Below, piece by piece: positions 1-64,000 of a stretch of 64,000 nucleotides of DNA. Both the position numbers and the translations under genes were made by a program. Location: positions 372,001 through 436,000 of IMG/VR virus record IMGVR_UViG_3300029922_000001. The stretch is one strand, 5' to 3'. The notes below the pieces were generated by a model. It saw nothing but the letters and a program-made list of their open reading frames with translations, had not been told where the DNA came from and ran no database searches. How positions within the stretch are numbered: the stretch's first letter is position 1; every line of letters begins with the position of its first letter.

Positions 1-38
1 ACGGTAAGACTAAGGAAAAGAGCATTTTTGATTATGAA

Positions 39-473
39 ATGACTACCTTTAGAAAAGCTGATAGAGATTCATATTGGAGCTATTACGGTAGCGGTCCTGA
101 ATTTAGCGTTGATTTGGCAAAGAAGCTATTAGCTGATATTGACGCTGGCATTGATTGGGATGCTATGAAGGAAATTGAAGATGATGAAGAAAGCGTGTTC
201 AATGGAACTTTTGCAACAGATCATCCAAGTGTTCCTATTGTTAAGGGTGTTCTAATTCTAAAGAATGGATCTAAGTATCCTTGGGTTGCTAATCTTAATA
301 TTAATTTGAGCGGACTAGCTAAGGTATTGGCATTCATGAAGAAATGGGAAAACAAGACAGACGAAGAAATTACAGAAGCACTCAAAATGAAACTAGAAGA
401 CGCTTTAACCTCTAGGGATTACGAATTCCGTCACAAGATGCAATCGAATCCTTTTGCTAAAAATACATATTAA
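39..473 (+). CDS. hypothetical protein
   Basis: 144-aa ORF in track; no recognisable motif. Confidence 0.7.
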   Translation: MTTFRKADRDSYWSYYGSGPEFSVDLAKKLLADIDAGIDWDAMKEIEDDEESVFNGTFATDHPSVPIVKGVLILKNGSKYPWVANLNINLSGLAKVLAFMKKWENKTDEEITEALKMKLEDALTSRDYEFRHKMQSNPFAKNTY

Positions 474-475
474 AC

Positions 476-913
476 ATGAAACAAGTACCTGATTATATTC
501 AAATTAAAAGAATCTATATTCGTTCTGCTTCTGCTGGTGTATTCAATAGACTAGCAGAATTGACTGAAGATGGTGGTTCTATGATTGATTGGCTGAATGG
601 CGCAAGAAATGGTTGTAAGAACTATATTAGTTACATGGCAATAGATACAAGGGTCAATAAAATCGTTGGCTGGGTTTGTGTAACTTCTATTTCTGATTGG
701 CATCTTTATAATGGGGAAAATAAAATTGGAACTTTCATTGATCGTGATTACCGAAGACGAGGAATTGGTTCTGCATTGGTTAGACAAGTTCAGACTAAAG
801 AAAAGAGTTTTATTTATTGGAAAGGTGAATACGATGCAAGAAATTTTTATAAGGAAAACGTGCCTAATTCAATATATTACAACAACCTATGGAATCAGGT
901 AAATCCCCAATAA
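476..913 (+). CDS. GNAT-family acetyltransferase (paralog 1)
   Basis: Acetyl-CoA motif A: IGTFIDRDYRRRGIGSALV. Confidence 0.85.
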   Translation: MKQVPDYIQIKRIYIRSASAGVFNRLAELTEDGGSMIDWLNGARNGCKNYISYMAIDTRVNKIVGWVCVTSISDWHLYNGENKIGTFIDRDYRRRGIGSALVRQVQTKEKSFIYWKGEYDARNFYKENVPNSIYYNNLWNQVNPQ

Positions 914-1096
914 GGGATTTCGAGGTATATTCTATTTATGAATGGAACCTGATGGTAATCACTATTTTAAGAATTGGTACAAGCTAACTGATAAAGGTGC
1001 TGCTATTGTATCACATTGGCTTGATCTAAAATATGATGCTAACCATATTAATTGCGGTCATCTACCTTCAAAATTAGTTCCTTTCGGATGGTTGGC

Positions 1097-1306
1097 ATGA
1101 AGTCTAAACCAATTAAAAAAGAAAAGTACATTCCAGTAATAAAGCAATGCGCTGACTGTGGTGTTGATGTAGAATTTACAGAGTATCAATTGATGTCTAG
1201 TGCAATCATGGATGATGAAACAATGTGCAATAAGTGCAGAGATGAATGGCGTATTAAAACTGGTTGGACTCCAGGCTCAACACGATATCGAAGAAAAGGT
1301 CAATAA
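1097..1306 (+). CDS. small Zn-ribbon protein
   Basis: CADC...CNKC; ATG at 1097 preferred to the track start. Confidence 0.55.
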   Translation: MKSKPIKKEKYIPVIKQCADCGVDVEFTEYQLMSSAIMDDETMCNKCRDEWRIKTGWTPGSTRYRRKGQ

Positions 1307-1488
1307 TGAACAAGAAAATCACACTTAGACAATTGACGGAAAAATATCCAGAATATCTGGATGTTCCTATTTTTATTTATAAACGGGAAGGGACACCTTA
1401 TGGTTATATAAAAGTAAATGATTTATCTATTAGATTTAATGATGATATTAACGATAAATATATTAAAGGAATTGTTATTTCCGTATAA
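1306..1488 (+). CDS. hypothetical protein
   Basis: ATG overlaps upstream stop (TAATG). Confidence 0.55.
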   Translation: MNKKITLRQLTEKYPEYLDVPIFIYKREGTPYGYIKVNDLSIRFNDDINDKYIKGIVISV

Positions 1489-1524
1489 ATCCCCAATAGG
1501 GGGAATTAAGGTATACTTACGACC

Positions 1525-1854
1525 ATGAATTGGCAAGAAAAATTTCAAAAACTGTCTAGTATAAAAATCATCAATGATAAGTTGTGGTTCTCAATTATGT
1601 GGAGCGATTTCACCAAATGTTGGTATGTATCCAATAACCCTACTATTGATCTATTTGTTGAAATGGATGGTGGCATTGTTACTTTTGCTTGCCACGAAAA
1701 AGCTATTGAAGATGCTGTAAATAAATATTGGGACATTTTCACAACTCATGAAGTCACTGTAGAGTGGCGTAATCCATCAAGTAAGAAAACACACCATATG
1801 GGTGAAATCAACTATATTAATAATGAATTTGTCGTTACAAGAAGAGGTAAATAA
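1525..1854 (+). CDS. hypothetical protein
   Basis: Leaderless start behind class-B promoter. Confidence 0.75.
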   Translation: MNWQEKFQKLSSIKIINDKLWFSIMWSDFTKCWYVSNNPTIDLFVEMDGGIVTFACHEKAIEDAVNKYWDIFTTHEVTVEWRNPSSKKTHHMGEINYINNEFVVTRRGK

Positions 1855-2288
1855 TGCAAGTTGCTCCTGATTATATCGTTATCAAAAGAATGTATGCTGA
1901 AACAATGGCTAATAACATCTATGATAAACTACTTACTCTTACAAATTACTATGGCACTATGGCTGAATGGCTCATACAGGCACGTAAAGGTGGGAAAGAC
2001 TATATTATCTATGTTGCCTTTGATAAGCGTCAGAATCAACCTGTAGGCTGGATTATGTCTACTAATATTCCTGATTCTCATTTGTATAATGGTGAAAATA
2101 AGATTGGAACTTATGTCAATGAATATTATCGAAGACAGGGTATTGGAGCTAAACTAGTAGAAGCAATGAAAAAGGTTAATCAAGAGTTTCTTTTCTGGAG
2201 AGGTAACAATCAAGCTGACAGTTTTTATGGTGCAACTATTCAGAAATCCACTGAATTTAATTATAGTTGGTCTAAGGTGAATGGTTAA
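1854..2288 (+). CDS. GNAT-family acetyltransferase (paralog 2)
   Basis: IGTYVNEYYRRQGIGAKLV; N-terminus PDYIVIKR shared with paralogs 1 and 3. Confidence 0.85.
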   Translation: MQVAPDYIVIKRMYAETMANNIYDKLLTLTNYYGTMAEWLIQARKGGKDYIIYVAFDKRQNQPVGWIMSTNIPDSHLYNGENKIGTYVNEYYRRQGIGAKLVEAMKKVNQEFLFWRGNNQADSFYGATIQKSTEFNYSWSKVNG

Positions 2289-2490
2289 TATGGAAGATTT
2301 TACACCTGATCAAATAAGAAGATTGTCAAACATTATGAGCGATTTGGCTATTTCAGCAAGACAAATGCAAGATGATAGCACCGATGATTTTGCTAAAGGT
2401 TATCAAGCTTGTGCTGATTTTGCGAATAGACGATTGGCAAAACTAAATTCTGAATTAGACAGTCTTAAAGATTTACTTGGCGTCTCATAA
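2281..2490 (+). CDS. hypothetical protein
   Basis: 69-aa ORF, coupled to upstream gene. Confidence 0.6.
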   Translation: MVNMEDFTPDQIRRLSNIMSDLAISARQMQDDSTDDFAKGYQACADFANRRLAKLNSELDSLKDLLGVS

Positions 2491-2526
2491 ATCCCCAACA
2501 TACAAAAAATAGGTATACTATCATTC

Positions 2527-2973
2527 ATGGCACAAAAGGCACCAGATTATATTAAGATTAAACGCATGTACATCAATCAGATTTCACAAAATCGAAAGTT
2601 GGAATATACACTACTCAGTTTGACGCATGGACCCTGTGCATCTATGCATCAATGGTATACCGCTCTAAAGCGAAATAAGAGTGATAATTACATTATCTAT
2701 GTTGCATTTGATACAAGAATTAATGAAGCGGTTGGTTGGTCTATGGTATCAGATGTTTCTGATGACTGGCTTAGTAATGGACAGAAGAAGATTGGAACCT
2801 ATGTTGGTATTCTGTATCGGCGTCAGGGTATTGGTGCAAGACTTGTTAAGGCTGTTAAGCGAATTGATAAGGATTGGGTTTTTTTCAAATACAATCAAGG
2901 TGCTAAGGCTTTTTATGCTGATACCATTAAGAAGTCTACTGATTACAATTACGCTTGGGGAGCAGTGAAATAA
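2527..2973 (+). CDS. GNAT-family acetyltransferase (paralog 3)
   Basis: IGTYVGILYRRQGIGARLV; leaderless behind class-B promoter. Confidence 0.85.
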   Translation: MAQKAPDYIKIKRMYINQISQNRKLEYTLLSLTHGPCASMHQWYTALKRNKSDNYIIYVAFDTRINEAVGWSMVSDVSDDWLSNGQKKIGTYVGILYRRQGIGARLVKAVKRIDKDWVFFKYNQGAKAFYADTIKKSTDYNYAWGAVK

Positions 2974-3007
2974 TCCCCAATGTGGGATTATGAGGTATAC
3001 TAAAAAC

Positions 3008-3307
3008 ATGGCTAAAATTCCACTACAAACATGGCATGAATTTTTCTCAACTGAGTCAGTTGAACGTAAAGAATTTATTAGAGGATTGATTCACAATCGT
3101 ATGGAATATGTTTTTCATCGAATTTTTAAGAATGCTACTTTTTATTTTGCAGATGCTGAAGAAGGTGAAATGGGCACATTTGAAAATTACTTAATGAAAC
3201 ATGATACGCAAATTGATTATATGTATGAACTTTTTTGTCTAGATATTGCTCCAGGTAAATCATTTACTAGCTTTTTTTATGTTTCAGATATTGTGGAGGT
3301 TGAATAA
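3008..3307 (+). CDS. hypothetical protein
   Basis: ATG 6 nt after TATACT; the track start lies inside the promoter. Confidence 0.75.
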   Translation: MAKIPLQTWHEFFSTESVERKEFIRGLIHNRMEYVFHRIFKNATFYFADAEEGEMGTFENYLMKHDTQIDYMYELFCLDIAPGKSFTSFFYVSDIVEVE

Positions 3308-3501
3308 TGATTTGGTTGGTTCTTTTTATAATAGCAACTGCGGTTGGTTTGGGGTTTGGTGGTTGGCTGATATTGCGTGGACATATTTTGATGATGTATC
3401 TATTTAGTAAGATAGGTATACCAAAAACTAAAATACTGATTGCACTCGTATCACTATTATGGGTGTTTGGATATTCCTTACTAGCAACACAGGTAAAATA
3501 A
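3307..3501 (+). CDS. small membrane protein
   Basis: Two hydrophobic segments. Confidence 0.6.
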   Translation: MIWLVLFIIATAVGLGFGGWLILRGHILMMYLFSKIGIPKTKILIALVSLLWVFGYSLLATQVK

Positions 3502-3671
3502 TTATGATTACATTAAAACCAGGCGATGAATATATTATTTTTGGTGTCTTAACTGCTGAAGTGCAAGGTATCCATTCTGTTAGTGATAATTTTACTGAAG
3601 AACAATGGTCTAGAGCAGAAGAATTACGTGCAGAATTGCAATCTATTGTGGATTCTAAGGTAGAATAAGAT

Positions 3672-4034
3672 ATGATTATTCCGATTGTAATTCTTATTAT
3701 AGGACTTATTGTTTGCTTTATAGATATAGAAAAATGTGAATATATCGTACTTGGTATTATGATTATTATGTTGGATATCGTATGGGGATTTATCCTATAT
3801 GGTCTGTCTGATATGAAACATATTGATTATGTTTTAACTAAAGACCAATACAAATATACCAAGTTTGATTCTTGTGTAGTATTTAATTTCCCACCTGATG
3901 TCTTTGTTACCAGTACAGATTATGCAATTTGTAATCATCCAGAAAAGGTAAAATTCTATAAAACGGTTCACGTCAATTATTATAACCATGAATGGACTAG
4001 TTATCACGTGGAAGCATCAACTACGACAAAATAA
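3672..4034 (+). CDS. membrane protein (paralog of 4049-4483)
   Basis: N-terminal TM hairpin; shared QY.Y..F...VVF...S.DYA...NYY pattern. Confidence 0.7.
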   Translation: MIIPIVILIIGLIVCFIDIEKCEYIVLGIMIIMLDIVWGFILYGLSDMKHIDYVLTKDQYKYTKFDSCVVFNFPPDVFVTSTDYAICNHPEKVKFYKTVHVNYYNHEWTSYHVEASTTTK

Positions 4035-4048
4035 GGTATACTAAGAAT

Positions 4049-4483
4049 GTGATAATTGCTTGGATACTTTTGATTTTAGGTTTTATATGTATTGGTAATG
4101 GTTATCAAAAAGGCGAACTAGATGGTGCTATTGAAGCGGCATTCGGAATGATGATTATCTTTTTTGATGTACTATTGGGTTTTGGTGTTTATGGTTATTT
4201 TATCTATGCAGATAAAGAAACTGTATTTATTCCTGAAAACCAATTCGAATATCAAAGGTTTACCGATGGTGTAGTGTTTAAGATTAATGGAGCAGAACCA
4301 ATTTACAGTCATGACTATGCTGTTTATAAGTTTCCACAGGAATCTTTTATCACCAAAACCACTACTAAAAACTATTATCATGTTGTAACTGATGTCAAAT
4401 ATAATGTGATTCCACCTAAGATTAAAGACATCACTATACAACCAGGATTACAGTACGTAACACCTGACAACAAAGGAAACTAA
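4049..4483 (+). CDS. membrane protein (paralog of 3672-4034)
   Basis: GTG 6 nt after GGTATACT; TM hairpin. Confidence 0.7.
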   Translation: MIIAWILLILGFICIGNGYQKGELDGAIEAAFGMMIIFFDVLLGFGVYGYFIYADKETVFIPENQFEYQRFTDGVVFKINGAEPIYSHDYAVYKFPQESFITKTTTKNYYHVVTDVKYNVIPPKIKDITIQPGLQYVTPDNKGN

Positions 4484-4604
4484 CATGTTAATACATCATT
4501 ATAATAAACCATGATTAAAGATATTAAATCACAAGTTGGAATATCTGTTGAAAATATTCATATCTGTGAAGATGATTTACAGAAAGAAGTGGTATAATCT
4601 AGTC

Positions 4605-5123
4605 ATGGAATATATCAAACTGGAAGACTGCCAACGTGGTAAAATATACCGTATTAAAGCAAGAAATTTTAGCATTGGTGTCTTCGATGGTCAACAAGGT
4701 TTTATTGGCGTTCGTAATAAATTTGATTATGAATTCTTGGCTACAGAATATCACTATGACGCTGGAGACGGAACCTGGGGAACAGCTAAACCTTTTGAAA
4801 TAGTAGGTGAAGTACCTTCTTGGATTGATCTTAAAGAAGAACTTGGTACTATTTGCACTAATTGTGGTAGACCATGTAAACACATTCCAGATCGTAAAGA
4901 ATGGGAGCATATTCCTTGGAAACAAGATACGAATCCCTTTGATTTACCTACAGATAATGAGGATGATGACGATTTAGTTCCGTTTGATTTTGGTGATTGT
5001 AAAGTTAGACCAGGATCTTTGGCTAATTCATATTTGTTTGATTTTATGTATGATTTAAAAGTGAATAAAGAGGAAAATAATGCCAAGATTATATCAGAGC
5101 AAAACACCACAACAATTAATTAA
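4605..5123 (+). CDS. hypothetical protein
   Basis: ATG 6 nt after TGGTATAAT; CTNC motif. Confidence 0.7.
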   Translation: MEYIKLEDCQRGKIYRIKARNFSIGVFDGQQGFIGVRNKFDYEFLATEYHYDAGDGTWGTAKPFEIVGEVPSWIDLKEELGTICTNCGRPCKHIPDRKEWEHIPWKQDTNPFDLPTDNEDDDDLVPFDFGDCKVRPGSLANSYLFDFMYDLKVNKEENNAKIISEQNTTTIN

Positions 5124-5295
5124 AGATGGTTCAGTTATGACCTATAAGGAATATCTAGAAGCCTGTTCGCGTCAATATCACATTAGGAAAGACCTTAAAG
5201 AATACGGTATTCAGCCAAAGAACTTTTCAGGTGTTAAGTTTGAAGAATTAATGGCGGCAATTAATGAACTAAAAGAGGCAACTAATGTGGTATAA
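5080..5295 (+). CDS. hypothetical protein (tandem paralog of 5285-5551)
   Basis: Shared KDLKEYG...KNF.G.K..E..AAI.ELKE. Confidence 0.65.
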   Translation: MPRLYQSKTPQQLIKDGSVMTYKEYLEACSRQYHIRKDLKEYGIQPKNFSGVKFEELMAAINELKEATNVV

Positions 5296-5551
5296 ACCAA
5301 TGTCAAACTATACTCAAAATGACCTAAAGAAAGCATACAATCAAGCTTATAAAGAAGTGCAAGCTTGTATGGTCACACCCGCAGAAGTGGAACGTCATGT
5401 TGAAAATATATTAACACAACAGCAAATTGATAAAGACCTTAAAGAATATGGTGTTGATCAAAAGAATTTTCCTGGCATAAAAATCATGGAAATTTTAGCG
5501 GCAATTGATGAACTAAAAGAAGTTTCGAATCAACAGGTTGTGGTACACTAA
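5285..5551 (+). CDS. hypothetical protein (tandem paralog of 5080-5295)
   Basis: Same C-terminal motif. Confidence 0.65.
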   Translation: MWYKPMSNYTQNDLKKAYNQAYKEVQACMVTPAEVERHVENILTQQQIDKDLKEYGVDQKNFPGIKIMEILAAIDELKEVSNQQVVVH

Positions 5552-5555
5552 TATC

Positions 5556-6014
5556 ATGAAAGAAGATCAATTGGCTCATATTAAAAAATTAGATAAAAAA
5601 CACACAAAATTATCTAATCAAATACATGATCTAATTGAATCTGCTTATAAAACAGTTAGCACATTAGAAGAAGCAAAATATCTTCTAGATCAATTGTCTT
5701 TGGTTCAATGCGGTGCGTGGCATAGGGTTCAATTACGCATTTGGATTAACGATTTTCCACAAGATTTTGAAAAGTTATCCAATAATCATATTCCTGTTAT
5801 TACTGATGATGAAATGATTAAACTCAAAAGGTTAGATAAACAGTGGAATAAAGTTTTTGATGATGCATATAATTTTCTAAAACCTATTGTTGAGGAAGCG
5901 ATGGCTGATGACAAATTAGGTCTAGAATTTTGTGAACAAACACTTAATATGGAAATTTGCGGATTCGAAAAATGTGAGATTCGCACAGCATTACGTAAGA
6001 AGAACTTAATATAA
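5556..6014 (+). CDS. hypothetical protein with internal duplicated domain; related to 11646-11858
   Basis: Two (Q/M)L..(I/L)K(K/R)LDK units; ATG 6 nt after GGTACACT. Confidence 0.65.
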   Translation: MKEDQLAHIKKLDKKHTKLSNQIHDLIESAYKTVSTLEEAKYLLDQLSLVQCGAWHRVQLRIWINDFPQDFEKLSNNHIPVITDDEMIKLKRLDKQWNKVFDDAYNFLKPIVEEAMADDKLGLEFCEQTLNMEICGFEKCEIRTALRKKNLI

Positions 6015-6114
6015 GGTATACTAACAAAATGAGGAAATGCCCAAATAACAAAATTCACTTTACTAAGGCATGGTTTCTAAATCCCCAATGTTCAATTTTA
6101 AGGTATAATAAAAC

Positions 6115-6594
6115 ATGAAGCAAAGTCTAGAAGAACAGGCGAAATCACTCCGAAGTGAATTAGCTAAAATCGAAGAAGAACAGAGATATCAACAATTTCC
6201 ATTATTGTATGATTACTTAAAACAAAATGGATTTAATTTTTTTGGTAATTTTGCTGATAAGATTGTTAATGAAAATTTTTCTATTATGATTAAGTTTTAT
6301 GCCTACACAATTGAAGCTTGTTTTCAGGATCGTAAAAACAAAAATTACGAAATTTATCCACTTATTTTTGCTTACGAAAAAAATGAATCTGCTAATCAAG
6401 AATTAGAAGCTATTGAAAATCTCAAGAAGTTAACACTGCCAATTAAGTATAAAATGTATTTTGATCATGATGTAGAATTTTATTACAATTCTCTTAATAT
6501 GGAAGATGCTAAGGAATCCTATCAGGAAGTGGTTAACTACATGAAAGCAAATGATTTCAAAATCACTATTCACAAAGTGTTGTCAACTGATTAA
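6115..6594 (+). CDS. hypothetical protein
   Basis: Behind class-B promoter (TATAAT variant). Confidence 0.75.
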   Translation: MKQSLEEQAKSLRSELAKIEEEQRYQQFPLLYDYLKQNGFNFFGNFADKIVNENFSIMIKFYAYTIEACFQDRKNKNYEIYPLIFAYEKNESANQELEAIENLKKLTLPIKYKMYFDHDVEFYYNSLNMEDAKESYQEVVNYMKANDFKITIHKVLSTD

Positions 6595-6614
6595 TTTCAG
6601 GTATACTAACGACA

Positions 6615-7436
6615 ATGAAACTCGAAGATTATGTAAAAGATAATATTGCTAGATATCCTGGTCTATATGTCGGATTTGATTATGAAATATCTAGATTGCA
6701 CGTTCTTGATCATACTTTTTTAGTACTCGGTAATGGCATGGAATGGGCTGAAACTGGCGATTCTAAAACTGGTGGTTATATGGTTCACCCAAAGAGTGTT
6801 AAGCGTAAAGGTGAATGGACTAGAGTAAAAGACAAGCCATATGGTAAGGAAAAATATACAGGTCCTGATATTGATAGGTTTTTTACCGATGACTGGATTG
6901 AGGTAAACATTCTTGATCCTAAAAATTTTGATTTACTTCATACTGTTTATAATGCCCAACCAGTATGGGAGGGTTTTCTTTCCGACTTGCCACAAGAACT
7001 CTTATCCGAATCTATTGAAAGAAATTACAGATATAAAGATGGCATATTTGTTCAAGACAATTCTGAGTTTCATATTAAAATTTTTGGTAAAAATGAGTTT
7101 CTATTCGCACCCGAACAATTGAATTTGGTTAACCCTAAGTATTTAATTGAAGTAGAAACCCATCGTGATTTTATTAAGCATCATGCAGGTAGTAGAAACT
7201 TTTTTGCACCTTATCCATTCTGTGAGAAATCTTGGGCATATGCTGAAATTGATCCTAAGTTGATTCAACCTGATTGGCGACAAGGGATGATTGATGTCAT
7301 GCAAGCATCTTTGGACTATTACAATAACACTCCATATGGTCATGAAAATATGGCTTATAATCAATATGCTCGTGATTTTTCAGAAAAGATTTCTGAGTAT
7401 TGTCAAAGGTGGCAAAACCGCAAAACAAATACTTAA
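6615..7436 (+). CDS. hypothetical protein
   Basis: 273 aa; ATG 7 nt after GGTATACT. Confidence 0.8.
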   Translation: MKLEDYVKDNIARYPGLYVGFDYEISRLHVLDHTFLVLGNGMEWAETGDSKTGGYMVHPKSVKRKGEWTRVKDKPYGKEKYTGPDIDRFFTDDWIEVNILDPKNFDLLHTVYNAQPVWEGFLSDLPQELLSESIERNYRYKDGIFVQDNSEFHIKIFGKNEFLFAPEQLNLVNPKYLIEVETHRDFIKHHAGSRNFFAPYPFCEKSWAYAEIDPKLIQPDWRQGMIDVMQASLDYYNNTPYGHENMAYNQYARDFSEKISEYCQRWQNRKTNT

Positions 7437-7768
7437 AGATTGGAGTTTAACACTTGAAGATGTACCTGAATTTGTTGATCTTGAATTTTCTAAAAGACGA
7501 TTTCCAGTATGTAAATCTTTCTTTAAGATGACTAGTAAGGAAAAGATGAATTCAATGAAGCCAAAACCAGAATTTGAAGAACTTGACAAGTACGGTGATG
7601 CTCTATGTAGAGGGTCTTATGAAAGAGCTAGAAAGATGCGTATTGGATTTCTTGAAGAAGCACTAACAACATTGAGGGCGATTAAATGACACCAGCCAAG
7701 TATTGAACTTACTACATTTTTAGAGAGTTTTAACACAAACTAGCCGGAATTGAGGTATAATAGCAGAT

Positions 7769-8074
7769 ATGAAAATAATTCACGTACTTAGTCTTCTAGT
7801 AAGTGTTATACTTATTACTCATGCTCTTGATAAAGCTGCATATAAACAGAATCAATCACAAGCTTTGTATTCGCAGGATAATGCTTTAAAGATGTATGTC
7901 GATCCAGATTTAAATGTTAATGATGCGGCTGTCAATCCCAAGAATTACCCCAATACTCAACTAGACGTTAATATGCATATTCCCGGTAAACAAGACACTG
8001 GCGAAAAAAACATTAGTGAAAAGGGTCCAACTAAGGTTGGGGATCGTAGTCCACGTAAAGATACAGGAAGTTAA
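7769..8074 (+). CDS. putative secreted protein
   Basis: Signal-peptide-like N-terminus. Confidence 0.6.
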   Translation: MKIIHVLSLLVSVILITHALDKAAYKQNQSQALYSQDNALKMYVDPDLNVNDAAVNPKNYPNTQLDVNMHIPGKQDTGEKNISEKGPTKVGDRSPRKDTGS

Positions 8075-8077
8075 AAT

Positions 8078-8512
8078 ATGGCGATTGTATTACTGGCTTT
8101 TGTTTTGGCACTCTTGATTGTTGTTGTACTTATTGCTTATAAGTCATATCAACAAAATCAAAAACTACTTGAAAAAGATAAGAAATTGACAGAGCAATTG
8201 GATAATTGCCAAACTTATCTTGTGGAAGGGAAATTCCATATTGGCGATATCTTAACTGCATGTTCAAATCATATGCTTGCTCCTAAAAAGGAAGAGGGTA
8301 TTAGAGAACTTGCAGAATACATGTTAGGAACAACTGTAGATATGGCTGAATTAGAATCATCTGTCGATAAAATCATTCCAGAATTGAATCATCAATTCCC
8401 TTGGATTAAGACAATTACTTTCGATGAATGCAATGAATCGAATTGGAAAGAATTTAGAGATAAATATGCCGAACAATATGGTGAATATCTCAACGTGAAT
8501 ATGGTATACTAG
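8078..8512 (+). CDS. membrane-anchored hypothetical protein
   Basis: N-terminal TM helix. Confidence 0.7.
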   Translation: MAIVLLAFVLALLIVVVLIAYKSYQQNQKLLEKDKKLTEQLDNCQTYLVEGKFHIGDILTACSNHMLAPKKEEGIRELAEYMLGTTVDMAELESSVDKIIPELNHQFPWIKTITFDECNESNWKEFRDKYAEQYGEYLNVNMVY

Positions 8513-8522
8513 GAAAGTAAAT

Positions 8523-9047
8523 ATGAAAAACTTCAAACTCACACTTCTCGCACTCTTTGCTGTTGTAGCAAGCGTTTTCGTCACTGGCTGTACATCTAAC
8601 TATAACGATGGTTATGGTAATGATGGTTATGCTTATCAGCAGCCCGTCTATGACTATAACGCCAATCCTGTCTATATTATGCAGGGTGGTTCATACGTCC
8701 GAATCTATTCTACTCCTGCTGTTGGAGTCTCCGTCTATTCTCGTAGTAGCAATGGTAGCTATGGTGTAAGTTCATCTTATACTGGTTATCGCACTCGTGT
8801 CGCACAAAGTACTACAATGGCTCGTTCTGCTGGTACTACAGGTCGTTCTTCAGGTTCCAGTTCTAGTAACGGTGGTTGGAGAGGCGGTAGTTCTTCTACT
8901 CGTAGTTCAACTCCTAGTTCAAGTGGCGGCGGTTGGCGTGGTGGTTCCTCTAGTTCTAGCTCAATGGGCGGCGGTTGGAGAGGTTCATCTAGCTCAGGTT
9001 CATCTAGTTCTAGCTCAGGTTCAAGTTCTAGGAGTGGTCGTAGATAA
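8523..9047 (+). CDS. lipoprotein with Gly/Ser/Arg low-complexity tail
   Basis: Lipobox VTGC; repeated GGWRG in the tail. Confidence 0.75.
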   Translation: MKNFKLTLLALFAVVASVFVTGCTSNYNDGYGNDGYAYQQPVYDYNANPVYIMQGGSYVRIYSTPAVGVSVYSRSSNGSYGVSSSYTGYRTRVAQSTTMARSAGTTGRSSGSSSSNGGWRGGSSSTRSSTPSSSGGGWRGGSSSSSSMGGGWRGSSSSGSSSSSSGSSSRSGRR

Positions 9048-9313
9048 TGAATTACGGCAACTTCACACTACCTCTAGGTAATAGTAACTACATTAGTGTA
9101 GAACTAACACCAGATAATAAGACTGTAACCTCAGACCTTCGTGTTGCATTCGTCAGAAATGACAATGACAACATCTGGAATGATGGAGTCAGCGTAATCG
9201 AATTCTTGGTTACTAATCTGTTTGAGCAAGGTATTGATGTTGTCGGTAATCCTGCAATCGTTGCAGCTATCGAAGAGACACTTAATAACCTTAACGGTTA
9301 CAGCTACGACTAA
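9047..9313 (+). CDS. hypothetical protein
   Basis: Coupled to upstream stop. Confidence 0.7.
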   Translation: MNYGNFTLPLGNSNYISVELTPDNKTVTSDLRVAFVRNDNDNIWNDGVSVIEFLVTNLFEQGIDVVGNPAIVAAIEETLNNLNGYSYD

Positions 9314-9365
9314 ATAAGATTGGGGTGGAAATCCCCAACACGCGAAAATCAGGTATACTCAAAAC

Positions 9366-9758
9366 ATGAACGAATTTAAAACAGGCACAAAAGTCTATTA
9401 TGCAACTCGAATTTGCGAACTTACAATTGATGCAGATAAACAAAGTATTAGTTTGCATGATGGCATTGGAATCACTGGTCTTCATATTTCGGCTTTAGAA
9501 CAGTGCCGTAATCTCACTCCATTTATTGAGCAAGTAGTTGAACTATTAAAGGGTTACAAATATCAAATGTCTGAATCCAATACACTTGATTGGAAAACAT
9601 CTTCAGTATTCAATCAGTTGGTACTTAATTTTATTGATACCTACACTAGTCTTTATGATGATGATGCAAGTGAAGCTTGGACACGTTTGTATGGCTATAA
9701 GAATCGACTATTGGCACTCAAACAAGAGTATGATCTTGAGGTAATGAAGCTAAGGTAG
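9366..9758 (+). CDS. hypothetical protein
   Basis: Leaderless behind class-B promoter. Confidence 0.75.
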   Translation: MNEFKTGTKVYYATRICELTIDADKQSISLHDGIGITGLHISALEQCRNLTPFIEQVVELLKGYKYQMSESNTLDWKTSSVFNQLVLNFIDTYTSLYDDDASEAWTRLYGYKNRLLALKQEYDLEVMKLR

Positions 9759-9806
9759 CTGAAGAAAGACGGTTGCTTAATCTTCCAATTGAGGTATAAT
9801 ACTATC

Positions 9807-10031
9807 ATGTTAGCTTGGTGTAGAAAGTGTCATAAAGACAGAGAAATAATTGATACAGGAGAATTCATTGAAGATAATGAGTTCTTCTGTAAAACTTGTC
9901 AAACTAAAATGGTTAGTAGTGATCTTACACAAGCATTATTGGATGAAGTAACCAGTTTAAGAAGTGATTTAGATGAACTTAAACAAGTAATAAATATACT
10001 TTTGCAACACTATACGAGTAGAGGATTTTAA
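9807..10031 (+). CDS. small Zn-ribbon protein
   Basis: CRKC...CKTC; TTGCTT-16-TATAAT promoter. Confidence 0.65.
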   Translation: MLAWCRKCHKDREIIDTGEFIEDNEFFCKTCQTKMVSSDLTQALLDEVTSLRSDLDELKQVINILLQHYTSRGF

Positions 10032-10033
10032 AC

Positions 10034-10318
10034 ATGAAAGAACTTAAAAAGGAAGATATTAAAAAATATTGGATTGAATATAATGGAGAATATCATTATT
10101 TTGTTGGTAAAATCCGAATAGCTAATATTTATTCTGTTGGTGATCTTTGGATTTGTGGCTGGAGTGGCTTTACAAATAGTTGTCTTTCTAGTTTATTAAA
10201 TAAAGAAATAACACATGGGTATCATAACGATTTAGAACATTTAAAACAATTGTGCGAAAAACAAATGGATGAATTCCTTAATGATATGTTTGCACAACGA
10301 AAAGTAAAATTCGATTAA
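10034..10318 (+). CDS. hypothetical protein
   Basis: ORF track. Confidence 0.65.
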   Translation: MKELKKEDIKKYWIEYNGEYHYFVGKIRIANIYSVGDLWICGWSGFTNSCLSSLLNKEITHGYHNDLEHLKQLCEKQMDEFLNDMFAQRKVKFD

Positions 10319-10354
10319 AATACCCAATGAGGGATTTCGAGGTATACTGCGATC

Positions 10355-10900
10355 ATGAATGAAAAGAACCAACCTAAGTATTTTGTCAAGTTTACAGGTA
10401 CTTATGACGAATTGGAATCTCTGAATTGGAGATATGGTAAGGCTTTTGCTCGTGAATATGAGTTCTACGCTAAAAATCCTGATGGTTCAAAGCACGGTCA
10501 AGAATTGAGAATTTGGAAACATTATGAAGGCTATGTAGAATTAGATGATTTTCATGATCTTTCTTATGTGTTTTTTCTTGCAATTCAAAATAAAGAGCAT
10601 CTTAATTGGTATCAACCTGCACCAGACAAAAATGGAGTAGAGTTTGGATGTTATTACCTATGGATGAATAAAAAAGAGGGCTATTTAAAAAACTACATCC
10701 CTGGTGACAATCCAAATAGTTTTATTTATAGAGAAGATTGGACTGATGAACAACTCAAAGAATATCACAAAACTTGGAGAGAAGCCAACATTGTCACTGA
10801 AGTTGTAGAAGAAATTGAAATGATGTTTGCAAAAGGAATGATTCAATTGGTTCCTTATGACGAATTTCCAAAGACAGAAATCCCCAATAAGGAAAATTAA
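10355..10900 (+). CDS. hypothetical protein
   Basis: Leaderless behind class-B variant (TACCCAA). Confidence 0.8.
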   Translation: MNEKNQPKYFVKFTGTYDELESLNWRYGKAFAREYEFYAKNPDGSKHGQELRIWKHYEGYVELDDFHDLSYVFFLAIQNKEHLNWYQPAPDKNGVEFGCYYLWMNKKEGYLKNYIPGDNPNSFIYREDWTDEQLKEYHKTWREANIVTEVVEEIEMMFAKGMIQLVPYDEFPKTEIPNKEN

Positions 10901-10915
10901 GGTATACTCTGATCA

Positions 10916-11296
10916 ATGAATAACTATGAAATCGGTAAGAAAGAATACGTATATACTAAAGGTAGTGCTACTTGTACAAGAAGAGTATATGAGGATGATA
11001 AATTTAATCTGTCACTAGGTTCTACAAATGGTTGGACTAAAGATGGACACAGATCAGAACCAACAGCGTGGCTTAGCTTCTGTAATGAAAGTATTATTAT
11101 CTTTGGTAAGGGTTTTGAAGTTGCTAAAAAATGTAAAACCGATGCGGAATATCGAAAATTCTGCGAAAAATCACTGATTCAAACACTAAATAAATACCCT
11201 GATCTACTGTTTACCATGCTTCAAAGAAGTGAAGATAAGGGGATTAGAGAAGGACGACAACAAATTCAAGACCAGTTTAACGCCTTAATGAGATAA
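10916..11296 (+). CDS. hypothetical protein
   Basis: Leaderless behind class-B promoter. Confidence 0.75.
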   Translation: MNNYEIGKKEYVYTKGSATCTRRVYEDDKFNLSLGSTNGWTKDGHRSEPTAWLSFCNESIIIFGKGFEVAKKCKTDAEYRKFCEKSLIQTLNKYPDLLFTMLQRSEDKGIREGRQQIQDQFNALMR

Positions 11297-11298
11297 AT

Positions 11299-11610
11299 AT
11301 GGAAACACCACAACTTAAATCGAAAATTAAAACCGTTATTGAAGTAAACGCATTTGATCTTGATGCATTCGTTAAAAGTGTCTATGGCACTAAAAGCTAT
11401 AGCTTCATTGCTGATAATGAATGTGGTAATGATAGCGTACACACCTTTACAGTGGTTAATGAACAATTAGAAGACTATGAGCAAGACGAACTAAACGAAT
11501 GGAAGGAAAATGATAGTGCAGATAATTATATGACCAGCACACTTCTTCATGACCTTTGCATTAATGGTCATATTCAACCAGGAGAATATATCATCTCGGT
11601 TTGTTGGTAA
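11299..11610 (+). CDS. hypothetical acidic protein
   Basis: ORF track. Confidence 0.7.
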   Translation: METPQLKSKIKTVIEVNAFDLDAFVKSVYGTKSYSFIADNECGNDSVHTFTVVNEQLEDYEQDELNEWKENDSADNYMTSTLLHDLCINGHIQPGEYIISVCW

Positions 11611-11645
11611 ATCCCCAACAAACCAGTTTTAGGTATACTTAAACC

Positions 11646-11858
11646 ATGACAGATGATCAACTTAAACGCTTAAAACGATTAAATAAAAGACAAAGTAAAT
11701 TGACAGATGAAATATTTAATTTATTACAGCCGTTGGTTGAAGAATCATTGACGAATTCCGATGTTGCGAAGCGATTTATTGAACAAACAATTAATATTGA
11801 TATTGCACAATATGATCGAAACACATTAATTCGATTACGTAAAAATGAGGTAAGATAA
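11646..11858 (+). CDS. hypothetical protein (related to 5556-6014)
   Basis: Leaderless behind class-B promoter. Confidence 0.7.
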   Translation: MTDDQLKRLKRLNKRQSKLTDEIFNLLQPLVEESLTNSDVAKRFIEQTINIDIAQYDRNTLIRLRKNEVR

Positions 11859-12188
11859 ATGACACACCCTGGAAAAGAAATTGACGAACTTCAAAGTAAG
11901 ATCACCAAACTGGCAACAAATTATCTAAAGGATCTTGTTGGTCAAATTCAAACTAAGTATCCATTTCTAAAGAATTTCAATAACAGTATGGGTTCTTGGA
12001 GTTTTACTACCCCAAGACCTAATAGTTATAATACATTTACGGAAAGTGATCTTAGGGATAAGGATATCTATTGTGGATGGGATACTGAACCGCACTTGTT
12101 AGAAGTCGTTAATGATCCATTATTTGTGCAATTAGTGGAATACATGGATGAATACTATGACAAGTGTAGCTACATTAGAATGAAGTGA
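11859..12188 (+). CDS. hypothetical protein
   Basis: ORF track. Confidence 0.7.
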   Translation: MTHPGKEIDELQSKITKLATNYLKDLVGQIQTKYPFLKNFNNSMGSWSFTTPRPNSYNTFTESDLRDKDIYCGWDTEPHLLEVVNDPLFVQLVEYMDEYYDKCSYIRMK

Positions 12189-12192
12189 TAAT

Positions 12193-12423
12193 ATGATTGA
12201 ATGGAAAACAAAGGAAGGCAAGCAACAAGGTTATTACAAGGATAAACTTGTTGCTTATGTTCATAAACATGGTGACACGTTTGCCGAACTTTATCCTCAT
12301 GGTTATGCTTGGCTAGTTGGTGTCAGACGATATGAGAAAGTTAAGGATTTTTGTGAAGGGAAAGATTGGTGTAACACTAATTTTGATCCTGTAGAGTTTG
12401 ATAATCATTTCTCAAATAAATAA
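12193..12423 (+). CDS. hypothetical protein
   Basis: ORF track. Confidence 0.6.
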   Translation: MIEWKTKEGKQQGYYKDKLVAYVHKHGDTFAELYPHGYAWLVGVRRYEKVKDFCEGKDWCNTNFDPVEFDNHFSNK

Positions 12424-12431
12424 GGTGAATA

Positions 12432-12746
12432 ATGGAATTAATTAAAGACGAATGGTATCATGTGAACGTTAAAAGAAATACTTATATTTCGATGCGCCAT
12501 AAAATGAAATATAAGCGAAGGCTAGTCAAGGCTAATACTTCTTTTCGCTACTCTCAAGCAGAATTTATTACCAAAGATGGCGATGCTGTGTTTTTTATTC
12601 ATGCCTTTGGGGACTATGGATACGCTTACATTAATGCGAATGATATTAAAATTAAACACATTCCACTAGATGAACTTCACCTTGGGAAAGATTCACATTT
12701 TTCCCAAACAATCAAATTTAAGGTATACTCTGATTATAATGTTTGA
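12432..12746 (+). CDS. hypothetical protein
   Basis: ORF track. Confidence 0.6.
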   Translation: MELIKDEWYHVNVKRNTYISMRHKMKYKRRLVKANTSFRYSQAEFITKDGDAVFFIHAFGDYGYAYINANDIKIKHIPLDELHLGKDSHFSQTIKFKVYSDYNV

Positions 12747-13185
12747 TGTAAGAGATTATTTTAATTCACTTGATAAAGTAGAAGTTATCGTACTTAGACG
12801 ACCTGATTTTCTGGCTGATGATTTTGAATATGAAAGCTATGTTGGATTGGGTATTATGCACAATTGTTTTAAAGAACGTATCATTAAAGATGATATTGTA
12901 AATATCACAATATCATTCCCGGAACGTTGGCTTAATATCATCGAAAGAAGAATGTTGTTTGAAAGAATTTCTTTGTATTATCCAAATCTTAAAACTCTAT
13001 TAATTAAAACACATTGTCCAATTTTAATTGGTTGTGTGCCAAATAAATATGCTTATCTGTTAACCGCAGAAAACGATATTGTGGCAACATCTGGTCGTGG
13101 AGAAAATCATGATAGAGAAACATCTATAGAAGATCCTACGGCGCTTTTTAAGGGAATTTCTGAAGGAAAACTATTTACGGCTTAA
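12739..13185 (+). CDS. hypothetical protein, possible C-terminal half of an ABC/AAA_21 ATPase
   Basis: FPERWLN...LLIKTHCPILI resembles the DEPE..LH...IITTHSP pattern; no Walker A. Confidence 0.4.
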   Translation: MFDVRDYFNSLDKVEVIVLRRPDFLADDFEYESYVGLGIMHNCFKERIIKDDIVNITISFPERWLNIIERRMLFERISLYYPNLKTLLIKTHCPILIGCVPNKYAYLLTAENDIVATSGRGENHDRETSIEDPTALFKGISEGKLFTA

Positions 13186-13203
13186 TTGAGGTATACTAAA
13201 TCC

Positions 13204-13467
13204 ATGAAAACCGCTAAAGAAGCCATACATGTTTTTATTTTTAACCCACAAGATAATGGTGGGGAACAATTATCTTTATCAACGATTTATGCAGATACAG
13301 GTGACCTAATTGATGGACTTTGTATTAATCAAGAATTAGAGTTGCAGTCTTATTGTAATTCCGTATCACTAAATCTAAATGCAGTTTGTTTTACTCCTGA
13401 AAATTTACGAAAACTAGCAGATGAACTAGAAGTATTTCGAATTAAAAACTTCCCAAACAAGGTATAA
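13204..13467 (+). CDS. hypothetical protein
   Basis: ATG 6 nt after GGTATACT. Confidence 0.7.
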   Translation: MKTAKEAIHVFIFNPQDNGGEQLSLSTIYADTGDLIDGLCINQELELQSYCNSVSLNLNAVCFTPENLRKLADELEVFRIKNFPNKV

Positions 13468-13480
13468 TCTTTCTAATCTC

Positions 13481-13855
13481 ATGATTGAAATCTTAAAAAA
13501 TGATTATGCAAAAAATGCATTGATGGCATTAAACCATAATTTGTATCATAATGTAAATTGGGGTTTGAAATCTTCATTGGAAAATCCCCAAAAGAATGAT
13601 TTTGTTATTTTAGCTTTAAATGATAAAATCCCAGTTGGTGTAATATTTGGTAAATACTATCGACATTATGATAGTTACGGATTAAGTATTTATGTAAAAC
13701 CAGAATATAGAAGAATGGGTATAGGCACCTTATTGATTAATGAAAGTAAAAAAATGGTCAACAAGGAACTAATAGGTTATCCTGGTATTGAAGAAAGTGG
13801 TGCATTCTATAAAAAACAAATTAATGTTACAAAATATGGTAGTTGGGCATCTTGA
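13481..13855 (+). CDS. GNAT-family acetyltransferase
   Basis: LSIYVKPEYRRMGIGTLLI. Confidence 0.85.
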   Translation: MIEILKNDYAKNALMALNHNLYHNVNWGLKSSLENPQKNDFVILALNDKIPVGVIFGKYYRHYDSYGLSIYVKPEYRRMGIGTLLINESKKMVNKELIGYPGIEESGAFYKKQINVTKYGSWAS

Positions 13856-13969
13856 TTTTAGATTGCTTTAACTTCCCAATAAGGTATAATAAGCCATGAC
13901 ACAAAACGCCCACAAACTAATAGTAATGGGAATTAAAACCAACAAAACATATAAGGAAATAAAAATATA

Positions 13970-14992
13970 ATGATCAAGTTTTTGGAATATCCGTCAATCG
14001 AACAATTTCGCTCCGTAATTAAAGATTTTAGTCAGGCTGAATTTATTGGTTTAGATGAAGATGGAAATAAAGTTTATGATCGCACTAAACCTAAGCCAAT
14101 TGTTACTTTTAGAGGGACAGTCAAGCTTCACGGAACCAATAGTTGCGTTGCATATCATAATGGTGAAATTGCAATTCAATCTCGTACACAAAATATTACA
14201 CCAGAGAAAGATAATGCTGGATTTGCTTCATTTGTAATGCAACATAAAGAAGCGTTTTTGAATATTTTTGATCAAATTTTAACAAATCATCCTACGGAAA
14301 AAACGATTTATATGTACGCCGAATGGTGCGGTGGCAACATTCAAAAGGGTGTAGCCATTGCTAACCTTCCTAAATCTTTCTTTATCTTTGATATTTGTAT
14401 TTCTGATACAAATGAAGAAGAGATTACTCGTGAGTGGATTGATATTACTCCATATAGAGATATTGATAATGGTATTTATAATATTTTCGATTATCCTAAT
14501 TGGACTATGGATATTGATTTTAATAACCCAGCTTTAAAACAAAATGATCTAATTGATATTACAATTGGAATCGAAGATGAATGCCCAGTTGGTAAAGCTT
14601 TTGGCTTCTCAGGTACGGGTGAAGGTGCTGTATGGTCAGCAATTCATAATGGAAAGCGTTATATCTTTAAGGTTAAAGGTGAAAAGCACTCAGTAAGTAA
14701 AGTAAAAACCTTAGCTAGTGTAGACGTTGAAAAGCTTAACGGAATTAATGAATTCATTGATTATGCTGTTACCGAAAATCGACTAGATCAAGCTATTGAT
14801 ACTGTCTGTAAAAATAGTCTAGATATTCAAAAAATGGGTGATATCATTCGTTGGGTAATGGCAGATGTAATTAAAGAAGAAACCGACACATTAGAATCTA
14901 ATGGACTTACTACTAAAGATGTTACTAGTAAAATCGCAGAAAAAGTTCGTAAAATGGTTAGTCTTCGATTGGATAAACAAAGCGGTTTATAA
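13970..14992 (+). CDS. RNA ligase, Rnl2-like family
   Basis: Motif I VKLHGTN, AEWCG, FFIFDI, GEGAVW, FKVKG. Confidence 0.85.
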   Translation: MIKFLEYPSIEQFRSVIKDFSQAEFIGLDEDGNKVYDRTKPKPIVTFRGTVKLHGTNSCVAYHNGEIAIQSRTQNITPEKDNAGFASFVMQHKEAFLNIFDQILTNHPTEKTIYMYAEWCGGNIQKGVAIANLPKSFFIFDICISDTNEEEITREWIDITPYRDIDNGIYNIFDYPNWTMDIDFNNPALKQNDLIDITIGIEDECPVGKAFGFSGTGEGAVWSAIHNGKRYIFKVKGEKHSVSKVKTLASVDVEKLNGINEFIDYAVTENRLDQAIDTVCKNSLDIQKMGDIIRWVMADVIKEETDTLESNGLTTKDVTSKIAEKVRKMVSLRLDKQSGL

Positions 14993-15038
14993 TTATTTGG
15001 GGAATCCCCAATCGAGAAAATTAAGGTATACTAAGATT

Positions 15039-15275
15039 ATGAAAGATAAATGGGGACAAATAATGTGGTATCGCATCCTAACTTTGATAACTGCTCTTTA
15101 CGGTTTAGGTACACTATTAGCTATATGTGGGGCTGCGTATATAAAACACGGATTTCAAAATTTATATCATATGCCAGCTTGTTTCGCCATTACTATTGTA
15201 CTTTTGACTACATGTGTTTTTGCAGCAAAAAAACTCTTAAAACTTGAGAAAGAATATTTTAGTGATAAACAATGA
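15039..15275 (+). CDS. small membrane protein
   Basis: Leaderless behind class-B promoter; two TM segments. Confidence 0.65.
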   Translation: MKDKWGQIMWYRILTLITALYGLGTLLAICGAAYIKHGFQNLYHMPACFAITIVLLTTCVFAAKKLLKLEKEYFSDKQ

Positions 15276-15715
15276 AACCTAAAGAAAGAATTGAAGAAAG
15301 AATTGAAAAAATAAGAACACCAGAAGAAATAAGAAATGAATTATTTCTTCGTGATCTTCTTATGTGTGGACTTTATAGCCATTTGATGGCACAGGATGTT
15401 ATTACTGTGGAATCTATTAAAAAGCAATTCTATAGTGAACTTAAATTCATGAATTTAAGTTTTTATAAACCTAGACCAGAAGAAGACGCCACTGGTTATG
15501 ATCTTTATGAATTCGATGACGCCAAACTGAACTCATTTACGGAAAACGAACTATTTTTACTTAATGGTATGTGTCATACTATATCCAATATCTATATGGC
15601 TATTAATGATGTAGAAAGACAGGCGCAAAGAGCGCAACAAACAGCCGATAATGCTTATCGTGTTGCTAATGATGCAAGATGTACAGCACAAGTTGCTGGT
15701 GGAAGAACGGTATAA
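15272..15715 (+). CDS. hypothetical protein
   Basis: ORF track. Confidence 0.7.
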   Translation: MKPKERIEERIEKIRTPEEIRNELFLRDLLMCGLYSHLMAQDVITVESIKKQFYSELKFMNLSFYKPRPEEDATGYDLYEFDDAKLNSFTENELFLLNGMCHTISNIYMAINDVERQAQRAQQTADNAYRVANDARCTAQVAGGRTV

Positions 15716-15722
15716 TCAAGTC

Positions 15723-16139
15723 ATGAATGAAGACAATCGACCTAAAGTTGGCGTAGCTGCAATGATTAAGCATAATGGCTGTGTCTTACTTGGATTAAGA
15801 GCAGGTAAAAGAGCTAATGGTAAGTGGGGTTTCCCTGGTGGTCATGTGGAATTCGCAGAACATCCAATTGATGCTATTGTTAGAGAAACGAAAGAAGAAA
15901 CCAATCTAGATGTTATCATTAGTGATAATTGGGATTTAGGATGGGCAAGCAATGTTTTCGAAAACTCACACTACATTACACTTTATATTGGTTGCGAACT
16001 AACTAATCAATGTTGGTCAACTGATGTAGTCAGAATGGAACCAGATAAATTCTCAGAATGGAAATGGTTTGATATTAATGAATTGCCAGATAATTTAATG
16101 TTCGATAATATGTACGAACTTATTAGATCGAACAAATAA
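15723..16139 (+). CDS. Nudix hydrolase (MutT-like)
   Basis: Nudix box GGHVEFAEHPIDAIVRETKEETNL. Confidence 0.9.
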   Translation: MNEDNRPKVGVAAMIKHNGCVLLGLRAGKRANGKWGFPGGHVEFAEHPIDAIVRETKEETNLDVIISDNWDLGWASNVFENSHYITLYIGCELTNQCWSTDVVRMEPDKFSEWKWFDINELPDNLMFDNMYELIRSNK

Positions 16140-16203
16140 ATCCCCAATAGGAGAATTAGAGGTATACTCTAGACAACACAATCAGGAAAATCTTCAAGAA
16201 AGC

Positions 16204-16232
16204 TTGACAAAAGACTTCAAGATAGGTATAAT
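16204..16232 (+). promoter_or_regulatory. consensus sigma70-type promoter
   Basis: TTGACA-17-TATAAT; no ORF downstream. Confidence 0.85.
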
Positions 16233-16256
16233 GAATGAGTAAGAAAGAAAGCAAGC

Positions 16257-16520
16257 GCCCGATAGCTTGGGTTAACGCAGACTTAACAAGTAGATGTCTA
16301 TATTGATTCACTCATTGCGCAATGAGAAGAATAACGGGACACGCTGAATGGAAAATAGATAACTGAGATTAACACAGTTATTTATAAAGAAGACAGTAGC
16401 ATAAAGAGAAAGCAAGTGAGGCTTAGAGTACGTAATGTTAATCACCCTCTAAGATAATGAGTAAGTAACGTAGTGGTGTTTGGTGAGTTTGATGTGTAGG
16501 TTCGATGCCTACATCGGGCT
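16257..16520 (+). ncRNA. tRNA-shaped RNA with ~190-nt insert in the anticodon arm
   Basis: Acceptor GCCCGAT/ATCGGGC; T-arm GTAGG-TTCGATG-CCTAC; stem AGACTTA/TGAGTTT followed by 5-nt GATGT. Confidence 0.7.
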
Positions 16521-16524
16521 CGCG

Positions 16525-17220
16525 TTAAATATGTCTATTGTAAATATTTTTAATTAAATTGTTTACAATAGACCAATATTCATCTTTATGAGATTGAGTT
16601 AAGTGTTTGCATTTAGATGAATCTATAGTACAAAATTCTATTCCATTTTCATTACATAAAATAGATTTTTGTTTGTCATTATTTTGAATTTTATTCAATT
16701 TATCTTGCCCGTAAATTGGTTCATAATGGAAAATACCATTAAGTTCAATAGCTAATTTCAGTGTTGGAAAATAAAAGTCTAATTCTGAATCAATCGCCTT
16801 ATGTTTATTGTATTCACAATTCAACTCTGGGTAATGTAATTGTATTTGTTCTTCAAGATAAACCTCTAATTTAGATCGTCTATTGCCATGTGTTTTGTTT
16901 TTATTGTTGTAGGTGGTGGCGCAACTATGATTACAGAAAAATCTTCCAGTATTTGATTTTTTTATTGCTCCTAATCTTACTGTTATTTTTTTACTACAAC
17001 ATGAACATTCTTTAGGAACTCTATATTTTATACTTTTTTGTGATGTCATGCACCTTGTAGAACAATAAAGTGGTTGATTTCTTTTAAGAGTTTTATTTAT
17101 TTGAGATTTCTTTCTTATAAAATATAAATTACAAGCATAACAAATTAATTCAATTTGAGGATCACCTTTAAATTGATTTAAATATTCTATTGATATATTA
17201 TTAGATAATGGAGTGTTCAT
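16525..17220 (-). CDS. Vsr/DUF559-like endonuclease with Cys-rich Zn-binding N-terminus (free-standing homing-type)
   Basis: ELDFYFPTLKLAIELNGIFHY; multiple CxxC/CxxxC motifs; the only large minus-strand gene. Confidence 0.75.
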   Translation of the reverse strand: MNTPLSNNISIEYLNQFKGDPQIELICYACNLYFIRKKSQINKTLKRNQPLYCSTRCMTSQKSIKYRVPKECSCCSKKITVRLGAIKKSNTGRFFCNHSCATTYNNKNKTHGNRRSKLEVYLEEQIQLHYPELNCEYNKHKAIDSELDFYFPTLKLAIELNGIFHYEPIYGQDKLNKIQNNDKQKSILCNENGIEFCTIDSSKCKHLTQSHKDEYWSIVNNLIKNIYNRHI

Positions 17221-17263
17221 AAATCTATCTTCTTAAAATAATCGAAGATTCCTTTTCGATTCC

Positions 17264-17292
17264 TTGACAGAGTATGAAAAACGAGGTATAAT
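17264..17292 (+). promoter_or_regulatory. consensus sigma70-type promoter
   Basis: TTGACA-17-TATAAT, driving the non-coding block up to 17913. Confidence 0.85.
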
Positions 17293-17483
17293 ACATCCAT
17301 AAGCCAACGAGATAAATATGGTCAAGTTCCGAAATGGGAACCGGAAAGGCTAATTGCATTACCTTCATCGGGTACGAGACGGATATATATACTACGTTGA
17401 TGGTAGGATGAAATTTATTTCATGAATTAGGCTGAACTCCTAATGTATATAATAGGAAAGCTGAAATAATCTTTCCTGCGCAC

Positions 17484-17582
17484 GAGAAAGAAAGCTATAA
17501 GTGGTACATAGAAAGCGCAGAAGTTTCTCTTTAAATTCAATAGAAAAAGAAGAGTGTATAGGTTCGATTCCTATCTTTCTCA
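17484..17582 (+). ncRNA. degenerate tRNA-like element
   Basis: Acceptor GAGAAAG/CTTTCTC; D-arm CTAT-AAGTGGTAC-ATAG; T-arm ATAGG-TTCGATT-CCTAT; no 7-nt anticodon loop. Confidence 0.6.
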
Positions 17583-17591
17583 CGAGAAAAT

Positions 17592-17680
17592 GGGCGTTTG
17601 CCGAAGTTGGTTAACGGCAGTTCCACTATGACATAAAGTTGTAGTGGAGCTGATCAGGGGTTCGAGTCCTCTAGCGCCCA
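17592..17680 (+). ncRNA. tRNA-like RNA with 13-bp extended anticodon stem and 5-nt loop
   Basis: GGGCGTT/AGCGCCC; D-loop AAGTTGGTTAA; GTTCCACTATGAC-ATAAA-GTTGTAGTGGAGC; T-arm AGGGG-TTCGAGT-CCTCT. Confidence 0.75.
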
Positions 17681-17750
17681 CTCCGAGTTGTAACGATGTC
17701 GTAAACCTGTTTAAATGGTAACATACTGGAACGATTTAACGGACAATTCC

Positions 17751-17913
17751 GAGAGGGAAGAATATATAAGCAGTTAGTTAATGGTTATAATAGCATAAAG
17801 TAAGCATGAAGCAATTCATGGGTGAAAGCAGTAGTGAGTTAGAGTCTCAATTATATATTTGTTTAGTAAAGTAGAATTTTAATACAGATTAGTTCGAACC
17901 TACCCTCTCTCCA
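17751..17913 (+). ncRNA. tRNA-like RNA with encoded CCA and expanded D region
   Basis: GAGAGGG/CCCTCTC-T-CCA; TTCGAAC loop; internal stem GAATATATAA/TTATATATTT. Confidence 0.55.
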
Positions 17914-17955
17914 TTTAAAATCCCCCAGCAGACATATTTAAGGTATACTATAATC

Positions 17956-18597
17956 ATGAACCACTACGCTTTTGAATATAATTGTGATTATTACTATGAA
18001 TGTCAACATGGCTCAAGTTGTTGTCAAGATGATTATTGTAGATGCGGTAAGATTGTAGATTTAGTCATTACAAAAGTTCCTAATGAAGAAATAATTAAAG
18101 AACTTAAATCAACATTAAAACCCGGTAAAAGACCTAAGCCTATTTGGTCAGATATAGAGAATTATTGTATCGAAAGATTGTTTGTTATTCATAAACTATA
18201 CAAACCAGAAAAGTACGATATCGCCATAGAAGGTGGTTATTATGGTCAAGAATTAGGTGATGCCTATTTTGCATATAACGATGATGTCAAATTTTATGAT
18301 GATGCAAGAGAAATGTTAGCTCTTAATGATAATGATAAAATTAGATTTATCTTAAATAAGGAATATGGTTATATCTCTGATGATTTAAAAAATACTGAAT
18401 TTTTTATTGAATATATTCAATATAGTGATATCTTAACACCAATTGATCTTCGAAGATGTAATGGTGAATCTTATAGTTATAGCGATATTATTGGAATATA
18501 TAAATTAATTGGTGATAAATATAGAATTATAGACGGTCATCATAGATGGCTTGCCGCTAAAGACGAAACCATAGTTAAGGTAATCTGTTATTTTTGA
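17956..18597 (+). CDS. Cys-rich protein with C-terminal ParB/Srx-like domain
   Basis: YRIIDGHHRWLAA; leaderless behind class-B variant. Confidence 0.7.
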   Translation: MNHYAFEYNCDYYYECQHGSSCCQDDYCRCGKIVDLVITKVPNEEIIKELKSTLKPGKRPKPIWSDIENYCIERLFVIHKLYKPEKYDIAIEGGYYGQELGDAYFAYNDDVKFYDDAREMLALNDNDKIRFILNKEYGYISDDLKNTEFFIEYIQYSDILTPIDLRRCNGESYSYSDIIGIYKLIGDKYRIIDGHHRWLAAKDETIVKVICYF

Positions 18598-18727
18598 AAA
18601 CTTCCCCAACAGACAAAAACTAAAAATGGAAATGGATTGCGACAACTCGAAGCTACTAGAATTTTTCAAGGTGCTAATGAAACACAACTTGAAATGATTA
18701 GACTTATGTGTGAGAATCTAAGAGAAC

Positions 18728-19048
18728 ATGAATAGTTATAAATTTATACAAGACTGGATTCAAGACGGATTCAGTATTCGTAAAGGTGTAGTCATTAGAG
18801 GCGATCTGATCGTTACTGAAACTACTGTGAGCATTAAAGGCTCAGAAAGCTTTAAAGATATTCCTATTGATATTCTTGAAGGACATCAAGATGTAGTCTA
18901 TGCTAAGAAACAGAAAATTAAAAAAACGAAAGAAAGAAAACAACAGGTAAAGAAAACCGCTGAAGAATCTGCAAGAATTTCAAGCAGAATTGATTTGTTG
19001 GCTGAAAATCTATTGACACCTACTGAAAATGTGGTACACTCTGCTTAA
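18728..19048 (+). CDS. hypothetical protein
   Basis: ORF track. Confidence 0.65.
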   Translation: MNSYKFIQDWIQDGFSIRKGVVIRGDLIVTETTVSIKGSESFKDIPIDILEGHQDVVYAKKQKIKKTKERKQQVKKTAEESARISSRIDLLAENLLTPTENVVHSA

Positions 19049-19659
19049 TGAAAACCACCAAATATATCCAAGACCTTAGCGAAAAAATTACTAAGAATAA
19101 TAAATCTTTCGCTAAAATGACCCCTGCACAACGTAGAGTTGCTGTAGCTAAGGATACACTTAAAGCTATTCAAGTTGGATTTATAAATCCAATAGTAGGA
19201 TCATATGTCCTTGCGGATTATAATTTTAATAAAGTTCAGTTTGGGGAAGATATGCAAACTATCCTTCTTGAGCTTCCTTACTGTAATTGTTGTGCTAAAG
19301 GTGCTTTATTCGTTGTAAAAGTTGCAAAGTTCAACCATTGTAAAGTGGACCAAAATCTGAAAGAGGATTTTTCAGATAGTGGAATTATTGGGGATGATGG
19401 ACTTGTCTCAAGTTTGGATGGTGTCTTTACTAGGCGACAACTTAATATAATCGAAAATGCTTTTGAAGCTAAATATCTTAACGGTAGTTTTAAAAATAAA
19501 GTATTCTATAAAGCAAGCTTTTTATATGAACATCTTGAACCAAAAGATCGACTTATTGCTATCTGTGAAAACATTATTAAAAATGATGGTGATTTCCATG
19601 TTCGACTTACTGGTAATGCCTTGAAACGATATAATGAGAAACAGCATAATGAAAACTAA
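19048..19659 (+). CDS. hypothetical protein
   Basis: CNCCAKG motif; TTGACA-16-TACACT promoter with ATG 6 nt later. Confidence 0.75.
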   Translation: MKTTKYIQDLSEKITKNNKSFAKMTPAQRRVAVAKDTLKAIQVGFINPIVGSYVLADYNFNKVQFGEDMQTILLELPYCNCCAKGALFVVKVAKFNHCKVDQNLKEDFSDSGIIGDDGLVSSLDGVFTRRQLNIIENAFEAKYLNGSFKNKVFYKASFLYEHLEPKDRLIAICENIIKNDGDFHVRLTGNALKRYNEKQHNEN

Positions 19660-20161
19660 TCCTAATCTACAGAAAACCCCAACAGTCAAAATTAATCGTG
19701 CTAAATGGAGAACAGGCTTTACAGGACAAAACCATGTCCTAGAAGACCTTTTTGGCACTACTAGCCTTGTTACAGAAAAAGGCTATATGTGTTGCCTTGG
19801 ATTTGCATGTAAGCAATTAATGCCATCATTGACTCATAAAATCATTAATGATGCTACAGAACCAGCAGAAATCGCTTTTCCACTTCCTGGTAAAAGATAT
19901 AAGAATCTTCCACTCTTTGCGGATTTTAAAGATAATAATTATAGATATTCAGATGATGAAAGTAAGTATTCGATTATTAAGAAATCTTGGATTGATGATG
20001 CCATTCGAATCAATGATAGTGCAGCTAAATCAATCGAAGCAAAAGAATTTCAACTTACTCAACTGTTTAAGGAAAATGGAATCACACTCGAATTTGTAGG
20101 AGACTACACAAAGAAACAAATTAAGGCTTTTGAACAAGCTGGGATAAAATTAAATGACTAA
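19649..20161 (+). CDS. CCLG-family paralog 1
   Basis: INRAKWRTG...GYMCCLGFACKQL...WI..AIRIND...LFKENGI. Confidence 0.8.
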   Translation: MKTNPNLQKTPTVKINRAKWRTGFTGQNHVLEDLFGTTSLVTEKGYMCCLGFACKQLMPSLTHKIINDATEPAEIAFPLPGKRYKNLPLFADFKDNNYRYSDDESKYSIIKKSWIDDAIRINDSAAKSIEAKEFQLTQLFKENGITLEFVGDYTKKQIKAFEQAGIKLND

Positions 20162-20615
20162 AGTTACAATTAATCGTGCTAGATGGAGAATGGGTGGAGA
20201 CGCTAAATCACTAGCTTATGCATTCGGTAGAACCGCTCTAGCTACAGAAAAAGGATATAAGTGCTGCCTTGGATTTGCCGCAAATCAACTGTTTCCATCT
20301 ATTTCAGTAAAACACTTGAAAACTTGTGATATGCCATATAAAATTGACTTTCCTTCGTCACCAGGAAGATATAAAAATATTGAACTAATGTTTGATCTTT
20401 ATGATGAAGGTAATGCAGTTATGGAAAAGAACTGGATTGCAGAAGCAGTTGAAATTAATGATCAACTGGATTTGACATTGCCAGAAAAAGAACAAAAACT
20501 TATTAACTTGTTTAAAGAAAATGATATTGATCTTGAATTTGTTGGCAATTATACGAAAATTCAATTACAAGCACTATACGAAAATTCAATTACAAGCACT
20601 AAAAGAATAGGATAG
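20154..20615 (+). CDS. CCLG-family paralog 2
   Basis: Same motif set; C-terminus altered by a 25-bp duplication. Confidence 0.8.
   Translation: MTKVTINRARWRMGGDAKSLAYAFGRTALATEKGYKCCLGFAANQLFPSISVKHLKTCDMPYKIDFPSSPGRYKNIELMFDLYDEGNAVMEKNWIAEAVEINDQLDLTLPEKEQKLINLFKENDIDLEFVGNYTKIQLQALYENSITSTKRIG
20551..20600 (+). repeat. 25-bp perfect tandem duplication
   Basis: ATACGAAAATTCAATTACAAGCACT x2. Confidence 0.9.
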
Positions 20616-20645
20616 GATAGGATAGGATAGGATAGGATAGGATAG
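20611..20645 (+). repeat. (GATAG)7 microsatellite
   Basis: Direct reading. Confidence 0.95.
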
Positions 20646-21083
20646 CAAAAAAAACAAGAGAAGAGATAATCCCCAATAAGGGGATTCGAGGTATACTCTG
20701 AACATGATAACCGATCTTAAAAACCTTCCTAATATTGAACTTCTGCATATCGCTAAAGAACCTATCGAAGATGCGAAAATGGAAGTTAAACTGTTGGTGG
20801 GTCCAGAAAAGGGCAATACAGTAATTGGACAATTCTGTTCCTTTAAAGGAATTAAGGAAAGAAAAAAATGAAAAATCCACAATCAACCGTTTTTACCAAA
20901 GACTATAATAGAGAAGTTGTCTATGTCTATATCAATAATAAACAATTCTGCTTCTTCGCTGAAGAAGGAAATCTTAGCAAGAATGAAGCCAATGCAGATA
21001 AATTGATTGATCTACTTAAACAAGCAGATAGTCAATCGTTTCGATAAAATCCCCAACAATCAAATTTAAGGTATACTCTAATC

Positions 21084-21605
21084 ATGAATACAAAACCAAT
21101 CCCTACAACTCCTACAGTAACAATTAATAGAACAAAATGGAGAACAGGAGGATGTTATCTAGATGAAATCTTTGGAGATACTGCACTACTTACAACGAAA
21201 GGACATATGTGCTGCCTTGGATTTGCTTGTAAACAGTTGATGCCAGAAATTAAAGAAAAAGATATCCAAGATGTCGGAACACCAGAAGATATTAACTTCG
21301 ATTATAAAAATGTGACCAAATATCGAAATAGTAAACTACTGTTTGATTTTGTTACAGGTACATCAATGGGATATTGTGATAGCAGAATTCGACCACATGA
21401 TAAACTCTGGATCACAGAGGCTTTTCTAATTAATGATAATGATTCCATTACTCAGAAAATGAGAGAACAAATGCTTACCGATCTGTTCCTGAAAAATGGT
21501 ATCAATCTTGTCTTTAAAGGCGACTATACAAAGAAACAAATTAAAGCTTTTACAGAAGCAAAGAAACAAATTAAAGCTTTTACAGAAGCAGGGATTAAAG
21601 TTTAA
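21084..21605 (+). CDS. CCLG-family paralog 3
   Basis: Same motif set; 30-bp duplication at 21531-21590 gives KKQIKAFTEA x2. Confidence 0.8.
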   Translation: MNTKPIPTTPTVTINRTKWRTGGCYLDEIFGDTALLTTKGHMCCLGFACKQLMPEIKEKDIQDVGTPEDINFDYKNVTKYRNSKLLFDFVTGTSMGYCDSRIRPHDKLWITEAFLINDNDSITQKMREQMLTDLFLKNGINLVFKGDYTKKQIKAFTEAKKQIKAFTEAGIKV

Positions 21606-22085
21606 ATGGATATAACTCCTATAACTCCTAATACTCCTAATACTCCTAATACTCCTAATACTCCTAATACTCCTACAGTGACAATTGATAGACCTAAGTG
21701 GAGAACAGGAGGGGTACGGAATTCTTACAACTTCGGTCCTACATGTCTTAGAAATCATAAAGGATTGAAATGCTGTCTTGGATTTGCTACAGAACAACTA
21801 CTACCATCGTTGTCACATAAACTAAACGAATATGTGACAATACCATCTAGAATTACTTTTCCAGAAGATTATAAACAACTTGAATTTATTAATCTCTTGG
21901 TTGATGTAGAAGATACAGGAAGGTCATTGAATTGGGTTTCGGAAGCTGTTAACATTAATGATAGTAAACTAATTACACTAGAGAAGAAAGAAGAAATGCT
22001 GACTAAACTCTTTGGAGAAAATGGTATCAATCTCGTGTTCACTGGAAAATATACTCCAGAACAAGAACAAATAAAAGCGTGTTAA
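21606..22085 (+). CDS. CCLG-family paralog 4
   Basis: Same motif set; N-terminal (I/N)TP repeats. Confidence 0.8.
   Translation: MDITPITPNTPNTPNTPNTPNTPTVTIDRPKWRTGGVRNSYNFGPTCLRNHKGLKCCLGFATEQLLPSLSHKLNEYVTIPSRITFPEDYKQLEFINLLVDVEDTGRSLNWVSEAVNINDSKLITLEKKEEMLTKLFGENGINLVFTGKYTPEQEQIKAC
21612..21675 (+). repeat. 9-bp tandem array (ACTCCTAAT-type)
   Basis: About 7 units, in frame. Confidence 0.9.
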
Positions 22086-22670
22086 GTAGAATAGAGTAGG
22101 AGTAAATGAAAACAAAAGCATAAATGATAGAAGATGCAAAATTTGGACTGATTATAGCAGTGGTTATCGCTGTTATTCTTTTTATTTTTGCAAACTAAAG
22201 AAAAGGAAATAGAATGATTATGACAACAACAGAATCTTGGGTTAATGCATGGGTTGATAAAGAACTAGCAATCATGATTGCAGAAATCGAAAGAATTGAA
22301 AACTATTACTATAAACATATTCGAAGACATGTTAGAGTTAGACCTGATTCAAAATTTCGATGTAAACTTAAAGTGAATCCTTATCAATTTAATGATCAAG
22401 ATGAATTTAAAAGACAATTGGAATATAGATTCGCTAGACCTAATAAAGTCAATATCGAAATTGATAAAGAATATGAGGGTCCGTGGTGGGTCTATGTGAA
22501 ACCAAATATTCCTGAGAAAACTACTGTGGAAAAAATGATCGAAGAACTGGATGCACTAACTGTAAAGAATGCAGATTGGAGAAAATGGTATCAATCTCGT
22601 GTTCACTAGAAAATATACTCCAGAACAAATAAAAGCGTGTTAAGTAGAGTAAAGTAGAATAGAGTAGGAG
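22012..22670 (+). repeat. ~90-bp imperfect direct repeats (22012-22103 and 22576-22670) flanking ORF 22214-22609
   Basis: TTGGAGAAAATGGTATCAATCTCGTGTTCACT...GCGTGTTAAGTAGA in both copies. Confidence 0.85.
22214..22609 (+). CDS. hypothetical protein
   Basis: ORF track; upstream AAGGA. Confidence 0.7.
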   Translation: MIMTTTESWVNAWVDKELAIMIAEIERIENYYYKHIRRHVRVRPDSKFRCKLKVNPYQFNDQDEFKRQLEYRFARPNKVNIEIDKEYEGPWWVYVKPNIPEKTTVEKMIEELDALTVKNADWRKWYQSRVH

Positions 22671-22727
22671 TTTTCAGAGTATTAGGAGTTTTCAGAGTAT
22701 TAGGAGTTTTCAGAGTATTAGGAGTAT
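22665..22727 (+). repeat. 18-bp tandem repeat x3 (TAGGAGTTTTCAGAGTAT)
   Basis: Contains the reverse complement of ACTCCTA. Confidence 0.9.
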
Positions 22728-22773
22728 TTACTAGGTCTTTAGGAAATCTAGTAAGCGAGATAGTATAATTATT

Positions 22774-23094
22774 ATGATGACCGCCAATACAACCAATACA
22801 ACCAACACTATTAATATTGATGACTTCATAGGACAACAAGCACTGAAAGCTAAAGCTAAACAAGAACTTGAAGTGCAAATGAAAATGAATAAGATTATTC
22901 AACATGTTGATAAATACATGGATAGGTATATTAAAGAATATCCTATGAATCCTTACTTCCGATTGCAAACACCAATCAGTGATCAAGGATTCTATCAAGT
23001 TATTCAATGGAACCAATTTGATAATGTGGCATTTACTGATGAACTACATGAAATGATTAATTCAGAAAATGGAGAAGATCAAGAAGACTCCTAG
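22774..23094 (+). CDS. hypothetical protein
   Basis: ATG after AGTATAAT; NTT repeats. Confidence 0.65.
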   Translation: MMTANTTNTTNTINIDDFIGQQALKAKAKQELEVQMKMNKIIQHVDKYMDRYIKEYPMNPYFRLQTPISDQGFYQVIQWNQFDNVAFTDELHEMINSENGEDQEDS

Positions 23095-23190
23095 AACTCC
23101 TAGAACTCCTAGAACTCTTAGAACTCCTAAAACTTTCTGGGAAAATCCTGGGCGAATCTGGGAATTTCATGGGAAAAACATGGGAATAAA
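23087..23190 (+). repeat. ACTCCTAGA x5 followed by five phased TGGG(A/C) units
   Basis: TGGG at 23138, 23149, 23159, 23170 and 23181. Confidence 0.85.
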
Positions 23191-23663
23191 GTTGATATAA
23201 AATTCAACTCCGAGACGTTGAAGTTTATATAATTTTATAGATTTGCTGAGAATGTATTAAAAATAGTATTAATTTAAGCTTGAGTGATCTAAAAAATGAT
23301 ATTACTGATATGAACTAAGATAATAAATTTTTTGAAATTAAGGTATCAAGAGAATATAACTGCGAAAACGTTGTTTTTTCAAAAAATGAGAGAAAGTTTT
23401 CAAAAATAACTTTAATAGATGCTACCGGAGCAATTTTAATGTAATTTTTTGAATTGACTATATAAAAATGAACTTGTTACTGTTAAAGTTTTTCAAAAAA
23501 CAATATTGAATTTCGAAAGACTGGATAAGGTTTTTGAGAGGTTGTTTTTATATAAACTTTGTAAGTTTTTTGGAGTTCTTGGGTACTTTTCGTGTTCACC
23601 GTAAAAAATTAAAAAACACACGATGGTCTGATATCGAAAGTATTAATCTGTATAAAGTAGAAT

Positions 23664-24146
23664 ATGGCAATAACTGATACAGTAGAATCACTTTCACAAC
23701 AATTGCAGGACTTAAAAAATGAGATGGCTCAGCAAATTGGCACAATAAGTGGTAATCAGCAAAATGCTATTAATTCTGCCATTAGTGTTTATGTTACTGA
23801 TTTACAAAATGCAATAGATACTCATGTTGCTGAAATTGCCGCTTTAAATTCCGCTCATGCTGCTGAGATATCAAAGTTAAAATCAGACTATGATAAAGAG
23901 ATATCCTTAATAGAATCATTACGTTGTGAGGAACGTAATGCGCTTCAGACTACGTATAATAATATGGTCATTCAGAAAGACGCAGCGAAAGCGAATGTTG
24001 AATTTACGTTAGGAACTCAAATAGATAATTTAAAGAACAGTGTTATTGAGTTAAGTAATTCGGTCACAAAATTAAATAATGTTATCAAGGGTAAAGATTC
24101 GAAAATCATTGAGTTATTGAACGCATCTAAGGTAAATCTTAGTTGA
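23664..24146 (+). CDS. coiled-coil protein
   Basis: Heptad-like, helix-rich composition. Confidence 0.75.
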   Translation: MAITDTVESLSQQLQDLKNEMAQQIGTISGNQQNAINSAISVYVTDLQNAIDTHVAEIAALNSAHAAEISKLKSDYDKEISLIESLRCEERNALQTTYNNMVIQKDAAKANVEFTLGTQIDNLKNSVIELSNSVTKLNNVIKGKDSKIIELLNASKVNLS

Positions 24147-24162
24147 TTGAACCTATAATAGA

Positions 24163-24510
24163 TTGATGATGTTAACAGACTTCGGAGTTTTCCCCACCTT
24201 ACAAATCCTTGAAGGTGTATGGCTAGAATTACGAAATTCGAAAGGAGTTACTAAATTATATCCTCTTTTAGAGGACGAATTAATATCCTCAGATTACACA
24301 GCACTAGATCCAATAGTATTACATCCTGGTAAATATTGGATAACGATATTCAATGACAGTACACCTATTGTTAATGATATCTTATCTATTGATGTTGAGT
24401 GCATATTGTTTAATTACAAGATAGATTATCAAAAAGATCGTGAAGTAACTTTAAGTAAGAGTTTATTTATAGGTACTGAGGAAGAGTGGTATTGCGAAAT
24501 GGAGATTTAA
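24163..24510 (+). CDS. hypothetical protein
   Basis: ORF track. Confidence 0.65.
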   Translation: MMMLTDFGVFPTLQILEGVWLELRNSKGVTKLYPLLEDELISSDYTALDPIVLHPGKYWITIFNDSTPIVNDILSIDVECILFNYKIDYQKDREVTLSKSLFIGTEEEWYCEMEI

Positions 24511-25145
24511 GTTTGGGTAGTTTTCAATTACATTCAGAGATTAGTAAATCTTTTGTAAATGGTCCAACTGAGAGTGGTCGTTATGTATTCTGGGTACAGG
24601 GTTGTCCCTTTGCGTGTCCTGGTTGTTTCAATCCTAGTACTTGGGCATTTACTGGTGGTTATTTAAAGACAGTAGAAGAGTTAGTAAAAGATATATTAGC
24701 GAGTGGTTGTGATGGTTTAACTATTAGTGGTGGTGAGCCATTATTACAGCGAGAGGCGTTATTGGAATTAATAATTCAATTAGAGCCATATGTATTACAA
24801 GGAATATTAAAATACGGAATTATTTGTTATAGTGGTTTTGAGATCGAAGAGGTTGAGAAATTCGAAAGATCGGAAGAACTACTAGGACTGCTTGATGTTT
24901 TAATTGACGGGAAATTTGTAGAAAATTTAAAGACAGTAGATTCTATAGCTGGAAGTTCTAATCAACGATTTCATTTTTCGAAAAAGGAAGATAGGGGTAA
25001 TTGTATTATTACTTTATCTGACATAGAAGAAATTGATAAAGGTGTTGAAATTCATTCTAGTTCTTTAGAAAAAACTGTACAAATAACAGGCTTCCCCAAT
25101 ATAGACCGCAGATTTTTAAAGTCAATAGGTTTAACAGTGAAGTAA
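24486..25145 (+). CDS. radical SAM protein, NrdG-activase-like
   Basis: GCPFACPGCFNP; ISGGEPLLQ; DVLIDGKF; GSSNQR. Confidence 0.85.
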   Translation: MVLRNGDLSLGSFQLHSEISKSFVNGPTESGRYVFWVQGCPFACPGCFNPSTWAFTGGYLKTVEELVKDILASGCDGLTISGGEPLLQREALLELIIQLEPYVLQGILKYGIICYSGFEIEEVEKFERSEELLGLLDVLIDGKFVENLKTVDSIAGSSNQRFHFSKKEDRGNCIITLSDIEEIDKGVEIHSSSLEKTVQITGFPNIDRRFLKSIGLTVK

Positions 25146-25153
25146 GGAAAATA

Positions 25154-26047
25154 ATGAAAAATAATTCAAAGATACGTGGTATCATAAAATCCGAAGGGGA
25201 TCAAGCCCCTTATCAAGTAAAGGGTTTCCCTACTAGTTACAGCAATCACATTCCAGGTGCTAATGTTTTAGCGACGATGAAAGATATAGAAGTATGGTAT
25301 CATTTCATTCGTTGGTATGATCATCCAAATGGTCAAATTGCTTTACAATACTTAGTTCAAAAGTATGATCGTTTTTTTCACAAGACTGCTCACAAGTTAA
25401 GTCATTCTAATCCCCATGAATTTGAGTATGCGGATTTCGTAGGTTTTGCAAGTCAGGGATTTTTATATGCTCTTTTAACTTACGATTTCGAAACAGGAAT
25501 TGAGAAGGGTAGTAGTTTAAACACATGGATTCATAGCAACGCTTATCCATTTGCAAACAACCAGCGTTATTCAGCCAGGATGGTAAGTTCCAATTCTCAT
25601 TTACGTCAAGACATTAAATATGCTGCTGGTGGTTATGATAGTGATCCTGAGAAGAAAGAGTTATTTGAGCGTCAGCGCAATTGGGTAAATGACAGTGACA
25701 TTGCATTAGCTTTACAGCGTGTAAAGTTATTAGATTCTCCAGCTATGTTTTCTGATTTAATGGATAATGATGATGAAGAGTCCCATGAATTATTAATTGA
25801 AGATCCAAACGTTTTAAATGAGGAACAATTAACATTGCGGATTTTGATTAATAACATGAAAGAAACATTTTCAGATGTTGAGCGTAAGATATTCGAATAT
25901 CATTTTGAGCAAGAGATGAATGCTCAAGAGGTAGCATCAGAGTTATCTTTAGATTATCGCAAGACATTAAATTTGATTCGCAAGATCAAAGAGAAGAGTG
26001 TTGCATATTACAATCAGAGTGAACAAGAGTTAGCATTGGTTGTATAA
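25154..26047 (+). CDS. RNA polymerase sigma factor (group 3-like, divergent)
   Basis: Region 2-like YLVQKY...D.VG.ASQGFLYAL.TYDFE.G...TWI; region 4 HTH FSDVERKIF...EMNAQEVASELSL. Confidence 0.75.
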   Translation: MKNNSKIRGIIKSEGDQAPYQVKGFPTSYSNHIPGANVLATMKDIEVWYHFIRWYDHPNGQIALQYLVQKYDRFFHKTAHKLSHSNPHEFEYADFVGFASQGFLYALLTYDFETGIEKGSSLNTWIHSNAYPFANNQRYSARMVSSNSHLRQDIKYAAGGYDSDPEKKELFERQRNWVNDSDIALALQRVKLLDSPAMFSDLMDNDDEESHELLIEDPNVLNEEQLTLRILINNMKETFSDVERKIFEYHFEQEMNAQEVASELSLDYRKTLNLIRKIKEKSVAYYNQSEQELALVV

Positions 26048-26071
26048 TCAGATTAGGGAAAATAGGAGATT

Positions 26072-26341
26072 ATGTTACTCAAGAAAGAGATTAAGAATCT
26101 ATATGAATATACTGCTGTGTGCAATGATGAAACCACAGCAGTAGATTTCGAAAACTTTTTAAAGTCATTAGACACTAAGTATTATTTTCGTCAAGGTCAA
26201 AATGTATATTTCATTTGTTCTAAGATGGAAGGATTACAAATAGCTAAACCTTTTATAAAAGAGTTATTAAATAAAAGTAAACTTCTAGAAAGTGAAAATT
26301 CGAAAGAATCGAAAGATAAAGTCATTGAAGATACGGTATAA
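26072..26341 (+). CDS. hypothetical protein
   Basis: SD AGGAG upstream. Confidence 0.7.
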   Translation: MLLKKEIKNLYEYTAVCNDETTAVDFENFLKSLDTKYYFRQGQNVYFICSKMEGLQIAKPFIKELLNKSKLLESENSKESKDKVIEDTV

Positions 26342-26350
26342 TAGGTTTGT

Positions 26351-26713
26351 ATGTTAGTAGCAGATCCCCACGTTAAAGTAAGACCAGGAATTGAGGATTT
26401 TGAAAATACTCCAAGCGGCTTTGATAGTTTGTTTGGTCCATCATTTCCCAACCATGTATATTTGATTGAGTACCCTGGCAATTTATATGCATTATATTTC
26501 CATAAGGGTGATCGTGGTATAGCTTGCTTTTCGTCAGAAGGTCGTGCTATAATGTACATGGATCACTTAGTTGGGGATGTTCCACCTGGGAGTAAGGTCA
26601 CTAAATTAACATTAGATGATGCTTTAGATAAAGCTAAAGCTAAGGGCGATCCAATTGTTGGTATTTTCTTATTAGATAATATTGACAATCCTCAAATTCA
26701 GTATGTAGTTTAA
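26351..26713 (+). CDS. hypothetical protein (paralog of 56571-56930)
   Basis: Shared P.GF...LY...G.A.F...A...A.A....I..IFL...(Q/H)(Y/F)V pattern. Confidence 0.7.
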   Translation: MLVADPHVKVRPGIEDFENTPSGFDSLFGPSFPNHVYLIEYPGNLYALYFHKGDRGIACFSSEGRAIMYMDHLVGDVPPGSKVTKLTLDDALDKAKAKGDPIVGIFLLDNIDNPQIQYVV

Positions 26714-26755
26714 CTCACTACTGAATTATAATAAGATACGGAGAAAAATAAAAAC

Positions 26756-27259
26756 ATGAATAAATTAAGTCTCGTTGCAATCGCTACACTCGCGTTGTCA
26801 GCTATGGGTTTTGCCCAAACAACAACCCAAACCACAACAACCACAACAAAGGTTGTCACGACCACAACAAATGCTAAGCCAACTGTTTATGTTGCTAAGT
26901 CAAATCAACAAGTCAAGGAACAGTCTATTGCTGTTACCACTAATTCTAATGGAATTAGTCTAACCTATCTTCATGATGGTTATCAAGGTATGGTTGGTGT
27001 AACTGGTCAAGTTACACAATTGCTTCCTCGTTTGAGCCTAGATGCTCTAGTTGTTACTCCATTGGTTAAGACAGGTACTACAAGTCAAGCTTGGGTTGGT
27101 GGTGCTTTACAGTACGATCTTTTAGGCAAGCCTCTAAGTGGTTGGTCAGTTAATCTACTTGGTGGATATAAGGGTTGGGACGTTACTCAGCCATTCTCAG
27201 CGCAAACTCTTAAATTCCAGAACTTTGTTGTTGGATTCACAGTAGGACGCCAGTTCTAA
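26756..27259 (+). CDS. secreted, probable outer-membrane beta-strand protein
   Basis: Signal peptide (SAMGFA-Q), Thr-rich linker, alternating beta strands, terminal Phe (VGFTVGRQF). Confidence 0.65.
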   Translation: MNKLSLVAIATLALSAMGFAQTTTQTTTTTTKVVTTTTNAKPTVYVAKSNQQVKEQSIAVTTNSNGISLTYLHDGYQGMVGVTGQVTQLLPRLSLDALVVTPLVKTGTTSQAWVGGALQYDLLGKPLSGWSVNLLGGYKGWDVTQPFSAQTLKFQNFVVGFTVGRQF

Positions 27260-27322
27260 GAACTCTTAGAGTTCTAATTTAGATTTTCGAAAATCGAAAG
27301 ATTTAGAAATTCGAAAATTCGA

Positions 27323-27362
27323 AAAGACCCTAACTAGGATTATCTAGTTAGGGTCTTTGTGT
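27323..27362 (+). terminator. intrinsic terminator
   Basis: AAAGACCCTAACTAG/CTAGTTAGGGTCTTT. Confidence 0.85.
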
Positions 27363-27374
27363 TTATAATAGAGT

Positions 27375-27983
27375 ATGAATGATATTGGTATTTTACCTGG
27401 AAGTATTGAAGAAAAATTTTGTCATTATATGACAACTCTTAATGGACGTGTATTTTTAGCTCAATCATTTTGTAAACGAATTAATGAAGCAATGGAGCCT
27501 TATTTAAAAGCATTAGATTGTATATTAGGTAATACTCATTTTGAGTATGCCACTAATGCAGATAGAGGTAAAGTTCTTCCATTAGTAGAAATTGCTTGTT
27601 ATCCCACAGTTAAATTTGATGATAAAGAGAACTGGGTAAAGCTTTGGAATAATCATGGTGTAGAAAGAGTTAAGAATTCTTTATTAAGACAATTATTAGC
27701 TAAGTTTACTGAAGCTGCAAATAAAGCTGGTTATGAAATTAATTTTTCAGATGCGGAAACTATCACTACTGATGAAATTGTCAAAAATTCACAATTAGGA
27801 ATGAGTGGTAAAATCCACATTAATGAAATTACTTGTTTACCTGCTGATTCTCAAGGTGGAATTAAAGAACATTACAATGATGAAACAGGTGAATTAATAT
27901 GGCGTAGTGAAACCCCACGTCCTGCAACATTAGGTCATGTTAATTATTTTGAGGTTGGAATTATTATAGAGGATAAAAAATAA
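27375..27983 (+). CDS. hypothetical protein
   Basis: 202 aa; ATG shortly after TATAAT. Confidence 0.75.
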   Translation: MNDIGILPGSIEEKFCHYMTTLNGRVFLAQSFCKRINEAMEPYLKALDCILGNTHFEYATNADRGKVLPLVEIACYPTVKFDDKENWVKLWNNHGVERVKNSLLRQLLAKFTEAANKAGYEINFSDAETITTDEIVKNSQLGMSGKIHINEITCLPADSQGGIKEHYNDETGELIWRSETPRPATLGHVNYFEVGIIIEDKK

Positions 27984-28276
27984 TGGAATTATTTGGATTT
28001 TTAGCTAGAAAGAATAGATGGTCAAAAGAAACATTTCCAACAGTTACTGTTGATGGTGTTCTCAATCATATTGTAGAAGAGATAAAAGAGATTAAAGCTA
28101 AACCTGATGACTTAGAAGAATGGATTGATTTAATACTATTAGCATTTGATGGAGTACATAGGGCAGGTTTCACGCCTCATGAGTTAATTAAAATGTTAGA
28201 GTATAAGCAAGATAAGAACACTAAGCGCAATTGGAATGCGGTTAATTCAGAAGGTTATCATAAACACGTTGAGTAA
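27983..28276 (+). CDS. MazG-like dATP/dGTP pyrophosphohydrolase (DUF550-like)
   Basis: NHIVEEIKEI...DLEEWIDLILLAFDG.HRAG. Confidence 0.75.
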   Translation: MELFGFLARKNRWSKETFPTVTVDGVLNHIVEEIKEIKAKPDDLEEWIDLILLAFDGVHRAGFTPHELIKMLEYKQDKNTKRNWNAVNSEGYHKHVE

Positions 28277-28371
28277 TAAGTGTATAGATAAAATCATTTA
28301 GGGGAAATGGGGAAACTCATTCATCTTCATCCCTTTCCGACCATCCCAGAATACTAATAGCTAGAGCTTCC

Positions 28372-28491
28372 CTAATTTTTACAATTGGTTACGTATCGTG
28401 CATCTTTAAGTAAAATAGCAGTAGATCCTACCACATTAGATGGTTCCAATAGATCATAGAGTCTCTGAAGTTTTTTTAGTTGTTCGTTCAT
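28372..28491 (-). CDS. 39-aa micro-protein behind the only minus-strand class-B promoter
   Basis: MNEQLKKLQRLYDLLEPS...; ATG 6 nt after TATACT (promoter 28498-28528, minus strand). Confidence 0.6.
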   Translation of the reverse strand: MNEQLKKLQRLYDLLEPSNVVGSTAILLKDARYVTNCKN

Positions 28492-28549
28492 GATATAAGT
28501 ATACCTTAATTTTGAGTGTTGGGGATTTTTAAAAAAGTCAATAAAAGTA

Positions 28550-28577
28550 TTGACAAATGATTAATTTGTGGTATACT
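28550..28577 (+). promoter_or_regulatory. sigma70-type promoter, tandem with a class-B promoter at ~28624-28655
   Basis: TTGACA-16-TATACT. Confidence 0.75.
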
Positions 28578-28664
28578 AAAAACAATCTCATGCGGGGATG
28601 TTCGGAAGTCAAGGCGACTAAAGAAAATCCCCAACACAAAAATTTGAGGTATACTGGACACACA

Positions 28665-29147
28665 ATGGAAAATACTACAACTGTTACGGAAAAGTCTCGA
28701 CGTGGGCGAAAGCCTCTAACCTTCATCGGTTTTCTCTCATTTGCGGATGCAAAGGCATATGTACAGGGTCTAAATATCACTTCTATCAAGGCATGGAATG
28801 AGTGGTGCAAGACTGATGCGCGACCTGAGAGTGTACCTGCTGCTCCTGGTCTAACTTATCGTGAGGATGGTTGGGTTGGAATGCCTGATTTCCTTGGTTA
28901 CACTGCTTCTGGTCGTGGTCGTCCTCTTGGTAGCAAGAACAATACAGTAGTTGATGTAGTCACTACTGAAGTTCTCAACGCTGCTGATACTTATGCTGCT
29001 TCTGTAGTTGTTGGAGATGAAGCTGCTGAAGTTGCTACTGGTGATGTTACGACTATTGAGGATGCTGTTCTTATCAATCTCATTGATAATATTCCTGACG
29101 TAGTTGCTGAAGTTCTTGCTGAGCAAGAAGCTGCAAACGTCGCCTAA
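28665..29147 (+). CDS. putative DNA-binding protein: integrase-repeat-like unit, AT-hook-like motifs, acidic tail
   Basis: FLSFADAKAYVQGLNITSIKAW...RPESVPAAP...GW.GMPDFLG; RRGRKP and GRGRP. Confidence 0.7.
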   Translation: MENTTTVTEKSRRGRKPLTFIGFLSFADAKAYVQGLNITSIKAWNEWCKTDARPESVPAAPGLTYREDGWVGMPDFLGYTASGRGRPLGSKNNTVVDVVTTEVLNAADTYAASVVVGDEAAEVATGDVTTIEDAVLINLIDNIPDVVAEVLAEQEAANVA

Positions 29148-29168
29148 TCAAGCGTAAATAACAACAAT

Positions 29169-29211
29169 AAAGTGCAAGCTAGGGATTAAAAAAATTCTCT
29201 ACTTGCACTTT
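29169..29211 (+). terminator. hairpin terminator
   Basis: AAAGTGCAAG/CTTGCACTTT. Confidence 0.7.
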
Positions 29212-29402
29212 ACTATCTCATTGGGGTATAATAATAGAAGTTATTAATTTATTAGTAACTAATCTTTATCAATGAGGATAGGGATAGCACACAAAAGAAT
29301 ATGAACGACGCTCCCAGGTAAGTGAGTGTTGTCATATCAGTGTTGCACAACAATATGATTTAATTTCGATTATAAGAAGTTGGATCAAACGATAGGAGAA
29401 CA

Positions 29403-29984
29403 ATGAAATTGACAAAATTTTTACCAGTGGTTGCATTATTGACATTATCTTGTGGAAGTACCTTGTCCGAAGGTCAAACACATAAATTATCATTTACTGC
29501 TCATCCAATAAAGAAAACGCATTTACTCTATGAGAAGTTAACTTCTAAAGTTGTAAAGATAGATGACCGTAAAACATTCGACAAGCGCAAGAACATTGCC
29601 AAGAAGATTGAGTTACGGTTTCGTAAGAGAGGTATTAATGACAAGAGGGCTATTATAGGCGCTTGGGTTAATGCTTGGCATGAATCTGAATTTAATCCAA
29701 AAGATGAATATTACGGTTGTAAGGGGTTATTCCAATTACTAAGTGATCATTCTGATCATTGGTTATACAATGCAGATCGCAACATAGATATTTTACTTAA
29801 TGAGGAACCTTATAAGCCACGTATTGACAAGTGGTACATATGGGTAAAGAAACATCCTCATGCTTCTGTTAGAGAAGTTACAGTGAAATTTGCTACAGAT
29901 GTAGAACGCTGTGCAAAACGATTTAGAGCAAGAAGAGGGGTTACCGCTATTCATTGGATGAAGGTAATCAATTCTGAATCATAA
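29403..29984 (+). CDS. exported lysozyme/lytic-transglycosylase-fold protein
   Basis: Signal/lipobox LTLSC; NAWHESEFNP...KGLFQL; SD AGGAG. Confidence 0.7.
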   Translation: MKLTKFLPVVALLTLSCGSTLSEGQTHKLSFTAHPIKKTHLLYEKLTSKVVKIDDRKTFDKRKNIAKKIELRFRKRGINDKRAIIGAWVNAWHESEFNPKDEYYGCKGLFQLLSDHSDHWLYNADRNIDILLNEEPYKPRIDKWYIWVKKHPHASVREVTVKFATDVERCAKRFRARRGVTAIHWMKVINSES

Positions 29985-29999
29985 GACTTATAATAAGTC

Positions 30000-30329
30000 A
30001 TGAACATTGATTTATACGACGTTAAAGAATCTTCAGTGCAGCCAAATTGTATTAGAATTTGGCATCCTGAAGATCAACCTTATGATTTTCCTTTTGGAGA
30101 TTATCCAAATAAAGATAGAAAATGTCTTTGGGTAATTGAGTCACCTAAAGACTTTGGTGGTTTCCCAGGTACTGAGTATTTATTCTATTCTGGTTTAGGT
30201 GGTGATACTGATAAACTAGAGATGGAAGATTCTATTATCTACTTTGTGTATGATCGTAGTAATAGAAGTGTTTGCGGTGATAATTGTCCATTTGAGATTT
30301 CTAATGATGATTGTTGTTGTAGTATTTAA
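30000..30329 (+). CDS. hypothetical protein
   Basis: ORF track. Confidence 0.65.
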   Translation: MNIDLYDVKESSVQPNCIRIWHPEDQPYDFPFGDYPNKDRKCLWVIESPKDFGGFPGTEYLFYSGLGGDTDKLEMEDSIIYFVYDRSNRSVCGDNCPFEISNDDCCCSI

Positions 30330-30394
30330 AATCCCAATAAGGAAAATCTAGGTATACTCTATTCATATGATGAATCTTTGTTTGAGGCAGAATA

Positions 30395-30685
30395 ATGATT
30401 AGAGTGACCTTTGAAATTCCTGATGGGAATTTTGTAATCCCCAAGAAACAAAAGGTATATACAAAAGGTGGTGGACAACACATGAAAGATGATGCTTTGT
30501 GTGGTGTTATCCAACATATAGATGAATATCTTAATTCGGCTAAAACATATCAACTTCTACAAGCAATGAAATGGTTAGCTAACGATAGTGTTGATAAAGA
30601 AGTGCGTGATGACATGGCTAAAATGCATACTGATATGTATGAACGCATGAAGGATCTTACAATTCTTAGAATTGAAGTCGATTAA
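30395..30685 (+). CDS. hypothetical protein
   Basis: ORF track. Confidence 0.65.
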   Translation: MIRVTFEIPDGNFVIPKKQKVYTKGGGQHMKDDALCGVIQHIDEYLNSAKTYQLLQAMKWLANDSVDKEVRDDMAKMHTDMYERMKDLTILRIEVD

Positions 30686-30769
30686 TAAAAATCCCCAACA
30701 CCCTGATTTGAGGTATACTAAACAAAAGGATATATCGAAATTGGGATATAGAAAAGGCGATGACAACAA

Positions 30770-31822
30770 ATGTTTAATGTAGAAAATCTTGAGAAAATGG
30801 TTACTGAGGGATATATTCACAAGATTCCTCATGAAAATGGATTATATCATCTATTAAATTATACGCCTTTGGCTGCGTTCAAAAAGGTGTGGAATTTTGA
30901 AACTCTTAATAGTCGTGGTACGGTTATTGATAATGAATACAATATCATTTCAAAACCTATGGAAAAATTTTTTAATGATTTCGAAGTCACTGAAGGTTTA
31001 ATTCCTTATCATCTTCCATTTGATGCATTTACAAAATTGGACGGTTCTTGTATCATTGTGAGACGATTAGGTGATGAACTTCTTGTGAACACTCGTGGCT
31101 CATTTAAATCACCGCAATCACAAATGGCTCATTTATTGTTAAAAGAAAAGTATAACATTAATGATTTTGATCCAAATTACACTTATATTTTCGAATATAT
31201 CGGGTTAGAAAATCGTATTGTGGTGTTATATAAAGAAAGCGATGTTGTTCTTTTAACAATGTATGATATGCGAACATTAGAAGAAGTTGAATATGATCAA
31301 TTCCCTAAACATTTCAATATTGTTAAGCGATATGATGGTCTTGATATTGAAACAATGAAATCATTAGACATTCCAAATGAAGAAGGTTTTGTTGTTAGAT
31401 TTTCTAACGGTTTCCGTATGAAACTGAAGATGAAAACTTATATGTCACTTCATGGAATTGTTACAGGATTGAGTTCTAGAAAAGTTTGGGAATTAATGAA
31501 AGATGGAAAATCTCTAGAAGAAATTGCATCTGCTTTACCAGATGAATTTTATGAATTCGCAACTAAAACAAAAACACAACTTCAGGATAAGTTTGATGCA
31601 ATTGAAAGCAAGGTGCAGATTGCTCAGATGGGACTTGCGTTCGCAGGTTTAACTGAGCGAAAGGATAAAGCATTGTGGATTCAGGCTAATGCTAAGGATG
31701 TTGCACCATACATGTATGCATGGCTTGATGGTAAGGATTTCACCGCTGGTATTTGGAAGTCAATCTATCCTCCATATATCAGCCCTTTTGAAGAAAGAGC
31801 TAAGTTAACAGGAGAGAACTAA
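30770..31822 (+). CDS. rnlA: RNA ligase 1 (T4 RnlA-like)
   Basis: SRGTV...KFFN, motif I KLDGS, FEYIG.ENRIVV.Y, EEGFVVRF...RMKLK. Confidence 0.85.
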   Translation: MFNVENLEKMVTEGYIHKIPHENGLYHLLNYTPLAAFKKVWNFETLNSRGTVIDNEYNIISKPMEKFFNDFEVTEGLIPYHLPFDAFTKLDGSCIIVRRLGDELLVNTRGSFKSPQSQMAHLLLKEKYNINDFDPNYTYIFEYIGLENRIVVLYKESDVVLLTMYDMRTLEEVEYDQFPKHFNIVKRYDGLDIETMKSLDIPNEEGFVVRFSNGFRMKLKMKTYMSLHGIVTGLSSRKVWELMKDGKSLEEIASALPDEFYEFATKTKTQLQDKFDAIESKVQIAQMGLAFAGLTERKDKALWIQANAKDVAPYMYAWLDGKDFTAGIWKSIYPPYISPFEERAKLTGEN

Positions 31823-32154
31823 TGCAACAGTGGGAATATATAATTTTAAGAATGGGCTATGTTGAACTAAGTTCAACAATTGATGAAGTGGGTAAAAATG
31901 GTTGGGAACTAGTAAATGTAGTTAGTTTTAGTGATTCAACTGCATTAATGGCATTTTTTAAACGACCATTGGTTGTAGTTGAAGAAGTTGAAGAAAAGGC
32001 TTTAACTCACCGATCAGATAAGTTCATTTGGTATCATGATGAATCATTTTGCAATCGTGCAGATTTGGACAAGTTCGGAGATTGTCCAGTATGTAAAATT
32101 CATCCAGATACACAATCAGTTTGTGGTAGACACAACCCAAACTATACAGAATAG
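31822..32154 (+). CDS. hypothetical protein (DUF4177-like N-terminus)
   Basis: WEY...G..GWELV.V...AFFKRP. Confidence 0.6.
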   Translation: MQQWEYIILRMGYVELSSTIDEVGKNGWELVNVVSFSDSTALMAFFKRPLVVVEEVEEKALTHRSDKFIWYHDESFCNRADLDKFGDCPVCKIHPDTQSVCGRHNPNYTE

Positions 32155-32221
32155 GGTATAATAAAATCATCATCGCAAGAACTCTGAGATGAAATCTAAA
32201 AGCAGGTAAAAACAAAACAAC

Positions 32222-32428
32222 ATGGCATCCAATCTAAAAGCAGATTCGTATTCGTTCTTCTATCGACTTCCAAAGGACAGTCCTGACATCGCCTTGATTC
32301 TTGAGGTACTTGAGTATTCCAAGCTTGAAGGTGGTCCAATCCCTTATCGTGTTACTCCAAAGGAAACGGTAACTGAGATTTGGCTTGACTCGACTCGTCT
32401 TGAGGATGCACGAAAGTTCGTCTATTAA
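32222..32428 (+). CDS. hypothetical protein
   Basis: ORF track. Confidence 0.65.
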   Translation: MASNLKADSYSFFYRLPKDSPDIALILEVLEYSKLEGGPIPYRVTPKETVTEIWLDSTRLEDARKFVY

Positions 32429-32469
32429 TTTGATTTCCCCAATGGGGGAAACCGAGGTATACTTTGCTT

Positions 32470-32670
32470 ATGGATCGTATTAAACAGAATCGCTTAGATA
32501 ATCAGCGTGATAATTCCACCTTAGACCAAACTCAACGCAAGAGATTAATGGGAACAACACATTGGTTTGCTTTTGTTTCAGGTTGGATTAATGCAGCAGA
32601 AGCTATAGATATTCTTAATGTCTATGCACGAATTGATGAAGCTAATGCGCGTTTTGGATTTCCCCAATAA
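32470..32670 (+). CDS. hypothetical protein
   Basis: Leaderless behind class-B promoter; ends FPQ*. Confidence 0.7.
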   Translation: MDRIKQNRLDNQRDNSTLDQTQRKRLMGTTHWFAFVSGWINAAEAIDILNVYARIDEANARFGFPQ

Positions 32671-32694
32671 AGGAATAAAAGGTATACTCTAATC

Positions 32695-32889
32695 ATGGAT
32701 AAACCATTTTCAGTAATTGATGAATTCGAAAACTGCTATTCTCAACATGGAACAAAAGACAAAGCACAAGACAGTATCTATGATCTAGTTGGAGTCTTTA
32801 TTGGTGTTCCTTTTGAGATTACTGAAAAATTAGATTGGAATGAAGGTGGTACTAAGTTTCAATATGACAAAATGGCGGTGACACTATAA
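32695..32889 (+). CDS. hypothetical protein
   Basis: Leaderless behind class-B promoter. Confidence 0.7.
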   Translation: MDKPFSVIDEFENCYSQHGTKDKAQDSIYDLVGVFIGVPFEITEKLDWNEGGTKFQYDKMAVTL

Positions 32890-33092
32890 TGACAGGACTA
32901 TCTAAATCTCAAATTAAACGGCTTGATAATCTCCTAGTTAGTGAAAAGGATCATCTAGGATATATCACACGTAGTGAACGTATTCTTAAACGGATTAGAG
33001 CGCGAATTGAGGAAATTCAAAGGTATTGCATTCACGAATTCAATGATGGTGAGAACGTGTGTATTCTTTGTGGGAAGAAAATTCCCCAATAA
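32889..33092 (+). CDS. small coiled-coil/Zn-finger protein
   Basis: C.HEF...C.LCG; similar to 40309-40527. Confidence 0.65.
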   Translation: MTGLSKSQIKRLDNLLVSEKDHLGYITRSERILKRIRARIEEIQRYCIHEFNDGENVCILCGKKIPQ

Positions 33093-33299
33093 GGAAAATC
33101 AAGGTATACTCTGATCGTGGACCCAAACTTGACCCACGGTATTTTCCCTCAAGAGTGCAATAGAACTCCTATTGGATTCATTGAATTAAAAAGGGATAAT
33201 CAAAGGCATTTATATACTTCGCTCACAAAATAGGTTGCAAATCACGAAAAGCGTGATATAATAAATCCATAAGCCGAAAGGATCGGCAAGGAGAATCTA

Positions 33300-33737
33300 A
33301 TGGAAAACACTCTCAAACCAAATACTCAGCAACTAGGCGAAAGTCTTATTATCAGCATCAAGGGGAAGGGGTATGCAGTGACCTCTGTCGAAGAGGTTTA
33401 CAATTTGTGCGCTAAGTCAGCAGCGGCAATCAAGAATGTTCTCACTGAACTTGAACGAGCTGAAAATGCACTCGAAAATGATGCTGACGAAACCGTAATT
33501 CGAGTAACTTGGAGCAAGCCAACTCGCCGATACCCTTCGAAGCCTTGCATGGAATTGGTAAAGATCGTGTGCTTTAATTCAAGCCCAAAGTTTGCAACCA
33601 CAGTGCAGGGAGAACAAGTCGGCAGATCAACACTTTACAGAATGCCCAAAAAGGCTCGAATTGCAAACATTTTTGCAAAACGCAATGAGGCTTATTACAA
33701 GAGAGCGGAATTGATTCAAGACAGTGCATATAATTAA
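33300..33737 (+). CDS. hypothetical protein
   Basis: SD AAGGAG; TTGCAA-16-TATAAT promoter. Confidence 0.8.
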   Translation: MENTLKPNTQQLGESLIISIKGKGYAVTSVEEVYNLCAKSAAAIKNVLTELERAENALENDADETVIRVTWSKPTRRYPSKPCMELVKIVCFNSSPKFATTVQGEQVGRSTLYRMPKKARIANIFAKRNEAYYKRAELIQDSAYN

Positions 33738-33775
33738 ATAATCCCCAATAGGGGAAACCGAGGTATACTAAGACT

Positions 33776-33961
33776 ATGAAAAAAGCGAAGGTCGAAAAAC
33801 GAGGGAAAACCCTAATCATCAAAATTACTGTTGATCCATTTGCTGGTGGATCGCACACTACTTACAGCGGTTACGGTCTTCATGTTAAGGGAACTAGCAA
33901 GCATAATCGTGTTAGCAATCGACTTGAAGCAAGAAAGGCACAAAGGGGAGATTATGATTAA
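33776..33961 (+). CDS. small basic protein
   Basis: Leaderless behind class-B promoter. Confidence 0.65.
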   Translation: MKKAKVEKRGKTLIIKITVDPFAGGSHTTYSGYGLHVKGTSKHNRVSNRLEARKAQRGDYD

Positions 33962-34157
33962 ACTTACTGTAGATAAGAATTCGACAATGGCATCTATCAC
34001 TAGAAGATTGAATGCACTTTTCCCTGGAGAGGATGTTGCACTCATTTTTGATGATAAGCCAACTAAACGTCATTTTGTCTATATGGGTTCTGGTAATCAT
34101 CCAGAAGGTCATCCTTTTATGTATATTAAGAGTGATGAAGTATATAGTAAGAATTAA
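33954..34157 (+). CDS. hypothetical protein
   Basis: SD GGGGAG upstream of 33954. Confidence 0.55.
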   Translation: MIKLTVDKNSTMASITRRLNALFPGEDVALIFDDKPTKRHFVYMGSGNHPEGHPFMYIKSDEVYSKN

Positions 34158-34336
34158 AAAGACCATTGTGCAAGAAACTAGAATTGTAGTTGATGTATTT
34201 CAAGACGATCCAGAAAATACGATTTTCGAAGATATTACATTAGATGCAATACACAGAGAATTACCAGGTGTGGATTGGCTAACAGTTGATGTATACTATG
34301 AAGTGCTTGCAAAAACAGAAGAACAAGGATAATGAA

Positions 34337-34600
34337 ATGGCTAATATCTATGTAATCGAACGTTTATCTCTACATAACAAGGTAAGATTTACAAGTAATG
34401 ATCTAACTATAGAGCTAGACTATAATTTGAAAAATCGAAATTTGCCTGTTAGTTATGAGCAGATAATAGATGATTTAATTGAATTTAGTCCAGAATTCGA
34501 AGAAACACTACATGAGATTATCAACACCCAAAGAACTTTAGATTTTTGTTCAGGTCAGCAATTTTGGGCTGATGATATCAAACGTTTTTTAAGACGGTAA
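34337..34600 (+). CDS. hypothetical protein
   Basis: ORF track. Confidence 0.6.
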   Translation: MANIYVIERLSLHNKVRFTSNDLTIELDYNLKNRNLPVSYEQIIDDLIEFSPEFEETLHEIINTQRTLDFCSGQQFWADDIKRFLRR

Positions 34601-34602
34601 AA

Positions 34603-34800
34603 ATGGCTTTTAGAACAGATTTAATTATTGAAGCATGTAGATTGACATTGGAAGAAATTCGAGTTCCTACCGAAGATGAACTAAAACATATTATTCCAGC
34701 TATTATTGAATATGCAAATTTTGCTCATTGTCCAATTAATGAAGTAGCACCTTCACTAATTTGTGCTACTCGTTATGCTTTACTTGAAAATCCCCAATAG
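34603..34800 (+). CDS. hypothetical protein
   Basis: Ends ENPQ*. Confidence 0.6.
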   Translation: MAFRTDLIIEACRLTLEEIRVPTEDELKHIIPAIIEYANFAHCPINEVAPSLICATRYALLENPQ

Positions 34801-34824
34801 ACAAACAAGAGGTATACTCCCAAT

Positions 34825-35310
34825 ATGAAAAGAGTGACTGAAATGAACGGCAATAGGGCTAATGGTATTCGTGGATGTAGAATCACAATTTGGGATAACA
34901 ACAGCAATATTATAGATCGTTTTGTTGTTCCTTCTATGTTTGGTGGAGTTAATTATTGCAAAAAATATCCTAATGGTATATATGGTAAAAGATTTTATAA
35001 TGCTTTAAAAGAAATCCCCAATACTGGGATTCGAGGTATACTCCCAGTATGGAGAATAGTCATGTTTCGAACTTATGCGTACATTTTAAAATTAGATGCT
35101 AATTACACAAATGGTGTTATTGATAGGGAATTCACGGAAGTATCTAATGAAGAAATTCAGTTCTTAACAAAGAAATCATCTAAGGAAAAGCCACTCACTC
35201 CATTACAATTTAAGTTTGGTGATATGTTCACTTCTAATATCTATTTAGATGGTGATGAATACATTAACACAGAAGATGGTTTAGTTCCTATTGAAGAAAT
35301 CATTCAGTAA
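34825..35310 (+). CDS. hypothetical protein (reads through an internal class-B element at ~35013-35042; may be two genes)
   Basis: Leaderless start; internal promoter encodes EIPNTGIRGIL. Confidence 0.55.
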   Translation: MKRVTEMNGNRANGIRGCRITIWDNNSNIIDRFVVPSMFGGVNYCKKYPNGIYGKRFYNALKEIPNTGIRGILPVWRIVMFRTYAYILKLDANYTNGVIDREFTEVSNEEIQFLTKKSSKEKPLTPLQFKFGDMFTSNIYLDGDEYINTEDGLVPIEEIIQ

Positions 35311-35442
35311 GGGAAAGTCTCAGCGTTGAGATCTCCTTTATTTTCCCTATTTCCTTGGATGGTGTTTATCTATACACTAATTAATTGAATTATTCGAACA
35401 ATTCGAAATCCCCAATAGAAGAAATTGAGGTATACTCTGATC

Positions 35443-36405
35443 ATGAAAACAAAAACATTTTCTCGTGAAATTAGTTTAATTAAAGCAGCTAATGAAGTTT
35501 ATTCTTTATGTGATAGCTACGGTATTAAAAAAGGATGTTTAGGTGCTTTTGATAAAAACATTAAGCCTTTTGGTTTAAAGAGAGAAGATCTTAAAGAAAT
35601 TTTGAAATATGTTTCTATTCAAAACAAAATTAGAACAAATAGATATAATTTAAGTTTAAAGATAAATTCTAAAAAACAGGGATATACTTTAGTTCCAAAT
35701 ATAGTTAAGAAACTTAATGATTTAAAAATTAGGACTATTAGTTATAATGTTAAAAATGTTCTTAGAACATCTAATCTAAAAATTGTATTATCTAATAACC
35801 CAAATAAGTTTAATGCAACTCATACTTCTACTACTGATTATGGTGGAAGATACCCAGAGACAACACATTATAACACTATTACAGTACCTAGTAATTGGCG
35901 ACTAAGAGTGGATAAGTTAGGAATTAGTAATTTAGGTAACATGTTTACATTAGACGCTTTTCCTTGTGAAACCAAAGGTGATTTTAAATTATATTCTGCA
36001 ATGTGGATTTCTCAAGGTCGTGGTTATAATTTAAATGTCCATAAAGGTTTTATTGCGGTAAAAGACAATGAATCATGTCATGCATTGACATCTAGTTCTG
36101 CTATTTCTGGATTAAAAAGAAAATTATCTTTAACTAAAGAAGAAAAATTAGCAATGGGATTAAAACTTATTAATTCATCGTTGTCAAAAAAAGTAAAACA
36201 AAATAATCATCTTTATGTTACTCTTCAAGATGCTTATACTGTAGGTTCCTGTGATAGCGGAATTAGATCATGGTGTAATCATGTGGGTTTAAATTATTAT
36301 GATGGTAAAGCGCCGATTGAATTAGTTATGAAAGGTTATGAATTAGCACCATTATCAGAAGTTAGAAGAACACTTTTATATACACTTAGAAATTCTCCCC
36401 AATAG
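35443..36405 (+). CDS. hypothetical basic protein
   Basis: 320 aa; leaderless; ends NSPQ*. Confidence 0.8.
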   Translation: MKTKTFSREISLIKAANEVYSLCDSYGIKKGCLGAFDKNIKPFGLKREDLKEILKYVSIQNKIRTNRYNLSLKINSKKQGYTLVPNIVKKLNDLKIRTISYNVKNVLRTSNLKIVLSNNPNKFNATHTSTTDYGGRYPETTHYNTITVPSNWRLRVDKLGISNLGNMFTLDAFPCETKGDFKLYSAMWISQGRGYNLNVHKGFIAVKDNESCHALTSSSAISGLKRKLSLTKEEKLAMGLKLINSSLSKKVKQNNHLYVTLQDAYTVGSCDSGIRSWCNHVGLNYYDGKAPIELVMKGYELAPLSEVRRTLLYTLRNSPQ

Positions 36406-36429
36406 AAGAAATTGAGGTATACTCGAAAC

Positions 36430-36678
36430 ATGAAGATTTTTAAAGACCAATTAATTAATTTATCAGGTTGTAATCAACCTGGTAAAGTCAGAGTTATGAC
36501 TACCATTACTCAGTATGACTTGCGTTATAAGATTTTTGACGCCATTAAGGAAGAGTTAGGTTTACCTGAACTTTCTTTAGAGGTTAGTGCAATTAGCATG
36601 GATGAAACTGGAAATTGGCATATTGATCTTAATATACCTATTGGCGTTGCAAAAGAATTAGTCGGAAATATTGCCTAG
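36430..36678 (+). CDS. hypothetical protein
   Basis: Leaderless behind class-B promoter. Confidence 0.7.
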   Translation: MKIFKDQLINLSGCNQPGKVRVMTTITQYDLRYKIFDAIKEELGLPELSLEVSAISMDETGNWHIDLNIPIGVAKELVGNIA

Positions 36679-36741
36679 AAAATCCCCAATAAGGAAAATT
36701 GAGGTATACTAAACACAACGAACGGAGAATACGAAAACAAA

Positions 36742-37692
36742 ATGATTCAACAACTAGCATATACAATCGCCCGAAACGGCAACATTACAGTTTATGTGAA
36801 CTTCAATCCTTATCATGTTAACGCTGAAGCGCCAAACTATGAGAAGGTTATGGAAATTCTCAAAAGCGATACCGCGACTAAGATTGATGATCTACTTGTC
36901 GCACTTGACGTAAGAGCGGCTTTGACCAGTCATCTCAGTAACTACATTACCATTGTTGACAATGAGTTGTATTACAAGGATACCGTCATCAACACAACCT
37001 TGGCGGATCGTATTGTAGAATTCTTTCATAAGGGATATGCGATCAGCAACCTTATTAAGTTTTTCGAACGACTTCAAGCTAACCCTTCAGAAAGGGCACA
37101 AATTGAACTTTTCAACTTTCTTGAGAAGAACGACTTGCACATTACCGATGATGGTTACTTCCTTGCATATAAGAAGGTAAGGTCTAATTACACTGACTTG
37201 CGAACCGGTACGTTTGACAATAGTGTAGGTGCAACACCTTGGATGGATCGTAACGAATGCGACGATAATGCAGATGAAGATTGTTCTCATGGACTTCATG
37301 TTGGAACTTACAAGTTTGCTTATGGGTTTAGTAACAATTATGACAATAAGCTTATTCTTGTAAAGGTAGACCCAACGGATTGTGTATCTGTACCTAAGTC
37401 TGATGCAGGAAAGATGCGTGTATGTCAATACTTGGTTATTGCTGATGTCACTGGAAAGGACGGGGTAACTCCTGCTTTTGTTGCAGAATCAACAGTAACA
37501 CAATTGGCTCCAACTCCTACTCCAGTTGTTGCAACTGAAAAGAAGTTGTATCGGGACAAGCAGGGGCACTTTATCTCTAAGGAAAAATATGATGCACTTC
37601 ATGTTGTCACTAACCAATTCCCTAATGGGGTAACACTGACAACAAATAAGTTGCCACAACGTGACAGTAAGGGTAGGTTCCTACCTAAGTAA
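36742..37692 (+). CDS. rIIB: rIIB-like protein
   Basis: ITDDGYFLAYKKV...DNSVG...CS.GLHVG...LVKVDPTDCVSVP...KMRVC; RDSKGRF tail. Confidence 0.85.
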   Translation: MIQQLAYTIARNGNITVYVNFNPYHVNAEAPNYEKVMEILKSDTATKIDDLLVALDVRAALTSHLSNYITIVDNELYYKDTVINTTLADRIVEFFHKGYAISNLIKFFERLQANPSERAQIELFNFLEKNDLHITDDGYFLAYKKVRSNYTDLRTGTFDNSVGATPWMDRNECDDNADEDCSHGLHVGTYKFAYGFSNNYDNKLILVKVDPTDCVSVPKSDAGKMRVCQYLVIADVTGKDGVTPAFVAESTVTQLAPTPTPVVATEKKLYRDKQGHFISKEKYDALHVVTNQFPNGVTLTTNKLPQRDSKGRFLPK

Positions 37693-37770
37693 AAATCCCC
37701 AATGGGGAAAATCAAGGTATACTGGGAATGTAAGAAACATTCTCAGTAACGAGAAGAAAAATAGGAGACT

Positions 37771-39963
37771 TTGAACGGTACTATTAATATGATTCAAAAA
37801 GACACAGCAGGTAACGCAACAGTAGTAGGAATGAACGCGCAATCAGGATTTGCAATCCTTGCATCCGCGAAAGCATTCAAGATTTTGTCATCGGGTATTT
37901 ATAAGAATAAGATTCTTGCCCCAATTCGTGAACTTAGCACTAATGCAATTGACATTCATCGCAAGTTCAATGTTGACCGTCCTTTCGAGGTTCAACTTCC
38001 TAACAATCTTAATCCTCATTTCGTGGTCCGTGACTTTGGACCAGGTTTGTCTAAACTGCAAATTATGGGCGATAAGGAATTGGACATTCAAGGAATTTAC
38101 ACTACGTATTTTCTTTCAACTAAGGAATCTGAGGCAGATCAGATTGGTTGTCTTGGATTGGGTACTAAATCCCCATTTGCTTATGTTACGTCTTTCACTG
38201 TAACCTCTTACTTTGATGGTCTAAAATCAGTGTACGCTATGTACCTTGATGGTGATATGCCAAACGTTAACCTAGTCGGTAGTGAACCTTCTGATGAACC
38301 CACCGGATTGGAGGTAAGCTTTGGAGTCAATGTCTACGACTTTGGTACGTTCCGAAACGAACTACAGAAACTTTATTCCTTCTGGACTGAGGCTGAGCGT
38401 CCTGTAGTAACTGGACAAACGGTATCTTATACCAATTACATGGAAGGTAAAACTAAGGGTAACGGTTGGTTCCTGTCAGATCAGACATACGGTAATCTGT
38501 TTAGTCGTGGTTACTTCCATGTAGTAATGGGGAATATCGCCTATAAGGTGAACTGTTATGATGGTCCTAATAAGGCTTTTGAAGAGATTGCAGAATATAG
38601 CAATTTGATCTTCGAATGCGATCTTGGCGAAGTCAACTTTACTGCATCTCGTGAAGAGTTGGAGTTGGACAACAACACGGTTGCCGCAATTGTCAAGCGA
38701 ATTGAAGACTTTAAGCAGAGCATTGTTGTTTCATTAGAGGAACAGGTTAACAATGCCGGTAGTCTTTGGAAAGCTAGACATCTTGTTGCAGATTTCAAAA
38801 AGTCTCACTCTCTGGTTAAGCGACATGATTTCAAATATCACGGTATGACTCTACTCTGGAATAATCGTGTTAAGTTCACTAAGACACCAATGGTACTTTA
38901 TGTCCGAAATCACGATCAGAAGCTTCACAAGAAACAGGATATTACAAGTTTCTATATCGGAGATTCGTCCCGTAATACAACGTTCTATTTCAATGATCTT
39001 GAAAAGCCACAACATACGCATAGTCGAATGAACTTCCACCTTAGAACTCATAAGACTTCAAATGAAGTAGTATTGATTGACGGGGTAAGCTTCAGGGATG
39101 CTAAAAGAATCTTTGGACTGTCAAAAGATCAGATCACTAGGGTTTCAACGCTTGACATTCCTGTAAGAACTCCACGAATGCGACGGGATAAGAATTTGGA
39201 CTTTGATGATCAAATCGAATTCTGCAATAAGCACATTATGAAGTTAAGCTACTATCGTTGGGACGACTGCGTTCTACCTAAGAGCGAACCGGTTTACTAC
39301 TTTGTTGACCTGAAGGGACAAAAGCCACAATTTGAAGATGAAGAGATCACTAGTTTCGATAACGTAGTGCGATTTATGAGAGAATGCACTAGCTACGATG
39401 TTACAACAGTGTATGGCGTTCGTGGTCCTGCTAAGAAGCTAGTCGAAAATTCAGATGCTTGGGTAAACATTTATGATCTTTTCAAGGTGGAACTAAAGAA
39501 GTATCTTGATAAGTATCCTCTTGCGGAATATGCAAGTAAGGACTATCTCAAGACTAATGTAATTAAAGAATTGTTGAAGATCAAAGAAGTGTTGGCTTTG
39601 AATCCGGTTACTGAGAATGGTGACATATGCAAGAAGATTACAAAGATTGAGGCTGACGTTATCGTTCCTTCAACCTGGGAATGGAAGATGGATTACTACA
39701 CTTTCCAGCGATTGGCTTATAAGATCGGAGTGAGTTTGCCAGAATCACACAATAAGGACACTACAACTCTTTCACAAGATGTTAAAGATATCCGTGTTGA
39801 ATATGCTACACAATTCCCACTAATGCAGCATCTTAGCTATTCAGTTGAGGGTAAGAAGGAATACCTAAGACTTTGGGTAGTCGATCAAGAAGCTAAGGCA
39901 CTTGCAAATACAGTTCAAGAATCAAAACTAGAGGATACCGTTCAAGTCTCACTGACAGTCTAG
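37771..39963 (+). CDS. rIIA: rIIA-like protein (GHKL ATPase N-terminus)
   Basis: FKILSSGIYKNKILAPIRELSTNAID; VRDFGPGL; IGCLGLGTKSPFAY. Confidence 0.85.
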   Translation: MNGTINMIQKDTAGNATVVGMNAQSGFAILASAKAFKILSSGIYKNKILAPIRELSTNAIDIHRKFNVDRPFEVQLPNNLNPHFVVRDFGPGLSKLQIMGDKELDIQGIYTTYFLSTKESEADQIGCLGLGTKSPFAYVTSFTVTSYFDGLKSVYAMYLDGDMPNVNLVGSEPSDEPTGLEVSFGVNVYDFGTFRNELQKLYSFWTEAERPVVTGQTVSYTNYMEGKTKGNGWFLSDQTYGNLFSRGYFHVVMGNIAYKVNCYDGPNKAFEEIAEYSNLIFECDLGEVNFTASREELELDNNTVAAIVKRIEDFKQSIVVSLEEQVNNAGSLWKARHLVADFKKSHSLVKRHDFKYHGMTLLWNNRVKFTKTPMVLYVRNHDQKLHKKQDITSFYIGDSSRNTTFYFNDLEKPQHTHSRMNFHLRTHKTSNEVVLIDGVSFRDAKRIFGLSKDQITRVSTLDIPVRTPRMRRDKNLDFDDQIEFCNKHIMKLSYYRWDDCVLPKSEPVYYFVDLKGQKPQFEDEEITSFDNVVRFMRECTSYDVTTVYGVRGPAKKLVENSDAWVNIYDLFKVELKKYLDKYPLAEYASKDYLKTNVIKELLKIKEVLALNPVTENGDICKKITKIEADVIVPSTWEWKMDYYTFQRLAYKIGVSLPESHNKDTTTLSQDVKDIRVEYATQFPLMQHLSYSVEGKKEYLRLWVVDQEAKALANTVQESKLEDTVQVSLTV

Positions 39964-40010
39964 ATTCTAAGAAAATCCCCAACAATGGGGATTCGAGGTA
40001 TATTAATTTT

Positions 40011-40271
40011 ATGAAGAATTCTAAAGTGATTGATTATTTACTATGTTTGTTTGATGGATATCAACATTGGGGAAGAAATCACGAAAAAGATAAATCCGAT
40101 AATAAAATTACTGTTATTCAATTTTATTATCCAAGTACATTTGATAAGTTAATGAATTCTTTATCTAATGGCATTGAAGATGGTGGTCAAATAATTAATA
40201 TTACAGATGAAATTATTGAATTACAACGTTCAGAAGATTTAATCACTATGACTGTTCAGGGTTGGATTTAA
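40011..40271 (+). CDS. hypothetical protein
   Basis: Leaderless behind class-B variant (TATATT). Confidence 0.7.
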   Translation: MKNSKVIDYLLCLFDGYQHWGRNHEKDKSDNKITVIQFYYPSTFDKLMNSLSNGIEDGGQIINITDEIIELQRSEDLITMTVQGWI

Positions 40272-40308
40272 AAATCCCCAATAGAAAAATTCGAGGTATA
40301 TTTATTTT

Positions 40309-40527
40309 ATGGGACATATGAGATTAACCTTTGAACAGAAGCAATTGATTAAGAAGCTAGATAAGCAATTGATTGAATTGTCTAAAAATCAAAAAGAGAA
40401 TAAGAGAATCATCAATGACACTCTTAAACAGATTAATAATCTGTATAGCTTTTGCGACCATCAATATAAACATTTTAATCATACTGGAGAGTTGATATGT
40501 GCTTATTGTGGTCACGTTCATGAGTGA
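40309..40527 (+). CDS. small coiled-coil/Zn-finger protein
   Basis: CDH...CAYCG; leaderless. Confidence 0.7.
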   Translation: MGHMRLTFEQKQLIKKLDKQLIELSKNQKENKRIINDTLKQINNLYSFCDHQYKHFNHTGELICAYCGHVHE

Positions 40528-40570
40528 TTTTAAAAATCCCCAATAAAGAATTAAGAGGTATACTGCCAAC

Positions 40571-41275
40571 ATGAAAACACTTAGATCGGTTGCAGCAATT
40601 GAAAAATCGTCCAACTCGAAAATTGGAATTGCATCTACTACTTATGCTTCGCAAGAATCTTGTCCTAAGACTTGTATGTTCTATAATAACGGTTGCTATG
40701 CAGGTTTGGGTCTAACAGGTATTCACACTAAACGATTAAACCGAAGTGGCGTTACTGACATTGTTGAGATTGCTAAGGCAGAAGCTGAAGGAATCCGGTC
40801 TTTGACAGGTTGTTACAATCTAAGAATCCATACGGTTGGGGATTGTAAGACTGATGAAACAGCTAAGATTGTTTCAGATGCGGCAAAGGATTTTATGTCA
40901 AAAGATGGCAAAATCGCTTGGACCTATACTCATGCTCATGATGTTAAACGTGAGTCATGGGGTAGCGTGAGTATCTTACGTAGTTGTGAGACTATCGCGC
41001 AAGTCAAGCAAGCACATAGCGATGATTATGCAAGTGCAATGGTTGTATCTGAGTTTGAATCTGATAAGCCTTATGATATAGGTGAGGGATTCACCGGTAT
41101 CCCTTGTCGCAATCAAGTTAATAAAGAGATTACTTGCACTAAGTGTAAGCTATGCTTTAATGATAAGGTCTTGCACAAGTCCAAAAGAGTCATCTTGTTC
41201 GCTAGTCATGGCACAATGAAGGGTACAGTTAATAAAACACTAAAAGTACTTAATCTCCCAAATGACAAAAACTAA
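40571..41275 (+). CDS. Gp88-like Fe-S/Cys protein
   Basis: SCPKTC...GCYA; LRIHTVGD; WTYT; C-terminal C..C.KC.LC. Confidence 0.65.
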   Translation: MKTLRSVAAIEKSSNSKIGIASTTYASQESCPKTCMFYNNGCYAGLGLTGIHTKRLNRSGVTDIVEIAKAEAEGIRSLTGCYNLRIHTVGDCKTDETAKIVSDAAKDFMSKDGKIAWTYTHAHDVKRESWGSVSILRSCETIAQVKQAHSDDYASAMVVSEFESDKPYDIGEGFTGIPCRNQVNKEITCTKCKLCFNDKVLHKSKRVILFASHGTMKGTVNKTLKVLNLPNDKN

Positions 41276-41277
41276 GA

Positions 41278-41311
41278 TTCAGGGAATGCAAATTCCCTGA
41301 ATTAATTTTTT
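41278..41311 (+). terminator. intrinsic terminator
   Basis: TTCAGGGAAT-GCAA-ATTCCCTGAA plus T tract. Confidence 0.85.
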
Positions 41312-41603
41312 AGCTTTTTATTGAGAACCATCTACTCTATTAGTGTATAGATAAAAGGTTTCCCCGAAAATGGGGAAACCTCCGAAATCCCAGCATTGAT
41401 AAGTCAATTACTCACAGCTAAAGCAGTGGGCTTGTTTTTGGTCGTGATAGGGGTTGCAGTCAGCACCATGACAATATTAGTATTGGGTTGGGTTGTAGGC
41501 ATTGGGGTATTATTATTATTGTTTGCTATGGTTAACTGGTTTGTCAACATCTGTTGTCCACGTAAAATCCCCAATAGGTGAATTGAGGGTATACTAGAAA
41601 CTT

Positions 41604-41676
41604 GTCCCGGTAGCTCAGTGGATAGAGCAACAGCCTTCTAAGCTGTGGGTCGCAGGTTCGAATCCTGTTCGGGACG
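41604..41676 (+). tRNA. trnR: tRNA-Arg(UCU)
   Basis: Complete cloverleaf GTCCCGG...ACAGC-CTTCTAA-GCTGT...GCAGG-TTCGAAT-CCTGT-TCGGGAC-G; CCA not encoded. Confidence 0.95.
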
Positions 41677-41700
41677 CGAGATTTATGGTATAATAACATC

Positions 41701-41943
41701 ATGACAAAAAAAGTATTTGCCTTCGTTATGACTATTAGCATTATTGGTGCTTTGCTATTTGGTTGTAGTTTTGGTACTCAAGATTCCGTTAATGTAACAC
41801 CGATAATTTACACCTTTACCATTGATGGTAGAACCTATCAGTATCAAGATTGCACTTTCTATGAAAGTGGTCTTGCCCAATGTACTGATGATAAAGGTAA
41901 ACAAGTTGATATTAGCGGTAGCTATAAATCAGTGGAAAATTAA
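41701..41943 (+). CDS. small lipoprotein
   Basis: Lipobox LFGC. Confidence 0.7.
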   Translation: MTKKVFAFVMTISIIGALLFGCSFGTQDSVNVTPIIYTFTIDGRTYQYQDCTFYESGLAQCTDDKGKQVDISGSYKSVEN

Positions 41944-41977
41944 TCCCCAATAAAAAAATAACAGGTATACTCTGATC

Positions 41978-42106
41978 ATGAACACACACATTGAAGATAA
42001 GATTTGGTCAAACGATGATCCAAAGATGAAGAAGGTTTTGACAATGGTTTGGGCTGTTAGTTTGGTGATCGCAATCGCCATTGCTTTGGTTACGCTTATT
42101 GGTTAA
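41978..42106 (+). CDS. 42-aa single-pass membrane micro-protein
   Basis: Leaderless, bounded by class-B elements on both sides. Confidence 0.6.
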   Translation: MNTHIEDKIWSNDDPKMKKVLTMVWAVSLVIAIAIALVTLIG

Positions 42107-42140
42107 TCCCCAACGATTGGATTAAAGGTATACTGCACTT

Positions 42141-43247
42141 ATGAGTTCAAGATTCCACGTTGGAACCCTAACCAAAGCAAAACTTAAATCTCCACAGGTA
42201 GTACTACCTGTGAAGCAGAAGAAACTAGCCACCTTTCAAGAACGGGATACAATTCCTTCTACTGGTAATAAGGTAAGTTATCTTAACTCAATTAAGGGTC
42301 AAGAAAATCTAAAGGAGATGTTACAAATTCAAATAGATGCCTATAACAACTCTAAGGGTAGTGTAGGGCACTGGCTATTCACTGGTCCTTCAGGATTGGG
42401 TAAGACAAAGTTTGCTAACGCTTTTGCGGCTGATTTAGGACTGCCATTCTATCCGATTTTAGGTAATCGTATTAAGAAGTGGTCTGAAGTGGTCGCACTG
42501 CTTTCTAGAGTTCAAGAGAATGATATTATCTTCATTGACGAAATTCATGCTCTTAGACCTATGTTCCAAAATAACTTTTATAACATCTTACAGAATTTTA
42601 CTTTTGATGATATCGTTGAAGGTAGTGCTATAACCTATAAACTGCCTAAGTTTAGTTTATGGGGTGCCACTACTCATGTAGGTGATCTAAATGAAGCCTT
42701 AAAGAACCGTTTTACTGACATTGCGGAAATGGTCCCTTACACTCGAAATCAACTTACTAACATTATCGTAGAAACTGCTGCGAGTGAATTCGATGTTAAT
42801 ATTAATAATGAACTGGCTTATAAGATGTCTAATCTAGTGCGTGGCACTCCTAGATACGCTGTAAACATGATTCGGACGTTAGTTAAGGTGTCGAAAGCAT
42901 ATCAAACCGAAATTGATATAAAGGTTCTTACTAAAAGCTTGCAATTGAAGAATTTAGATCCGTTTCTAGGTTTAGATTTTACTGCACGTAAGTATCTCTT
43001 TGCTTTGTATGATAATGGGTCTATGGGAACGGCATCCATTGGTATCCACATTAATGAAGAAGAAAAAACTGTGATTGCATTAGAAAAATTCTTATTCTCT
43101 TATTTTGAAGTACCAGAACTTAACATTAAGGGACCATTGATTGTTAAAGGATTGGGTAAGAAACTTTCCCCTAATGGATTTAAGTACATTGATGGAATTC
43201 GAAAGTTAAAACAGAGTGGGTGGTTTCTAGCTGAGAACTGGGATTAA
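42141..43247 (+). CDS. ruvB: RuvB-like Holliday-junction branch-migration ATPase
   Basis: GQE.LK; GPSGLGKT; IFIDEIH; GATT; LKNRF; RGTPRYA. Confidence 0.85.
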   Translation: MSSRFHVGTLTKAKLKSPQVVLPVKQKKLATFQERDTIPSTGNKVSYLNSIKGQENLKEMLQIQIDAYNNSKGSVGHWLFTGPSGLGKTKFANAFAADLGLPFYPILGNRIKKWSEVVALLSRVQENDIIFIDEIHALRPMFQNNFYNILQNFTFDDIVEGSAITYKLPKFSLWGATTHVGDLNEALKNRFTDIAEMVPYTRNQLTNIIVETAASEFDVNINNELAYKMSNLVRGTPRYAVNMIRTLVKVSKAYQTEIDIKVLTKSLQLKNLDPFLGLDFTARKYLFALYDNGSMGTASIGIHINEEEKTVIALEKFLFSYFEVPELNIKGPLIVKGLGKKLSPNGFKYIDGIRKLKQSGWFLAENWD

Positions 43248-43293
43248 AAATAGGATATTTCCCCAATAGGGGAATTCGAGGTATACTAAATCT

Positions 43294-43509
43294 ATGGAAA
43301 AAATAGAACGTTATAATTCAATCGTTAAAATCGGTTATAAGCAACCACTACCACAGAACGGTGAAGTTTTCAGACTTGTTAAAAATGTTTTCCATGATGG
43401 TTTTAGTGTACATCAAACAAATATTGTAAATTCGAAAATCACCTATGATAGTGTGTTGCGAAAATCTAAAACTAAAAACCCATGTCAAAAGTTTTTCGAT
43501 AATCTTTAA
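43294..43509 (+). CDS. hypothetical protein
   Basis: Leaderless behind class-B promoter. Confidence 0.6.
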   Translation: MEKIERYNSIVKIGYKQPLPQNGEVFRLVKNVFHDGFSVHQTNIVNSKITYDSVLRKSKTKNPCQKFFDNL

Positions 43510-43527
43510 GGGTATAATATATTCATT

Positions 43528-44232
43528 ATGAATGTCGTACACTGTTCCCTTGTTGGTAGTCGAATGCATGGATTAAATACCGAAAATTCTGATTATGATT
43601 ATCGAACGATTTATAAAATGGATCTGAAAGATATTCTTGATCCTTTTATTAAACCTGAAGAAAAAAAGGTATTAGAAGATGGACAAGATGTTGAAGAATT
43701 TGAATTAAGGCATTTTTTGAAGATGTTATGTGGAGGCAACGGTACCGCATACGAAATCCTTTGGAGTGATCAATACACAACGTCACCAGACTTTCAAGTA
43801 TTCAAAGACAATAAGCACTGGTTCTTGAATACAAAGGGTATCTGTAATGCTCATATTGGTTATGCCGATTCTCAGCTAGAAAACTTTTTAGAGAAAGTCG
43901 AAAAAGATCCTACCGCATTAGATAAGTCTAATGCAAGGAATCGAATTCGAAAAGCTTCTGTAGCTGGTATCCGTATTCTATGTCAAGCAGAACAGTTGCT
44001 ATTGACAGGTGATTTTGCACCAAAGATTGCTGACTATAATAAGAATGTAGCAGATTATCTATTGGAACAGAAGTACACTCCTGATGATCAGATTAATGCA
44101 GATTTTATCACTAGGAATATTGAGATAATCGAAGGACTGAAATTTGATGTAAAGAAACTCCATGAGAATGTTCCTGTAGTTCTGCCTCAATATGATCAGA
44201 TTGTTGAAGCTTTGGTCGCAATTTATTCATAA
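43528..44232 (+). CDS. Pol-beta-superfamily nucleotidyltransferase (RlaP-like)
   Basis: VGSRMHGLNTENSDYDYR; ELRHFLKML..GN..AYEILWS. Confidence 0.8.
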   Translation: MNVVHCSLVGSRMHGLNTENSDYDYRTIYKMDLKDILDPFIKPEEKKVLEDGQDVEEFELRHFLKMLCGGNGTAYEILWSDQYTTSPDFQVFKDNKHWFLNTKGICNAHIGYADSQLENFLEKVEKDPTALDKSNARNRIRKASVAGIRILCQAEQLLLTGDFAPKIADYNKNVADYLLEQKYTPDDQINADFITRNIEIIEGLKFDVKKLHENVPVVLPQYDQIVEALVAIYS

Positions 44233-44399
44233 TATTAGGTATACTAAACATATGACAAAATTTTTAACGAATCTTTTGATTTTCTTGATTTGTGTTGCTA
44301 TTGCTTTAGGCATTTCGTTCTATACACTTTGTTGTATTCTAGATCATAGAATCATTATGTAAAATTCCCCAATAGGGGAAACCGAGGTATACTCAGATT

Positions 44400-44615
44400 A
44401 TGGTTAAAATCGAATGGAAAGAGATTATTCATCCTAATAATTTTAGAGAAATGACAACAACAATTAATGGGGATAATTGGAGTGTGTATCAATTAACTTG
44501 GAGAACAAAATTTAAAGCACATAAAAACAAAACAAGTCAAAATCCAATTTGTTATCAACCTTTTGATTCTGAAGAAAAAGCAATTCAATTTGTAGAGAAC
44601 AAATATAATGGCTAA
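44400..44615 (+). CDS. hypothetical protein
   Basis: Leaderless behind class-B promoter. Confidence 0.65.
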   Translation: MVKIEWKEIIHPNNFREMTTTINGDNWSVYQLTWRTKFKAHKNKTSQNPICYQPFDSEEKAIQFVENKYNG

Positions 44616-44877
44616 CAATAGACGTAAGTGGCATTGCCTTGATTGTGGTAAAGATTGTGGATCAAAAGGTTTGTGTGAACATTATTTTATTCACACCAAC
44701 CTATGGATGCAAGCAGTTGGTAGCAATAAGGGAATGTTATGTGTTCAAGATCTTGAAAAAAGATTAGGTAGACAATTAACTCCTGCTGATTTTACAGATT
44801 GCCACATAAACGATCCTAAAAAAAACACAATGTCCCCTAGACTTTTATCAAGAATCAGGGGTAAAATCCATGCATGA
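44608..44877 (+). CDS. Cys-rich hypothetical protein
   Basis: CLDC...LC...LE.RLGR.LTPADF. Confidence 0.7.
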   Translation: MANNRRKWHCLDCGKDCGSKGLCEHYFIHTNLWMQAVGSNKGMLCVQDLEKRLGRQLTPADFTDCHINDPKKNTMSPRLLSRIRGKIHA

Positions 44878-45287
44878 TTGTGTATCGCGTAGAGACAGTT
44901 AGCGGGGTAGGACCCTACATAGAACGTAATGCACCACAAATACTTTATGATGCTGTAACCCATCCTTCATGCAGAAATGATGAATTGCCAGGATGTAACA
45001 ACTATAAGAAGGTAGAAGATAAACATTATTGGGGATTTCGAACGATTGAACAGTTGCATGATTGGTTCCATTACATTTATGAAAAATTTGAAAGACATAG
45101 TTATGTAGTGGCTATATACAATGTCTCTAAAGATTATGTCTTGGAGTTTAAATCACAGTTAGTGTTTGAAAAAGATAAATCAGAATTGCAAGAAACATTT
45201 CGTGTCAATAATTTCTTTGAGGCATTTAGTGGTGAGCATCAACTCTATTTGAATCTCCCCAACACAAAAATTGTAGGTATACTCTAA
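44874..45287 (+). CDS. hypothetical protein
   Basis: VYRVE...GPY...GF...QL.DWF. Confidence 0.7.
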   Translation: MIVYRVETVSGVGPYIERNAPQILYDAVTHPSCRNDELPGCNNYKKVEDKHYWGFRTIEQLHDWFHYIYEKFERHSYVVAIYNVSKDYVLEFKSQLVFEKDKSELQETFRVNNFFEAFSGEHQLYLNLPNTKIVGIL

Positions 45288-45289
45288 CA

Positions 45290-45523
45290 ATGAAAGGTAT
45301 TTTTGAAATTGAAACCAATGATCTTACTCAAATGATTCTATCAATGGGACATAAAGATTCATTAATGGTTTCATCTCAAAATGGTGATGATGGTGCATAT
45401 GAATTTTATTGTATTCATGATTGTATTTTTATTTTCGATGATAATTTAGAACTTATTTTCTCTGTTAATAAAAATAAATATGAATTAACAATGTCAATCA
45501 ATGAAATTAAAAAATGGACTTAA
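45290..45523 (+). CDS. hypothetical protein
   Basis: Leaderless behind class-B promoter. Confidence 0.65.
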   Translation: MKGIFEIETNDLTQMILSMGHKDSLMVSSQNGDDGAYEFYCIHDCIFIFDDNLELIFSVNKNKYELTMSINEIKKWT

Positions 45524-45559
45524 AATCCCCAACACCAAAAAGAGAGGTATACTAGGAAC

Positions 45560-45769
45560 ATGATGATTTTCGAACTTTACAGGCGTTCTACTGGAATCAC
45601 GGTAGTAATAGCAAACACACTAGAAGAAGCAATAATTATGATTCGAAAAAGTGAGTTTGGTTATTTGTGGGACAATTTTGATGATAAGGAATTAGTTTCA
45701 CATATAACAATCAGCAATTTTGTTGGATCTGGTATGGTTTTTGGTGAAAATACAAGCGATAGAGATTAA
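45560..45769 (+). CDS. hypothetical protein (paralog of 46348-46551)
   Basis: Shared G.T.V.A.T.EEA...IR...YLW. Confidence 0.7.
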   Translation: MMIFELYRRSTGITVVIANTLEEAIIMIRKSEFGYLWDNFDDKELVSHITISNFVGSGMVFGENTSDRD

Positions 45770-45820
45770 TGGGATAATTTAGATAATCCCCAACACCAAA
45801 AAGAGAGGTATACTAGGAAC

Positions 45821-46348
45821 ATGAATACAATTCAAAATAAAGTACACGACAATAAGCCTTACAATGCGACTGCCGCATCTGCAAACGTGATTCGAGACAC
45901 CCGCGCTAAGAATGCTACTACAAAATTCTTGACTTCGCTTGGTTACACGATCACCGACAACTTGGAGCGATACGCAAAGTACGACCTTGCGGCAAATCAC
46001 CCTACATTTGGTACTGTAAAGATTGAATGCGAAGATCGTCTAATCCGTGATTGGACTAATATGGTCACTCGTTCTTTCAATAAGTTCCGAATCTATAAGC
46101 GAAAGATTAATAAAGAATCTGAATGGTTGTTGTATGTGGCAACTTGTGGCGATGATTCTAATCTGATCTTGATTACGACTCATGATGCAATTAGCAACTC
46201 TAAGGTAGTTATGATTACCAATAAGGGTTGGGGACAATTGGAACCGGTTTATGAAGTCGAACATACTGATTGGGTTTGCTACAATATGACAACTCAAAAG
46301 GTTGAATGGGGTGATAATCCTATCATCATGGGACTTCTAGGTAAGTAA
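45821..46348 (+). CDS. possible PD-(D/E)xK nuclease-fold protein
   Basis: YDL...KIECED pattern only. Confidence 0.45.
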   Translation: MNTIQNKVHDNKPYNATAASANVIRDTRAKNATTKFLTSLGYTITDNLERYAKYDLAANHPTFGTVKIECEDRLIRDWTNMVTRSFNKFRIYKRKINKESEWLLYVATCGDDSNLILITTHDAISNSKVVMITNKGWGQLEPVYEVEHTDWVCYNMTTQKVEWGDNPIIMGLLGK

Positions 46349-46551
46349 TGAATATTTACACAATCGAAAAAACGTCAAAAGGTTACACTTCTGTACTTGC
46401 TGAAACTCCAGAAGAAGCAGTACAGTACATTAGGGATACCACAAATCCTTATGCTTATCTTTGGAGTTGTTACCCTGATGATGAAATTATTATATCATTT
46501 AAAGTTACCCCTTTCAAGGGTGGTGTATTGTCAAATATTGACTACTATTAA
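46348..46551 (+). CDS. hypothetical protein (paralog of 45560-45769)
   Basis: See paralog. Confidence 0.65.
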   Translation: MNIYTIEKTSKGYTSVLAETPEEAVQYIRDTTNPYAYLWSCYPDDEIIISFKVTPFKGGVLSNIDYY

Positions 46552-46607
46552 GTATTGAGGGATTCGAAAGAATCCCCCAATACGAGTTTAAGAGGTATAC
46601 TTAGATC

Positions 46608-47036
46608 ATGCTAGATGAAGCATTTTATTCAGCTTTCACAAGAAAAAAACTATTTAGCAGTTATATTAAAATAGGAGATTATTCTTTTCAAGAAGGTGCT
46701 GATCTAGTGTTAAACAAAACACGATTGGAGTTTACCTATCGTATGGGGAAAAATCCTTATAACGTAGTATTCCAAGCTAAGAAACTATCACGTACAGGCA
46801 AAAGACTACTAATATCTCATCCCTATTGCAAACATTGTGGAATAGAGGGTGTTAAGTGGGGATTAGAAGCTAAAAAATACCATGTTCAAATGATTCTGTA
46901 TTCTGAGAACAATGTACCTCTAACCATTGATCATATTCTACCCAGATCAAAAGGTGGTTCTGATAGTCCAAAGAATTATCAAGTGCTATGTTATGCTTGT
47001 AATCAACGTAAAGCTGACTTTGAAAATCCCCAATAA
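46608..47036 (+). CDS. HNH endonuclease
   Basis: CKHCG...[30 protein letters not shown]. Confidence 0.9.
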
Positions 47037-47060
47037 AGAAATTTGAGGTATACTCTTATC

Positions 47061-47483
47061 ATGGAAAACGCACAACTTTTTGCACAACGAGCTTATGGAT
47101 ATGTCGGCAAGCAAACAGATCGTCCTAATAGTATAACTGATGAATGTGTAACTATTAATATTAATCATCAGGTAATAAAACGCCTTATTTGTATATTACG
47201 TGATCATCCAAAGTATTCTATGACTGATAGATATTCTGAGTTTATCAGTGATATGATTGATAAAATCATTATGAATAAAACAACATTAAAAGGACTTTAT
47301 ATACCCAAAGTTACAAAATCATTTTTTGTTATATCTCCAAATGGTGAAATTATTATAGTTAGCAATCAATCGAAATTTTGTAAAGATAACAATTTAGACT
47401 CAACAAGTTTTAGTAGAATGCTTAACGGTAAAAGAAAATCATCTCAAGGTTGGACTAAATATATCCCCAATAAAGAAATTTAA
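47061..47483 (+). CDS. protein with NUMOD1-like HTH tail
   Basis: VISPNGE...SKFCKDNNLD...SRMLNGKRK..QGW. Confidence 0.55.
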   Translation: MENAQLFAQRAYGYVGKQTDRPNSITDECVTININHQVIKRLICILRDHPKYSMTDRYSEFISDMIDKIIMNKTTLKGLYIPKVTKSFFVISPNGEIIIVSNQSKFCKDNNLDSTSFSRMLNGKRKSSQGWTKYIPNKEI

Positions 47484-47497
47484 GGTATACTCTGATC

Positions 47498-47758
47498 ATG
47501 AAAGTAAGAGCTAATTCGAGTTATATTTATCACCCTTGTCTTTTGGATGTTTGCGATGGTAGAACAGACCTAGTAAAAGGTGATCTTGTGGTAGTTAAGA
47601 ATCTACCAGGTTGTCCTAAGTGTAATATAATGAATCATGCACACGTCTATAAAGATGATAAATTTGCTGGTCTAGTTTGTTGCGCTTCATTGTATTCTCC
47701 AAAGGAATACCCTAAGTTGCTTGCCGAATGGGAAGCAAGGAATGCACAAAATGCTTAA
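47498..47758 (+). CDS. hypothetical protein
   Basis: Leaderless behind class-B promoter. Confidence 0.7.
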   Translation: MKVRANSSYIYHPCLLDVCDGRTDLVKGDLVVVKNLPGCPKCNIMNHAHVYKDDKFAGLVCCASLYSPKEYPKLLAEWEARNAQNA

Positions 47759-47987
47759 AAAAGTACATAACTTCACCATTAAATTGGTGATTACTATTAT
47801 ATTGGGAGTAATGTTACTGCCAATGATTGCATCTTGTGTTAAAGTGATTCCAGCTTTGCATCCTTGGGGAATTGGACCATTAAAATGTCACTATCTTGTG
47901 ACTATAATCCCAAAGTATGAGCAAAGAAAAATTGTTGATGAATTGGAACAACCAGGACCATGTTATCACAATAACCATAAGAAGTGA
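47751..47987 (+). CDS. membrane-anchored hypothetical protein
   Basis: Hydrophobic N-terminus. Confidence 0.5.
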   Translation: MLKKVHNFTIKLVITIILGVMLLPMIASCVKVIPALHPWGIGPLKCHYLVTIIPKYEQRKIVDELEQPGPCYHNNHKK

Positions 47988-48002
47988 TGTATAACGGAAT
48001 AT

Positions 48003-48185
48003 ATGAAGAAGAAAAAAACTCATATATTCCGTTTTCATTTTGATGCAACATTAGTAGATGTTGATGTAGAAGCTTTAAACATTAGAGAAGCTTTTCGTAT
48101 TATGAACAAAGAACATCCTGAGTATAGTACAGGATTTATGATATTACGAAAAGATGAATCAGGATCTTGGATTCAGATTGATTAG
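48003..48185 (+). CDS. hypothetical protein
   Basis: ATG after TATAAC. Confidence 0.55.
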   Translation: MKKKKTHIFRFHFDATLVDVDVEALNIREAFRIMNKEHPEYSTGFMILRKDESGSWIQID

Positions 48186-48260
48186 TGTATAGATGAAAGG
48201 TTTTCCTGAAAATGGGGAAACATAAATCCCCATTAATCAAAATTAAGGTATACTTTGTTT

Positions 48261-48761
48261 ATGATTACGTTTACACATGAAGATGGGAATGTTTTACACC
48301 TATCAACTGTTACAGATAAGGAATTCTATCTCAAACATAAAGAAGTTTACTTTGATGATGAGCCAGAAATCATACCTCATTGTAGTGGTGTTATTATTAG
48401 GCATGGTCACGATATTTGGATTGTAGAACCTTTTAATCACTTTAGCGGATATCACTATTCATTCGCTAAGGGGAGGCTAGAAAAGCATTTAACACCCCAA
48501 CAGAATGCACTTAAAGAAGTATGGGAAGAAAGCGGTTTAATTGTCACTATTGATGGTTATGTTGGCGATGTTCTCAATAATAGATTTTACACTGGTGTTG
48601 CAATTGGTGGAAGTCCCAATAAGTTTGATTGGGAAACTCAAGCTGTTCATTTAGTCGATATTCCAATGGCTAGAAGTTTATTTGAGCATCAAGGTAAGCC
48701 TATTCCGATTCAAGGACTAGAATTATTTGAACAGTGGCTAGAAAGAAATCCCCAACCATAA
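48261..48761 (+). CDS. Nudix hydrolase
   Basis: FAKGRLEKHLTPQQNALKEVWEESG. Confidence 0.85.
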   Translation: MITFTHEDGNVLHLSTVTDKEFYLKHKEVYFDDEPEIIPHCSGVIIRHGHDIWIVEPFNHFSGYHYSFAKGRLEKHLTPQQNALKEVWEESGLIVTIDGYVGDVLNNRFYTGVAIGGSPNKFDWETQAVHLVDIPMARSLFEHQGKPIPIQGLELFEQWLERNPQP

Positions 48762-48782
48762 AATTTGAGGTATACTAAGATT

Positions 48783-49049
48783 ATGAATTGGAAAGTACGT
48801 TATTGGATTTTATCTGCTGCTTTACTTCTTAGTATTGTTACATCTTTGGGTTGTGGAGATGAATCACGATCAACATTCAGCCTTACACTAGCTAACACTC
48901 TTTTCCCAACTGCTCAAAATAAGGTAGTAGAAGGTGAAGGTGTGACATTTGAAGTTATTCTAGGAAATAAGATAAGAAAGTTATTCCTAGTAGACTATAA
49001 CAGTAATCCTATTATTACCTGTATTGAAGGTTGTGGAGAAACACGATAA
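48783..49049 (+). CDS. lipoprotein
   Basis: Lipobox SLGC; leaderless. Confidence 0.65.
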   Translation: MNWKVRYWILSAALLLSIVTSLGCGDESRSTFSLTLANTLFPTAQNKVVEGEGVTFEVILGNKIRKLFLVDYNSNPIITCIEGCGETR

Positions 49050-49342
49050 TGTTGAATTTTATCAAAGCTAATAAATGGAATTTAGTTATCATGGCATTTG
49101 TAATTGTGATTGCGATTAATCTTGCTGGATATATTAAACAACATGGTCCTATCTTACCTATTCCTTTACAAGTTAGCAACCGTGGTAGGACGTTTAGAGA
49201 ATTAAGTGTAGAATATACAGATGTAAAATCATCAATGATAGAAGATGAAAATGAAATGAAATATCATCTTCAGGATATTAAAACTGGCGAACGATTCTGG
49301 ACTTATGATTTGAATGGTGATGGAGCATTGTATCCAGAATGA
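49049..49342 (+). CDS. membrane-anchored hypothetical protein
   Basis: N-terminal TM segment. Confidence 0.6.
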   Translation: MLNFIKANKWNLVIMAFVIVIAINLAGYIKQHGPILPIPLQVSNRGRTFRELSVEYTDVKSSMIEDENEMKYHLQDIKTGERFWTYDLNGDGALYPE

Positions 49343-49554
49343 AAGTACTTTATAGCTACATTGATCAGTATGGCACCAAATTTGAAATAAGGGAAGCACT
49401 TCCTGAAGGTTATTCTTGTTGGCTAATTCTATCTGAAAAAGACGGTGGAATTACTAGACAATGTGGTTTTCCTTTGGAAAAGATTCTTGAGTTAATTGAA
49501 GAGAATAATCAAATGCAAGGAATTATTAAAAAATTAATGGAGAATAAGAAATAA
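49339..49554 (+). CDS. hypothetical protein
   Basis: ORF track. Confidence 0.6.
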   Translation: MKVLYSYIDQYGTKFEIREALPEGYSCWLILSEKDGGITRQCGFPLEKILELIEENNQMQGIIKKLMENKK

Positions 49555-49748
49555 TGTTTATTTATCATCTGTTTAAAAACATCGTTTACAATGCAACTAT
49601 TACGGTATGTGTCTCTATTCTAATGCTAGGTGTCTATAGTATTAAAATTGCATTTACTAGTTTCTTGATTTTTCTATGTGTTTTGTGTCTACTTGATGGC
49701 ATCATTGGTTACTATAAAGAACGTAGAAAATCCCCAACAAAGAATTAA
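49554..49748 (+). CDS. small membrane protein
   Basis: Two TM segments. Confidence 0.55.
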   Translation: MFIYHLFKNIVYNATITVCVSILMLGVYSIKIAFTSFLIFLCVLCLLDGIIGYYKERRKSPTKN

Positions 49749-49764
49749 AAGGTATACTTTGATC

Positions 49765-49947
49765 ATGAACTTATGGAAAATCTTTAAAAAATATTTTTTC
49801 TCAAATTTGCGTTTTAAATTTATCGCTACGCTATTTTTGTCAGCAATTCTTGCTGCTTGTGGTTTACATTTAATTGACATAATTATTGTTGCCACTATTT
49901 ATTTTATTGTATGGTGCTTTTGTGGTGTTTTGGCAATGCTTTTATAG
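49765..49947 (+). CDS. small membrane protein
   Basis: Leaderless behind class-B promoter. Confidence 0.6.
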   Translation: MNLWKIFKKYFFSNLRFKFIATLFLSAILAACGLHLIDIIIVATIYFIVWCFCGVLAMLL

Positions 49948-49970
49948 TTATCAAAAAGGAGTGAATAATA

Positions 49971-50297
49971 TTGGAAATTTCTAACGATTACATGGTTTTG
50001 CTTTTTAATGCCCAACATCAATATCGTCGTAACTGGTTGGGAAGTGGTACAGATCAAAAGGTATATAATCTAAAATATCAAGGTAAAACCTTTAGCGAGA
50101 TTCAAGAACAATTTAAAAATTGTAAAATCTATGTTTATAACAAAACTAAAAATATGGATGTTCTAATTTATGACAAAAATGGTAATGTCCTTAGTCGTTT
50201 TGGTAGTAATTACCAATTAAGCGAATTTGAAGTATTAATTGAACCTATTGACACAAGTGTTAAATACTTTGTGTGGTTTGGTAAAAAATTACAATAA
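49971..50297 (+). CDS. hypothetical protein
   Basis: SD AAGGAG. Confidence 0.65.
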   Translation: MEISNDYMVLLFNAQHQYRRNWLGSGTDQKVYNLKYQGKTFSEIQEQFKNCKIYVYNKTKNMDVLIYDKNGNVLSRFGSNYQLSEFEVLIEPIDTSVKYFVWFGKKLQ

Positions 50298-50339
50298 TTT
50301 TAAAACCCCCAACACTCGAATAAGAGGTATACTCCTAAT

Positions 50340-50774
50340 ATGAGAACGGATTTACCAGATTTTTCTAATATTTTATGGATACCAATTGAAGATATTTTTA
50401 ATTCATGGTTATCAATTGATAGTTCTAAAATTAAGTTAGGTCCGCAAGAACGAACCTATGAAGAGTGGATGAACTTACTTAATTATAAAAGAAAAAATAG
50501 GGGATATGAAACAGTTTTACCTTTGTTGACTGAAACAGGTTTTCTTCGTCCTTTAGCTTTCCGAACATACAATAAAAATTTATATTTACCTAATGGTCAT
50601 CATCGTTTAACAGCGGCGTATGATTTGGGTTACAAGTATATACCATTTGTTGAAGCTGTAGATGGACAATCAGCATACTATGATATACATGAATTTGAAG
50701 ATTCAGAATTGTGGTCTTTGATTCATCCTGAAAATCCATTGCCTACAAATCCAAAAATCCAAAAACCCCAATAG
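50340..50774 (+). CDS. ParB/Srx-like paralog A
   Basis: WIPIEDI...GFLRPL...NGHHRLTAAYDLGYKYIP. Confidence 0.75.
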   Translation: MRTDLPDFSNILWIPIEDIFNSWLSIDSSKIKLGPQERTYEEWMNLLNYKRKNRGYETVLPLLTETGFLRPLAFRTYNKNLYLPNGHHRLTAAYDLGYKYIPFVEAVDGQSAYYDIHEFEDSELWSLIHPENPLPTNPKIQKPQ

Positions 50775-50798
50775 CGGAATAAGAGGTATACTAAGATC

Positions 50799-51086
50799 AT
50801 GATAATCGGTCAACGACTTACAGATTTTCGGAAAGACTATGAAAATCCTAATATTGTAGATTTTCTATGGGAAAATCGAAAACATTTTCTCACAAACAAC
50901 TCAATAGATACTAGTGATCAATGGGGTTTGGTTACAAAGATTGAAGGACCATATTCTTCACCAATCTACAATGAATCTGTAAAGTACAAATATGTAAAAG
51001 AAGCACTATCGGATCAGGGTATCATCATGGAATTTATCCGTCATAATGGCAAACTTCGATTCACAATTTCCCCAACACTCGAATAA
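50799..51086 (+). CDS. hypothetical protein
   Basis: Leaderless behind class-B promoter. Confidence 0.7.
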   Translation: MIIGQRLTDFRKDYENPNIVDFLWENRKHFLTNNSIDTSDQWGLVTKIEGPYSSPIYNESVKYKYVKEALSDQGIIMEFIRHNGKLRFTISPTLE

Positions 51087-51102
51087 GAGGTATACTCAGA
51101 TC

Positions 51103-51609
51103 ATGCCACGCGGAAGAAAACCACTAGATTTCACTTTTATGTCTTACCAGGATGCTAAAGTTTATGTTCGAAAGAACGGTATCCGAAGTCTCGCCCAATG
51201 GCAGGACTTTTGCAGTAAGAACAAACGACCTGACAATATCCCTGCCGCTCCCAATATTAAGTATAAGGACGAATGGGAAGGCTTTCCTGAGTTTCTAGGC
51301 TATACTGCCAGTGGTCGCGGACGACCAGCAGGTAGCGTAAATCGTCCTAAAGAAGAAAGGGATCAAGATAAAGAAAGTACCAATATCTTCGAAGATCGCC
51401 CAATTAATACAGTAATGTATACTTACGAAGAGGCTAAGGCATGGTGCTATAAGTTGCGCTACACTAAGGCTATGTACAAGAAGTTCATTACTGATTACAC
51501 CTATCAGGTTCCAGGTTCTTGCAGTTCCAGACTTCCTAAGAATCCTTCGGAGTTCTATCCTGAATTTGATGCAAATGACTTCTATTACACTGAAGGGGAT
51601 AATGTCTAA
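51103..51609 (+). CDS. putative DNA-binding protein, paralog of 28665-29147
   Basis: RGRKPL.F.SY.DAK.YV...RPDNIPAAP...W.GFPEFLGYTASGRGRP; second degenerate unit. Confidence 0.75.
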   Translation: MPRGRKPLDFTFMSYQDAKVYVRKNGIRSLAQWQDFCSKNKRPDNIPAAPNIKYKDEWEGFPEFLGYTASGRGRPAGSVNRPKEERDQDKESTNIFEDRPINTVMYTYEEAKAWCYKLRYTKAMYKKFITDYTYQVPGSCSSRLPKNPSEFYPEFDANDFYYTEGDNV

Positions 51610-51829
51610 AAAGATCAATACTAATAATGCAACCTTCTCTAAAAAGAGGGTTGCAAAAGCTTGTCTTAATACACCACAATATGCTTTTAAGACTATTAAG
51701 GTTAAAATAAGACCTAAAAAAGTTATGGATACTGTACAATCTCCACAACCAAAACAACTTAATCTGTTGGAATTTTTGCTAAAGATTTTTTAAAATCCCC
51801 AACGAGTAAATAAGAGGTATACTCAGATC

Positions 51830-52081
51830 ATGGAAACAATTAATCAAACAAATTTTCAAGCTGTTTTTGTTAATACAAATAAAGCTCCAATTGAAACACA
51901 ACATATTTACTGGTACACTAGAGAAATTAATCTCGTTGGTGATTCTCCAAAGATTGCGTTAATTGAAGTAGTGCGTGAAAAATATCAACATCCTGACGCT
52001 GAAAATGATGCAGTTATTTGGCTTCTCAATGAACATCAACGTCAAATTACAGATAAATACAATGGAGAGGATTTATTCTAG
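51830..52081 (+). CDS. hypothetical protein
   Basis: Leaderless behind class-B promoter. Confidence 0.7.
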   Translation: METINQTNFQAVFVNTNKAPIETQHIYWYTREINLVGDSPKIALIEVVREKYQHPDAENDAVIWLLNEHQRQITDKYNGEDLF

Positions 52082-52188
52082 GATTGCATCATGCTCAAAA
52101 TACTACTTGCGATTCAGTAAAGGTGTATTAATACTGGATGCGCGCCATAAATCCCCAACGAGTAAATAAGAGGTATACTAAAAACACA

Positions 52189-52443
52189 ATGAACGAATTC
52201 CCACAGTTTCCAGCTTGGATGATGCCTTCAAAGGCTGTAATGCTCACTGCTATGAAAACCGCGAACAGCATTCTTTGGACATTCATTTTTTTCGCCCTTG
52301 CTTTCACTTTGAAAGAAACGTCTCTTGCACATGACGTGCAATATGCATATCAATTCGGTATGTTCACAATGGCTTGTACTGTACTTGCTTGGATGGCGGT
52401 ACTGCATCAAGTTTGGACTGATCCAAAGTCCAAGACAGAGTAA
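52189..52443 (+). CDS. membrane protein
   Basis: Two TM segments; behind class-B promoter. Confidence 0.7.
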   Translation: MNEFPQFPAWMMPSKAVMLTAMKTANSILWTFIFFALAFTLKETSLAHDVQYAYQFGMFTMACTVLAWMAVLHQVWTDPKSKTE

Positions 52444-52527
52444 GTGCATTAAAATTAATCTTTGAATTATAATAAATCAAGGATTAGAGAAAATCCCCAA
52501 TAGAAAATTAAGAGGTATACTAAAAGC

Positions 52528-52797
52528 ATGAGTAAGCGAACAGAAACCTTTAGCAGAGATTTGGTACTCAAATTGATTAATAATCATTTGAGACAAATTA
52601 AACAATGGAAGTCATTGAGTAGTCTAGAATTAGCTATTAAATGTCGTGAAAACGCAACAGCTTTGATTGAGATGCTAGAGTCAGAAGATTGTGGTTCTTG
52701 GGGTGGACATGATCCAGAAGATCCAAAATGTGGCAAACACGCTGATATTTATTCTCGTTATGAGTGGTTAAGAGATAGACCAAAAAATCCCCAATAG
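52528..52797 (+). CDS. hypothetical protein
   Basis: Leaderless; ends KNPQ*. Confidence 0.7.
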   Translation: MSKRTETFSRDLVLKLINNHLRQIKQWKSLSSLELAIKCRENATALIEMLESEDCGSWGGHDPEDPKCGKHADIYSRYEWLRDRPKNPQ

Positions 52798-52824
52798 AAA
52801 ATTAAGAGGTATACTAGGAGTACA

Positions 52825-53295
52825 ATGAAAACAATTTCACGAAATGCGATTGCTGAAAAGCTAAAGGACACTGCAAAGGGAACACGGATCATCGGAGTGC
52901 AATATACTACCGAACCAAAGGTAAAGAAGTCTTGCCCGTTCGCAAATCTTCAGAAGCATACTCAAAGTACGGTTATGCTTGGTGTTAACTACGCTAACCG
53001 TTTGGCGGCTAAAGGTGAACAACCTGCTGGCGTAGACCCTTACTTTGAGGACATTGACGGTCAAAACTGGCTTGTTCGCCATAAGACCAACGGTACAGAA
53101 TACTTGCGGGTTTCACCAACTGGTAACAACTTTGCAAAGTCATTCTACACTTCTGATGGTGTAGATGTTGACTCAGACTTGGTAAAGGAACATCTTTACG
53201 CTAAGGCTGAAGGGGTACCTGAAGTATTCTTGATCAAACTTGCAAACATTCGTAACATCTCACTCAATGGTGAGCAGTACCAGATTGTAGGTTAA
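52825..53295 (+). CDS. hypothetical phage protein
   Basis: 156 aa; followed by a terminator. Confidence 0.8.
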   Translation: MKTISRNAIAEKLKDTAKGTRIIGVQYTTEPKVKKSCPFANLQKHTQSTVMLGVNYANRLAAKGEQPAGVDPYFEDIDGQNWLVRHKTNGTEYLRVSPTGNNFAKSFYTSDGVDVDSDLVKEHLYAKAEGVPEVFLIKLANIRNISLNGEQYQIVG

Positions 53296-53309
53296 GCCAC
53301 AATCTAACG

Positions 53310-53347
53310 AAATGAGACTGAGGGAATAATCTCTCAGTCTCATTTTT
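53310..53347 (+). terminator. intrinsic terminator
   Basis: AATGAGACTGAG/CTCAGTCTCATT plus T tract. Confidence 0.85.
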
Positions 53348-53420
53348 ATATATTTAAGCGTATAATTCAAATCCTTTATACGTTTTAGTGTATAGATCGA
53401 AGTGATAGACGAAAATGGGG

Positions 53421-53460
53421 AAATCTCCGACAACATGCTAAAATCTCCGAGAACATGCTA
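53421..53460 (+). repeat. 20-bp tandem repeat
   Basis: AAATCTCCGA(C/G)AACATGCTA x2, abutting a class-C element and a TATAAT. Confidence 0.85.
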
Positions 53461-53469
53461 TAATAAAGT

Positions 53470-53859
53470 ATGGAACTATTTATTTCAATCACAGGTCAAG
53501 CGGCAACAGGTAAGACCACAATAGCTAAAATCATAGAAGATGCTCTACGCGATAAAGGCTTTAAAGTCATTCAGAACGACATAGATTTGACTGGTGATGT
53601 AATTAAACCCGATGGATGGGTAGAACGTAACACAGAAGGAATTAAGGGCAAAGAAACCACTATTAGCATTGATACAGTAGGTGTACGTAGAGGAAGAGAG
53701 AAGGTTACTTGTCCAAAATGCGGATATTGCCCAAAATGCGGTTGGGATACAACAGAAGAAGATCTTTGTTTGTTTTGCGGTGGTGTTCTTGGATCACCTA
53801 AACGCAGTGCTGACATTGGAGTAACCACTGACAAAGAGATTATCTTAGGTATGGGATAA
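53470..53859 (+). CDS. P-loop protein with Zn ribbon
   Basis: ISITGQAATGKTT; CPKC.YCPKC...CLFC. Confidence 0.65.
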   Translation: MELFISITGQAATGKTTIAKIIEDALRDKGFKVIQNDIDLTGDVIKPDGWVERNTEGIKGKETTISIDTVGVRRGREKVTCPKCGYCPKCGWDTTEEDLCLFCGGVLGSPKRSADIGVTTDKEIILGMG

Positions 53860-53893
53860 TCCCCAATAACCAAACCAGAGGTATACTTAATTC

Positions 53894-54388
53894 ATGGAAA
53901 CAATCCCTAAGAGAGATATATGGGATCAGAAATTAGCTGATCATATTTTAGAGACAGTCAAGAAATATATTCCTACTTTGCCAGAAGGGACCACTGTTTA
54001 TAAGTATAGTGGTATGTGCATGAATGCCAAAGAAGGTAGGCATTCATTTGTGTATCTTATGAGTACTGGTTGGAATGAGACTTTTATCGTTACCTTGAAA
54101 ATACCTGGTGCTTCAATTAAGCTTAAAACTGAGGCTATTTATATTCCAGTTAAGGATATTACTTTGCCAACACCACAATACTATCCTAATGAAGAAGTGG
54201 TTTACAAGCGAAAATATAGCGATAAGAAAAAAGCTAGGATCAAATATGTCACTGCAATTTGTTGGGATTGGATACAGGAAAAGCATGGTAAACCTTGGTT
54301 ATTGCGTTATCAAATGTCTAGCAATGGTCATGACACAATCGAAGATGAAGATGTTCTACGTGCCAAGCAAGAATCCCCAACAGAATAA
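53894..54388 (+). CDS. hypothetical protein
   Basis: Leaderless behind class-B promoter. Confidence 0.75.
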   Translation: METIPKRDIWDQKLADHILETVKKYIPTLPEGTTVYKYSGMCMNAKEGRHSFVYLMSTGWNETFIVTLKIPGASIKLKTEAIYIPVKDITLPTPQYYPNEEVVYKRKYSDKKKARIKYVTAICWDWIQEKHGKPWLLRYQMSSNGHDTIEDEDVLRAKQESPTE

Positions 54389-54407
54389 TTAGAGGTATAC
54401 TTAGATC

Positions 54408-54686
54408 ATGGTTAAGATTACTAGAGGCGATATCACCACCTACACTTTCAACGTAGAAGTACCAGAAGAATTGGTTGACAGTGTGAAGCGTAAGAAAGCT
54501 TTTAAGCAATGGATTGAAGTTCATCTAGGCATGAACAGTAAGGCAGAATGGTCTACTATGTTCCCAACTCGACTTCAGCTTACAATTGCAACTGGTTGGA
54601 ACGAACAAGAAATCACTGAAAAGGTGAATGCATTTGTCACTGGTGAATACAACAGGACTATGAAAACCCCTCTCGCTCAACTTTGA
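54408..54686 (+). CDS. hypothetical protein
   Basis: Leaderless behind class-B promoter. Confidence 0.7.
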   Translation: MVKITRGDITTYTFNVEVPEELVDSVKRKKAFKQWIEVHLGMNSKAEWSTMFPTRLQLTIATGWNEQEITEKVNAFVTGEYNRTMKTPLAQL

Positions 54687-54915
54687 GGTACAATAAAAAC
54701 ATGGAATACATTCGACTACAATTAGCTTTCGACATCGCAGAAGCAACCGGAGCAAACATAGAAGATGATTAGTATACCGATTTGGTTATTTGTTATTTTG
54801 GTATTGCCATGTACTATCCTCGTATTGTATCTCAGCTTTTTGGCTTTTGTTATCTTTTTTTCTTGGATTTTCGATTTATGTGTGTGATCACCTATCTTTA
54901 TGTATAATAGAATAC

Positions 54916-55548
54916 ATGAAGATACGTCTCCTAAGTGATATACACGGTTTTATACAACCAGTAATCTATAATTACGCTCAGCGTGATGATACTATCAAGG
55001 GTTATGATCTTCTAATTCAATTGGGAGATTTTGGATTTCGCGATACATATAAACATCTTAATAAATTTGATCCTGCAAGATTAAGAATACTTGGTGGTAA
55101 TCACGATGATTATGGCGCTATGAGATCACTTGATATTATTCCTTATTTCCTTGGTAATTTTGGATTATTACCTGAAAGTGATGGTAAAGTCTTTTTTGTG
55201 CGTGGTGCATGGTCTATAGATCGTGACAGAAGGATTGAAGGATGGAATTGGTGGAAAGAAGAAGAATTATCATGGTCACAAATGAATGATTGTTTAGATT
55301 TATGGGATCAAGTTAAAGACGGTGTTGAGGTTGTTTTGTCACATGAAGCCCCAATGAATTTTGCTTCAGTATTATTTGGTAGTTATCCTATTGAAACTAA
55401 TACAGGAAAATTACTATACGAAATGTGGAAAATGCACGAACCTAAAAGATGGTTTTGCGGGCATTGGCATATGCAAAAAACATGGAAATTTGGCAATACA
55501 GAATTCCGTTGTTTAGCTATTAATGAATCTATAAATATTGAAGTCTAA
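54916..55548 (+). CDS. calcineurin-like metallophosphoesterase
   Basis: SDIHG, LGDFG, GNHD, SHEAP, GHWH. Confidence 0.9.
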   Translation: MKIRLLSDIHGFIQPVIYNYAQRDDTIKGYDLLIQLGDFGFRDTYKHLNKFDPARLRILGGNHDDYGAMRSLDIIPYFLGNFGLLPESDGKVFFVRGAWSIDRDRRIEGWNWWKEEELSWSQMNDCLDLWDQVKDGVEVVLSHEAPMNFASVLFGSYPIETNTGKLLYEMWKMHEPKRWFCGHWHMQKTWKFGNTEFRCLAINESINIEV

Positions 55549-55562
55549 GGTATAATCTGATT

Positions 55563-55751
55563 ATGGAACTTTCCGCAGAAATGATAGTTAAACTCGAAAA
55601 ATTAGCCACAAGAAAAATTTGGAGTGATAATCCCGATTTTATGATTGATGATTATGCTGGTGGTCAAACTGATGATGCTTTTTATGGTGGATCTGATGCT
55701 GGAGAAACACTCTTAGCAAGAGAAATTTTAGGTCTTCAATTTCCCCAATAA
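55563..55751 (+). CDS. hypothetical protein
   Basis: ATG 6 nt after GGTATAAT; ends FPQ*. Confidence 0.65.
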   Translation: MELSAEMIVKLEKLATRKIWSDNPDFMIDDYAGGQTDDAFYGGSDAGETLLAREILGLQFPQ

Positions 55752-55775
55752 GGGGAATCGAGGTATACTTTATTT

Positions 55776-56165
55776 ATGGAAAACTTGACGATTGAACAAC
55801 TTGAAAAGAAACTTGGAATTAGATTCGTAACGGATTGCCATTATTCGATTACAGAAACGCGAGTTTATATGCCAAAGTCTAATGACTATCTACGAATTGT
55901 TATTGATTGGAAATCAAATAAACATTGTACTAATAAATATGTTCATTTTCTTTATGATCTATCTTCTAGTCTTGGACATCATATTCACTTCTTTCGCGCT
56001 CCAAGGGGAAAAAAGTTTTATATAGGACTTGAAGATTTGAAAGAAAATTCAAATAAACATAATAATTGGGAATATATTGGATTTAGCAATTTGAAGTATA
56101 GTGTAGAACTTACCTATATTAGTCGCAAACATTCTACAACAATGTATAAGGAGGAAAGAGAATGA
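55776..56165 (+). CDS. hypothetical protein
   Basis: Leaderless behind class-B promoter. Confidence 0.7.
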   Translation: MENLTIEQLEKKLGIRFVTDCHYSITETRVYMPKSNDYLRIVIDWKSNKHCTNKYVHFLYDLSSSLGHHIHFFRAPRGKKFYIGLEDLKENSNKHNNWEYIGFSNLKYSVELTYISRKHSTTMYKEERE

Positions 56166-56570
56166 TTATATGTACTATTTTTTTCTTATGTGTTGTTGCG
56201 TCTGTGGTTATCAGTAGACGTAATATTCCAATTGGAACTAAAGCCTTTAATCTATCTTGGGGTATACTTTTTGCCATTATATTTATTGGTGAATTAGTTG
56301 CATTGTATTGTTGCGCTCACAATATTCTCATTCCATAATCCCCAATAAAGGGATTCGAGGTATACTAAATCTATGGAACGTACATACACCTATAAAGAAG
56401 TATTGGCTTTGATTAAACAAGCTTATGTGGAAGGTCATGGTCAAGGTATTACTGATGGTCATTCGATGAATAAATACCGTGATCCGAAAGGTCTTTTTGA
56501 GGATTCTTACGTATTAGATGATCTTAATGATTTGTTAAGATGATACACATTGAGGTATACTATAGGCAAT

Positions 56571-56930
56571 ATGATTAAACACACTCCAAACCCACCTGGA
56601 TTTATAAAGCTATCAGATAGAAGCACTGATGATATTTTATCATCTTCATTGACTAATTTTCCAGAACAGTTAGTGTTGCTATATTTAGGTGATGGAAATT
56701 ATTTATCTATTGCAAGTCCACAATCTGAATTTGACACTTCACTCTTAGGATTGGCTACATTCATTAATTCTGAGGAAGCAATTATCTTTAGAGAAGATAA
56801 CAATGTAATTGCGGATCTTTCTCGTAAGAGTTTTGAAGAAGCAAGAGAGATTGCTATTGCTAACCCTGATGTTCAAGCACTATTCTTGATTTTCGGAAAA
56901 AAGATTACAGAAACTCATTTCGTGAGATAA
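56571..56930 (+). CDS. hypothetical protein (paralog of 26351-26713)
   Basis: See paralog. Confidence 0.7.
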   Translation: MIKHTPNPPGFIKLSDRSTDDILSSSLTNFPEQLVLLYLGDGNYLSIASPQSEFDTSLLGLATFINSEEAIIFREDNNVIADLSRKSFEEAREIAIANPDVQALFLIFGKKITETHFVR

Positions 56931-57521
56931 GGAAAGGAGATAATCCCCAATAAGAAATTCGAAGGTATACTCTAATTATGATTAAATGCTTCAATAAGAT
57001 TCTAAAAGATCATCGTCCTGCTGATCAAGTTTTTAGTGCTGATGAACTTTTTTGGATTACTTGTCTATTGGAAAATCAAAAGCAATATGAAGATCAATGG
57101 CATGTTGTCTATAAAAATGTAGTGCTTACCACTGAAAACTGCCTTGTAATTTAAAATCCCCAATAAGAAATTCGAAGGTATACTCTGATCATGCTTACAG
57201 TGATTTTTATTTTCTCAGCGGTTTGTTTTGTGCTATCGTGTAGACCTAAGCCTATTACAAACTTTCAGAAAATCTTTACTGCGCTTTTCTGGATTAGTTT
57301 TGTTGCTTATCTTGTCTGTTTGGTATTTGGAGTTAAATGAATAATATTATCATTAGTTTTATATTGACTATTGTAGGTATGCTTTTTATGCTAGGAAACT
57401 TTATGTTTACTGACAAAAATAATAAACCTGCATCTACTTTTTGTTTTGGTATTTCCATGCTTTTATTTGGAGTTGCATCGGGTTTGATTTTTGGCTCAAT
57501 TTAACATTAAGGTGATGGTTT

Positions 57522-57926
57522 ATGAAGTCTCGAAAGAAAATTCATTGGATATCAATTACGGAAATTTTAAGCACTTGGGGAAGTTGTGATAGCGAATGTG
57601 CTGGAGAAAACTACCCTGACAATAAGATGCTTACTGAATCAGAATGGCAAGTACTTCTAGATTACAAACGTAAAGAACTTAAATATAAAGAACTCTATGA
57701 GATTATTAAAAAAGAGGGTTTTAATGAGCCACTTGTCTTTTGCAATAATTGGGGAAGAATACTCCATCTAGATGGTCATCATCGTTTAACTGTTGCTATT
57801 GATTTAGGATATAAATACATTCCCTATATCAAACGATCTAAAGTAAAAGATATTTGGGTGGATTTTTATGAGGATTTTAGTCACTTTAATTTTGCTCATC
57901 CTGAAAATCCCCAACCAATAAATTAA
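57522..57926 (+). CDS. ParB/Srx-like paralog B
   Basis: WISITEI...EGFNEPL...DGHHRLTVAIDLGYKYIP. Confidence 0.75.
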   Translation: MKSRKKIHWISITEILSTWGSCDSECAGENYPDNKMLTESEWQVLLDYKRKELKYKELYEIIKKEGFNEPLVFCNNWGRILHLDGHHRLTVAIDLGYKYIPYIKRSKVKDIWVDFYEDFSHFNFAHPENPQPIN

Positions 57927-57941
57927 AGGTATACTCTATTC

Positions 57942-58241
57942 ATGGATACAGTTAAAGAACAGAATGAAGTGTTTGATGAACACGTTAGTAGACAACTTAA
58001 ATCAAGGCTTACCTTTGGTCTTAAAGCGTGGATTCTACTTGAAGTTACCCGAAATACCAGTGGATTAGTAGACCTTGAAGGTTATCCTTGGCATGAGTTT
58101 CGGAATCCTTTTGATATCTACATGAGCGATGTTGAAGAGTTTGGGCAAAAGATTGGCGTCTTGAGTCTATATGAAGATCAAACTTATCACATTAATGATG
58201 CCAAACGTCATGAACTGCTTGAATGGATGGAATACGCATAA
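57942..58241 (+). CDS. hypothetical protein
   Basis: Leaderless behind class-B promoter. Confidence 0.7.
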   Translation: MDTVKEQNEVFDEHVSRQLKSRLTFGLKAWILLEVTRNTSGLVDLEGYPWHEFRNPFDIYMSDVEEFGQKIGVLSLYEDQTYHINDAKRHELLEWMEYA

Positions 58242-58275
58242 TCCCCAATACTTGAACTAGAGGTATACTCTATTC

Positions 58276-58686
58276 ATGTCAAGGTTAATTGAACGAATAG
58301 AGTGGATTTCCATCGAAGATATTACCGAAAATGGTTGGGGTAGTGTTGATAGTAAAGAAATTGATATTGATTTTCAAAGATACATTATGCTTAACGAAAG
58401 AGAATGGAAACAACTTCTTGACTTGAAGCGGGAAGATAAAAAGTACCCCAAACTTCTAGCTAGTGTTAAGGCAAATGGCTTATTAGTGCCAGGTAATTAC
58501 ATTATCCACGAGGGAATGTATTTTCACGGCAATGGTCATCACCGCCTAGCGGCGGCAATTGATTTAGGTTTCAAAAGACTACCTTATATTCAAGTACCAG
58601 GACCTAGACAACTTGCATGGCATTGGAGTAAGAAGATGTTTGAAAAAGCAAATTTAATGGAATATGCTCATGGATTTCCCCAATGA
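58276..58686 (+). CDS. ParB/Srx-like paralog C
   Basis: WISIEDI...NGHHRLAAAIDLGFKRLP. Confidence 0.75.
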   Translation: MSRLIERIEWISIEDITENGWGSVDSKEIDIDFQRYIMLNEREWKQLLDLKREDKKYPKLLASVKANGLLVPGNYIIHEGMYFHGNGHHRLAAAIDLGFKRLPYIQVPGPRQLAWHWSKKMFEKANLMEYAHGFPQ

Positions 58687-58713
58687 GAAAATCGAAGGTA
58701 TACTTAACACAAC

Positions 58714-58977
58714 ATGAAGAACATGACGAATTTTAAGAACATTCTCGCCACTGCCAACTCTTTCACCGCGAAGCGATCTCGTGGTAATGCCGCTCTCAAG
58801 GGACTTCTCGCTTTGGTAGTCATTGCGGTAGTTATTTTCCTGTGCTACATTGGTCCGATTTGGACAATCGGCGCTCTCAACCTCCTGTTTGGACTCCATA
58901 TTGCGGTAACGCTTCAGACTTGGCTTGCTACCTTATGGCTTATGATTGTAGTCGCCGCTAAGAACTACAGCAAGTAA
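58714..58977 (+). CDS. membrane protein
   Basis: TM segments; visibly higher GC; followed by a terminator. Confidence 0.7.
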   Translation: MKNMTNFKNILATANSFTAKRSRGNAALKGLLALVVIAVVIFLCYIGPIWTIGALNLLFGLHIAVTLQTWLATLWLMIVVAAKNYSK

Positions 58978-58995
58978 ATCACCTTTGACAAAATC

Positions 58996-59028
58996 GAAAG
59001 GGTACCCGATGGTACCCTTTCTCTATTT
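58996..59028 (+). terminator. intrinsic terminator
   Basis: GAAAGGGTACC-CGAT-GGTACCCTTTC. Confidence 0.8.
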
Positions 59029-59063
59029 GTCCCCAATAAAAGAATTAGAGGTATATTTAGATC

Positions 59064-59519
59064 ATGCTTGAATCGAAGATTAAATGGAGAGATGCATTTG
59101 GTAACGAAGGTTATCATAGAGATGTAAAAGTTGCATACGTTCATCAACATGGCAACTTCACCGCTTTTGTGTATCCTACTGGAAAACCTTCTTATGCATC
59201 ACCACTAGATCAAATTAAGTCCTCTGTCAGAAATATTGAAGAAGGAAAATTGTGGTGTGAACAAAATTTTGACATTGATGTTTTCGAAAAAGCAAACTTA
59301 ATACCTTTGTGTTTTTCAGAAACCCATAGAGCTATTATGGTGGAAAAAAGAGAAGTCTATATTCCTACATTTGGGATAGTTTGGATTAACGAAAATCGAA
59401 CAGATCAGATTGTGGAAATTACAAAAACTTCGAATTTACTCACTCTAGAACAATATCAAGAACGATATCCAGATACAATATTATTGGGTTATGGTCGTCG
59501 GATTTATAATCCCCAATAG
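59064..59519 (+). CDS. hypothetical protein
   Basis: Leaderless; ends YNPQ*. Confidence 0.75.
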   Translation: MLESKIKWRDAFGNEGYHRDVKVAYVHQHGNFTAFVYPTGKPSYASPLDQIKSSVRNIEEGKLWCEQNFDIDVFEKANLIPLCFSETHRAIMVEKREVYIPTFGIVWINENRTDQIVEITKTSNLLTLEQYQERYPDTILLGYGRRIYNPQ

Positions 59520-59543
59520 AAAAATTTGAGGTATACTAGCATC

Positions 59544-59918
59544 ATGAACGTAATTCACACTTATCGACAGAACCTTAAAGAGATTGCCACAGAAGGTGAA
59601 ATTCTCATTAGCCTTTGGCGAATGGCTCACCGATCTGACTACATTCCGCGATTTGGTATCGAACACTATAAGCTAACCATTACAGAAATTTGGGTACAGC
59701 TTGATGTTCTCTATCGAACTTATGGTATCAATTATAATCCTGATATTCGATTCCGATATCTGGAAGATTATTACTTTCATGAAATTGATGCAATGAATTT
59801 TGAGTTCTCAGTTTCTTATGATCCAGATGACGAACTCAGTAAGATAAAGTGTGTGACTACTGCACTTTTATCACAGCTATATGGTAAGCCTTGTTATTTC
59901 TTGATCCCACAAGAGTAA
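59544..59918 (+). CDS. hypothetical protein
   Basis: Leaderless behind class-B promoter. Confidence 0.75.
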   Translation: MNVIHTYRQNLKEIATEGEILISLWRMAHRSDYIPRFGIEHYKLTITEIWVQLDVLYRTYGINYNPDIRFRYLEDYYFHEIDAMNFEFSVSYDPDDELSKIKCVTTALLSQLYGKPCYFLIPQE

Positions 59919-59924
59919 AAGAGT

Positions 59925-59951
59925 AACCGGAGAGAATCCGGTTTTCTTTTT
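59925..59951 (+). terminator. intrinsic terminator
   Basis: AACCGG-AGAGAAT-CCGGTT plus T tract. Confidence 0.75.
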
Positions 59952-60066
59952 GCTTCCACGATTCATAATTCCTATATATTAGTGTATAGATGCATAGGAA
60001 TTATGAAAATGGGGAAATAATGATCAGTAAAAATCCCCAATGATCAAAAATGAGGTATACTAAGAT

Positions 60067-60468
60067 CGTACAAGACGGTAAGGTGGCTGAAAGGAAATCC
60101 CCAAAAGTCTATAAACTAATTTAGAATTGAATACATATAGTAACTTTCAGGGTGTGCGGTGACGGGTTAAAATCGTACACACCTTTCAATGTACACGATA
60201 AATCTTTGTGGCTCAACGAATAAGATGCAGTGAGAGTTTTATCCCGTTTTAGAATCTACCCTAGTGAATAAGGTCAAAATCCCCAATGAGATGGCAAATC
60301 TCCCAGATAAGGTAATCCATGTATATCCATGATATGATCGTTGACCACGTATCGTCTAAATGTGTAAAGAACTGATGAAGATCCTTTAGCCCATTTATGG
60401 GTTATAAATAGAAAGGTAATGAGGGTTGTTGTGCGGCTTAAATCGTATAGTCAGCCCTTTAACTTTTT
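60067..60468 (+). ncRNA. candidate ~400-nt structured non-coding RNA
   Basis: Class-B promoter with no ORF behind it; several hairpins; 5'/3' complementarity; terminator-like 3' hairpin 60421-60468. Confidence 0.65.
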
Positions 60469-60503
60469 ATCCCCAATAAAAGAATTACAGGTATACTCCA
60501 ATT

Positions 60504-60692
60504 ATGAGATTCAAGACAACAGTTAGCAAGTTTGAGAATGGTGAATGGACTATCATTGAGGGTTCAGTTTATCGTAATTGGTCAAAGCAACCAACTGAGA
60601 AAATGATCAGCAATGCAATTGCCAGTATCTTGAAAGACCTACAGACTATCATTCCTGGTTTTAGGGAATATGGAGTGGAGAAGATCATTTAA
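60504..60692 (+). CDS. hypothetical protein
   Basis: Leaderless behind class-B promoter. Confidence 0.7.
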   Translation: MRFKTTVSKFENGEWTIIEGSVYRNWSKQPTEKMISNAIASILKDLQTIIPGFREYGVEKII

Positions 60693-60920
60693 GAATCCCC
60701 AATAGGGGAATTAAGGTATACTCTAAATGTGATGAATAGTTATCATCCAAAAAGATAAGGGTTTAAGTTTATTTTTGCAAAAGCTGTACGTTGGTTAGTA
60801 ACCAATAAAAGAATATTCTAATAACTAAAGAAGAAAGATTGATAGAGTAGCGTCTATTAAAATAAATGTATATCCTTATCACATTTTCCCCAACACTCAA
60901 ATTAGAGGTATACTATATCC

Positions 60921-61169
60921 ATGAAAACATACAATCTTGGAGATTTGGTTATTGTCAAAGGAACAACGAATAATCCATATGTAACTGGTGGAATTTCAGG
61001 ACCTGATAGAGCAAGGGTCATAAACTCTCTAAAAGAGCAAAAGACAGTAAGTGACGATTATGAATTCTGGATTGCTCCTACTAATGGTGGTGCATTTAAA
61101 GTGCAACAGCATCTTATCTCTTTCCAAAATCCAATAGTGTTGCAGATTCATGCTCAAAATCCCCAATAA
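60921..61169 (+). CDS. hypothetical protein
   Basis: Leaderless; ends QNPQ*. Confidence 0.7.
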   Translation: MKTYNLGDLVIVKGTTNNPYVTGGISGPDRARVINSLKEQKTVSDDYEFWIAPTNGGAFKVQQHLISFQNPIVLQIHAQNPQ

Positions 61170-61193
61170 AAGAATTAGAGGTATACTAGAAAC

Positions 61194-61577
61194 ATGGAAA
61201 ACTTTAATCAGAAACTTCAAGACTTTCTCGCTCTAGCTGAAAAGGAAACTCAACACCGAATGCATATGGAAGGTTATGACAGTCTTCTAGCAAGTGCGGA
61301 AAAGGCAGGACGACGGGCATACTATTACTTTACCTGTGAACCAGGATTGAAGTTTGTCAAAGTGTGGAAAGAAGCACAAGGTGACAAGTTTATTCACAGT
61401 TTTGTTGAAAAAAATACTGGAATCATCTATGGCGCGGATAGTTGGAAGAAACCCAATTTTAAGAGAGCATACGGCACTCTAGACACCATTAATGATTGGT
61501 ATTGGGGTGATTATTACGGGGTAAGTAAGACAGGGGTTAATACACTAGTACCAAAAGAAAAGCGTCGTAAGCCTTGA
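61194..61577 (+). CDS. hypothetical phage protein
   Basis: KFVKVW...FIHSFV...TG.IY.A.SWKKP. Confidence 0.75.
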   Translation: MENFNQKLQDFLALAEKETQHRMHMEGYDSLLASAEKAGRRAYYYFTCEPGLKFVKVWKEAQGDKFIHSFVEKNTGIIYGADSWKKPNFKRAYGTLDTINDWYWGDYYGVSKTGVNTLVPKEKRRKP

Positions 61578-61615
61578 TAAATCCCCAATAGGGGGAATTA
61601 AGGTATACTACCGGT

Positions 61616-61846
61616 ATGGAAAACTTCAATACCGGTGGGTCTGTTTCTCTAGCCGCTTTACATCAACGTCAAGCGGCTACTAAGGCTTTATTAGAGTCGT
61701 TGTATGGTGAAGTCTTAGCTAAAAAGGTTCACACTGATCGTAAATATTTAAATTTACTATTACATGTTCTTGATTCTGATGGTAAAGATCTAGAAGCAGT
61801 GGAGAATTTACGTACAATGCTTGAAAAGGATCTGGTATACTACTAA
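61616..61846 (+). CDS. hypothetical protein
   Basis: Leaderless behind class-B promoter. Confidence 0.7.
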   Translation: MENFNTGGSVSLAALHQRQAATKALLESLYGEVLAKKVHTDRKYLNLLLHVLDSDGKDLEAVENLRTMLEKDLVYY

Positions 61847-61995
61847 CATGAGTGACGCAAGAATCGAATAGATTGGTTTAATCTGTGGAACCTTAATTGC
61901 AGCATTGGCTGCTGGCTTTGGATTGAATATCCTTTTAGCTTTGATTTTAGGTCTTTAAAAATACCCAATAAGAAAATCGAAGGTATACTCTATAT

Positions 61996-62313
61996 ATGAA
62001 ACAACATGAACTGTATGATGAACTATGTTTGACTGAAGCATCACAAGCAGAAGGACTTAGCTTTGATGTTGGTTTTCATTCAGATTTAATTGAATTATAT
62101 AGACTTGATGTTAAATCTGAGTTTAGATGGCAAGGACGCGCTACTAGATTCTTAAAGGAATTAACTGCAATTGCTGATAGGAATAATTTACCTATTGAGT
62201 TAGAAGTTGGTTCTGGTACTGATGAAATAGACATAGTAGAGGATCTTCCAGCTTTTTACAATAAGTTTGGTTTCGAGTGGGTGGATACTTATATGCGTAG
62301 AATCCCCCAATAA
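61996..62313 (+). CDS. minimal GNAT-like protein
   Basis: LYRLDVKSEFRWQGRATRFLKEL...AD...LPIEL...FYNKFGF. Confidence 0.7.
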   Translation: MKQHELYDELCLTEASQAEGLSFDVGFHSDLIELYRLDVKSEFRWQGRATRFLKELTAIADRNNLPIELEVGSGTDEIDIVEDLPAFYNKFGFEWVDTYMRRIPQ

Positions 62314-62337
62314 AAAAATTAGAGGTATACTCTAAAT

Positions 62338-62571
62338 ATGAACATTCTAAAGAAGATTCTCAAAGCTATTGGATGTAAACAATCTACGCTTTGTAAATTT
62401 GGTTATCATACACTAGCTTGGTATTCAAAAGCTGATTGTGAAATGTATTTCATTCAGAAGCGCAAATTTGGTCCTTTAGTAGAGTGCGGTTGTTGTCGTA
62501 AGATTTTACATATTGAAGAAGTTAACGTTGATGAGGTTGAGTATCTTCATGGATTATATCCAATAAATTAA
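62338..62571 (+). CDS. hypothetical protein
   Basis: Leaderless behind class-B promoter. Confidence 0.65.
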   Translation: MNILKKILKAIGCKQSTLCKFGYHTLAWYSKADCEMYFIQKRKFGPLVECGCCRKILHIEEVNVDEVEYLHGLYPIN

Positions 62572-62611
62572 GAATTATCCCCAATAGGAATTTTAAAGGT
62601 ATACTCTAAAC

Positions 62612-62977
62612 ATGAAAGTTTTAATATCTGATGATGACCAAAATCTTTTAGATAGTATGGTTCGCTATTTAGAGCGTTATGATATCGAAGTACATGGTTT
62701 TCTTTACAATGATCTTGCTATGAATGATCTTGAGGCAGGTTTTACACCTGACTTCATTTTGACAGATTATGACTATGGTTGCGGACGACGAAATGGAGTA
62801 GATTATATTAAAGCACTTAGGTCAAAACATTTTACTGTACCTATCGCTTTAGTTTCAGGTTCAAGTAAACAACAATTAATGAAGGAAATCGAAGGTATTG
62901 ACAATGTTGTTGTAATTGAAAAATCAATGAATTTATGTAAAATGATTTTTAGGTTTCTTAATTTAAATCCCCAATAG
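62612..62977 (+). CDS. stand-alone response-regulator receiver (CheY-like)
   Basis: VLISDDD; ILTD phospho-site; VSG; IEK. Confidence 0.85.
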   Translation: MKVLISDDDQNLLDSMVRYLERYDIEVHGFLYNDLAMNDLEAGFTPDFILTDYDYGCGRRNGVDYIKALRSKHFTVPIALVSGSSKQQLMKEIEGIDNVVVIEKSMNLCKMIFRFLNLNPQ

Positions 62978-63001
62978 GAATTTTAGAGGTATACTCTAAA
63001 C

Positions 63002-63202
63002 ATGATTAAAAAGACTCTTCGACAAGGATTCATTGTTGACAAGCACGGTGTTCAACGATGGTATAAGGATGATTTTATGCATAATCTTAATGGTCCTGCG
63101 GCTGTTTTCCCTGATGGTAGGGTAGCTTACTACATTAACGGTACACGAATTCCACGTAAGACGTTCGGACAAATGCTGGCTAAAGCAAGGAAAAAGAAGT
63201 AA
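63002..63202 (+). CDS. MORN-variant-like small protein
   Basis: RWYK...HNLNGPAAVFPDG..AYYING. Confidence 0.65.
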   Translation: MIKKTLRQGFIVDKHGVQRWYKDDFMHNLNGPAAVFPDGRVAYYINGTRIPRKTFGQMLAKARKKK

Positions 63203-63429
63203 TGCCAGAAACCCCACCGCCAATTACAAGTATGCAACTTCAAGCTTTTTGCTTACTATTTCAACAATCTCTTACTTAATGTATTGGGGAACAAATTCGA
63301 AACAAGATACTTGTTTTCTTGTTCTTACTATTGCATTTTTGGTGTTGGGTCTAAGTGTACTTATGTGCAAATACCTGATACCACCAGACTAGTTTTCCCC
63401 AATAAGAAAATCGAAGGTATACTCTTTTC

Positions 63430-63864
63430 ATGGCTAATTTTCCTACTCTGCAAGACGTGCATTGGGTTTCAATTGAAGAGATTTTAAACTCTTGGCTTTC
63501 AATTGATAGTAAAGCACTTAAAACATCTACGGACATTTCAAAAGAGTTGACCTATAAAGAATGGGAGATACTACTTACAAGAAAACGTGAAGAGTGTGAA
63601 TATGAAGAGATTAGACCTATCATTGAACAAGAGGGGTTTAGAATGCCTTTGGTTTACGAAATTCAAGATCGAACTGGAAAATTCTGTCATTGTCAGGGAC
63701 ATCATAGACTAGCTTGTGCAATAGATTTAGGATATAAATATTTGCCATACGTTCATTATCAATGGGCTGATGGTGGTTGTTGGCACATTGCTGATTTTGA
63801 GTGGGATACATTAATCCATCCTGAAAATCCCCTGCCTACTAATCCAATTTTGACTGATAAATAA
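63430..63864 (+). CDS. ParB/Srx-like paralog D
   Basis: WVSIEEI...QGHHRLACAIDLGYKYLP; tail LIHPENPLPTNP shared with paralog A. Confidence 0.75.
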   Translation: MANFPTLQDVHWVSIEEILNSWLSIDSKALKTSTDISKELTYKEWEILLTRKREECEYEEIRPIIEQEGFRMPLVYEIQDRTGKFCHCQGHHRLACAIDLGYKYLPYVHYQWADGGCWHIADFEWDTLIHPENPLPTNPILTDK

Positions 63865-63901
63865 AAATCCCCAATGGGGAAAACCGAGGTATACTTAGAA
63901 C

Positions 63902-64000
63902 ATGAAAACACTTTCAACACAGACAAGAGATCGAAAAGGACTACTCACTGCTTACGGATTTGTCGATGGTGGCACCGAAACAAGACAAAAGGATAATACA
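63902..64000 (+). CDS. 5' part of a gene running off the window
   Basis: Leaderless ATG behind class-B promoter. Confidence 0.6.
   Translation, partial: MKTLSTQTRDRKGLLTAYGFVDGGTETRQKDNT

What the first reader, a model, noticed from the sequence alone, without database searches (positions are those of the whole stretch)
901..63894. Genome-scale array of promoter-gene cassettes built on one fixed element, CCCCAA-N13-GGTATACT
Seen: about 75 copies (hand count) with an invariant 13-nt spacer, almost always at gene junctions, so most small genes have their own copy. The -10 (TATACT with upstream GG) is sigma70-like, but the -35/-30 zone holds TCCCCAA instead of TTGACA. Separate TTGACA/TTGCTT promoters in the window mostly pair with TATAAT. 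Known analogies: T4 middle promoters (MotA box plus host -10) and the PeSL regulatory cassettes of T4-type hyperplastic regions. Inference: the element is both a phage-specific promoter class and a recombination unit, turning the accessory genome into an integron-like shuffling array with no recognisable integrase in the window.
Basis: partly seen in the sequence, partly recalled or inferred. Interest (0 to 1): 0.85.

Follow-up and report, generated by a model that had tools for sequence, protein, structure and literature searches.

The report
Leaderless promoter-gene cassette array, huge phage
A 521-kb peat-bog phage carries more than 110 copies of one private promoter, each placed so that transcription should begin on the gene's own ATG, and these copies are also the points where small genes are gained and lost between related phages.

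Summary
CCCCAA-N13-GGTATACT occurs 64 times exactly in the window against 0 expected, and 77 times with near variants. The spacer is fixed and 63 of the 64 copies lie on one strand.

The array runs beyond the window. There are 114 exact copies over about 90 kb of a 521,591-bp phage genome, and none was found elsewhere in it.

The element looks like a two-block sigma70-family promoter: TAnnnT is kept, 17 bp separate ATCCCC from TATACT, and it also precedes a tRNA and non-coding stretches.

- The start codon sits exactly 6 nt after TATACT in 95 of 114 copies, with pyrimidine then purine at the predicted -1/+1. The genes are therefore predicted to be leaderless.
- The window encodes a divergent sigma factor (25154-26044), the best candidate reader of the box.
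- The whole module is conserved in relatives whose rIIA is only 57% and 51% identical.

Cassette gain and loss at the element is supported. One 1,162-bp indel between samples and five indels against a 93%-identical relative have both breakpoints inside promoter copies, leaving a chimeric promoter. This resembles the PeSL cassettes of T4-type phages, not an integron.

No transcription start site data exist, and the host is unknown.

The parts
905..63895 (+). The part of the promoter-cassette array inside the window: 63 exact + strand copies of CCCCAA-N13-GGTATACT and 13 near variants. The full module is about 45 bp: A-rich lead, ATCCCCAA, 13 nt, GGTATACT, 5 nt plus a pyrimidine, then ATG.
   Evidence: Starts of the exact copies (first C): 1491, 2493, 2975, 9333, 10882, 11613, 15006, 16142, 20671, 21051, 28629, 30693, 32437, 32662, 33084, 33743, 34792, 35016, 35410, 36397, 36684, 37697, 40538, 41569, 41945, 42108, 43261, 44367, 45257, 45527, 45788, 46575, 47028, 47465, 48750, 49732, 50307, 50766, 51070, 51797, 52153, 52495, 52789, 53861, 54375, 55743, 56340, 56945, 57158, 57909, 58243, 58678, 59511, 60035, 60471, 60888, 61161, 61583, 62305, 62579, 62969, 63397, 63869. 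Near variants start at 905, 6083, 10322, 12703, 17923, 30332, 32136, 39977 (N14), 40276, 48228, 59031, 60697 (N12), 61963.
47465..47500 (+). A typical copy: box, 13-nt spacer, GGTATACT, CTGATC, then the ATG of an 86-aa ORF (47498-47758).
28372..28524 (-). The only minus-strand copy (28524 down to 28498). It also has ATG six nt after TATACT, opening a 39-codon ORF.
41569..41677 (+). A copy whose TATACT ends 8 nt before the mature 5' end of tRNA-Arg(TCT) (41604-41677). This argues that the element is a promoter and not a translation signal.
16142..16168 (+). A copy followed by a non-coding stretch, with a purine at position 7 after TATACT. Copies at 60035-60061 and 60697-60722 behave the same way.
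25154..26047 (+). Gene for a divergent sigma70-family sigma factor (297 aa, regions 2 and 4), the candidate reader of the promoter class. It lies in an operon without any CCCCAA copy, downstream of a 460-nt AT-rich non-coding region (23200-23660).
   Evidence: ESM Atlas score 0.98 to viral Sigma70_r2/r4 clusters. Profile against PDB finds FliA, sigma B, sigma F and SigA, E down to 4e-16. 21 to 24 of 41 remote homologues carry Pfam Sigma70_r2/r4. All top Foldseek hits are sigma factors. PHROG phrog_351, E 2.8e-11. The ortholog in the relative L063 is 72% identical and JGI names it 'specialized sigma subunit'.
16204..16232 (+). Perfect host-type promoter TTGACA-N17-TATAAT, with GG before the -10. 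A second perfect one lies at 17264-17292. Near-consensus ones start at 6580, 19013 and 28550.
35410..36423 (+). A cassette (320-aa ORF 35443-36405) flanked by two copies with identical spacers. It is absent from relative L061, where a single copy stands in its place.
39977..40302 (+). A cassette (86-aa ORF 40011-40271) between two TATATT-type copies. It is absent from L061 and L062, with 23 nt of shared promoter at the junction.
47028..47491 (+). A cassette (140-aa ORF 47061-47483) between two copies that agree at 12 of 13 spacer positions. It is absent from L061 and L062, with a 41-nt overlap at the junction.
41945..41971 (+). A single copy that in L061 is duplicated around an extra 140-aa cassette. 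The copy at 43261-43287 likewise borders an extra 110-aa cassette in L061.
59925..59950 (+). One of the few intrinsic terminators on the + strand. Others lie at 53309-53346 and 58996-59021. Most cassettes have none.

Best explanation
The element is a compact promoter module, repeated at least 114 times in one orientation over about 90 kb of a 521.6-kb phage genome. Each copy is a two-block sigma70-family promoter. It has a -10 element GGTATACT and, 17 bp upstream of the TATACT hexamer, a box ATCCCC(AA) in place of the host-type TTGACA. The copy is placed so that the RNA should start on the A of the gene's own ATG (6 nt after TATACT), which would give leaderless mRNAs for about a hundred small accessory genes. 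Genes inside operons in the same region use ordinary Shine-Dalgarno sites. The box is most likely read by the phage's own sigma factor, encoded at 25154-26044, riding on host core RNA polymerase. That would make this a phage-controlled, probably delayed-early or middle, class. Because the about 40-bp module is repeated at nearly every gene junction, it also serves as homology for recombination. Crossovers between two copies delete, insert or swap whole promoter-plus-gene cassettes and leave one intact, chimeric promoter. Shown here: the repeat, its geometry, its conservation in relatives, the sigma gene and the breakpoint structure. Inferred: promoter activity, the start site, leaderless translation, and which factor reads the box.
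For: Repeat and geometry: 64 exact copies against 0 expected, with a fixed spacer. There are 114 exact copies in the array and 1 on the other strand.

Promoter character:
- Variants keep T, A and the last T of the hexamer (TATAAT, TATATT, TACACT, TAGAAT).
- The same GG-TATAMT pairs with perfect TTGACA at 17 bp in five other promoters.
- The element also precedes tRNA-Arg and non-coding stretches.

Start site:
- ATG or GTG sits at positions 7-9 after TATACT in 95 of 114 copies.
- Position 6 is a pyrimidine in 112 and position 7 a purine in 111, including copies with no start codon there.
- A pyrimidine at -1 occurs in 55 of 62 coupled genes against 30 of 65 other ATG genes, p = 2e-7.
- TANNNT beginning 12 nt before the start codon is the published in-silico signature of leaderless genes (PMC3160421).
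- Orthologs in relatives align from residue 1 at these ATGs.
- Operon-internal genes have GAGG or AGGAG 4-9 nt upstream, whereas the GAGGT inside the module is 11 nt away and present in only about half the copies.

Conservation: the same box, spacer, -10 and N6-ATG occur in relatives with rIIA 97%, 57% and 51% identical, one of them at 46.5% GC. None was found in 185,579 species genomes.

Sigma factor. Its ortholog in L063 is 72% identical, more conserved than rIIA at 57%. A relative whose sigma is only 43% identical keeps GGTATACT-N6-ATG but has no CCCCAA box.

Recombination:
- A 1,162-bp, three-cassette indel separates assemblies of different samples. Both ends are promoter copies, and the short form carries the left copy's spacer joined to the right copy's N6 and gene.
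- It was seen in k=127 and k=141 assemblies although the exact repeat is only 12 nt.
- Against L061, five indels have both breakpoints inside copies, one lies at a copy's edge, and two replacements begin 7-21 nt after the coupled ATG.
- Five of the eight spacer-identical pairs are immediate neighbours that flank non-paralogous genes.
Against: - There are no 5'-end data. The one metatranscriptome contig that maps (51078-51228) begins inside a copy, upstream of the predicted start. It is either read-through RNA or DNA carry-over and does not support a start at 51103.
- Few cassettes have terminators. Most genes should therefore also lie on read-through transcripts, where the ATG is internal and leaderless initiation cannot apply.
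- The assignment of the box to the sigma factor rests on co-occurrence only. The sigma could instead serve a late class elsewhere in the genome, of which only about 20% was seen.
- The host is unknown, so it is not known how well it translates leaderless mRNA.
- Since nearly every gene junction here carries a copy, breakpoints at gene junctions would coincide with copies by position alone. The case for recombination inside the element rests on junction structure, not on position.
- Three of eleven junctions against L061, and a 51-bp in-frame indel, are unrelated to the element.
Confidence: 0.68

Rival explanations
1. Sigma appropriation, as at T4 middle promoters. The host primary sigma reads GGTATACT, and a phage activator bound to the CCCCAA box at about -30 replaces the -35 contact. 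The window's sigma factor serves another class.
For: The same GG-TATAMT -10 is used with a perfect host-type TTGACA in five promoters of the window, so the -10 may belong to the host sigma. The relative L066 keeps the -10 and the N6-ATG but lacks the box although it has the sigma ortholog, so box and sigma can be uncoupled. The box lies where the MotA box lies (my own knowledge of T4).
Against: No MotA, AsiA or other activator family appeared among the listed family matches of 142 window proteins. However, only 25 of 29 Pfam families and 25 of 68 PHROG families were listed, and most of the genome was not seen. A bipartite-promoter sigma with region 4 is encoded in the array and is conserved with the box in L063.
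Confidence: 0.22
2. The element acts at the RNA level rather than as a promoter. It would be a conserved intercistronic translation or processing signal on long polycistronic transcripts, with GAGGU as a Shine-Dalgarno site and the CCCC/GGGG hairpin as a processing or attenuation site.
For: GAGGT is present in about half the copies. About 20 of 114 copies can form a CCCC/GGGG hairpin against 5% expected. Few terminators exist, so read-through RNA must exist. The one RNA contig spans a copy.
Against: The GAGGT-to-ATG distance is 11 nt, against 4-9 nt at the real Shine-Dalgarno sites of this phage, and the other half of the copies have AAGG, CAGG or TAGG. The element precedes a tRNA and non-coding stretches. 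The conservation pattern follows the TAnnnT rule of -10 elements and a pyrimidine-purine step at positions 6-7. Most copies cannot form the hairpin.
Confidence: 0.05
3. An integron-like site-specific cassette system, in which the element is an attachment site for a dedicated recombinase.
For: Cassette indels are bounded by the element.
Against: No integrase or other recombinase family appeared among the listed family matches of 142 window proteins. The element has no attC-like imperfect inverted repeat in most copies. Each cassette carries its own promoter. The crossover point varies within the shared sequence, and junction overlaps range from 12 to 48 nt, as expected for homology-driven exchange.
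Confidence: 0.03
4. The copies are merely a young repeat family, from recent tandem duplications or a small selfish repeat, with no regulatory role.
For: Neighbouring copies often have identical spacers.
Against: The genes next to identical copies are not paralogs. The element, its orientation and its N6-ATG phase are conserved in phages that differ by about half of their rIIA residues and by 11 points of GC. Only the functional positions are invariant, while the spacer varies.
Confidence: 0.02

Closest known systems
PeSL (promoter-early stem-loop) cassettes of T4-type phages (Arbiol et al. 2010, PMC2839356; Comeau et al. 2014, PMC4122927)
   Same: A short conserved promoter module stands in front of most ORFan genes of a hyperplastic region. 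Indels and replacements between close relatives have their junctions in the module. Flanking modules collapse to a single chimeric one when a gene is lost. The upstream gene's stop codon lies within or next to the module. A C-run/G-run stem-loop between the two promoter blocks is present in a subset here.
   Different: PeSLs are host sigma70-consensus early promoters with a terminator stem-loop, followed by a Shine-Dalgarno site and the start codon. Here the -35 position holds a non-host box, only about 18% of copies have the stem-loop, there is no U-tract, and the start codon is fused to the predicted start site with no leader. The copy number (114-128) and density (one per about 420 bp) are higher. 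The phage is not a T4-type virus as far as the window shows (rIIA 27-36% identical to T4-group proteins). Mini-circles were not tested.
T4 middle promoters (MotA box at -30 plus a host -10; MotA/AsiA sigma appropriation)
   Same: A host-like -10 hexamer is combined with a phage-specific box where the -35 would be. Many copies stand in front of early or middle type genes such as rIIA, rIIB and the RNA ligases.
   Different: The box sequence is unrelated (ATCCCCAA, not TGCTT). No MotA or AsiA homologue was found in the window. A full-length sigma factor is encoded instead. T4 middle transcripts have leaders with Shine-Dalgarno sites.
Promoter classes read by phage-encoded sigma factors (for example SPO1 gp28 middle promoters; from my own knowledge)
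   Same: A phage sigma70-family factor with regions 2 and 4 is encoded among early genes. There is a bipartite promoter with a private -35 and many copies in one genome region.
   Different: The -10 here is close to the host consensus instead of being private. The link between sigma and promoter is only inferred. The promoters are fused to start codons.
Leaderless gene architecture of Deinococcus and Actinobacteria, and single phage cases such as lambda cI from PRM (PMC4007540, PMC3160421; the lambda case is from my own knowledge)
   Same: TAnnnT begins 12 nt before the start codon. ATG is almost exclusive (61 of 62 coupled genes in the window). No Shine-Dalgarno site lies at working distance.
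   Different: Those are scattered host genes read by the housekeeping sigma, or single phage genes. Here about 100 genes of one phage region share one private promoter in one fixed phase. Mapped jumbo phages differ: phiKZ showed no leaderless transcript (PMC8244752) and AR9 has 26-491 nt leaders (PMC5312081).
Integron cassette arrays
   Same: A one-directional array of small, mostly unknown genes, with cassette-wise gain and loss.
   Different: No integrase and no attC. Each cassette has its own promoter, whereas integron cassettes share one. The junctions indicate homologous exchange.

Membership tests
sigma70-family bipartite promoter | -10 hexamer TAnnnT with invariant T, A and final T | tested here: met
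   All 80 GGTATACT copies, and the variants TATAAT, TATATT, TACACT and TAGAAT, keep these three positions.
sigma70-family bipartite promoter | An upstream block at 16-18 bp from the -10 hexamer | tested here: met
   ATCCCC lies 17 bp from TATACT in 63 + 1 copies. One copy has 16 bp and one has 18 bp.
sigma70-family bipartite promoter | Transcription starts 6-8 nt after the hexamer, usually at a purine after a pyrimidine | not testable with these tools
   The sequence signature is present (pyrimidine in 112 of 114 copies at position 6, purine in 111 of 114 at position 7). No 5'-end data exist, and the one RNA contig is uninformative.
Leaderless genes (criterion of Zheng et al. 2011, PMC3160421) | A TANNNT signal beginning about 12 nt upstream of the translation start, with no Shine-Dalgarno site at working distance | tested here: met
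   95 of 114 copies have ATG or GTG exactly 6 nt after the hexamer. GAGGT, when present, is 11 nt away, against 4-9 nt at real sites.
PeSL | Host sigma70-consensus early promoter (-35 and -10) | tested here: not met
   The -35 position holds ATCCCC. Only five separate promoters in the window have TTGACA.
PeSL | A stable stem-loop acting as terminator or attenuator in each module | tested here: not met
   A fold of -5 kcal/mol or lower occurs in 20 of 114 copies (5% expected), with no U-tract. Only three clear + strand terminators lie in 20 kb.
PeSL | Shine-Dalgarno site and start codon at the 3' end of the module | tested here: not met
   The start codon is present but fused to the predicted start site, with no Shine-Dalgarno site at working distance.
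PeSL | Indel and replacement junctions between close relatives fall in the module, leaving a chimeric module | tested here: met
   The 1,162-bp indel between samples, and five of eleven junctions against L061 with both ends in copies.
PeSL | Excised mini-circles carrying one module plus a gene | not testable with these tools
   This needs outward-facing PCR or long reads. The Logan k=31 'deletion' contig is probably a graph artefact, because assemblies at larger k keep the gene.
T4 middle (MotA-dependent) promoter | MotA box (TGCTT core) centred at -30 | tested here: not met
   The box is ATCCCCAA.
T4 middle (MotA-dependent) promoter | MotA and AsiA encoded by the phage | tested here: inconclusive
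   None appeared among the listed Pfam and PHROG families for 142 window proteins, nor in ten candidates scanned at E up to 1. About 80% of the genome was not examined.
Integron | IntI tyrosine recombinase next to the array | tested here: inconclusive
   No recombinase family among the listed matches in the window or the flanks seen. The rest of the genome was not seen.
Integron | attC sites and promoterless cassettes driven by one common promoter | tested here: not met
   Each cassette has its own promoter, and no attC-like structure is present.
sigma70-family sigma factor (protein 25154-26044) | Regions 2 and 4 detectable by profile and by fold | tested here: met
   Profile against PDB: sigma B, FliA, sigma F and SigA at E 4e-16 to 1e-8, covering both regions. 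All top Foldseek hits are sigma factors. PHROG sigma factor family, E 2.8e-11. Pfam on the protein alone gives only a sub-threshold region 4 hit, E 0.12.

The most novel reading that the evidence does not exclude
The phage runs a private expression channel for its accessory genome. Its own sigma factor starts more than 100 transcripts exactly on their AUGs. These genes would then be translated by the leaderless (70S, Shine-Dalgarno-independent) route while the phage shuts down or remodels host, Shine-Dalgarno-dependent translation. The array also encodes a weak bL12-like protein. The same 45-bp module carries everything a new gene needs: a stop for the upstream gene, a promoter, and the start site with the start codon. 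Any ORF dropped between two copies is therefore expressed at once, which would explain the very high cassette turnover.
Probability: 0.2. Interest if true: 0.9.

Novelty: new variant of a known kind. Interest (0 to 1): 0.7.

Why it matters
If the predicted start sites hold, this would be the largest set of leaderless genes I know of in any phage, all driven by a single promoter class. In the held literature, the mapped jumbo phages phiKZ and AR9 have leaders on all mapped transcripts. The array would give a natural and very regular system for three questions: how a phage sigma factor (or activator) re-targets host polymerase, how leaderless translation is used during infection, and how a minimal promoter-plus-start module makes newly acquired genes expressible at once. 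The indel data also extend the PeSL idea beyond T4-type phages and beyond host-type promoters. In that idea, regulatory repeats act as the seams of phage accessory genomes. Here there is population-level evidence from several peat samples. On the practical side, the IMG/VR entry for this virus (441 kb) is truncated at one of these repeats, and the real genome is 521.6 kb.

Tried and rejected
- Near-identity DNA search of GenBank phages found only tRNA-Arg matches, so no described close relative exists.
- Rfam at gathering scores found only the two tRNAs.
- A strict-motif scan of 185,579 species genomes gave 0 hits, so the element is neither a host promoter type nor a prophage element in that set.
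- RNA evidence: only one metatranscriptome run holds any of the region. Its single 151-nt contig starts inside a copy, so it is uninformative.
- The 294-bp 'deletion' between the identical copies at 52495 and 52789, seen in a Logan contig, was rejected as evidence. The exact repeat (33 nt) exceeds that assembler's word size (31), and seven other assemblies keep the gene.
- Tandem duplication as the source of neighbouring identical promoters was rejected, because the adjacent genes are not paralogs.
- Shine-Dalgarno function of the GAGGT inside the module was rejected as its main role, on spacing and on its absence from half the copies.
- ParB-like paralogs (50340, 57522, 58276, 63430) and the receiver-domain protein (62612-62977) were considered as box binders. 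Nothing links them to the box.
- Host inference from a nucleoside hydrolase gave mixed taxa, and cluster look-ups gave no names.
- rIIA-based search of IMG/VR returned only the window's own contig.

Full report
**Source.** The window is positions 372001-436000 of IMG/VR contig IMGVR_UViG_3300029922_000001 (441,498 bp), from a peat metagenome. That contig is incomplete. It ends on the last base of a GGTATACT, where the assembly graph forks. A MEGAHIT assembly of another sample holds the same virus as one 521,591-bp contig. GC content is 32-38%. The window encodes rIIA, rIIB, RNA ligases 1 and 2, NrdG, a RuvB-like ATPase, NUDIX, GNAT and ParB-like paralogs, HNH endonucleases and two tRNAs. No GenBank phage is close. 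DNA matches are limited to the tRNA-Arg, and rIIA is 27-36% identical to T4-group proteins.

CCCCAA-N13-GGTATACT occurs 64 times exactly (63 on +, 1 on -) against 0.00 expected. The spacer is 13 in every exact copy, and one further copy has a spacer of 12. Thirteen near variants bring the window total to 77. The aligned copies give a longer consensus: an A-rich lead, ATCCCCAA, usually T-A, a purine-rich spacer, R-GGTATACT, five variable bases, a pyrimidine, then ATG.

**Extent of the array.** I joined the window to its flanks from the other assemblies. The array then runs from window coordinate -7927 to 82061, with 114 exact and 128 loose copies on + and 1 on -. Density rises from 3-4 per 10 kb on the left to 23-24 per 10 kb on the right. 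The array stops where gene orientation flips. Strict-pattern scans of IMG/VR and the JGI metagenomes found no copy elsewhere on these contigs. The array is therefore a region of about 90 kb, 17% of the genome, and not the whole genome.

**Why it is a promoter.**
- The hexamer varies only where sigma70-type -10 elements tolerate change. TATAAT, TATATT, TACACT and TAGAAT occur, while T, A and the last T are constant.
- ATCCCC lies 17 bp from the hexamer, the optimal -35 to -10 distance.
- Five other promoters in the window pair the same GG-TATAMT with TTGACA at 16-17 bp, two of them perfect consensus.
- The element stands 8 nt before the mature 5' end of tRNA-Arg, and before at least three stretches with no ORF. 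A translation signal would have no role there.
- Intrinsic terminators are rare: three clear ones on + in 20 kb.

**The new point: fixed phase with the start codon.** Of the 114 exact copies, 91 have ATG and 4 have GTG at positions 7-9 after TATACT. Position 6 is a pyrimidine in 112 copies and position 7 a purine in 111 (A in 103). This includes the copies where the ORF starts 3 nt later or where there is no ORF. A pyrimidine-purine step 7 nt after the -10 is the usual start-site signature. TANNNT beginning 12 nt before the start codon is the published signature of leaderless genes (PMC3160421).
- Coupled genes have a pyrimidine at -1 in 55 of 62 cases, against 30 of 65 for other ATG genes (p = 2e-7).
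- Coupled genes use ATG in 61 of 62 cases.
- Operon-internal genes of the same region have normal GAGG, AGGAG or GGAGG sites 4-9 nt upstream. The GAGGT formed by the module lies 11 nt away and is present in about half the copies.
- Orthologous proteins in distant relatives align from residue 1 at these ATGs.
- The single minus-strand copy also has N6-ATG and a 39-codon ORF.
- Other promoters of the region, with TATAAT and with or without the box, show the same coupling at N5-N7.

I therefore predict that about a hundred genes of this phage are made from leaderless mRNAs. This is inference. The one RNA contig available begins upstream of the predicted start and shows nothing either way.

**Who reads the box.** The 297-aa protein at 25154-26044 is a divergent sigma70-family factor. 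Pfam on the single sequence gives only a sub-threshold region 4 hit, but five other lines agree:
- The ESM Atlas places it at 0.98 with viral clusters carrying Sigma70_r2 and r4.
- PHROGs gives a sigma factor family at E 2.8e-11.
- A five-sequence profile finds FliA, sigma B and sigma H in the PDB. A 41-sequence profile finds sigma B, FliA, sigma F and SigA at E 4e-16 and below, over both regions.
- 21 to 24 of the 41 remote homologues carry Pfam Sigma70_r2 or r4.
- The AlphaFold model (pLDDT 69.6) finds only sigma factors at the top of a Foldseek search.

Its gene lies in an operon with no CCCCAA copy, behind a 460-nt AT-rich non-coding region. This would fit a cascade, though it is not proof of one.

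The ortholog in relative L063 is 72% identical, where rIIA is 57% identical, and L063 uses the same box. A more distant lineage (L066, sigma 43% identical) keeps GGTATACT-N6-ATG, but none of its 12 promoters has the box. Its predicted region 4 recognition helix differs at several positions (alignment). That could be co-variation between sigma and box, or it could mean the box is read by something else.

From memory, the closest solved relatives (sigma B, sigma F, sigma 28) read promoters whose -10 begins with G-rich bases (GGGTAT, GCCGATAA) 12-15 bp after a short -35. CCCCAA-N12-RGGTAT has the same geometry. This is a lead, not a test. The T4-style alternative, host sigma plus a box-binding activator, stays open at about one chance in four.

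**Recombination.** Two independent comparisons show cassette gain and loss with junctions inside the element.

First, between samples. The long form has a 1,162-bp segment with three copies, two small ORFs and a short non-coding cassette. It is seen in the 521-kb contig and two other assemblies. The short form, seen in three other samples, lacks the segment. Both forms occur in the sample that gave the fork. The short form's single promoter has the spacer of the left copy and the N6 and gene of the right copy, with the crossover inside the shared 12 nt AAGAGGTATACT. These assemblies used words of 127-141 nt, so a 12-nt repeat cannot have caused an artefact.

Second, against L061 and L062 (rIIA 97%, DNA about 93% identical, from different metagenomes). 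In 15 kb there are eleven junctions:
- Five are presence or absence of one cassette with both breakpoints inside copies, with 23-48 nt overlaps. The window copies involved are 35410/36397, 39977/40276 and 47028/47465, and the duplications lie around 41945 and 43261.
- One lies at the upstream edge of a copy.
- Two are replacements that begin 7-21 nt after the coupled ATG.
- Three are unrelated: a GIY-YIG homing endonuclease, a 145-bp indel and a divergent patch.

In the 57% relative L063, ORFs without a window homologue carry their own copy in 13 of 21 cases, against 6 of 19 for shared genes. Five of the eight spacer-identical copy pairs in the window are immediate neighbours, and the genes they flank are not paralogs. 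This fits recent exchange or conversion and not gene duplication.

Caveat: nearly every junction here carries a copy, so position alone proves little. The argument rests on the chimeric single promoters. A 51-bp in-frame indel, and the Logan 'deletion' that I reject as an artefact, show that not every difference involves the element.

**Module design.** The upstream gene usually ends within or just before the box (median gap 3 nt). In 72 of 114 copies a stop codon directly follows CCCCAA, so several upstream proteins end in Pro-Gln. About 20 copies can fold a CCCC/GGGG hairpin between box and -10, against 5% expected. This resembles the stem-loops of PeSLs but is not general here.

**Comparison with known systems.** In evolutionary behaviour the array works like the PeSL cassettes of T4-type phages (PMC2839356, PMC4122927). 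It fails three of their defining features: host-consensus promoter, terminator stem-loop, and Shine-Dalgarno leader. It resembles T4 middle promoters in layout but not in sequence or, so far, in factors. It is not an integron. In the literature I could search, mapped jumbo phages have leaders on their transcripts (phiKZ none leaderless, PMC8244752; AR9 26-491 nt, PMC5312081). I found no description of a phage with a serial leaderless promoter array.

**Verdict.** The promoter-class and recombination-unit readings are supported, and 'integron-like' and 'genome-scale' are not. The added findings are the leaderless phase, the sigma factor, conservation across a clade and the true genome size. It is a new variant of known kinds and of real interest, pending start-site mapping.

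Noticed in passing
window 16161-17950: A roughly 1.8-kb mostly non-coding stretch. It is driven by one CCCCAA copy and two perfect TTGACA-N17-TATAAT promoters (16204, 17264). It holds tRNA-Ser (17592-17681) and three further tRNA-like T-arm/acceptor ends (about 16499-16525, 17556-17586 and 17890-17915) that ARAGORN and Rfam do not call. An HNH homing endonuclease gene lies on the opposite strand (16528-17220; PHROG E 3e-13). These could be tRNA or other RNA genes interrupted by introns or by the endonuclease.
   Followed up: partly
window 60062-60470 and 60723-60890: Two promoter copies are followed by about 400 nt and 170 nt without an ORF. They are candidate phage non-coding RNAs and have no Rfam match.
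   Followed up: no
L007 end / L022 / L025 (window coordinate about 69498): The 441,498-bp IMG/VR 'genome' ends on the last base of a promoter copy, because two cassette variants coexist in that sample. The genome continues into a 78-kb contig and totals 521,591 bp in another assembly.
   Followed up: yes
L055 9339-9647 (genome about 453,970-454,280): A 102-aa ORF inside the array has a weak Pfam match to ribosomal protein L7/L12. This could matter for translation control, but it is a weak hit and was not confirmed.
   Followed up: no
window 62612-62977: A stand-alone response-regulator receiver domain (121 aa; Pfam E 2e-9), expressed from its own promoter copy.
   Followed up: no
window 50340-50774, 57522-57926, 58276-58686, 63430-63864: Four paralogous small ParB/Srx-like 'DNA binding' proteins (PHROG 21912). 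Other paralog families are the probable GNAT acetyltransferases at 19634-22085 and an unnamed three-member family at 476-2973.
   Followed up: partly
window 23200-23660: A 460-nt AT-rich non-coding region with several TATAAA-type motifs, directly upstream of the operon that holds nrdG and the sigma gene. It may be another promoter class or an origin. Just before it (23085-23135), a 9-nt unit is repeated five times inside an ORF.
   Followed up: no
L061 9596-10270 (between the orthologs of window 43294-43509 and 43528-44229): A GIY-YIG homing endonuclease gene on the opposite strand is present in the close relative and absent from the window. It is an insertion unrelated to the promoter element.
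   Followed up: partly
window 34825-35310: This 161-codon ORF looks like two genes read together. Residues 1-61 match one small protein of the relative L063 and residues 80-161 match another. A promoter copy (35016) lies between the two parts.
   Followed up: partly
window 30693-30770 versus L063 3697-3709: RNA ligase 1 has a 50-nt leader after its promoter copy in this phage, but the ATG sits at N6 (leaderless phase) in both relatives. The coupling can therefore be gained or lost for the same gene.
   Followed up: partly
L065 (Logan ERR10034876 contig, 13.1 kb): A relative with 46.5% GC, against 35% here, keeps the same box, spacer, -10 and N6-ATG. The constraint on the element is therefore independent of base composition.
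   Followed up: partly

What the first reader, a model, noticed from the sequence alone, without database searches (positions are those of the whole stretch)
1500..63905. Near-universal leaderless translation
Seen: for dozens of genes the ATG lies 6-7 nt after TATACT/TATAAT, at the expected +1, with no Shine-Dalgarno. The tRNA-Arg starts 8 nt after its -10, which supports that geometry. A minority (rIIB, rIIA, 33300, 26756, 29403, 26072) have leaders with AGGAG/GGAG. Inference: the host favours leaderless mRNA. The phage may use this to keep translating when canonical initiation is impaired. It also makes each cassette autonomous, needing only ~30 bp of regulatory DNA.
Basis: partly seen in the sequence, partly recalled or inferred. 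Interest (0 to 1): 0.6.

Follow-up and report, generated by a model that had tools for sequence, protein, structure and literature searches.

The report
Leaderless-type gene starts in peat megaphage
In an uncultivated phage of at least 441 kb from peat, about a third of all genes, and four fifths of the transcription-unit heads in this window, start exactly 5-7 bases after a -10 promoter box, which is the sequence signature of leaderless mRNA; related phages keep the same geometry, but no RNA data exist to prove it.

Summary
TATAMT-N6-ATG occurs 65 times in the window against 3.0 expected, and 64 of the 65 are on the + strand. "Near-universal" overstates it. Of 151 ORF models in the window, 79 have the geometry and 33 sit against the upstream gene with ordinary Shine-Dalgarno (SD) motifs. 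Of 115 putative units, 93 are headed by such a start or one with a slightly longer gap of 8-12 nt.

Genome-wide, 183 of 579 ORFs meet a strict test, against 1.3 expected by chance.

Most sites in the window belong to a rigid 33-bp promoter-like motif: TCCCCAA, 13 nt, GGTATACT. It has 92 copies, all in the last 100 kb of the record. The same geometry follows plain TATAAT boxes and canonical TTGACA-N17-TATAAT promoters.

Three points support transcription starting at the A of the ATG:
- The base before the ATG is a pyrimidine in 88% of these genes, against 51% elsewhere.
- One motif copy drives a tRNA.
- Three related phages keep -10-N5/6-ATG, and one of them has a different upstream element.

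Two control phages show none of this. The host clearly uses SD, so "the host favours leaderless mRNA" is not shown. This is a new member of a known kind. It remains untested by RNA data.

The parts
1490..63904 (+). Array of 64 copies of the class I promoter-like motif (T-CCCCAA, 13 nt, GG-TATACT). ATG follows at gap 6 in 49 copies, gap 7 in 3, gap 5 in 1 and gap 9 in 4. Three copies have long leaders, one drives a tRNA and three have no clear ATG-started ORF.
   Evidence: Regex listing. Spacing is fixed at 13 nt in 91 of 92 genome copies. Strand bias is 90:1.
42107..42143 (+). Class I motif with its -10 at 42129-42134. Six nt later comes the ATG of a 368-aa RuvB-like AAA ATPase (42141-43247).
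   Evidence: The ortholog in relative L140 has the same motif and the same gap.
40537..40573 (+). Class I motif followed after 6 nt by the ATG of the DUF7227 protein (40571-41275).
   Evidence: Pfam covers residues 10-224 against profile positions 6-221 of 223, so this ATG fits the family's N-terminus. The orthologs in L140 (ATG) and L142 (GTG) sit at the same gap.
35409..35445 (+). Class I motif followed after 6 nt by the ATG of a 320-aa ORF (35443-36405). The ORF listing had extended this ORF to an upstream TTG that lies inside the motif.
   Evidence: The TTG of TTGAGGTAT is a mechanical start-call artefact seen at several cassettes.
41568..41677 (+). Class I motif (-10 at 41590-41595), then 8 nt, then tRNA-Arg(TCT) at 41604-41677.
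   Evidence: ARAGORN and Rfam score 69.5 bits; sequence read. A non-coding gene behind the motif argues that the motif is a transcription signal and not a ribosome-binding site.
41689..41943 (+). Plain GGTATAAT box, 6 nt, then the ATG of an 80-aa ORF directly after the tRNA. This copy has no CCCCAA element.
   Evidence: It is an example of the second promoter class.
36683..36744 (+). Class I motif followed by a 31-nt stretch containing GGAG, then the rIIB ATG at 36742.
   Evidence: The same leadered layout is kept in relatives L140 and L142.
37696..37773 (+). Class I motif, a leader of roughly 45 nt, AGGAG, then the rIIA start (TTG at 37771, or the next in-frame ATG).
   Evidence: In the more distant relative L143, rIIA itself has the -10-N5-ATG layout.
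30692..30772 (+). Class I motif followed by a 50-nt leader before the ATG of an RNA ligase (PF09511, 30770-31822).
   Evidence: The orthologous ligase in L140 and L142 starts 6 nt after the motif, so genes switch between the two modes.
52788..52827 (+). Class I motif with a 9-nt gap that begins with AGGAG, then the ATG at 52825. This is one of four gap-9 cases in the window.
   Evidence: The expected leader is 2-3 nt if transcription starts 7 nt after the -10.
19013..19050 (+). Canonical TTGACA, 16 nt, TACACT promoter. Seven nt later comes the ATG of a 203-aa ORF (19048-19659).
   Evidence: It shows the same geometry behind a host-type -35/-10 pair.
16204..16232 (+). Canonical TTGACA-N17-TATAAT promoter with no ORF downstream.
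   Evidence: Rfam finds nothing here. Its product is unknown.
17264..17292 (+). Second canonical TTGACA-N17-TATAAT promoter, about 300 nt upstream of the tRNA-Ser call at 17592-17681.
53459..53472 (+). TATAATAA-type box, 5 nt, then the ATG of a 129-aa ORF. This is the third class, in which the box supplies an in-frame TAA just upstream.
27364..27377 (+). TATAAT, 5 nt, then the ATG of a 202-aa ORF (27375-27983).
1844..1856 (+). Internal cistron: GAGGT, 5 nt, then an ATG at 1854 that overlaps the stop of the upstream gene (1525-1854).
   Evidence: This is the typical SD-led second gene of a unit.
3295..3309 (+). Internal cistron: GGAGGT, 6 nt, then the ATG at 3307.
56148..56164 (+). Internal cistron: AAGGAGG, 7 nt, then an ATG at 56162 that overlaps the upstream gene by 4 nt.
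53309..53346 (+). Strong terminator-like hairpin (17-bp stem followed by a T run).
   Evidence: It is one of only three convincing + strand terminators in 20 kb that hold about 35 class I promoters.
58996..59021 (.). Bidirectional terminator-like hairpin with an 11-bp stem.
59925..59943 (.). Terminator-like hairpin with a 7-bp stem followed by a T run.

Best explanation
**Shown.** The window is the right arm of a phage of at least 441 kb. Its genes are arranged in very short transcription units.

**Inferred: transcription.** Each unit begins with a sigma-70-family-type promoter. The -10 box (TATACT or TATAAT, usually preceded by GG) lies 5-7 nt, mostly exactly 6 nt, before the start codon. RNA polymerase would therefore start at the A of the ATG.

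**Inferred: translation.** The first gene of each unit would be made from a leaderless mRNA, or one with a leader of at most 3 nt, whose 5'-terminal AUG is bound directly by the ribosome. Following genes in a unit abut or overlap the preceding stop and use ordinary SD pairing.

**Shown and inferred: the main promoter class.** It has a fixed upstream element, TCCCCAA at about -34 to -28, in place of a -35 box. Canonical TTGACA promoters also exist in the same genome, and a relative has replaced the upstream element with a different one. The element is therefore probably read by a phage-specified factor, such as one of the two phage sigma-like proteins or an activator. This last step is inference.

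**Shown and inferred: read-through.** Terminators are rare, so genes are probably also carried on read-through transcripts.
For: 1. **Geometry far above chance.** 65 sites in the window against 3.0 expected. Genome-wide, 183 of 579 ORFs pass the strict test against 1.3 expected. Of 92 class I motifs, 69 have ATG at gap 6.
2. **Spacer sequence varies but its length does not**.
3. **The base before the ATG is a pyrimidine in 205 of 234 such genes, against 161 of 317 others.** Fisher p = 1e-20; 99% at gap 5 and 91% at gap 6. This matches the pyrimidine(-1)/purine(+1) start-site preference of bacterial RNA polymerase, which I state from general knowledge.
4. **No SD in the interval.** Only 2 of 124 such genes that lack the GG have an SD 4-mer at spacing 4-11. 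Genes without the geometry show a clear SD peak at -14 to -8.
5. **The same motif drives tRNA-Arg and precedes long SD-bearing leaders.** This includes rIIA, rIIB and an RNA ligase, so the motif is a transcription signal.
6. **The same geometry follows canonical TTGACA-N17-TATAAT promoters**, for example before the RecD2-like helicase and the ORF at 19048.
7. **Start codons are 94% ATG**, with a few GTG at the same gap.
8. **No gaps of 10-18 nt occur behind class I motifs**. This resembles the bimodal leader lengths measured in Lactococcus cremoris (PMC10986495).
9. **Relatives keep the geometry.**
   - Relatives with 57% and 51% rIIA identity keep the motif and the 6-nt gap.
   - A 34% relative has TTCACAGCAAA in place of TCCCCAA but keeps GGTATAAT-N5-ATG.
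   - The base at -1 is a pyrimidine in 32 of the 33 such starts in the relatives. Their gene starts were called by an independent pipeline.
10. **Controls are negative.** A T4-like phage has 0 of 20 such starts and a distant rIIA-bearing contig has 0 of 34.
11. **No phage RNA polymerase was detected, but two sigma-like genes are present**.
12. **The same signature is read as leaderless in bacteria.** This holds for Deinococcus, other bacteria and Thermus phage phiYS40 (PMC12340547, PMC3160421, PMC3594737).
Against: - **No transcript 5' end has been seen.** No RNA run holds this phage, and the contigs laid on it cannot show starts.
- **Nothing identifies the factor that reads the TCCCCAA element.** If a non-sigma-70-type enzyme reads class I, the start site could lie elsewhere.
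- **The invariant AGG before TATACT would be an SD-like GAGGT about 11 nt from the ATG in read-through transcripts.** Terminators are few, so internal initiation may supply part or most of the protein.
- **The host is unknown.** Its capacity for leaderless translation therefore cannot be judged.
- **A phage-encoded IF3 is, on E. coli precedent, unfavourable to leaderless initiation.**
Confidence: 0.72

Rival explanations
1. The promoters and start sites are as proposed, but the leaderless transcripts contribute little protein. Most translation would come from read-through polycistronic mRNAs. In these, each gene is an internal cistron served by the GAGGT inside the promoter as a distant SD, or by A-rich unstructured RNA. 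On this reading the tight geometry mainly reflects genome compaction.
For: - Only three convincing + strand terminators lie among about 35 promoters in 20 kb.
- The AGG before TATACT is 98-100% conserved.
- Upstream stop codons lie within a few nt of the motif.
- The phage clearly uses SD for other genes.
Against: - GAGG at -16 lies outside the -14 to -8 peak of this phage's own SD sites.
- The GG also precedes the -10 of promoters that drive RNA genes or lie before long leaders.
- 124 genes with the geometry have no GG, and 122 of those have no SD 4-mer either.
- Compaction alone predicts short but variable gaps. It does not predict a fixed 6 nt with a pyrimidine at -1.
Confidence: 0.15
2. 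The conserved block is not a -35/-10 promoter. Transcription would start upstream, with the CCCCAA part as the true promoter core for a phage factor. GAGGTATACT would then be a conserved 5'-UTR translation-initiation region.
For: - The upstream element is unlike any known -35.
- The block contains an SD-like GAGGT.
- The whole block is conserved as one unit in two relatives.
Against: - The block also precedes a tRNA and genes that have their own proper SD 20-60 nt further on.
- TATACT keeps the invariant T, A and final T of -10 boxes.
- Relative L143 has replaced the upstream element yet keeps GGTATAAT at 5 nt from the ATG.
- Plain TATAAT and canonical TTGACA promoters show the same gap.
- The pyrimidine at -1 has no role in an SD model.
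Confidence: 0.07
3. The fixed gap is inherited and not selected. Cassettes made of promoter plus ATG would spread by duplication and recombination between repeated promoters, as with PeSL cassettes of T4-like phages, and would carry the spacing along passively.
For: - Some neighbouring cassettes have identical upstream 45-mers, for example at 45526 and 45787.
- Spacers share a loose CTRATC consensus.
- The ORFs between motifs are unrelated ORFans.
Against: - Many spacers differ at most positions while the length stays at 6.
- Unrelated promoter classes on both strands share the geometry.
- A relative with a different upstream element and a 5-nt gap still places the ATG at the expected +1 with a pyrimidine at -1.
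- Orthologous genes switch between leadered and leaderless layouts.
Confidence: 0.06

Closest known systems
TA-led (leaderless) genes of bacteria: a -10 box adjacent to the ORF in Deinococcus-Thermus, Actinobacteria and some Firmicutes (PMC12340547, PMC3160421, PMC10986495)
   Same: - A TANNNT box lies about 6-7 bp before the start codon in about a third of genes.
- A GGAG-type motif serves the rest.
- The commonest Deinococcus form, TACACT, resembles the TATACT seen here.
- Leader lengths are bimodal.
   Different: - This is a phage of 33% GC, not a high-GC bacterium.
- The -10 is near-consensus and is embedded in a long phage-specific motif.
- The share reaches 48% in one genome arm but about 6% in the structural block.
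- No transcript data exist here.
Leaderless middle and late transcripts of Thermus phage phiYS40 (and P23-45), as summarised in PMC3594737
   Same: A large phage makes many of its mRNAs without leaders from -10-type promoters that lack a normal -35.
   Different: - The Thermus host is itself rich in leaderless genes, whereas the host here is unknown and evidently reads SD.
- phiYS40 infection is reported to raise IF2 and lower IF3, whereas this phage carries its own IF3 gene.
- What I say of P23-45 comes from memory, not from a paper held here.
PeSL cassettes (promoter-early stem-loop) in the hyperplastic regions of T4-like phages (PMC2839356, PMC4122927)
   Same: A conserved intergenic promoter motif of about 35 bp is repeated 50-100 times. 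It sits immediately upstream of small ORFans clustered in one genome region, so each ORF is a self-contained unit.
   Different: - PeSLs have the sigma-70 consensus -35 and a stem-loop terminator, and they feed leadered, SD-bearing genes.
- Here the -35 is replaced by TCCCCAA.
- Only 12-17 of 91 copies can form the CCCC/GGGG hairpin.
- The ATG sits at +1.
- Recombination between copies could not be tested.
MotA/AsiA-dependent middle promoters of phage T4 (from general knowledge)
   Same: A host-type -10 is combined with a phage-specific box centred near -30 that replaces the -35 element.
   Different: - No MotA or AsiA homolog was found, although the Pfam controls for these families rang nowhere.
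- T4 middle genes have leaders with SD.
Jumbo phages phiKZ and AR9
   Same: They are very large phages with mapped promoters.
   Different: Measured 5' UTRs are 31-40 nt in phiKZ, with no leaderless transcript found, and 26-491 nt in AR9 (PMC8244752, PMC5312081). Both use their own multisubunit RNA polymerases, and none was detected here.

Membership tests
Leaderless (TA-led) genes as defined by Zheng et al. 2011 and Zhong et al. 2025 | A TANNNT -10-like box whose last base lies about 5-7 nt before the start codon, at a frequency far above chance | tested here: met
   65 against 3.0 in the window, and 183 of 579 ORFs against 1.3 expected.
Leaderless (TA-led) genes as defined by Zheng et al. 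2011 and Zhong et al. 2025 | No Shine-Dalgarno motif between the promoter and the start codon | tested here: met
   2 of 124 genes. Caveat: class I copies carry AGGT immediately upstream of the -10.
Leaderless (TA-led) genes as defined by Zheng et al. 2011 and Zhong et al. 2025 | The primary transcript 5' end lies at, or within a few nt of, the start codon | not testable with these tools
   No RNA run holds the phage. Indirect support only: pyrimidine at -1 and A at +1.
Leaderless (TA-led) genes as defined by Zheng et al. 2011 and Zhong et al. 2025 | The start codon is AUG, rarely GUG | tested here: met
   234 ATG, 10 TTG and 5 GTG among loosely called cases. GTG occurs at gap 6 in a few copies.
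Leaderless (TA-led) genes as defined by Zheng et al. 2011 and Zhong et al. 2025 | Protein is made from the 5'-terminal AUG | not testable with these tools
   This needs ribosome profiling, N-terminal proteomics or reporters.
PeSL cassettes of T4-like phages | A conserved composite intergenic motif repeated many times before ORFans in a plastic genome region | tested here: met
   92 copies lie in the last 100 kb, with more on a 78-kb contig that overlaps the record's end.
PeSL cassettes of T4-like phages | A sigma-70 consensus -35 and -10 | tested here: not met
   The -10 is present, but the -35 position holds TCCCCAA. The sigma-70 scan does not pick these sites.
PeSL cassettes of T4-like phages | A stable stem-loop that terminates upstream transcription | tested here: not met
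   12 copies have a GGGG arm and 5 a GGG arm, out of 91. Median folding energy is -0.8 kcal/mol.
PeSL cassettes of T4-like phages | Insertions and deletions between related phages are bounded by the motifs | tested here: inconclusive
   Relatives L140 and L142 are syntenic but have different ORF content between motifs. No breakpoint analysis was done. The contig joints are repeat artefacts.
T4 MotA-type sigma appropriation | MotA and AsiA proteins are present | tested here: inconclusive
   No hit to PF09158 or PF09010, but these families rang in no control genome either.

The most novel reading that the evidence does not exclude
This clade of very large phages may run a private expression channel. 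A phage-specified factor would read a lineage-specific box near -30, so that only phage promoters fire. Those promoters would emit leaderless mRNAs. The phage's own IF3 would be adapted to tolerate or favour 5'-terminal AUGs while SD-dependent host translation is suppressed. The leaderless layout would then be a takeover device and not a reflection of host habits.
Probability: 0.12. Interest if true: 0.8.

Novelty: new member of a known kind. Interest (0 to 1): 0.52.

Why it matters
- **Scale.** If transcript mapping confirms it, this would be by far the largest set of leaderless genes described in a phage: about 180-250 in one genome. It occurs in a low-GC lineage whose host reads SD, and it is conserved across related uncultivated phages.
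- **Gene calling.** Mechanical or RBS-based callers mis-start these genes. Several ORFs in the window were extended to a TTG inside the promoter.
- **A compact natural expression unit.** The cassette is only about 36-40 bp and combines promoter and translation start.
- **A testable question.** It sets up an experiment on how a phage-encoded IF3 treats 5'-terminal AUGs.

Tried and rejected
**RNA evidence**
- No run on record as RNA holds the phage.
- Laying Logan contigs of four peat runs showed the same phage with no informative variation. The 'joints' fall between copies of the repeated promoter, have short sides and are repeat artefacts.

**Relatives by DNA or single-protein pattern scans**
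- Nothing was found in INPHARED.
- Nothing was found in IMG/VR with the RuvB-like protein or TerL.
- The exact class I pattern has no hit in IMG/VR outside the own record.
- In JGI metagenomes it occurs only in the own contig, in other contigs of the same or sister peat metagenomes (Ga0302280, Ga0302274, Ga0302281), and as four single chance-level matches.
- Relatives were reached only through the rIIA word search.

**Host identification**
- The closest bacterial IF3 proteins are about 40% identical and come from mixed phyla.
- The nearest DnaK atlas clusters are mostly Bacillota, and the best PDB match for IF3 looked to me like Geobacillus IF3 (identified by eye, not by a tool). These are weak leads only.
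- Cluster look-up gave no names.

**Phage RNA polymerase and T4-type factors**
- No RNA polymerase was found: PF00562, PF00623 and PF00940 gave no hit, and four giant ORFs gave no polymerase domain.
- No MotA or AsiA was found.

**Other checks**
- The hairpin-promoter or terminator idea for CCCC...GGGG was rejected, because only a minority of copies can pair.
- TAG recoding was rejected despite two tRNA(CUA) genes. TAG makes up 10% of stops, and in-frame continuations are no commoner than for TAA.
- The ARAGORN tmRNA call was not confirmed by Rfam.
- My loose count of 249 of 579 genes includes internal chance hits in long ORFs such as RNR and GyrA. The strict count of 183 is the safer figure.
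- Closure of the genome through the 78-kb contig could not be tested because that record is not held.

Full report
**What the window is.** The 64-kb window is bases 372,001-436,000 of a 441,498-bp virus record. Its GC content is 32-38%. The record is found in many peat metagenomes, and none of the runs that hold it is RNA. No cultured phage is close: rIIA and TerL are at most 27-35% identical to anything in INPHARED. Almost all genes in the window are small + strand ORFs without family assignment. The exceptions are two RNA ligases, rIIA and rIIB, a RuvB-like ATPase, DUF7227, a phosphoesterase and an RlaP-like protein.

**Checking the observation.** Printing the 45 nt before each long + strand ORF showed one motif repeated again and again. 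The pattern TATAMT-N6-ATG occurs 65 times in the window, 64 of them on the + strand. Dinucleotide-preserving shuffles give 3.0 +/- 1.5. In the whole record, 107 of 440 TATACT sites have ATG at a gap of exactly 6, and TATAAT sites peak at gaps 5 and 6. Scrambled hexamers show no peak. The tRNA-Arg starts 8 nt after its TATACT, and the listed exceptions do have GGAG or AGGAG leaders.

**Anatomy of the main motif.** The main motif, which I call class I, reads: A-rich, T, CCCCAA, Y, A, about 4 purine-rich nt, AATT, n, G, AGG, TATACT.
- The distance from CCCCAA to GGTATAMT is 13 nt in 91 copies, 12 nt in one and 14 nt in none.
- There are 92 copies in the record, all between 341 and 441 kb, with a strand ratio of 90:1. 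Sixty-four lie in the window.
- Behind the 92 copies, ATG follows at gap 6 in 69, at gap 5 or 7 in 5, and at gap 9 in 5.
- Six copies have leaders of 19-65 nt that mostly carry SD-like motifs. One drives the tRNA and a few have no ORF.
- No copy has a gap of 10-18 nt.

**Other promoter classes show the same geometry.**
- GGTATAAT-N6-ATG occurs 54 times on both strands.
- TTATAATAA with ATG 5 nt after TATAAT occurs 40 times.
- A handful of canonical TTGACA-N17-TATAAT promoters also exist. Some lie upstream of tRNA clusters or have no ORF behind them. Others sit 6-7 nt before an ATG, for example the RecD2-like helicase and the ORF at window 19048.

**How common it is.**
- A loose test (any 5-of-6 -10-like box at gap 5-7 before any start in the first 40% of an ORF) flags 249 of 579 ORFs. 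It includes internal chance hits in long genes.
- A strict test (exact TATAAT or TATACT, ATG within 25 codons of the ORF's first start) gives 183 of 579, against 1.3 expected from internal ATGs.
- By the strict test the share is 48% in the 340-441 kb arm and 23% elsewhere. It is about 6% in the structural block at 60-160 kb.
- In the window, 151 ORF models split into 79 with gap 5-7, 14 with gap 8-12, 33 SD-led and 25 unclassified.
- SD-led genes abut or overlap the upstream gene (median distance 2 nt). The promoter-adjacent genes follow a median gap of 36 nt, which is just the promoter.
- Grouped into 115 putative units, 93 are headed by a promoter-adjacent start. "Near-universal" is therefore true of unit heads, not of genes.

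**Is it a promoter with +1 on the ATG?** Several independent features of the sequence say yes.
- The base before the ATG is a pyrimidine in 205 of 234 such genes against 161 of 317 others (p = 1e-20). The figures are 99% at gap 5 and 91% at gap 6, with C at 54% in a genome with little C. This is the known pyrimidine(-1)/purine(+1) preference of bacterial RNA polymerase start sites, which I state from general knowledge.
- Genes with the geometry but without the GG have an SD-like 4-mer at working distance in only 2 of 124 cases. Genes without the geometry show a clear SD peak at -14 to -8. The host ribosome therefore uses SD, and the promoter-adjacent genes do not.
- The same motif stands before a tRNA and before long leaders with their own SD. 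It is therefore not a ribosome-binding site.
- The GG before the -10 also occurs in promoters that drive RNA genes. It is therefore better read as a promoter element than as an SD.
- No T7-like or multisubunit RNA polymerase was detected, while two sigma-like genes are present. That favours a sigma-70-family holoenzyme, which starts about 7 nt after the -10.

**Relatives and controls.**
- The rIIA word search found relatives. Their contigs were fetched with independently called genes.
- L140 (rIIA 57% identical, GC 35%) and L142 (51%, GC 46.5%) are syntenic with window 29-44 kb. They carry the same class I motif with the same 6-nt gap: 18 of 35 and 3 of 14 called starts. One of these is a GTG start for the DUF7227 ortholog.
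- L143 (34%, GC 43%) has a different upstream element, TTCACAG(C/T)AAA. It is followed by GGTATAAT and then 5 nt to the ATG at 12 of 35 called starts, and its rIIA is one of them.
- The base at -1 is a pyrimidine in 32 of these 33 starts.
- The PF09511 RNA ligase is promoter-adjacent in L140 and L142 but has a 50-nt leader in the window. Genes therefore move between the two modes.
- Two controls show none of this. The rIIA neighbourhood of T4-like Salmonella phage S16 (GC 36.5%) has 0 of 20 such starts, 14 of them with SD. A distant rIIA-bearing contig has 0 of 34.
- The -10-to-ATG geometry is thus conserved in a clade while the upstream box changes. This is what selection on a leaderless start would produce, and it suggests the upstream box is read by a phage-specified factor.

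**What remains open.**
- No 5' end has been observed.
- Terminators are scarce: three convincing + strand ones among about 35 promoters in 20 kb. Most genes must therefore also be present on read-through transcripts. There, the GAGGT inside the motif would lie about 11 nt from the ATG, beyond this phage's usual SD spacing but not impossibly far. How much protein comes from each route cannot be told from sequence.
- The host is unknown. The leads to Bacillota from DnaK and IF3 are weak.

**Comparison with known systems.** The signature is the one used to define leaderless genes in bacteria: TANNNT about 6-7 bp before the ORF in a third of Deinococcus genes (PMC12340547). Typical shares are 39% in Deinococcus-Thermus, 19% in Actinobacteria and 4% in Firmicutes (PMC3160421). 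Low-GC Lactococcus cremoris reaches about 13%, with leaders either under 5 nt or around 40 nt (PMC10986495). Among phages, Thermus phage phiYS40 makes most middle and late mRNAs leaderless and is reported to shift the IF2/IF3 balance (PMC3594737). phiKZ has no leaderless transcripts and AR9 has UTRs of 26-491 nt (PMC8244752, PMC5312081). The dense array of repeated promoters before ORFans resembles PeSL cassettes of T4-like phages (PMC2839356, PMC4122927). However, the sigma-70 -35 box and the stem-loop that define PeSLs are not met here.

**Verdict.** The leaderless reading is the best explanation, at about 0.7. The claim about host preference is not shown. It is a new member of a known kind, made more interesting by its scale, its conservation in a clade of uncultivated large phages, the lineage-specific upstream box and the phage's own IF3.

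Noticed in passing
Outside the window: genome 254,486-255,016 (-), which is L012:1495-2025:-: The phage encodes a full-length IF3 of 176 aa with both domains (IF3_N 83 bits, IF3_C 69 bits). It is about 40% identical to bacterial IF3 proteins of mixed phyla. Its own start lies 13 nt after a GGTATAAT box.
   Followed up: partly
Outside the window: genome about 59.3-59.9 kb (+), L010:1081-1686, and about 229.4-230.0 kb (-), L009:1180-1761: Two sigma-like genes are present. One has an ECF-like region 4 and the other has regions 2 and 4. They are candidates for reading the phage-specific promoter classes. No phage RNA polymerase was detected.
   Followed up: partly
End of the record: genome 441,372-441,498, compared with L123 and L127: The last 127 nt of the record are identical to the first 127 nt of a 78,352-bp contig of the same metagenome (Ga0302280_1000099) and of a 1-kb contig. 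The 78-kb contig carries many more class I cassettes. The genome therefore probably continues and may be about 520 kb, despite the '100% complete' estimate.
   Followed up: partly
Outside the window: genome 172,128-172,200 (+) and 353,602-353,673 (+): Two tRNA genes with anticodon CTA (amber suppressors) are confirmed as tRNAs by Rfam. There is no sign of TAG recoding: TAG makes up 10% of stops and ORF coverage is 92% under the standard code.
   Followed up: yes
Outside the window: genome 293,574-293,927 (+): ARAGORN calls a tmRNA with an atypical tag, 18 nt after a canonical TTGACT-N17-TATAAT promoter. Rfam does not confirm a tmRNA there, so the transcript is of unknown nature.
   Followed up: partly
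Window 16,140-17,950: A 1.8-kb stretch has one class I promoter, two canonical strong promoters and no convincing + strand ORF. A tRNA-like T-arm remnant (about 17,550-17,580) lies just before a weak tRNA-Ser call with anticodon ACT (33.5 bits). A 231-aa ORF on the - strand has no family. These may be non-coding RNAs; Rfam finds nothing else.
   Followed up: partly
Window 13970-14992, 30770-31822 and 43528-44232; outside the window at genome 14,878-16,542 and L012:912-1472:-: There is a rich set of RNA-repair-type genes: two RNA ligases, an RlaP-like nucleotidyltransferase and a Ro60/TROVE protein. A Tpt1/KptA-like protein, identified by eye only, lies next to IF3 and a tRNA cluster.
   Followed up: no
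Outside the window: genome 49,528-53,163, 80,179-85,788 and 188,097-189,935: Intein or LAGLIDADG insertions occur in the ribonucleotide reductase large subunit, in a 1,869-aa protein and in a PhoH-like protein. Several TerL relatives also carry LAGLIDADG domains.
   Followed up: no
Outside the window: genome 194,723-199,068 and 202,603-204,387: The phage carries its own GyrB, GyrA and a DnaK (Hsp70, 583 bits). The nearest DnaK atlas clusters are mostly Bacillota.
   Followed up: partly
Window 35425, 36412, 47043, 48765, 56550, 59526 and others: Mechanical ORF calling starts these genes at a TTG that is part of the promoter motif (TTGAGGTAT). The likely start is the ATG 18 nt downstream. Automatic annotation of this phage will tend to mis-start such genes.
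   Followed up: yes

What the first reader, a model, noticed from the sequence alone, without database searches (positions are those of the whole stretch)
17592..17680. tRNA whose anticodon arm is a 13-bp rod capped by a 5-nt loop
Seen: acceptor, D-arm with GG, variable loop TGATC and T-arm are all near-canonical. The 7-nt anticodon loop is replaced by 21 nt that pair into GTTCCACTATGAC/GTTGTAGTGGAGC with an ATAAA loop. Continuous pairing suggests selection rather than decay. Inference: a non-decoding tRNA mimic that could titrate anticodon nucleases or tRNA-sensing defences (PrrC/RloC-type, PARIS, retron-linked), or a substrate for cut-and-ligate maturation by the phage RNA ligases.
Basis: partly seen in the sequence, partly recalled or inferred. 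Interest (0 to 1): 0.72.

Follow-up and report, generated by a model that had tools for sequence, protein, structure and literature searches.

The report
Phage valine tRNA with sealed anticodon
A giant peat phage carries a gene derived from a valine tRNA whose anticodon arm has become a closed 13-base-pair rod, so the RNA still looks like a tRNA but almost certainly cannot read codons; six more tRNA genes in the same genome also carry hairpin inserts in the anticodon loop.

Summary
Window 17592-17680 (+) is a tRNA-shaped gene with a normal acceptor stem, D-loop and T-arm, and an anticodon arm that forms a 13-bp helix (3 G-U pairs) capped by AUAAA (z = -5.2 against shuffles).

New findings:
1. 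The body comes from tRNA-Val. Its 25-nt T-arm/acceptor matches only two tRNA-Val genes among 185k genomes. The old Val(GAC) arm (CCACU-AUGACAU-AGUGG) is still readable inside the rod.
2. The 14 extra nucleotides are 8 nt that pair back onto the anticodon, plus 3 bp added at the base of the stem. ARAGORN's 'Ser' and 'Tyr plus intron' calls are therefore artefacts.
3. Six other tRNA genes in this 441-kb phage (Gly x2, Cys, Thr, Leu, Lys) carry 17-31-nt hairpin inserts. Five lie at position 36/37 and Cys at 35/36. This is the class reported as 'enigmatic introns' in Lak megaphages.
4. The phage encodes Pnkp, Rnl1-like and Rnl2-like ligases, RlaP, Tpt1 and Ro60, but no recognisable splicing endonuclease.

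Even with the 8 nt removed, the stem would be 8 bp. My best reading is a non-decoding tRNA mimic (about 0.4). The rivals are a precursor matured by cutting and ligation (0.25) and a decaying relic (0.25). I found no homologue and no RNA data for the gene itself.

The parts
17592..17680 (+). The tRNA-shaped gene (89 nt, discriminator A at 17680, no encoded CCA)
   Evidence: Rfam tRNA 33.5 bits; ARAGORN hit; fold z = -5.2
17620..17650 (+). Closed anticodon arm: 13-bp rod (17620-17632 paired with 17638-17650) capped by AUAAA (17633-17637)
   Evidence: 0 of 2000 shuffled inserts are as stable
17623..17634 (+). Remnant of the ancestral tRNA-Val(GAC) anticodon stem 5' strand (CCACU) and 7-nt loop (AUGACAU; anticodon GAC at 17630-17632)
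   Evidence: 10 of 12 identical to E. coli valV/valW CCACC-UUGACAU; 34 of 200,000 shuffles reach this
17635..17642 (+). 8 extra nucleotides (AAAGUUGU); the last five pair with loop positions 32-36, including the anticodon
   Evidence: by comparison with valV/valW and two bacterial tRNA-Val genes
17643..17647 (+). Ancestral anticodon stem 3' strand (AGUGG), with a compensatory change at pair 31-39
17620..17622 (+). 3 nt (GUU) that pair with AGC at 17648-17650; they lengthen the base of the anticodon stem by 3 bp relative to tRNA-Val
17656..17680 (+). T-arm, acceptor 3' strand and A73, identical over 25 nt to tRNA-Val(UAC) genes of an Omnitrophota MAG and a Planctomycetales MAG
   Evidence: exact-pattern scan of 185,579 species genomes found 2 hits, both tRNA-Val
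17264..17292 (+). Perfect sigma-70 consensus promoter (TTGACA-17-TATAAT, 12 of 12) upstream of the array of tRNA-like units that contains the gene
17681..17690 (+). 3' trailer CUCCGAGUUG: a diverged copy of the C(C)(A)(C)GAGAWWW trailer that follows 22 of 29 tRNA genes of this genome
17484..17583 (+). Neighbouring aberrant tRNA-like unit in the same array (7-bp acceptor, canonical T-arm, odd middle part, consensus trailer ACGAGAAAAU)

Best explanation
The gene descends from a tRNA-Val(GAC). Its acceptor stem, D-loop and T-arm are kept. Its anticodon arm has been lengthened at both ends:
- 8 nt inserted 3' of the loop fold back onto loop positions 32-36, burying the anticodon.
- 3 extra base pairs were added at the base of the stem.

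The result is a rigid, closed rod of 13-15 bp.

The gene sits behind a perfect consensus promoter, in an array of tRNA-like units that are probably cut out by the tRNA end-processing enzymes.

The product cannot pair with a codon. It cannot show A35 and C36 to valyl-tRNA synthetase. It offers no loop to anticodon nucleases.

I infer that it works as a non-decoding tRNA mimic. It would be a stable RNA that presents only the acceptor/T-arm face of a tRNA to a protein that reads that face. Candidates are a host toxin or enzyme that targets tRNA ends, or a phage RNA-repair factor.

Shown: the structure, the Val ancestry, the promoter, and the genome-wide class of insert-bearing tRNA genes.
Inferred: transcription, processing, stability, lack of decoding, and the binding partner.
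For: - Structure and its improbability.
- Val ancestry: 25 of 25 nt match only tRNA-Val genes, and the inner arm matches E. coli valV/valW.
- Both ends of the arm were lengthened by paired sequence. An intron needs only the top insert.
- Removing the 8 nt would still leave an 8-bp anticodon stem.
- No single excision that keeps the 5-bp stem GUUCC/GGAGC gives a Val anticodon (worked through).
- All three departures from Watson-Crick pairing in the rod are G-U, with no A-C or transversion mismatch.
- The body keeps a canonical T-loop, GG in the D-loop and a 7-bp acceptor stem.
- A 12-of-12 promoter lies upstream.
- Neighbouring units in the array are also aberrant tRNA-like RNAs, and longer ones nearby appear with their inserts retained in metatranscriptome contigs.
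Against: - No RNA evidence exists for this gene. No RNA run holds its words and no RNA contig covers it.
- No homologue was found in any collection, so there is no covariation.
- No binding partner is identified.
- Six other insert-bearing tRNA genes in the genome look like real tRNAs that need the insert removed. A maturation pathway may therefore exist and could also act here.
- The phage has no other tRNA-Val, which would fit a functional Val tRNA.
- The 3' trailer departs from the genome's consensus.
Confidence: 0.4

Rival explanations
1. Masked precursor ('pro-tRNA'). The 8-nt insert is a short hairpin intron of the same class as in the six other interrupted tRNA genes. An unidentified endonuclease cuts at both junctions. 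The phage Pnkp, Rnl1/Rnl2 and Tpt1 then heal and seal the loop, giving the phage's only tRNA-Val(GAC).
For: - Seven insert-bearing tRNA genes share one design: the insert pairs with the anticodon.
- For Gly(GCC), Gly(UCC), Thr(UGU), Leu(UAG) and Lys(UUU), removal at 36/37 restores canonical loops that agree with acceptor identity elements and with the nearest tRNAs of other phages.
- Lak megaphage introns sit at the same site, as shown by an intron-less allele.
- Healing and sealing enzymes, including Tpt1, are encoded. Tpt1 lies directly upstream of a tRNA array.
- Removing 8 nt here restores AUGACAU, a normal Val loop.
Against: - The anticodon stem would still be 8 bp instead of 5.
- Only one nucleotide separates the acceptor and D stems.
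- The phage has no EndA, RtcB, RNase III or 2H enzyme, and the rod has no bulge-helix-bulge.
- No spliced RNA has been observed for any member.
- The gene lies in an array of aberrant units, not among canonical tRNAs.
Confidence: 0.25
2. Decaying relic. A former tRNA-Val gene was disabled by palindrome-extending replication errors (template switching in the inverted repeat of the anticodon arm). It is carried along in a plastic tRNA region next to a homing endonuclease gene and has no function of its own.
For: - The anticodon arm is a quasi-palindrome, and template switching can lengthen such arms without selection (established knowledge).
- An HNH/homing-endonuclease-like ORF lies 370 nt away, and its homologues sit inside the tRNA arrays of five other phages.
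- Neighbouring units look degenerate.
- The trailer motif is diverged.
- The promoter could simply serve the downstream ORFs.
Against: - The body is unusually intact: 25 of 25 nt match bacterial tRNA-Val, and the D-stem changes are compensatory.
- All three rod substitutions preserve pairing at the RNA level only.
- Two separate paired extensions are needed.
- Six further genes show the same design with unrelated insert sequences.
Confidence: 0.25
3. Literal gene-finder readings: a tRNA-Ser(ACU) with a long variable arm, or a tRNA-Tyr(GUA) with a 14-nt intron between positions 31 and 32.
For: - ARAGORN default and intron modes make these calls.
- Lak megaphages carry intron-bearing tRNA-Tyr(GUA) genes with class I bodies.
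Against: - The Ser fold pairs only 3 of 5 positions in its anticodon stem.
- The body is Val-like, not Tyr-like or Ser-like.
- The triplet GUA is simply the wobble complement of sequence next to the retained Val loop.
- The phage already has two class II tRNA-Tyr genes.
Confidence: 0.05
4. Y-RNA-like partner of the phage Ro60 protein. The tRNA-like domain plus a long helix at the anticodon position resembles bacterial YrlA, circularly permuted.
For: - The phage encodes a 554-aa Ro60 (TROVE plus Ro60 vWA domains).
- No Rfam Y RNA exists anywhere in the genome, so its RNA partner is unknown.
- The gene lies 2.6 kb from an RNA ligase gene, as Y RNAs lie in bacterial rsr-rtcB repair operons (established knowledge).
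Against: - The rod has no bulge of the kind Ro60 binds.
- The RNA ends lie at the acceptor stem, not at the helix.
- The Ro60 gene is about 375 kb away in the record.
- No Rfam similarity at E <= 5.
Confidence: 0.05

Closest known systems
'Enigmatic introns' in tRNA genes of Lak megaphages (Devoto et al. 2019, PMC6784885)
   Same: - Huge-phage tRNA genes are interrupted in the anticodon loop by non-group-I sequence.
- The insertion site is one nucleotide off the eukaryotic 37/38 site; read as 36/37 it restores canonical loops, matching five of the seven genes here.
- The mechanism is unknown.
- Thr, Gly and Tyr are among the isotypes affected.
   Different: - Lak inserts are 79-141 nt, related to one another, and contain a tRNA-like T-arm.
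- The inserts here are 8-31 nt, unrelated in sequence, and are plain hairpins that pair with the anticodon.
- The gene in question also has a lengthened stem base.
Archaeal/eukaryal tRNA introns cut by the splicing endonuclease (bulge-helix-bulge)
   Same: - A short intron lies in the anticodon loop and pairs with the anticodon.
- A heal-and-seal ligase pathway with Tpt1 exists in fungi and plants, and the phage encodes Tpt1, an Rnl1-family ligase and Pnkp.
   Different: - There are no 3-nt bulges; the inferred junctions lie inside a continuous helix.
- No EndA homologue is present in the phage.
- The bacteriophage context implies a bacterial host.
Group I introns in bacterial tRNA anticodon loops
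   Same: Interrupted bacterial or phage tRNA genes, some reported immediately 3' of the anticodon (from memory, not checked here).
   Different: - 8-31 nt is far too short for a ribozyme.
- There is no Rfam group I hit anywhere in the genome.
- There is no conserved U at the 5' splice site and no terminal G.
Bacterial Y RNA YrlA (tRNA mimic bound by Ro60/Rsr)
   Same: - A non-decoding RNA with a tRNA-like acceptor/D/T module and a long helix where the anticodon arm would be.
- It is encoded with RNA-repair genes.
- The phage has a Ro60.
   Different: - The topology is permuted.
- There is no Ro-binding bulged helix.
- There is no Rfam match.
Engineered 'tRNA scaffolds' for recombinant RNA (anticodon arm replaced by a foreign helix; recalled from the literature, not checked here)
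   Same: - A tRNA body keeps processing and stability while the anticodon arm carries an arbitrary closed helix.
- The 263-nt unit at window 16259-16521 looks like a natural version with a 195-nt cargo.
   Different: These scaffolds are man-made. Here the helix is built from the tRNA's own anticodon loop plus its antisense.
tRNA-Sec and tRNA-Pyl (natural tRNAs with lengthened anticodon stems)
   Same: - A longer anticodon stem.
- As in tRNA-Pyl, a single nucleotide between the acceptor and D stems and a possible 3-nt variable loop.
   Different: - Those stems are 6 bp with an open 7-nt loop and they decode.
- Here the stem is 8 bp before the masked loop, and the loop is closed.

Membership tests
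tRNA (Rfam RF00005) | Cloverleaf with acceptor stem, D-arm, T-arm and conserved T-loop/D-loop residues, scoring above the gathering threshold | tested here: met
   33.5 bits against a gathering score of 29, full model 1-71; 33 nt are treated as an insertion at the anticodon arm
tRNA (functional decoder) | 5-bp anticodon stem closed by an open 7-nt loop with U33 and a free anticodon | tested here: not met
   13 continuous pairs and a 5-nt loop. The retained Val loop is paired with the insert and sits on an 8-bp stem.
tRNA-Val lineage | Sequence similarity of the body and the anticodon arm to tRNA-Val genes; discriminator A73 | tested here: met
   25 of 25 nt T-arm/acceptor identity with only two genomes, both tRNA-Val. 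The inner arm matches E. coli valV/valW at 10 of 12 positions, reached by 34 of 200,000 shuffles. A73 is present.
Insert-bearing tRNA genes of megaphages (Lak-type 'introns') | Non-group-I insert in the anticodon loop of a phage tRNA gene, 3' of the anticodon | tested here: met
   An 8-nt insert lies 3' of the retained Val loop or anticodon (36/37, 37/38 or 38/39; these cannot be told apart). Six paralogous cases occur in the genome.
Insert-bearing tRNA genes of megaphages (Lak-type 'introns') | Removal of the insert restores a normal tRNA | tested here: not met
   Met for Gly x2, Thr, Leu, Lys and Cys. Not met for this gene, whose stem stays 3 bp too long.
Insert-bearing tRNA genes of megaphages (Lak-type 'introns') | The insert is actually excised from the RNA | not testable with these tools
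   No RNA run holds the gene. Contig-level metatranscriptomes do not cover it.
Archaeal/eukaryal spliced tRNA (BHB intron) | Bulge-helix-bulge (two 3-nt bulges around a 4-bp helix) at the splice sites | tested here: not met
   The rod has no unpaired nucleotide.
Archaeal/eukaryal spliced tRNA (BHB intron) | Splicing endonuclease (EndA/Sen) available | tested here: not met
   PF01974 is absent from the phage record; the controls hit four archaea. The host is unknown.
Group I intron in tRNA | Ribozyme core (P3-P9) of at least about 200 nt, with an Rfam Intron_gpI match | tested here: not met
   The insert is 8-14 nt. There is no match at E <= 5 locally or at the gathering score genome-wide.
Y RNA / YrlA | Ro60-binding helix with a conserved bulge, formed by the 5' and 3' ends; Rfam match | tested here: not met
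   No bulge is present and the ends lie at the acceptor stem. There is no Rfam hit. A phage Ro60 is present.
tmRNA | tRNA-Ala-like ends with G3-U70 and a tag reading frame | tested here: not met
   ARAGORN finds no tmRNA. Pair 3-70 is G-C.

The most novel reading that the evidence does not exclude
This megaphage runs a tRNA maturation pathway so far undescribed in bacteria. Hairpin inserts that mask the anticodon would be cut out of at least six pre-tRNAs by an unknown endonuclease that measures from the tRNA body. The loop would then be resealed by the phage's own Pnkp, Rnl1/Rnl2 and Tpt1. Phage tRNAs would therefore stay invisible to host anticodon nucleases until they are matured. The Val-derived gene studied here would be an offshoot of that system, converted into a permanently sealed tRNA mimic that disarms a host factor targeting tRNA ends.
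Probability: 0.2. Interest if true: 0.85.

Novelty: new variant of a known kind. Interest (0 to 1): 0.6.

Why it matters
Phage tRNAs are now recognised as counter-measures against defences that cut or modify host tRNAs. Interrupted tRNA genes in huge phages have been called enigmatic since 2019, and no mechanism has been found.

This genome offers a compact test set:
- Seven short inserts (8-31 nt), each of which pairs with the anticodon.
- Both of the phage's only Gly tRNAs and its only Leu(UAG) tRNA are among them.
- A complete healing and sealing kit is present, including Tpt1, the signature enzyme of fungal and plant tRNA splicing.
- No known splicing endonuclease is present.

The genome therefore makes two questions directly testable with seven small transcripts and a few enzymes. 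Are such inserts removed in bacteria? If so, what removes them?

The gene studied here is the extreme case. If it is stable, it would be a natural 'tRNA scaffold': a tRNA body with a sealed anticodon arm. It would also be a candidate decoy for proteins that read tRNA ends.

Tried and rejected
**Searches for homologues, none usable**
- blastn against 50,697 phage records, with the 761-nt region and with the gene alone: no match.
- Exact-pattern scan of IMG/VR for the T-arm/acceptor: no match.
- Gapped-pattern scan of JGI metagenomes, allowing any insert of 7-37 nt: only the source contig.
- Synteny through both flanking proteins: homologues exist but carry no tRNA gene at the matching place.
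- Two other assemblies of the same phage are identical.
- blastn against E. coli genomes: no match.

**RNA evidence**
- No RNA run holds the gene.
- The one read-laying run showed no RNA contig and no joint over it.

**RNase III idea**
- I considered that RNase III makes the cuts. In five genes the two inferred junctions face each other in the helix with a 2-nt 3' overhang.
- I set it aside as unsupported. The stagger follows largely from where I placed the junctions. It does not hold for this gene, nor for a Leu gene of another huge phage in the Lak supplement. The phage has no RNase III. Tpt1 points to cyclic-phosphate chemistry instead.

**Mobile element idea**
- Each insert is unique in the genome.

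**Alternative genetic code**
- Two tRNA(CUA) genes exist, but reading TAG as sense barely lengthens the ORFs. I used the standard code throughout.

**Isotype by similarity to phage tRNAs**
- This was inconclusive for the gene until the bacterial genome scan.

**A 501-kb phage sharing the ligase**
- It has extra hairpins in the variable region of its tRNAs, not in the anticodon arm.

**Ro60 link**
- No Y RNA was found genome-wide, and nothing ties this gene to Ro60.

**Binding prediction**
- I ran no complex prediction, because jobs with RNA give no verdict.

Full report
**Setting.** The window is bases 372,001-436,000 of a 441,498-bp virus record from a peat metagenome (34% G+C; CheckV completeness 100%). 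The standard genetic code fits. ORFs of at least 100 aa cover 95% of the genome, and reading TAG as sense adds almost nothing, although two tRNA(CUA) genes are present.

**Check of the observation.**
- It has a 7-bp acceptor stem, a D-arm with GG, a 5-nt variable loop and a canonical T-arm.
- The anticodon arm forms 13 uninterrupted pairs (10 Watson-Crick, 3 G-U) and ends in AUAAA.
- RNAfold gives -41.3 kcal/mol against -24.2 +/- 3.3 for shuffles (z = -5.2; 0 of 200 shuffles fold as well).
- Shuffling only the extra nucleotides never reproduces the arm's stability (0 of 2000).
- Rfam's tRNA model scores 33.5 bits, just above its threshold of 29.
- Independent peat DNA samples and a Logan assembly carry the identical sequence.

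**What the gene finders say, and why it is wrong.** ARAGORN calls a tRNA-Ser(ACU) with a long variable arm. In intron mode it calls a tRNA-Tyr(GUA) with a 14-nt intron before position 32. Neither reading fits the body of the molecule.

**Ancestry.**
- I scanned one genome from each of 185,579 prokaryotic species for the 25 nt that make up the T-arm, the acceptor 3' strand and the discriminator. The scan gave exactly two hits.
- Both hits are tRNA-Val(UAC) genes, one in an Omnitrophota MAG and one in a Planctomycetales MAG. Both also share the D-loop AGUUGGUUA.
- I then compared the gene with the annotated E. coli tRNA-Val(GAC) genes valV and valW.
- The old anticodon arm is still readable inside the rod. 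CCACU-AUGACAU ... AGUGG in this gene corresponds to CCACC-UUGACAU-GGUGG in E. coli.
- That is 10 of 12 identical on the 5' strand plus loop. Only 34 of 200,000 shuffles of the arm reach this level. The closing pair has changed from C-G to U-A in a compensatory way.
- The 14 extra nucleotides are therefore not one block. Eight of them (17635-17642) follow the old loop, and the last five of those pair with loop positions 32-36, including the anticodon GAC.
- The other six (17620-17622 and 17648-17650) add three base pairs at the base of the stem.
- The triplet GUA that ARAGORN reads as an anticodon is only the wobble complement of the sequence beside the old loop.

**A class of such genes in the genome.** Whole-genome scans and a search of my own found six more tRNA genes with a hairpin insert in the anticodon loop. 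Genome coordinates:

| Isotype | Coordinates | Insert |
|---|---|---|
| Gly(GCC) | c245888-245993 | 31 nt |
| Gly(UCC) | c247521-247620 | 22 nt |
| Cys(GCA) | c251433-251524 | 17 nt |
| Thr(UGU) | c253296-253394 | 18 nt |
| Leu(UAG) | c275381-275484 | 18 nt |
| Lys(UUU) | 172713-172810 | 24 nt |

- In every case the insert lengthens the anticodon helix and pairs with the anticodon. The arms are far more stable than with shuffled inserts (z from -2.7 to -4.8).
- The insert sequences are unrelated to each other and unique in the genome.
- Placing the insert between positions 36 and 37 (35/36 for Cys) restores canonical loops.
- The restored anticodons agree with the acceptor identity elements: U73 with G1-C72, C2-G71 and G3-C70 for both Gly genes; U73 for Cys; and a class II body with A73 for Leu.
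- They also agree with the nearest tRNAs of other phages for Gly, Leu and Lys.
- The Lys gene aligns with the phage's own intact tRNA-Lys(UUU), with the gap exactly after position 36.
- The two Gly genes and the Leu(UAG) gene are the only genes for those anticodons in the phage.

**Precedent.** Devoto et al. reported 'enigmatic introns' in tRNA genes of Lak megaphages and noted that other huge phages have them too.
- Their supplementary table shows inserts of 79-141 nt in Tyr, Thr, Phe and Gly genes.
- They state that an intron-less allele places the insert one nucleotide away from the predicted 37/38 site. Read as 36/37, this restores CU-NNN-AA loops, the same site as here.
- I found no later paper that explains the mechanism.

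**Enzymes.**
- The window encodes an Rnl2-family ligase (13970-14992), an Rnl1-family ligase (30770-31822), the repair nucleotidyltransferase RlaP (43528-44232), two NUDIX proteins and a metallophosphoesterase.
- Elsewhere the phage encodes a T4-type Pnkp with kinase and HAD phosphatase domains (genome 287883-288761).
- It encodes a Tpt1/KptA RNA 2'-phosphotransferase that contains the conserved RH, RANQGHS and RHAVHLS motifs (E = 2.5e-44 to PDB 7kw8). This gene lies directly upstream of the Thr/Ser tRNA array.
- It also encodes a NADAR protein and a Ro60.
- The record has no EndA, RtcB, RNase III or 2H phosphoesterase.
- Rfam finds only tRNAs in the whole genome: no group I intron, ribozyme, Y RNA or tmRNA.
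- So healing and sealing are covered, and the cutting enzyme, if there is one, is unknown.

**Local context.**
- A perfect sigma-70 consensus promoter (12 of 12) lies at 17264-17292, ahead of an array of units separated by CGAG motifs.
- Twenty-two of the 29 tRNA genes in the genome are followed within a few bases by GAGAWWW. The motif is not enriched in the genome as a whole.
- The unit just upstream (17484-17583) has this trailer. The gene studied here has a diverged form.
- Its neighbours in the array are also aberrant tRNA-like units.
- A second perfect promoter at 16204-16232 precedes a 263-nt RNA with a perfect acceptor stem, a canonical T-arm and about 195 nt in between.
- Metatranscriptome contigs from two studies cover that RNA end to end with the insert retained. 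Another contig covers 17756-17900.
- Units shorter than about 100 nt, including the gene studied here, are not seen. That pattern is what size-selected libraries would give if the array is cut into units, but it is weak evidence.
- An HNH/homing-endonuclease-like ORF (16525-17220, minus strand) lies between the two RNA loci. Its homologues sit inside the tRNA arrays of five other phages.

**Interpretation.** Three readings remain.
1. **Non-decoding tRNA mimic (about 0.4).** The arm was lengthened by paired sequence at both ends. Removing the top insert would leave an 8-bp stem, which no decoding tRNA has. The body is kept in near-perfect tRNA form. All three non-Watson-Crick positions in the rod are G-U. 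Such an RNA could only act through its acceptor/T-arm face. The partner is unknown.
2. **Masked precursor matured by cutting and ligation (about 0.25).** This fits the six other genes and the enzyme kit, and the phage has no other tRNA-Val. It does not fit the long stem.
3. **Relic (about 0.25).** The arm could have been produced by palindrome-extending replication errors in a plastic tRNA region.

The literal ARAGORN readings and a Ro60 partnership each get about 0.05.

**What is shown and what is not.**
- Shown: the structure and its statistical support, the Val ancestry, the decomposition of the insert, the six sister genes, the enzyme inventory, the promoters, and the trailer motif.
- Not shown: transcription of this gene, its ends, its stability, any excision, any charging, and any partner.

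Noticed in passing
outside the window: genome c245888-245993, c247521-247620, c251433-251524, c253296-253394, c275381-275484, 172713-172810 (loci L114, L115, L116): Six further tRNA genes (Gly GCC, Gly UCC, Cys GCA, Thr UGU, Leu UAG, Lys UUU) carry 17-31-nt hairpin inserts that pair with the anticodon. Five lie at 36/37 and Cys at 35/36. Three of them (Gly GCC, Thr, Lys) share a G-G mismatch two positions into the insert.
   Followed up: yes
window 16259-16521 (+), promoter 16204-16232: A 263-nt RNA has a perfect 7-bp acceptor stem, a canonical T-arm and about 195 nt in between, behind a 12-of-12 sigma-70 promoter. Metatranscriptome contigs from two studies cover it end to end with the insert retained. 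It has no Rfam family.
   Followed up: partly
window 17756-17900 (+): This intergenic stretch downstream of the gene is covered by a metatranscriptome contig with no differences. It begins just after a CGAGAGG motif. Its tRNA-likeness is weak (3-bp T-stem).
   Followed up: partly
window 17384-17452 and 17484-17583 (+): Two more aberrant tRNA-like units lie in the same array. One is A+T-rich with a 6-nt anticodon loop. The other has a perfect acceptor stem, a canonical T-arm and an irregular middle (weak tRNA-Sec-like match, 19 bits).
   Followed up: partly
whole genome; in the window e.g. 17308, 17375, 17483, 17583, 17750: A conserved 3' trailer C(C)(A)(C)GAGAWWW follows 22 of 29 tRNA genes, although the motif is not enriched genome-wide. 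It is probably a processing signal.
   Followed up: partly
window 16525-17220 (-): This 231-aa ORF matches PHROG HNH/homing endonuclease families. Homologues at 42-49% identity sit inside the tRNA arrays of five other IMG/VR phages, on the strand opposite the tRNAs.
   Followed up: partly
window 13970-14992, 30770-31822, 43528-44232; genome 253903-254463 (-), 287883-288761, 14878-16542: The phage carries a full RNA repair kit: Rnl2-like and Rnl1-like ligases, RlaP, Tpt1/KptA (next to a tRNA array), T4-type Pnkp, a NADAR protein, and a Ro60 with no recognisable Y RNA anywhere in the genome.
   Followed up: partly
outside the window: genome 172128-172200 and 353602-353673: Two tRNA(CUA) amber-suppressor-type genes are present, yet ORF statistics give no sign that TAG is read as sense across the genome.
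   Followed up: partly
loci L089-L108 (a 501-kb, 25% G+C IMG/VR phage that shares the Rnl2-like ligase): Many tRNAs of normally short isotypes (Lys, Met, Glu, Asp, Cys, Trp) carry an extra hairpin in the variable region and are 82-91 nt long. This is a different kind of tRNA enlargement from the anticodon-arm inserts.
   Followed up: no
loci L140, L141: The only exact matches to the gene's T-arm/acceptor lie in Omnitrophota and Planctomycetales MAGs. This is a weak hint at the source of the tRNA, or at the host lineage.
   Followed up: no
protein P0001 (window 17956-18597): The protein index lists a longest contig of 521,591 bp for this exact protein, longer than the 441,498-bp record. A more complete assembly of the phage may exist, but it was not returned.
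   Followed up: no
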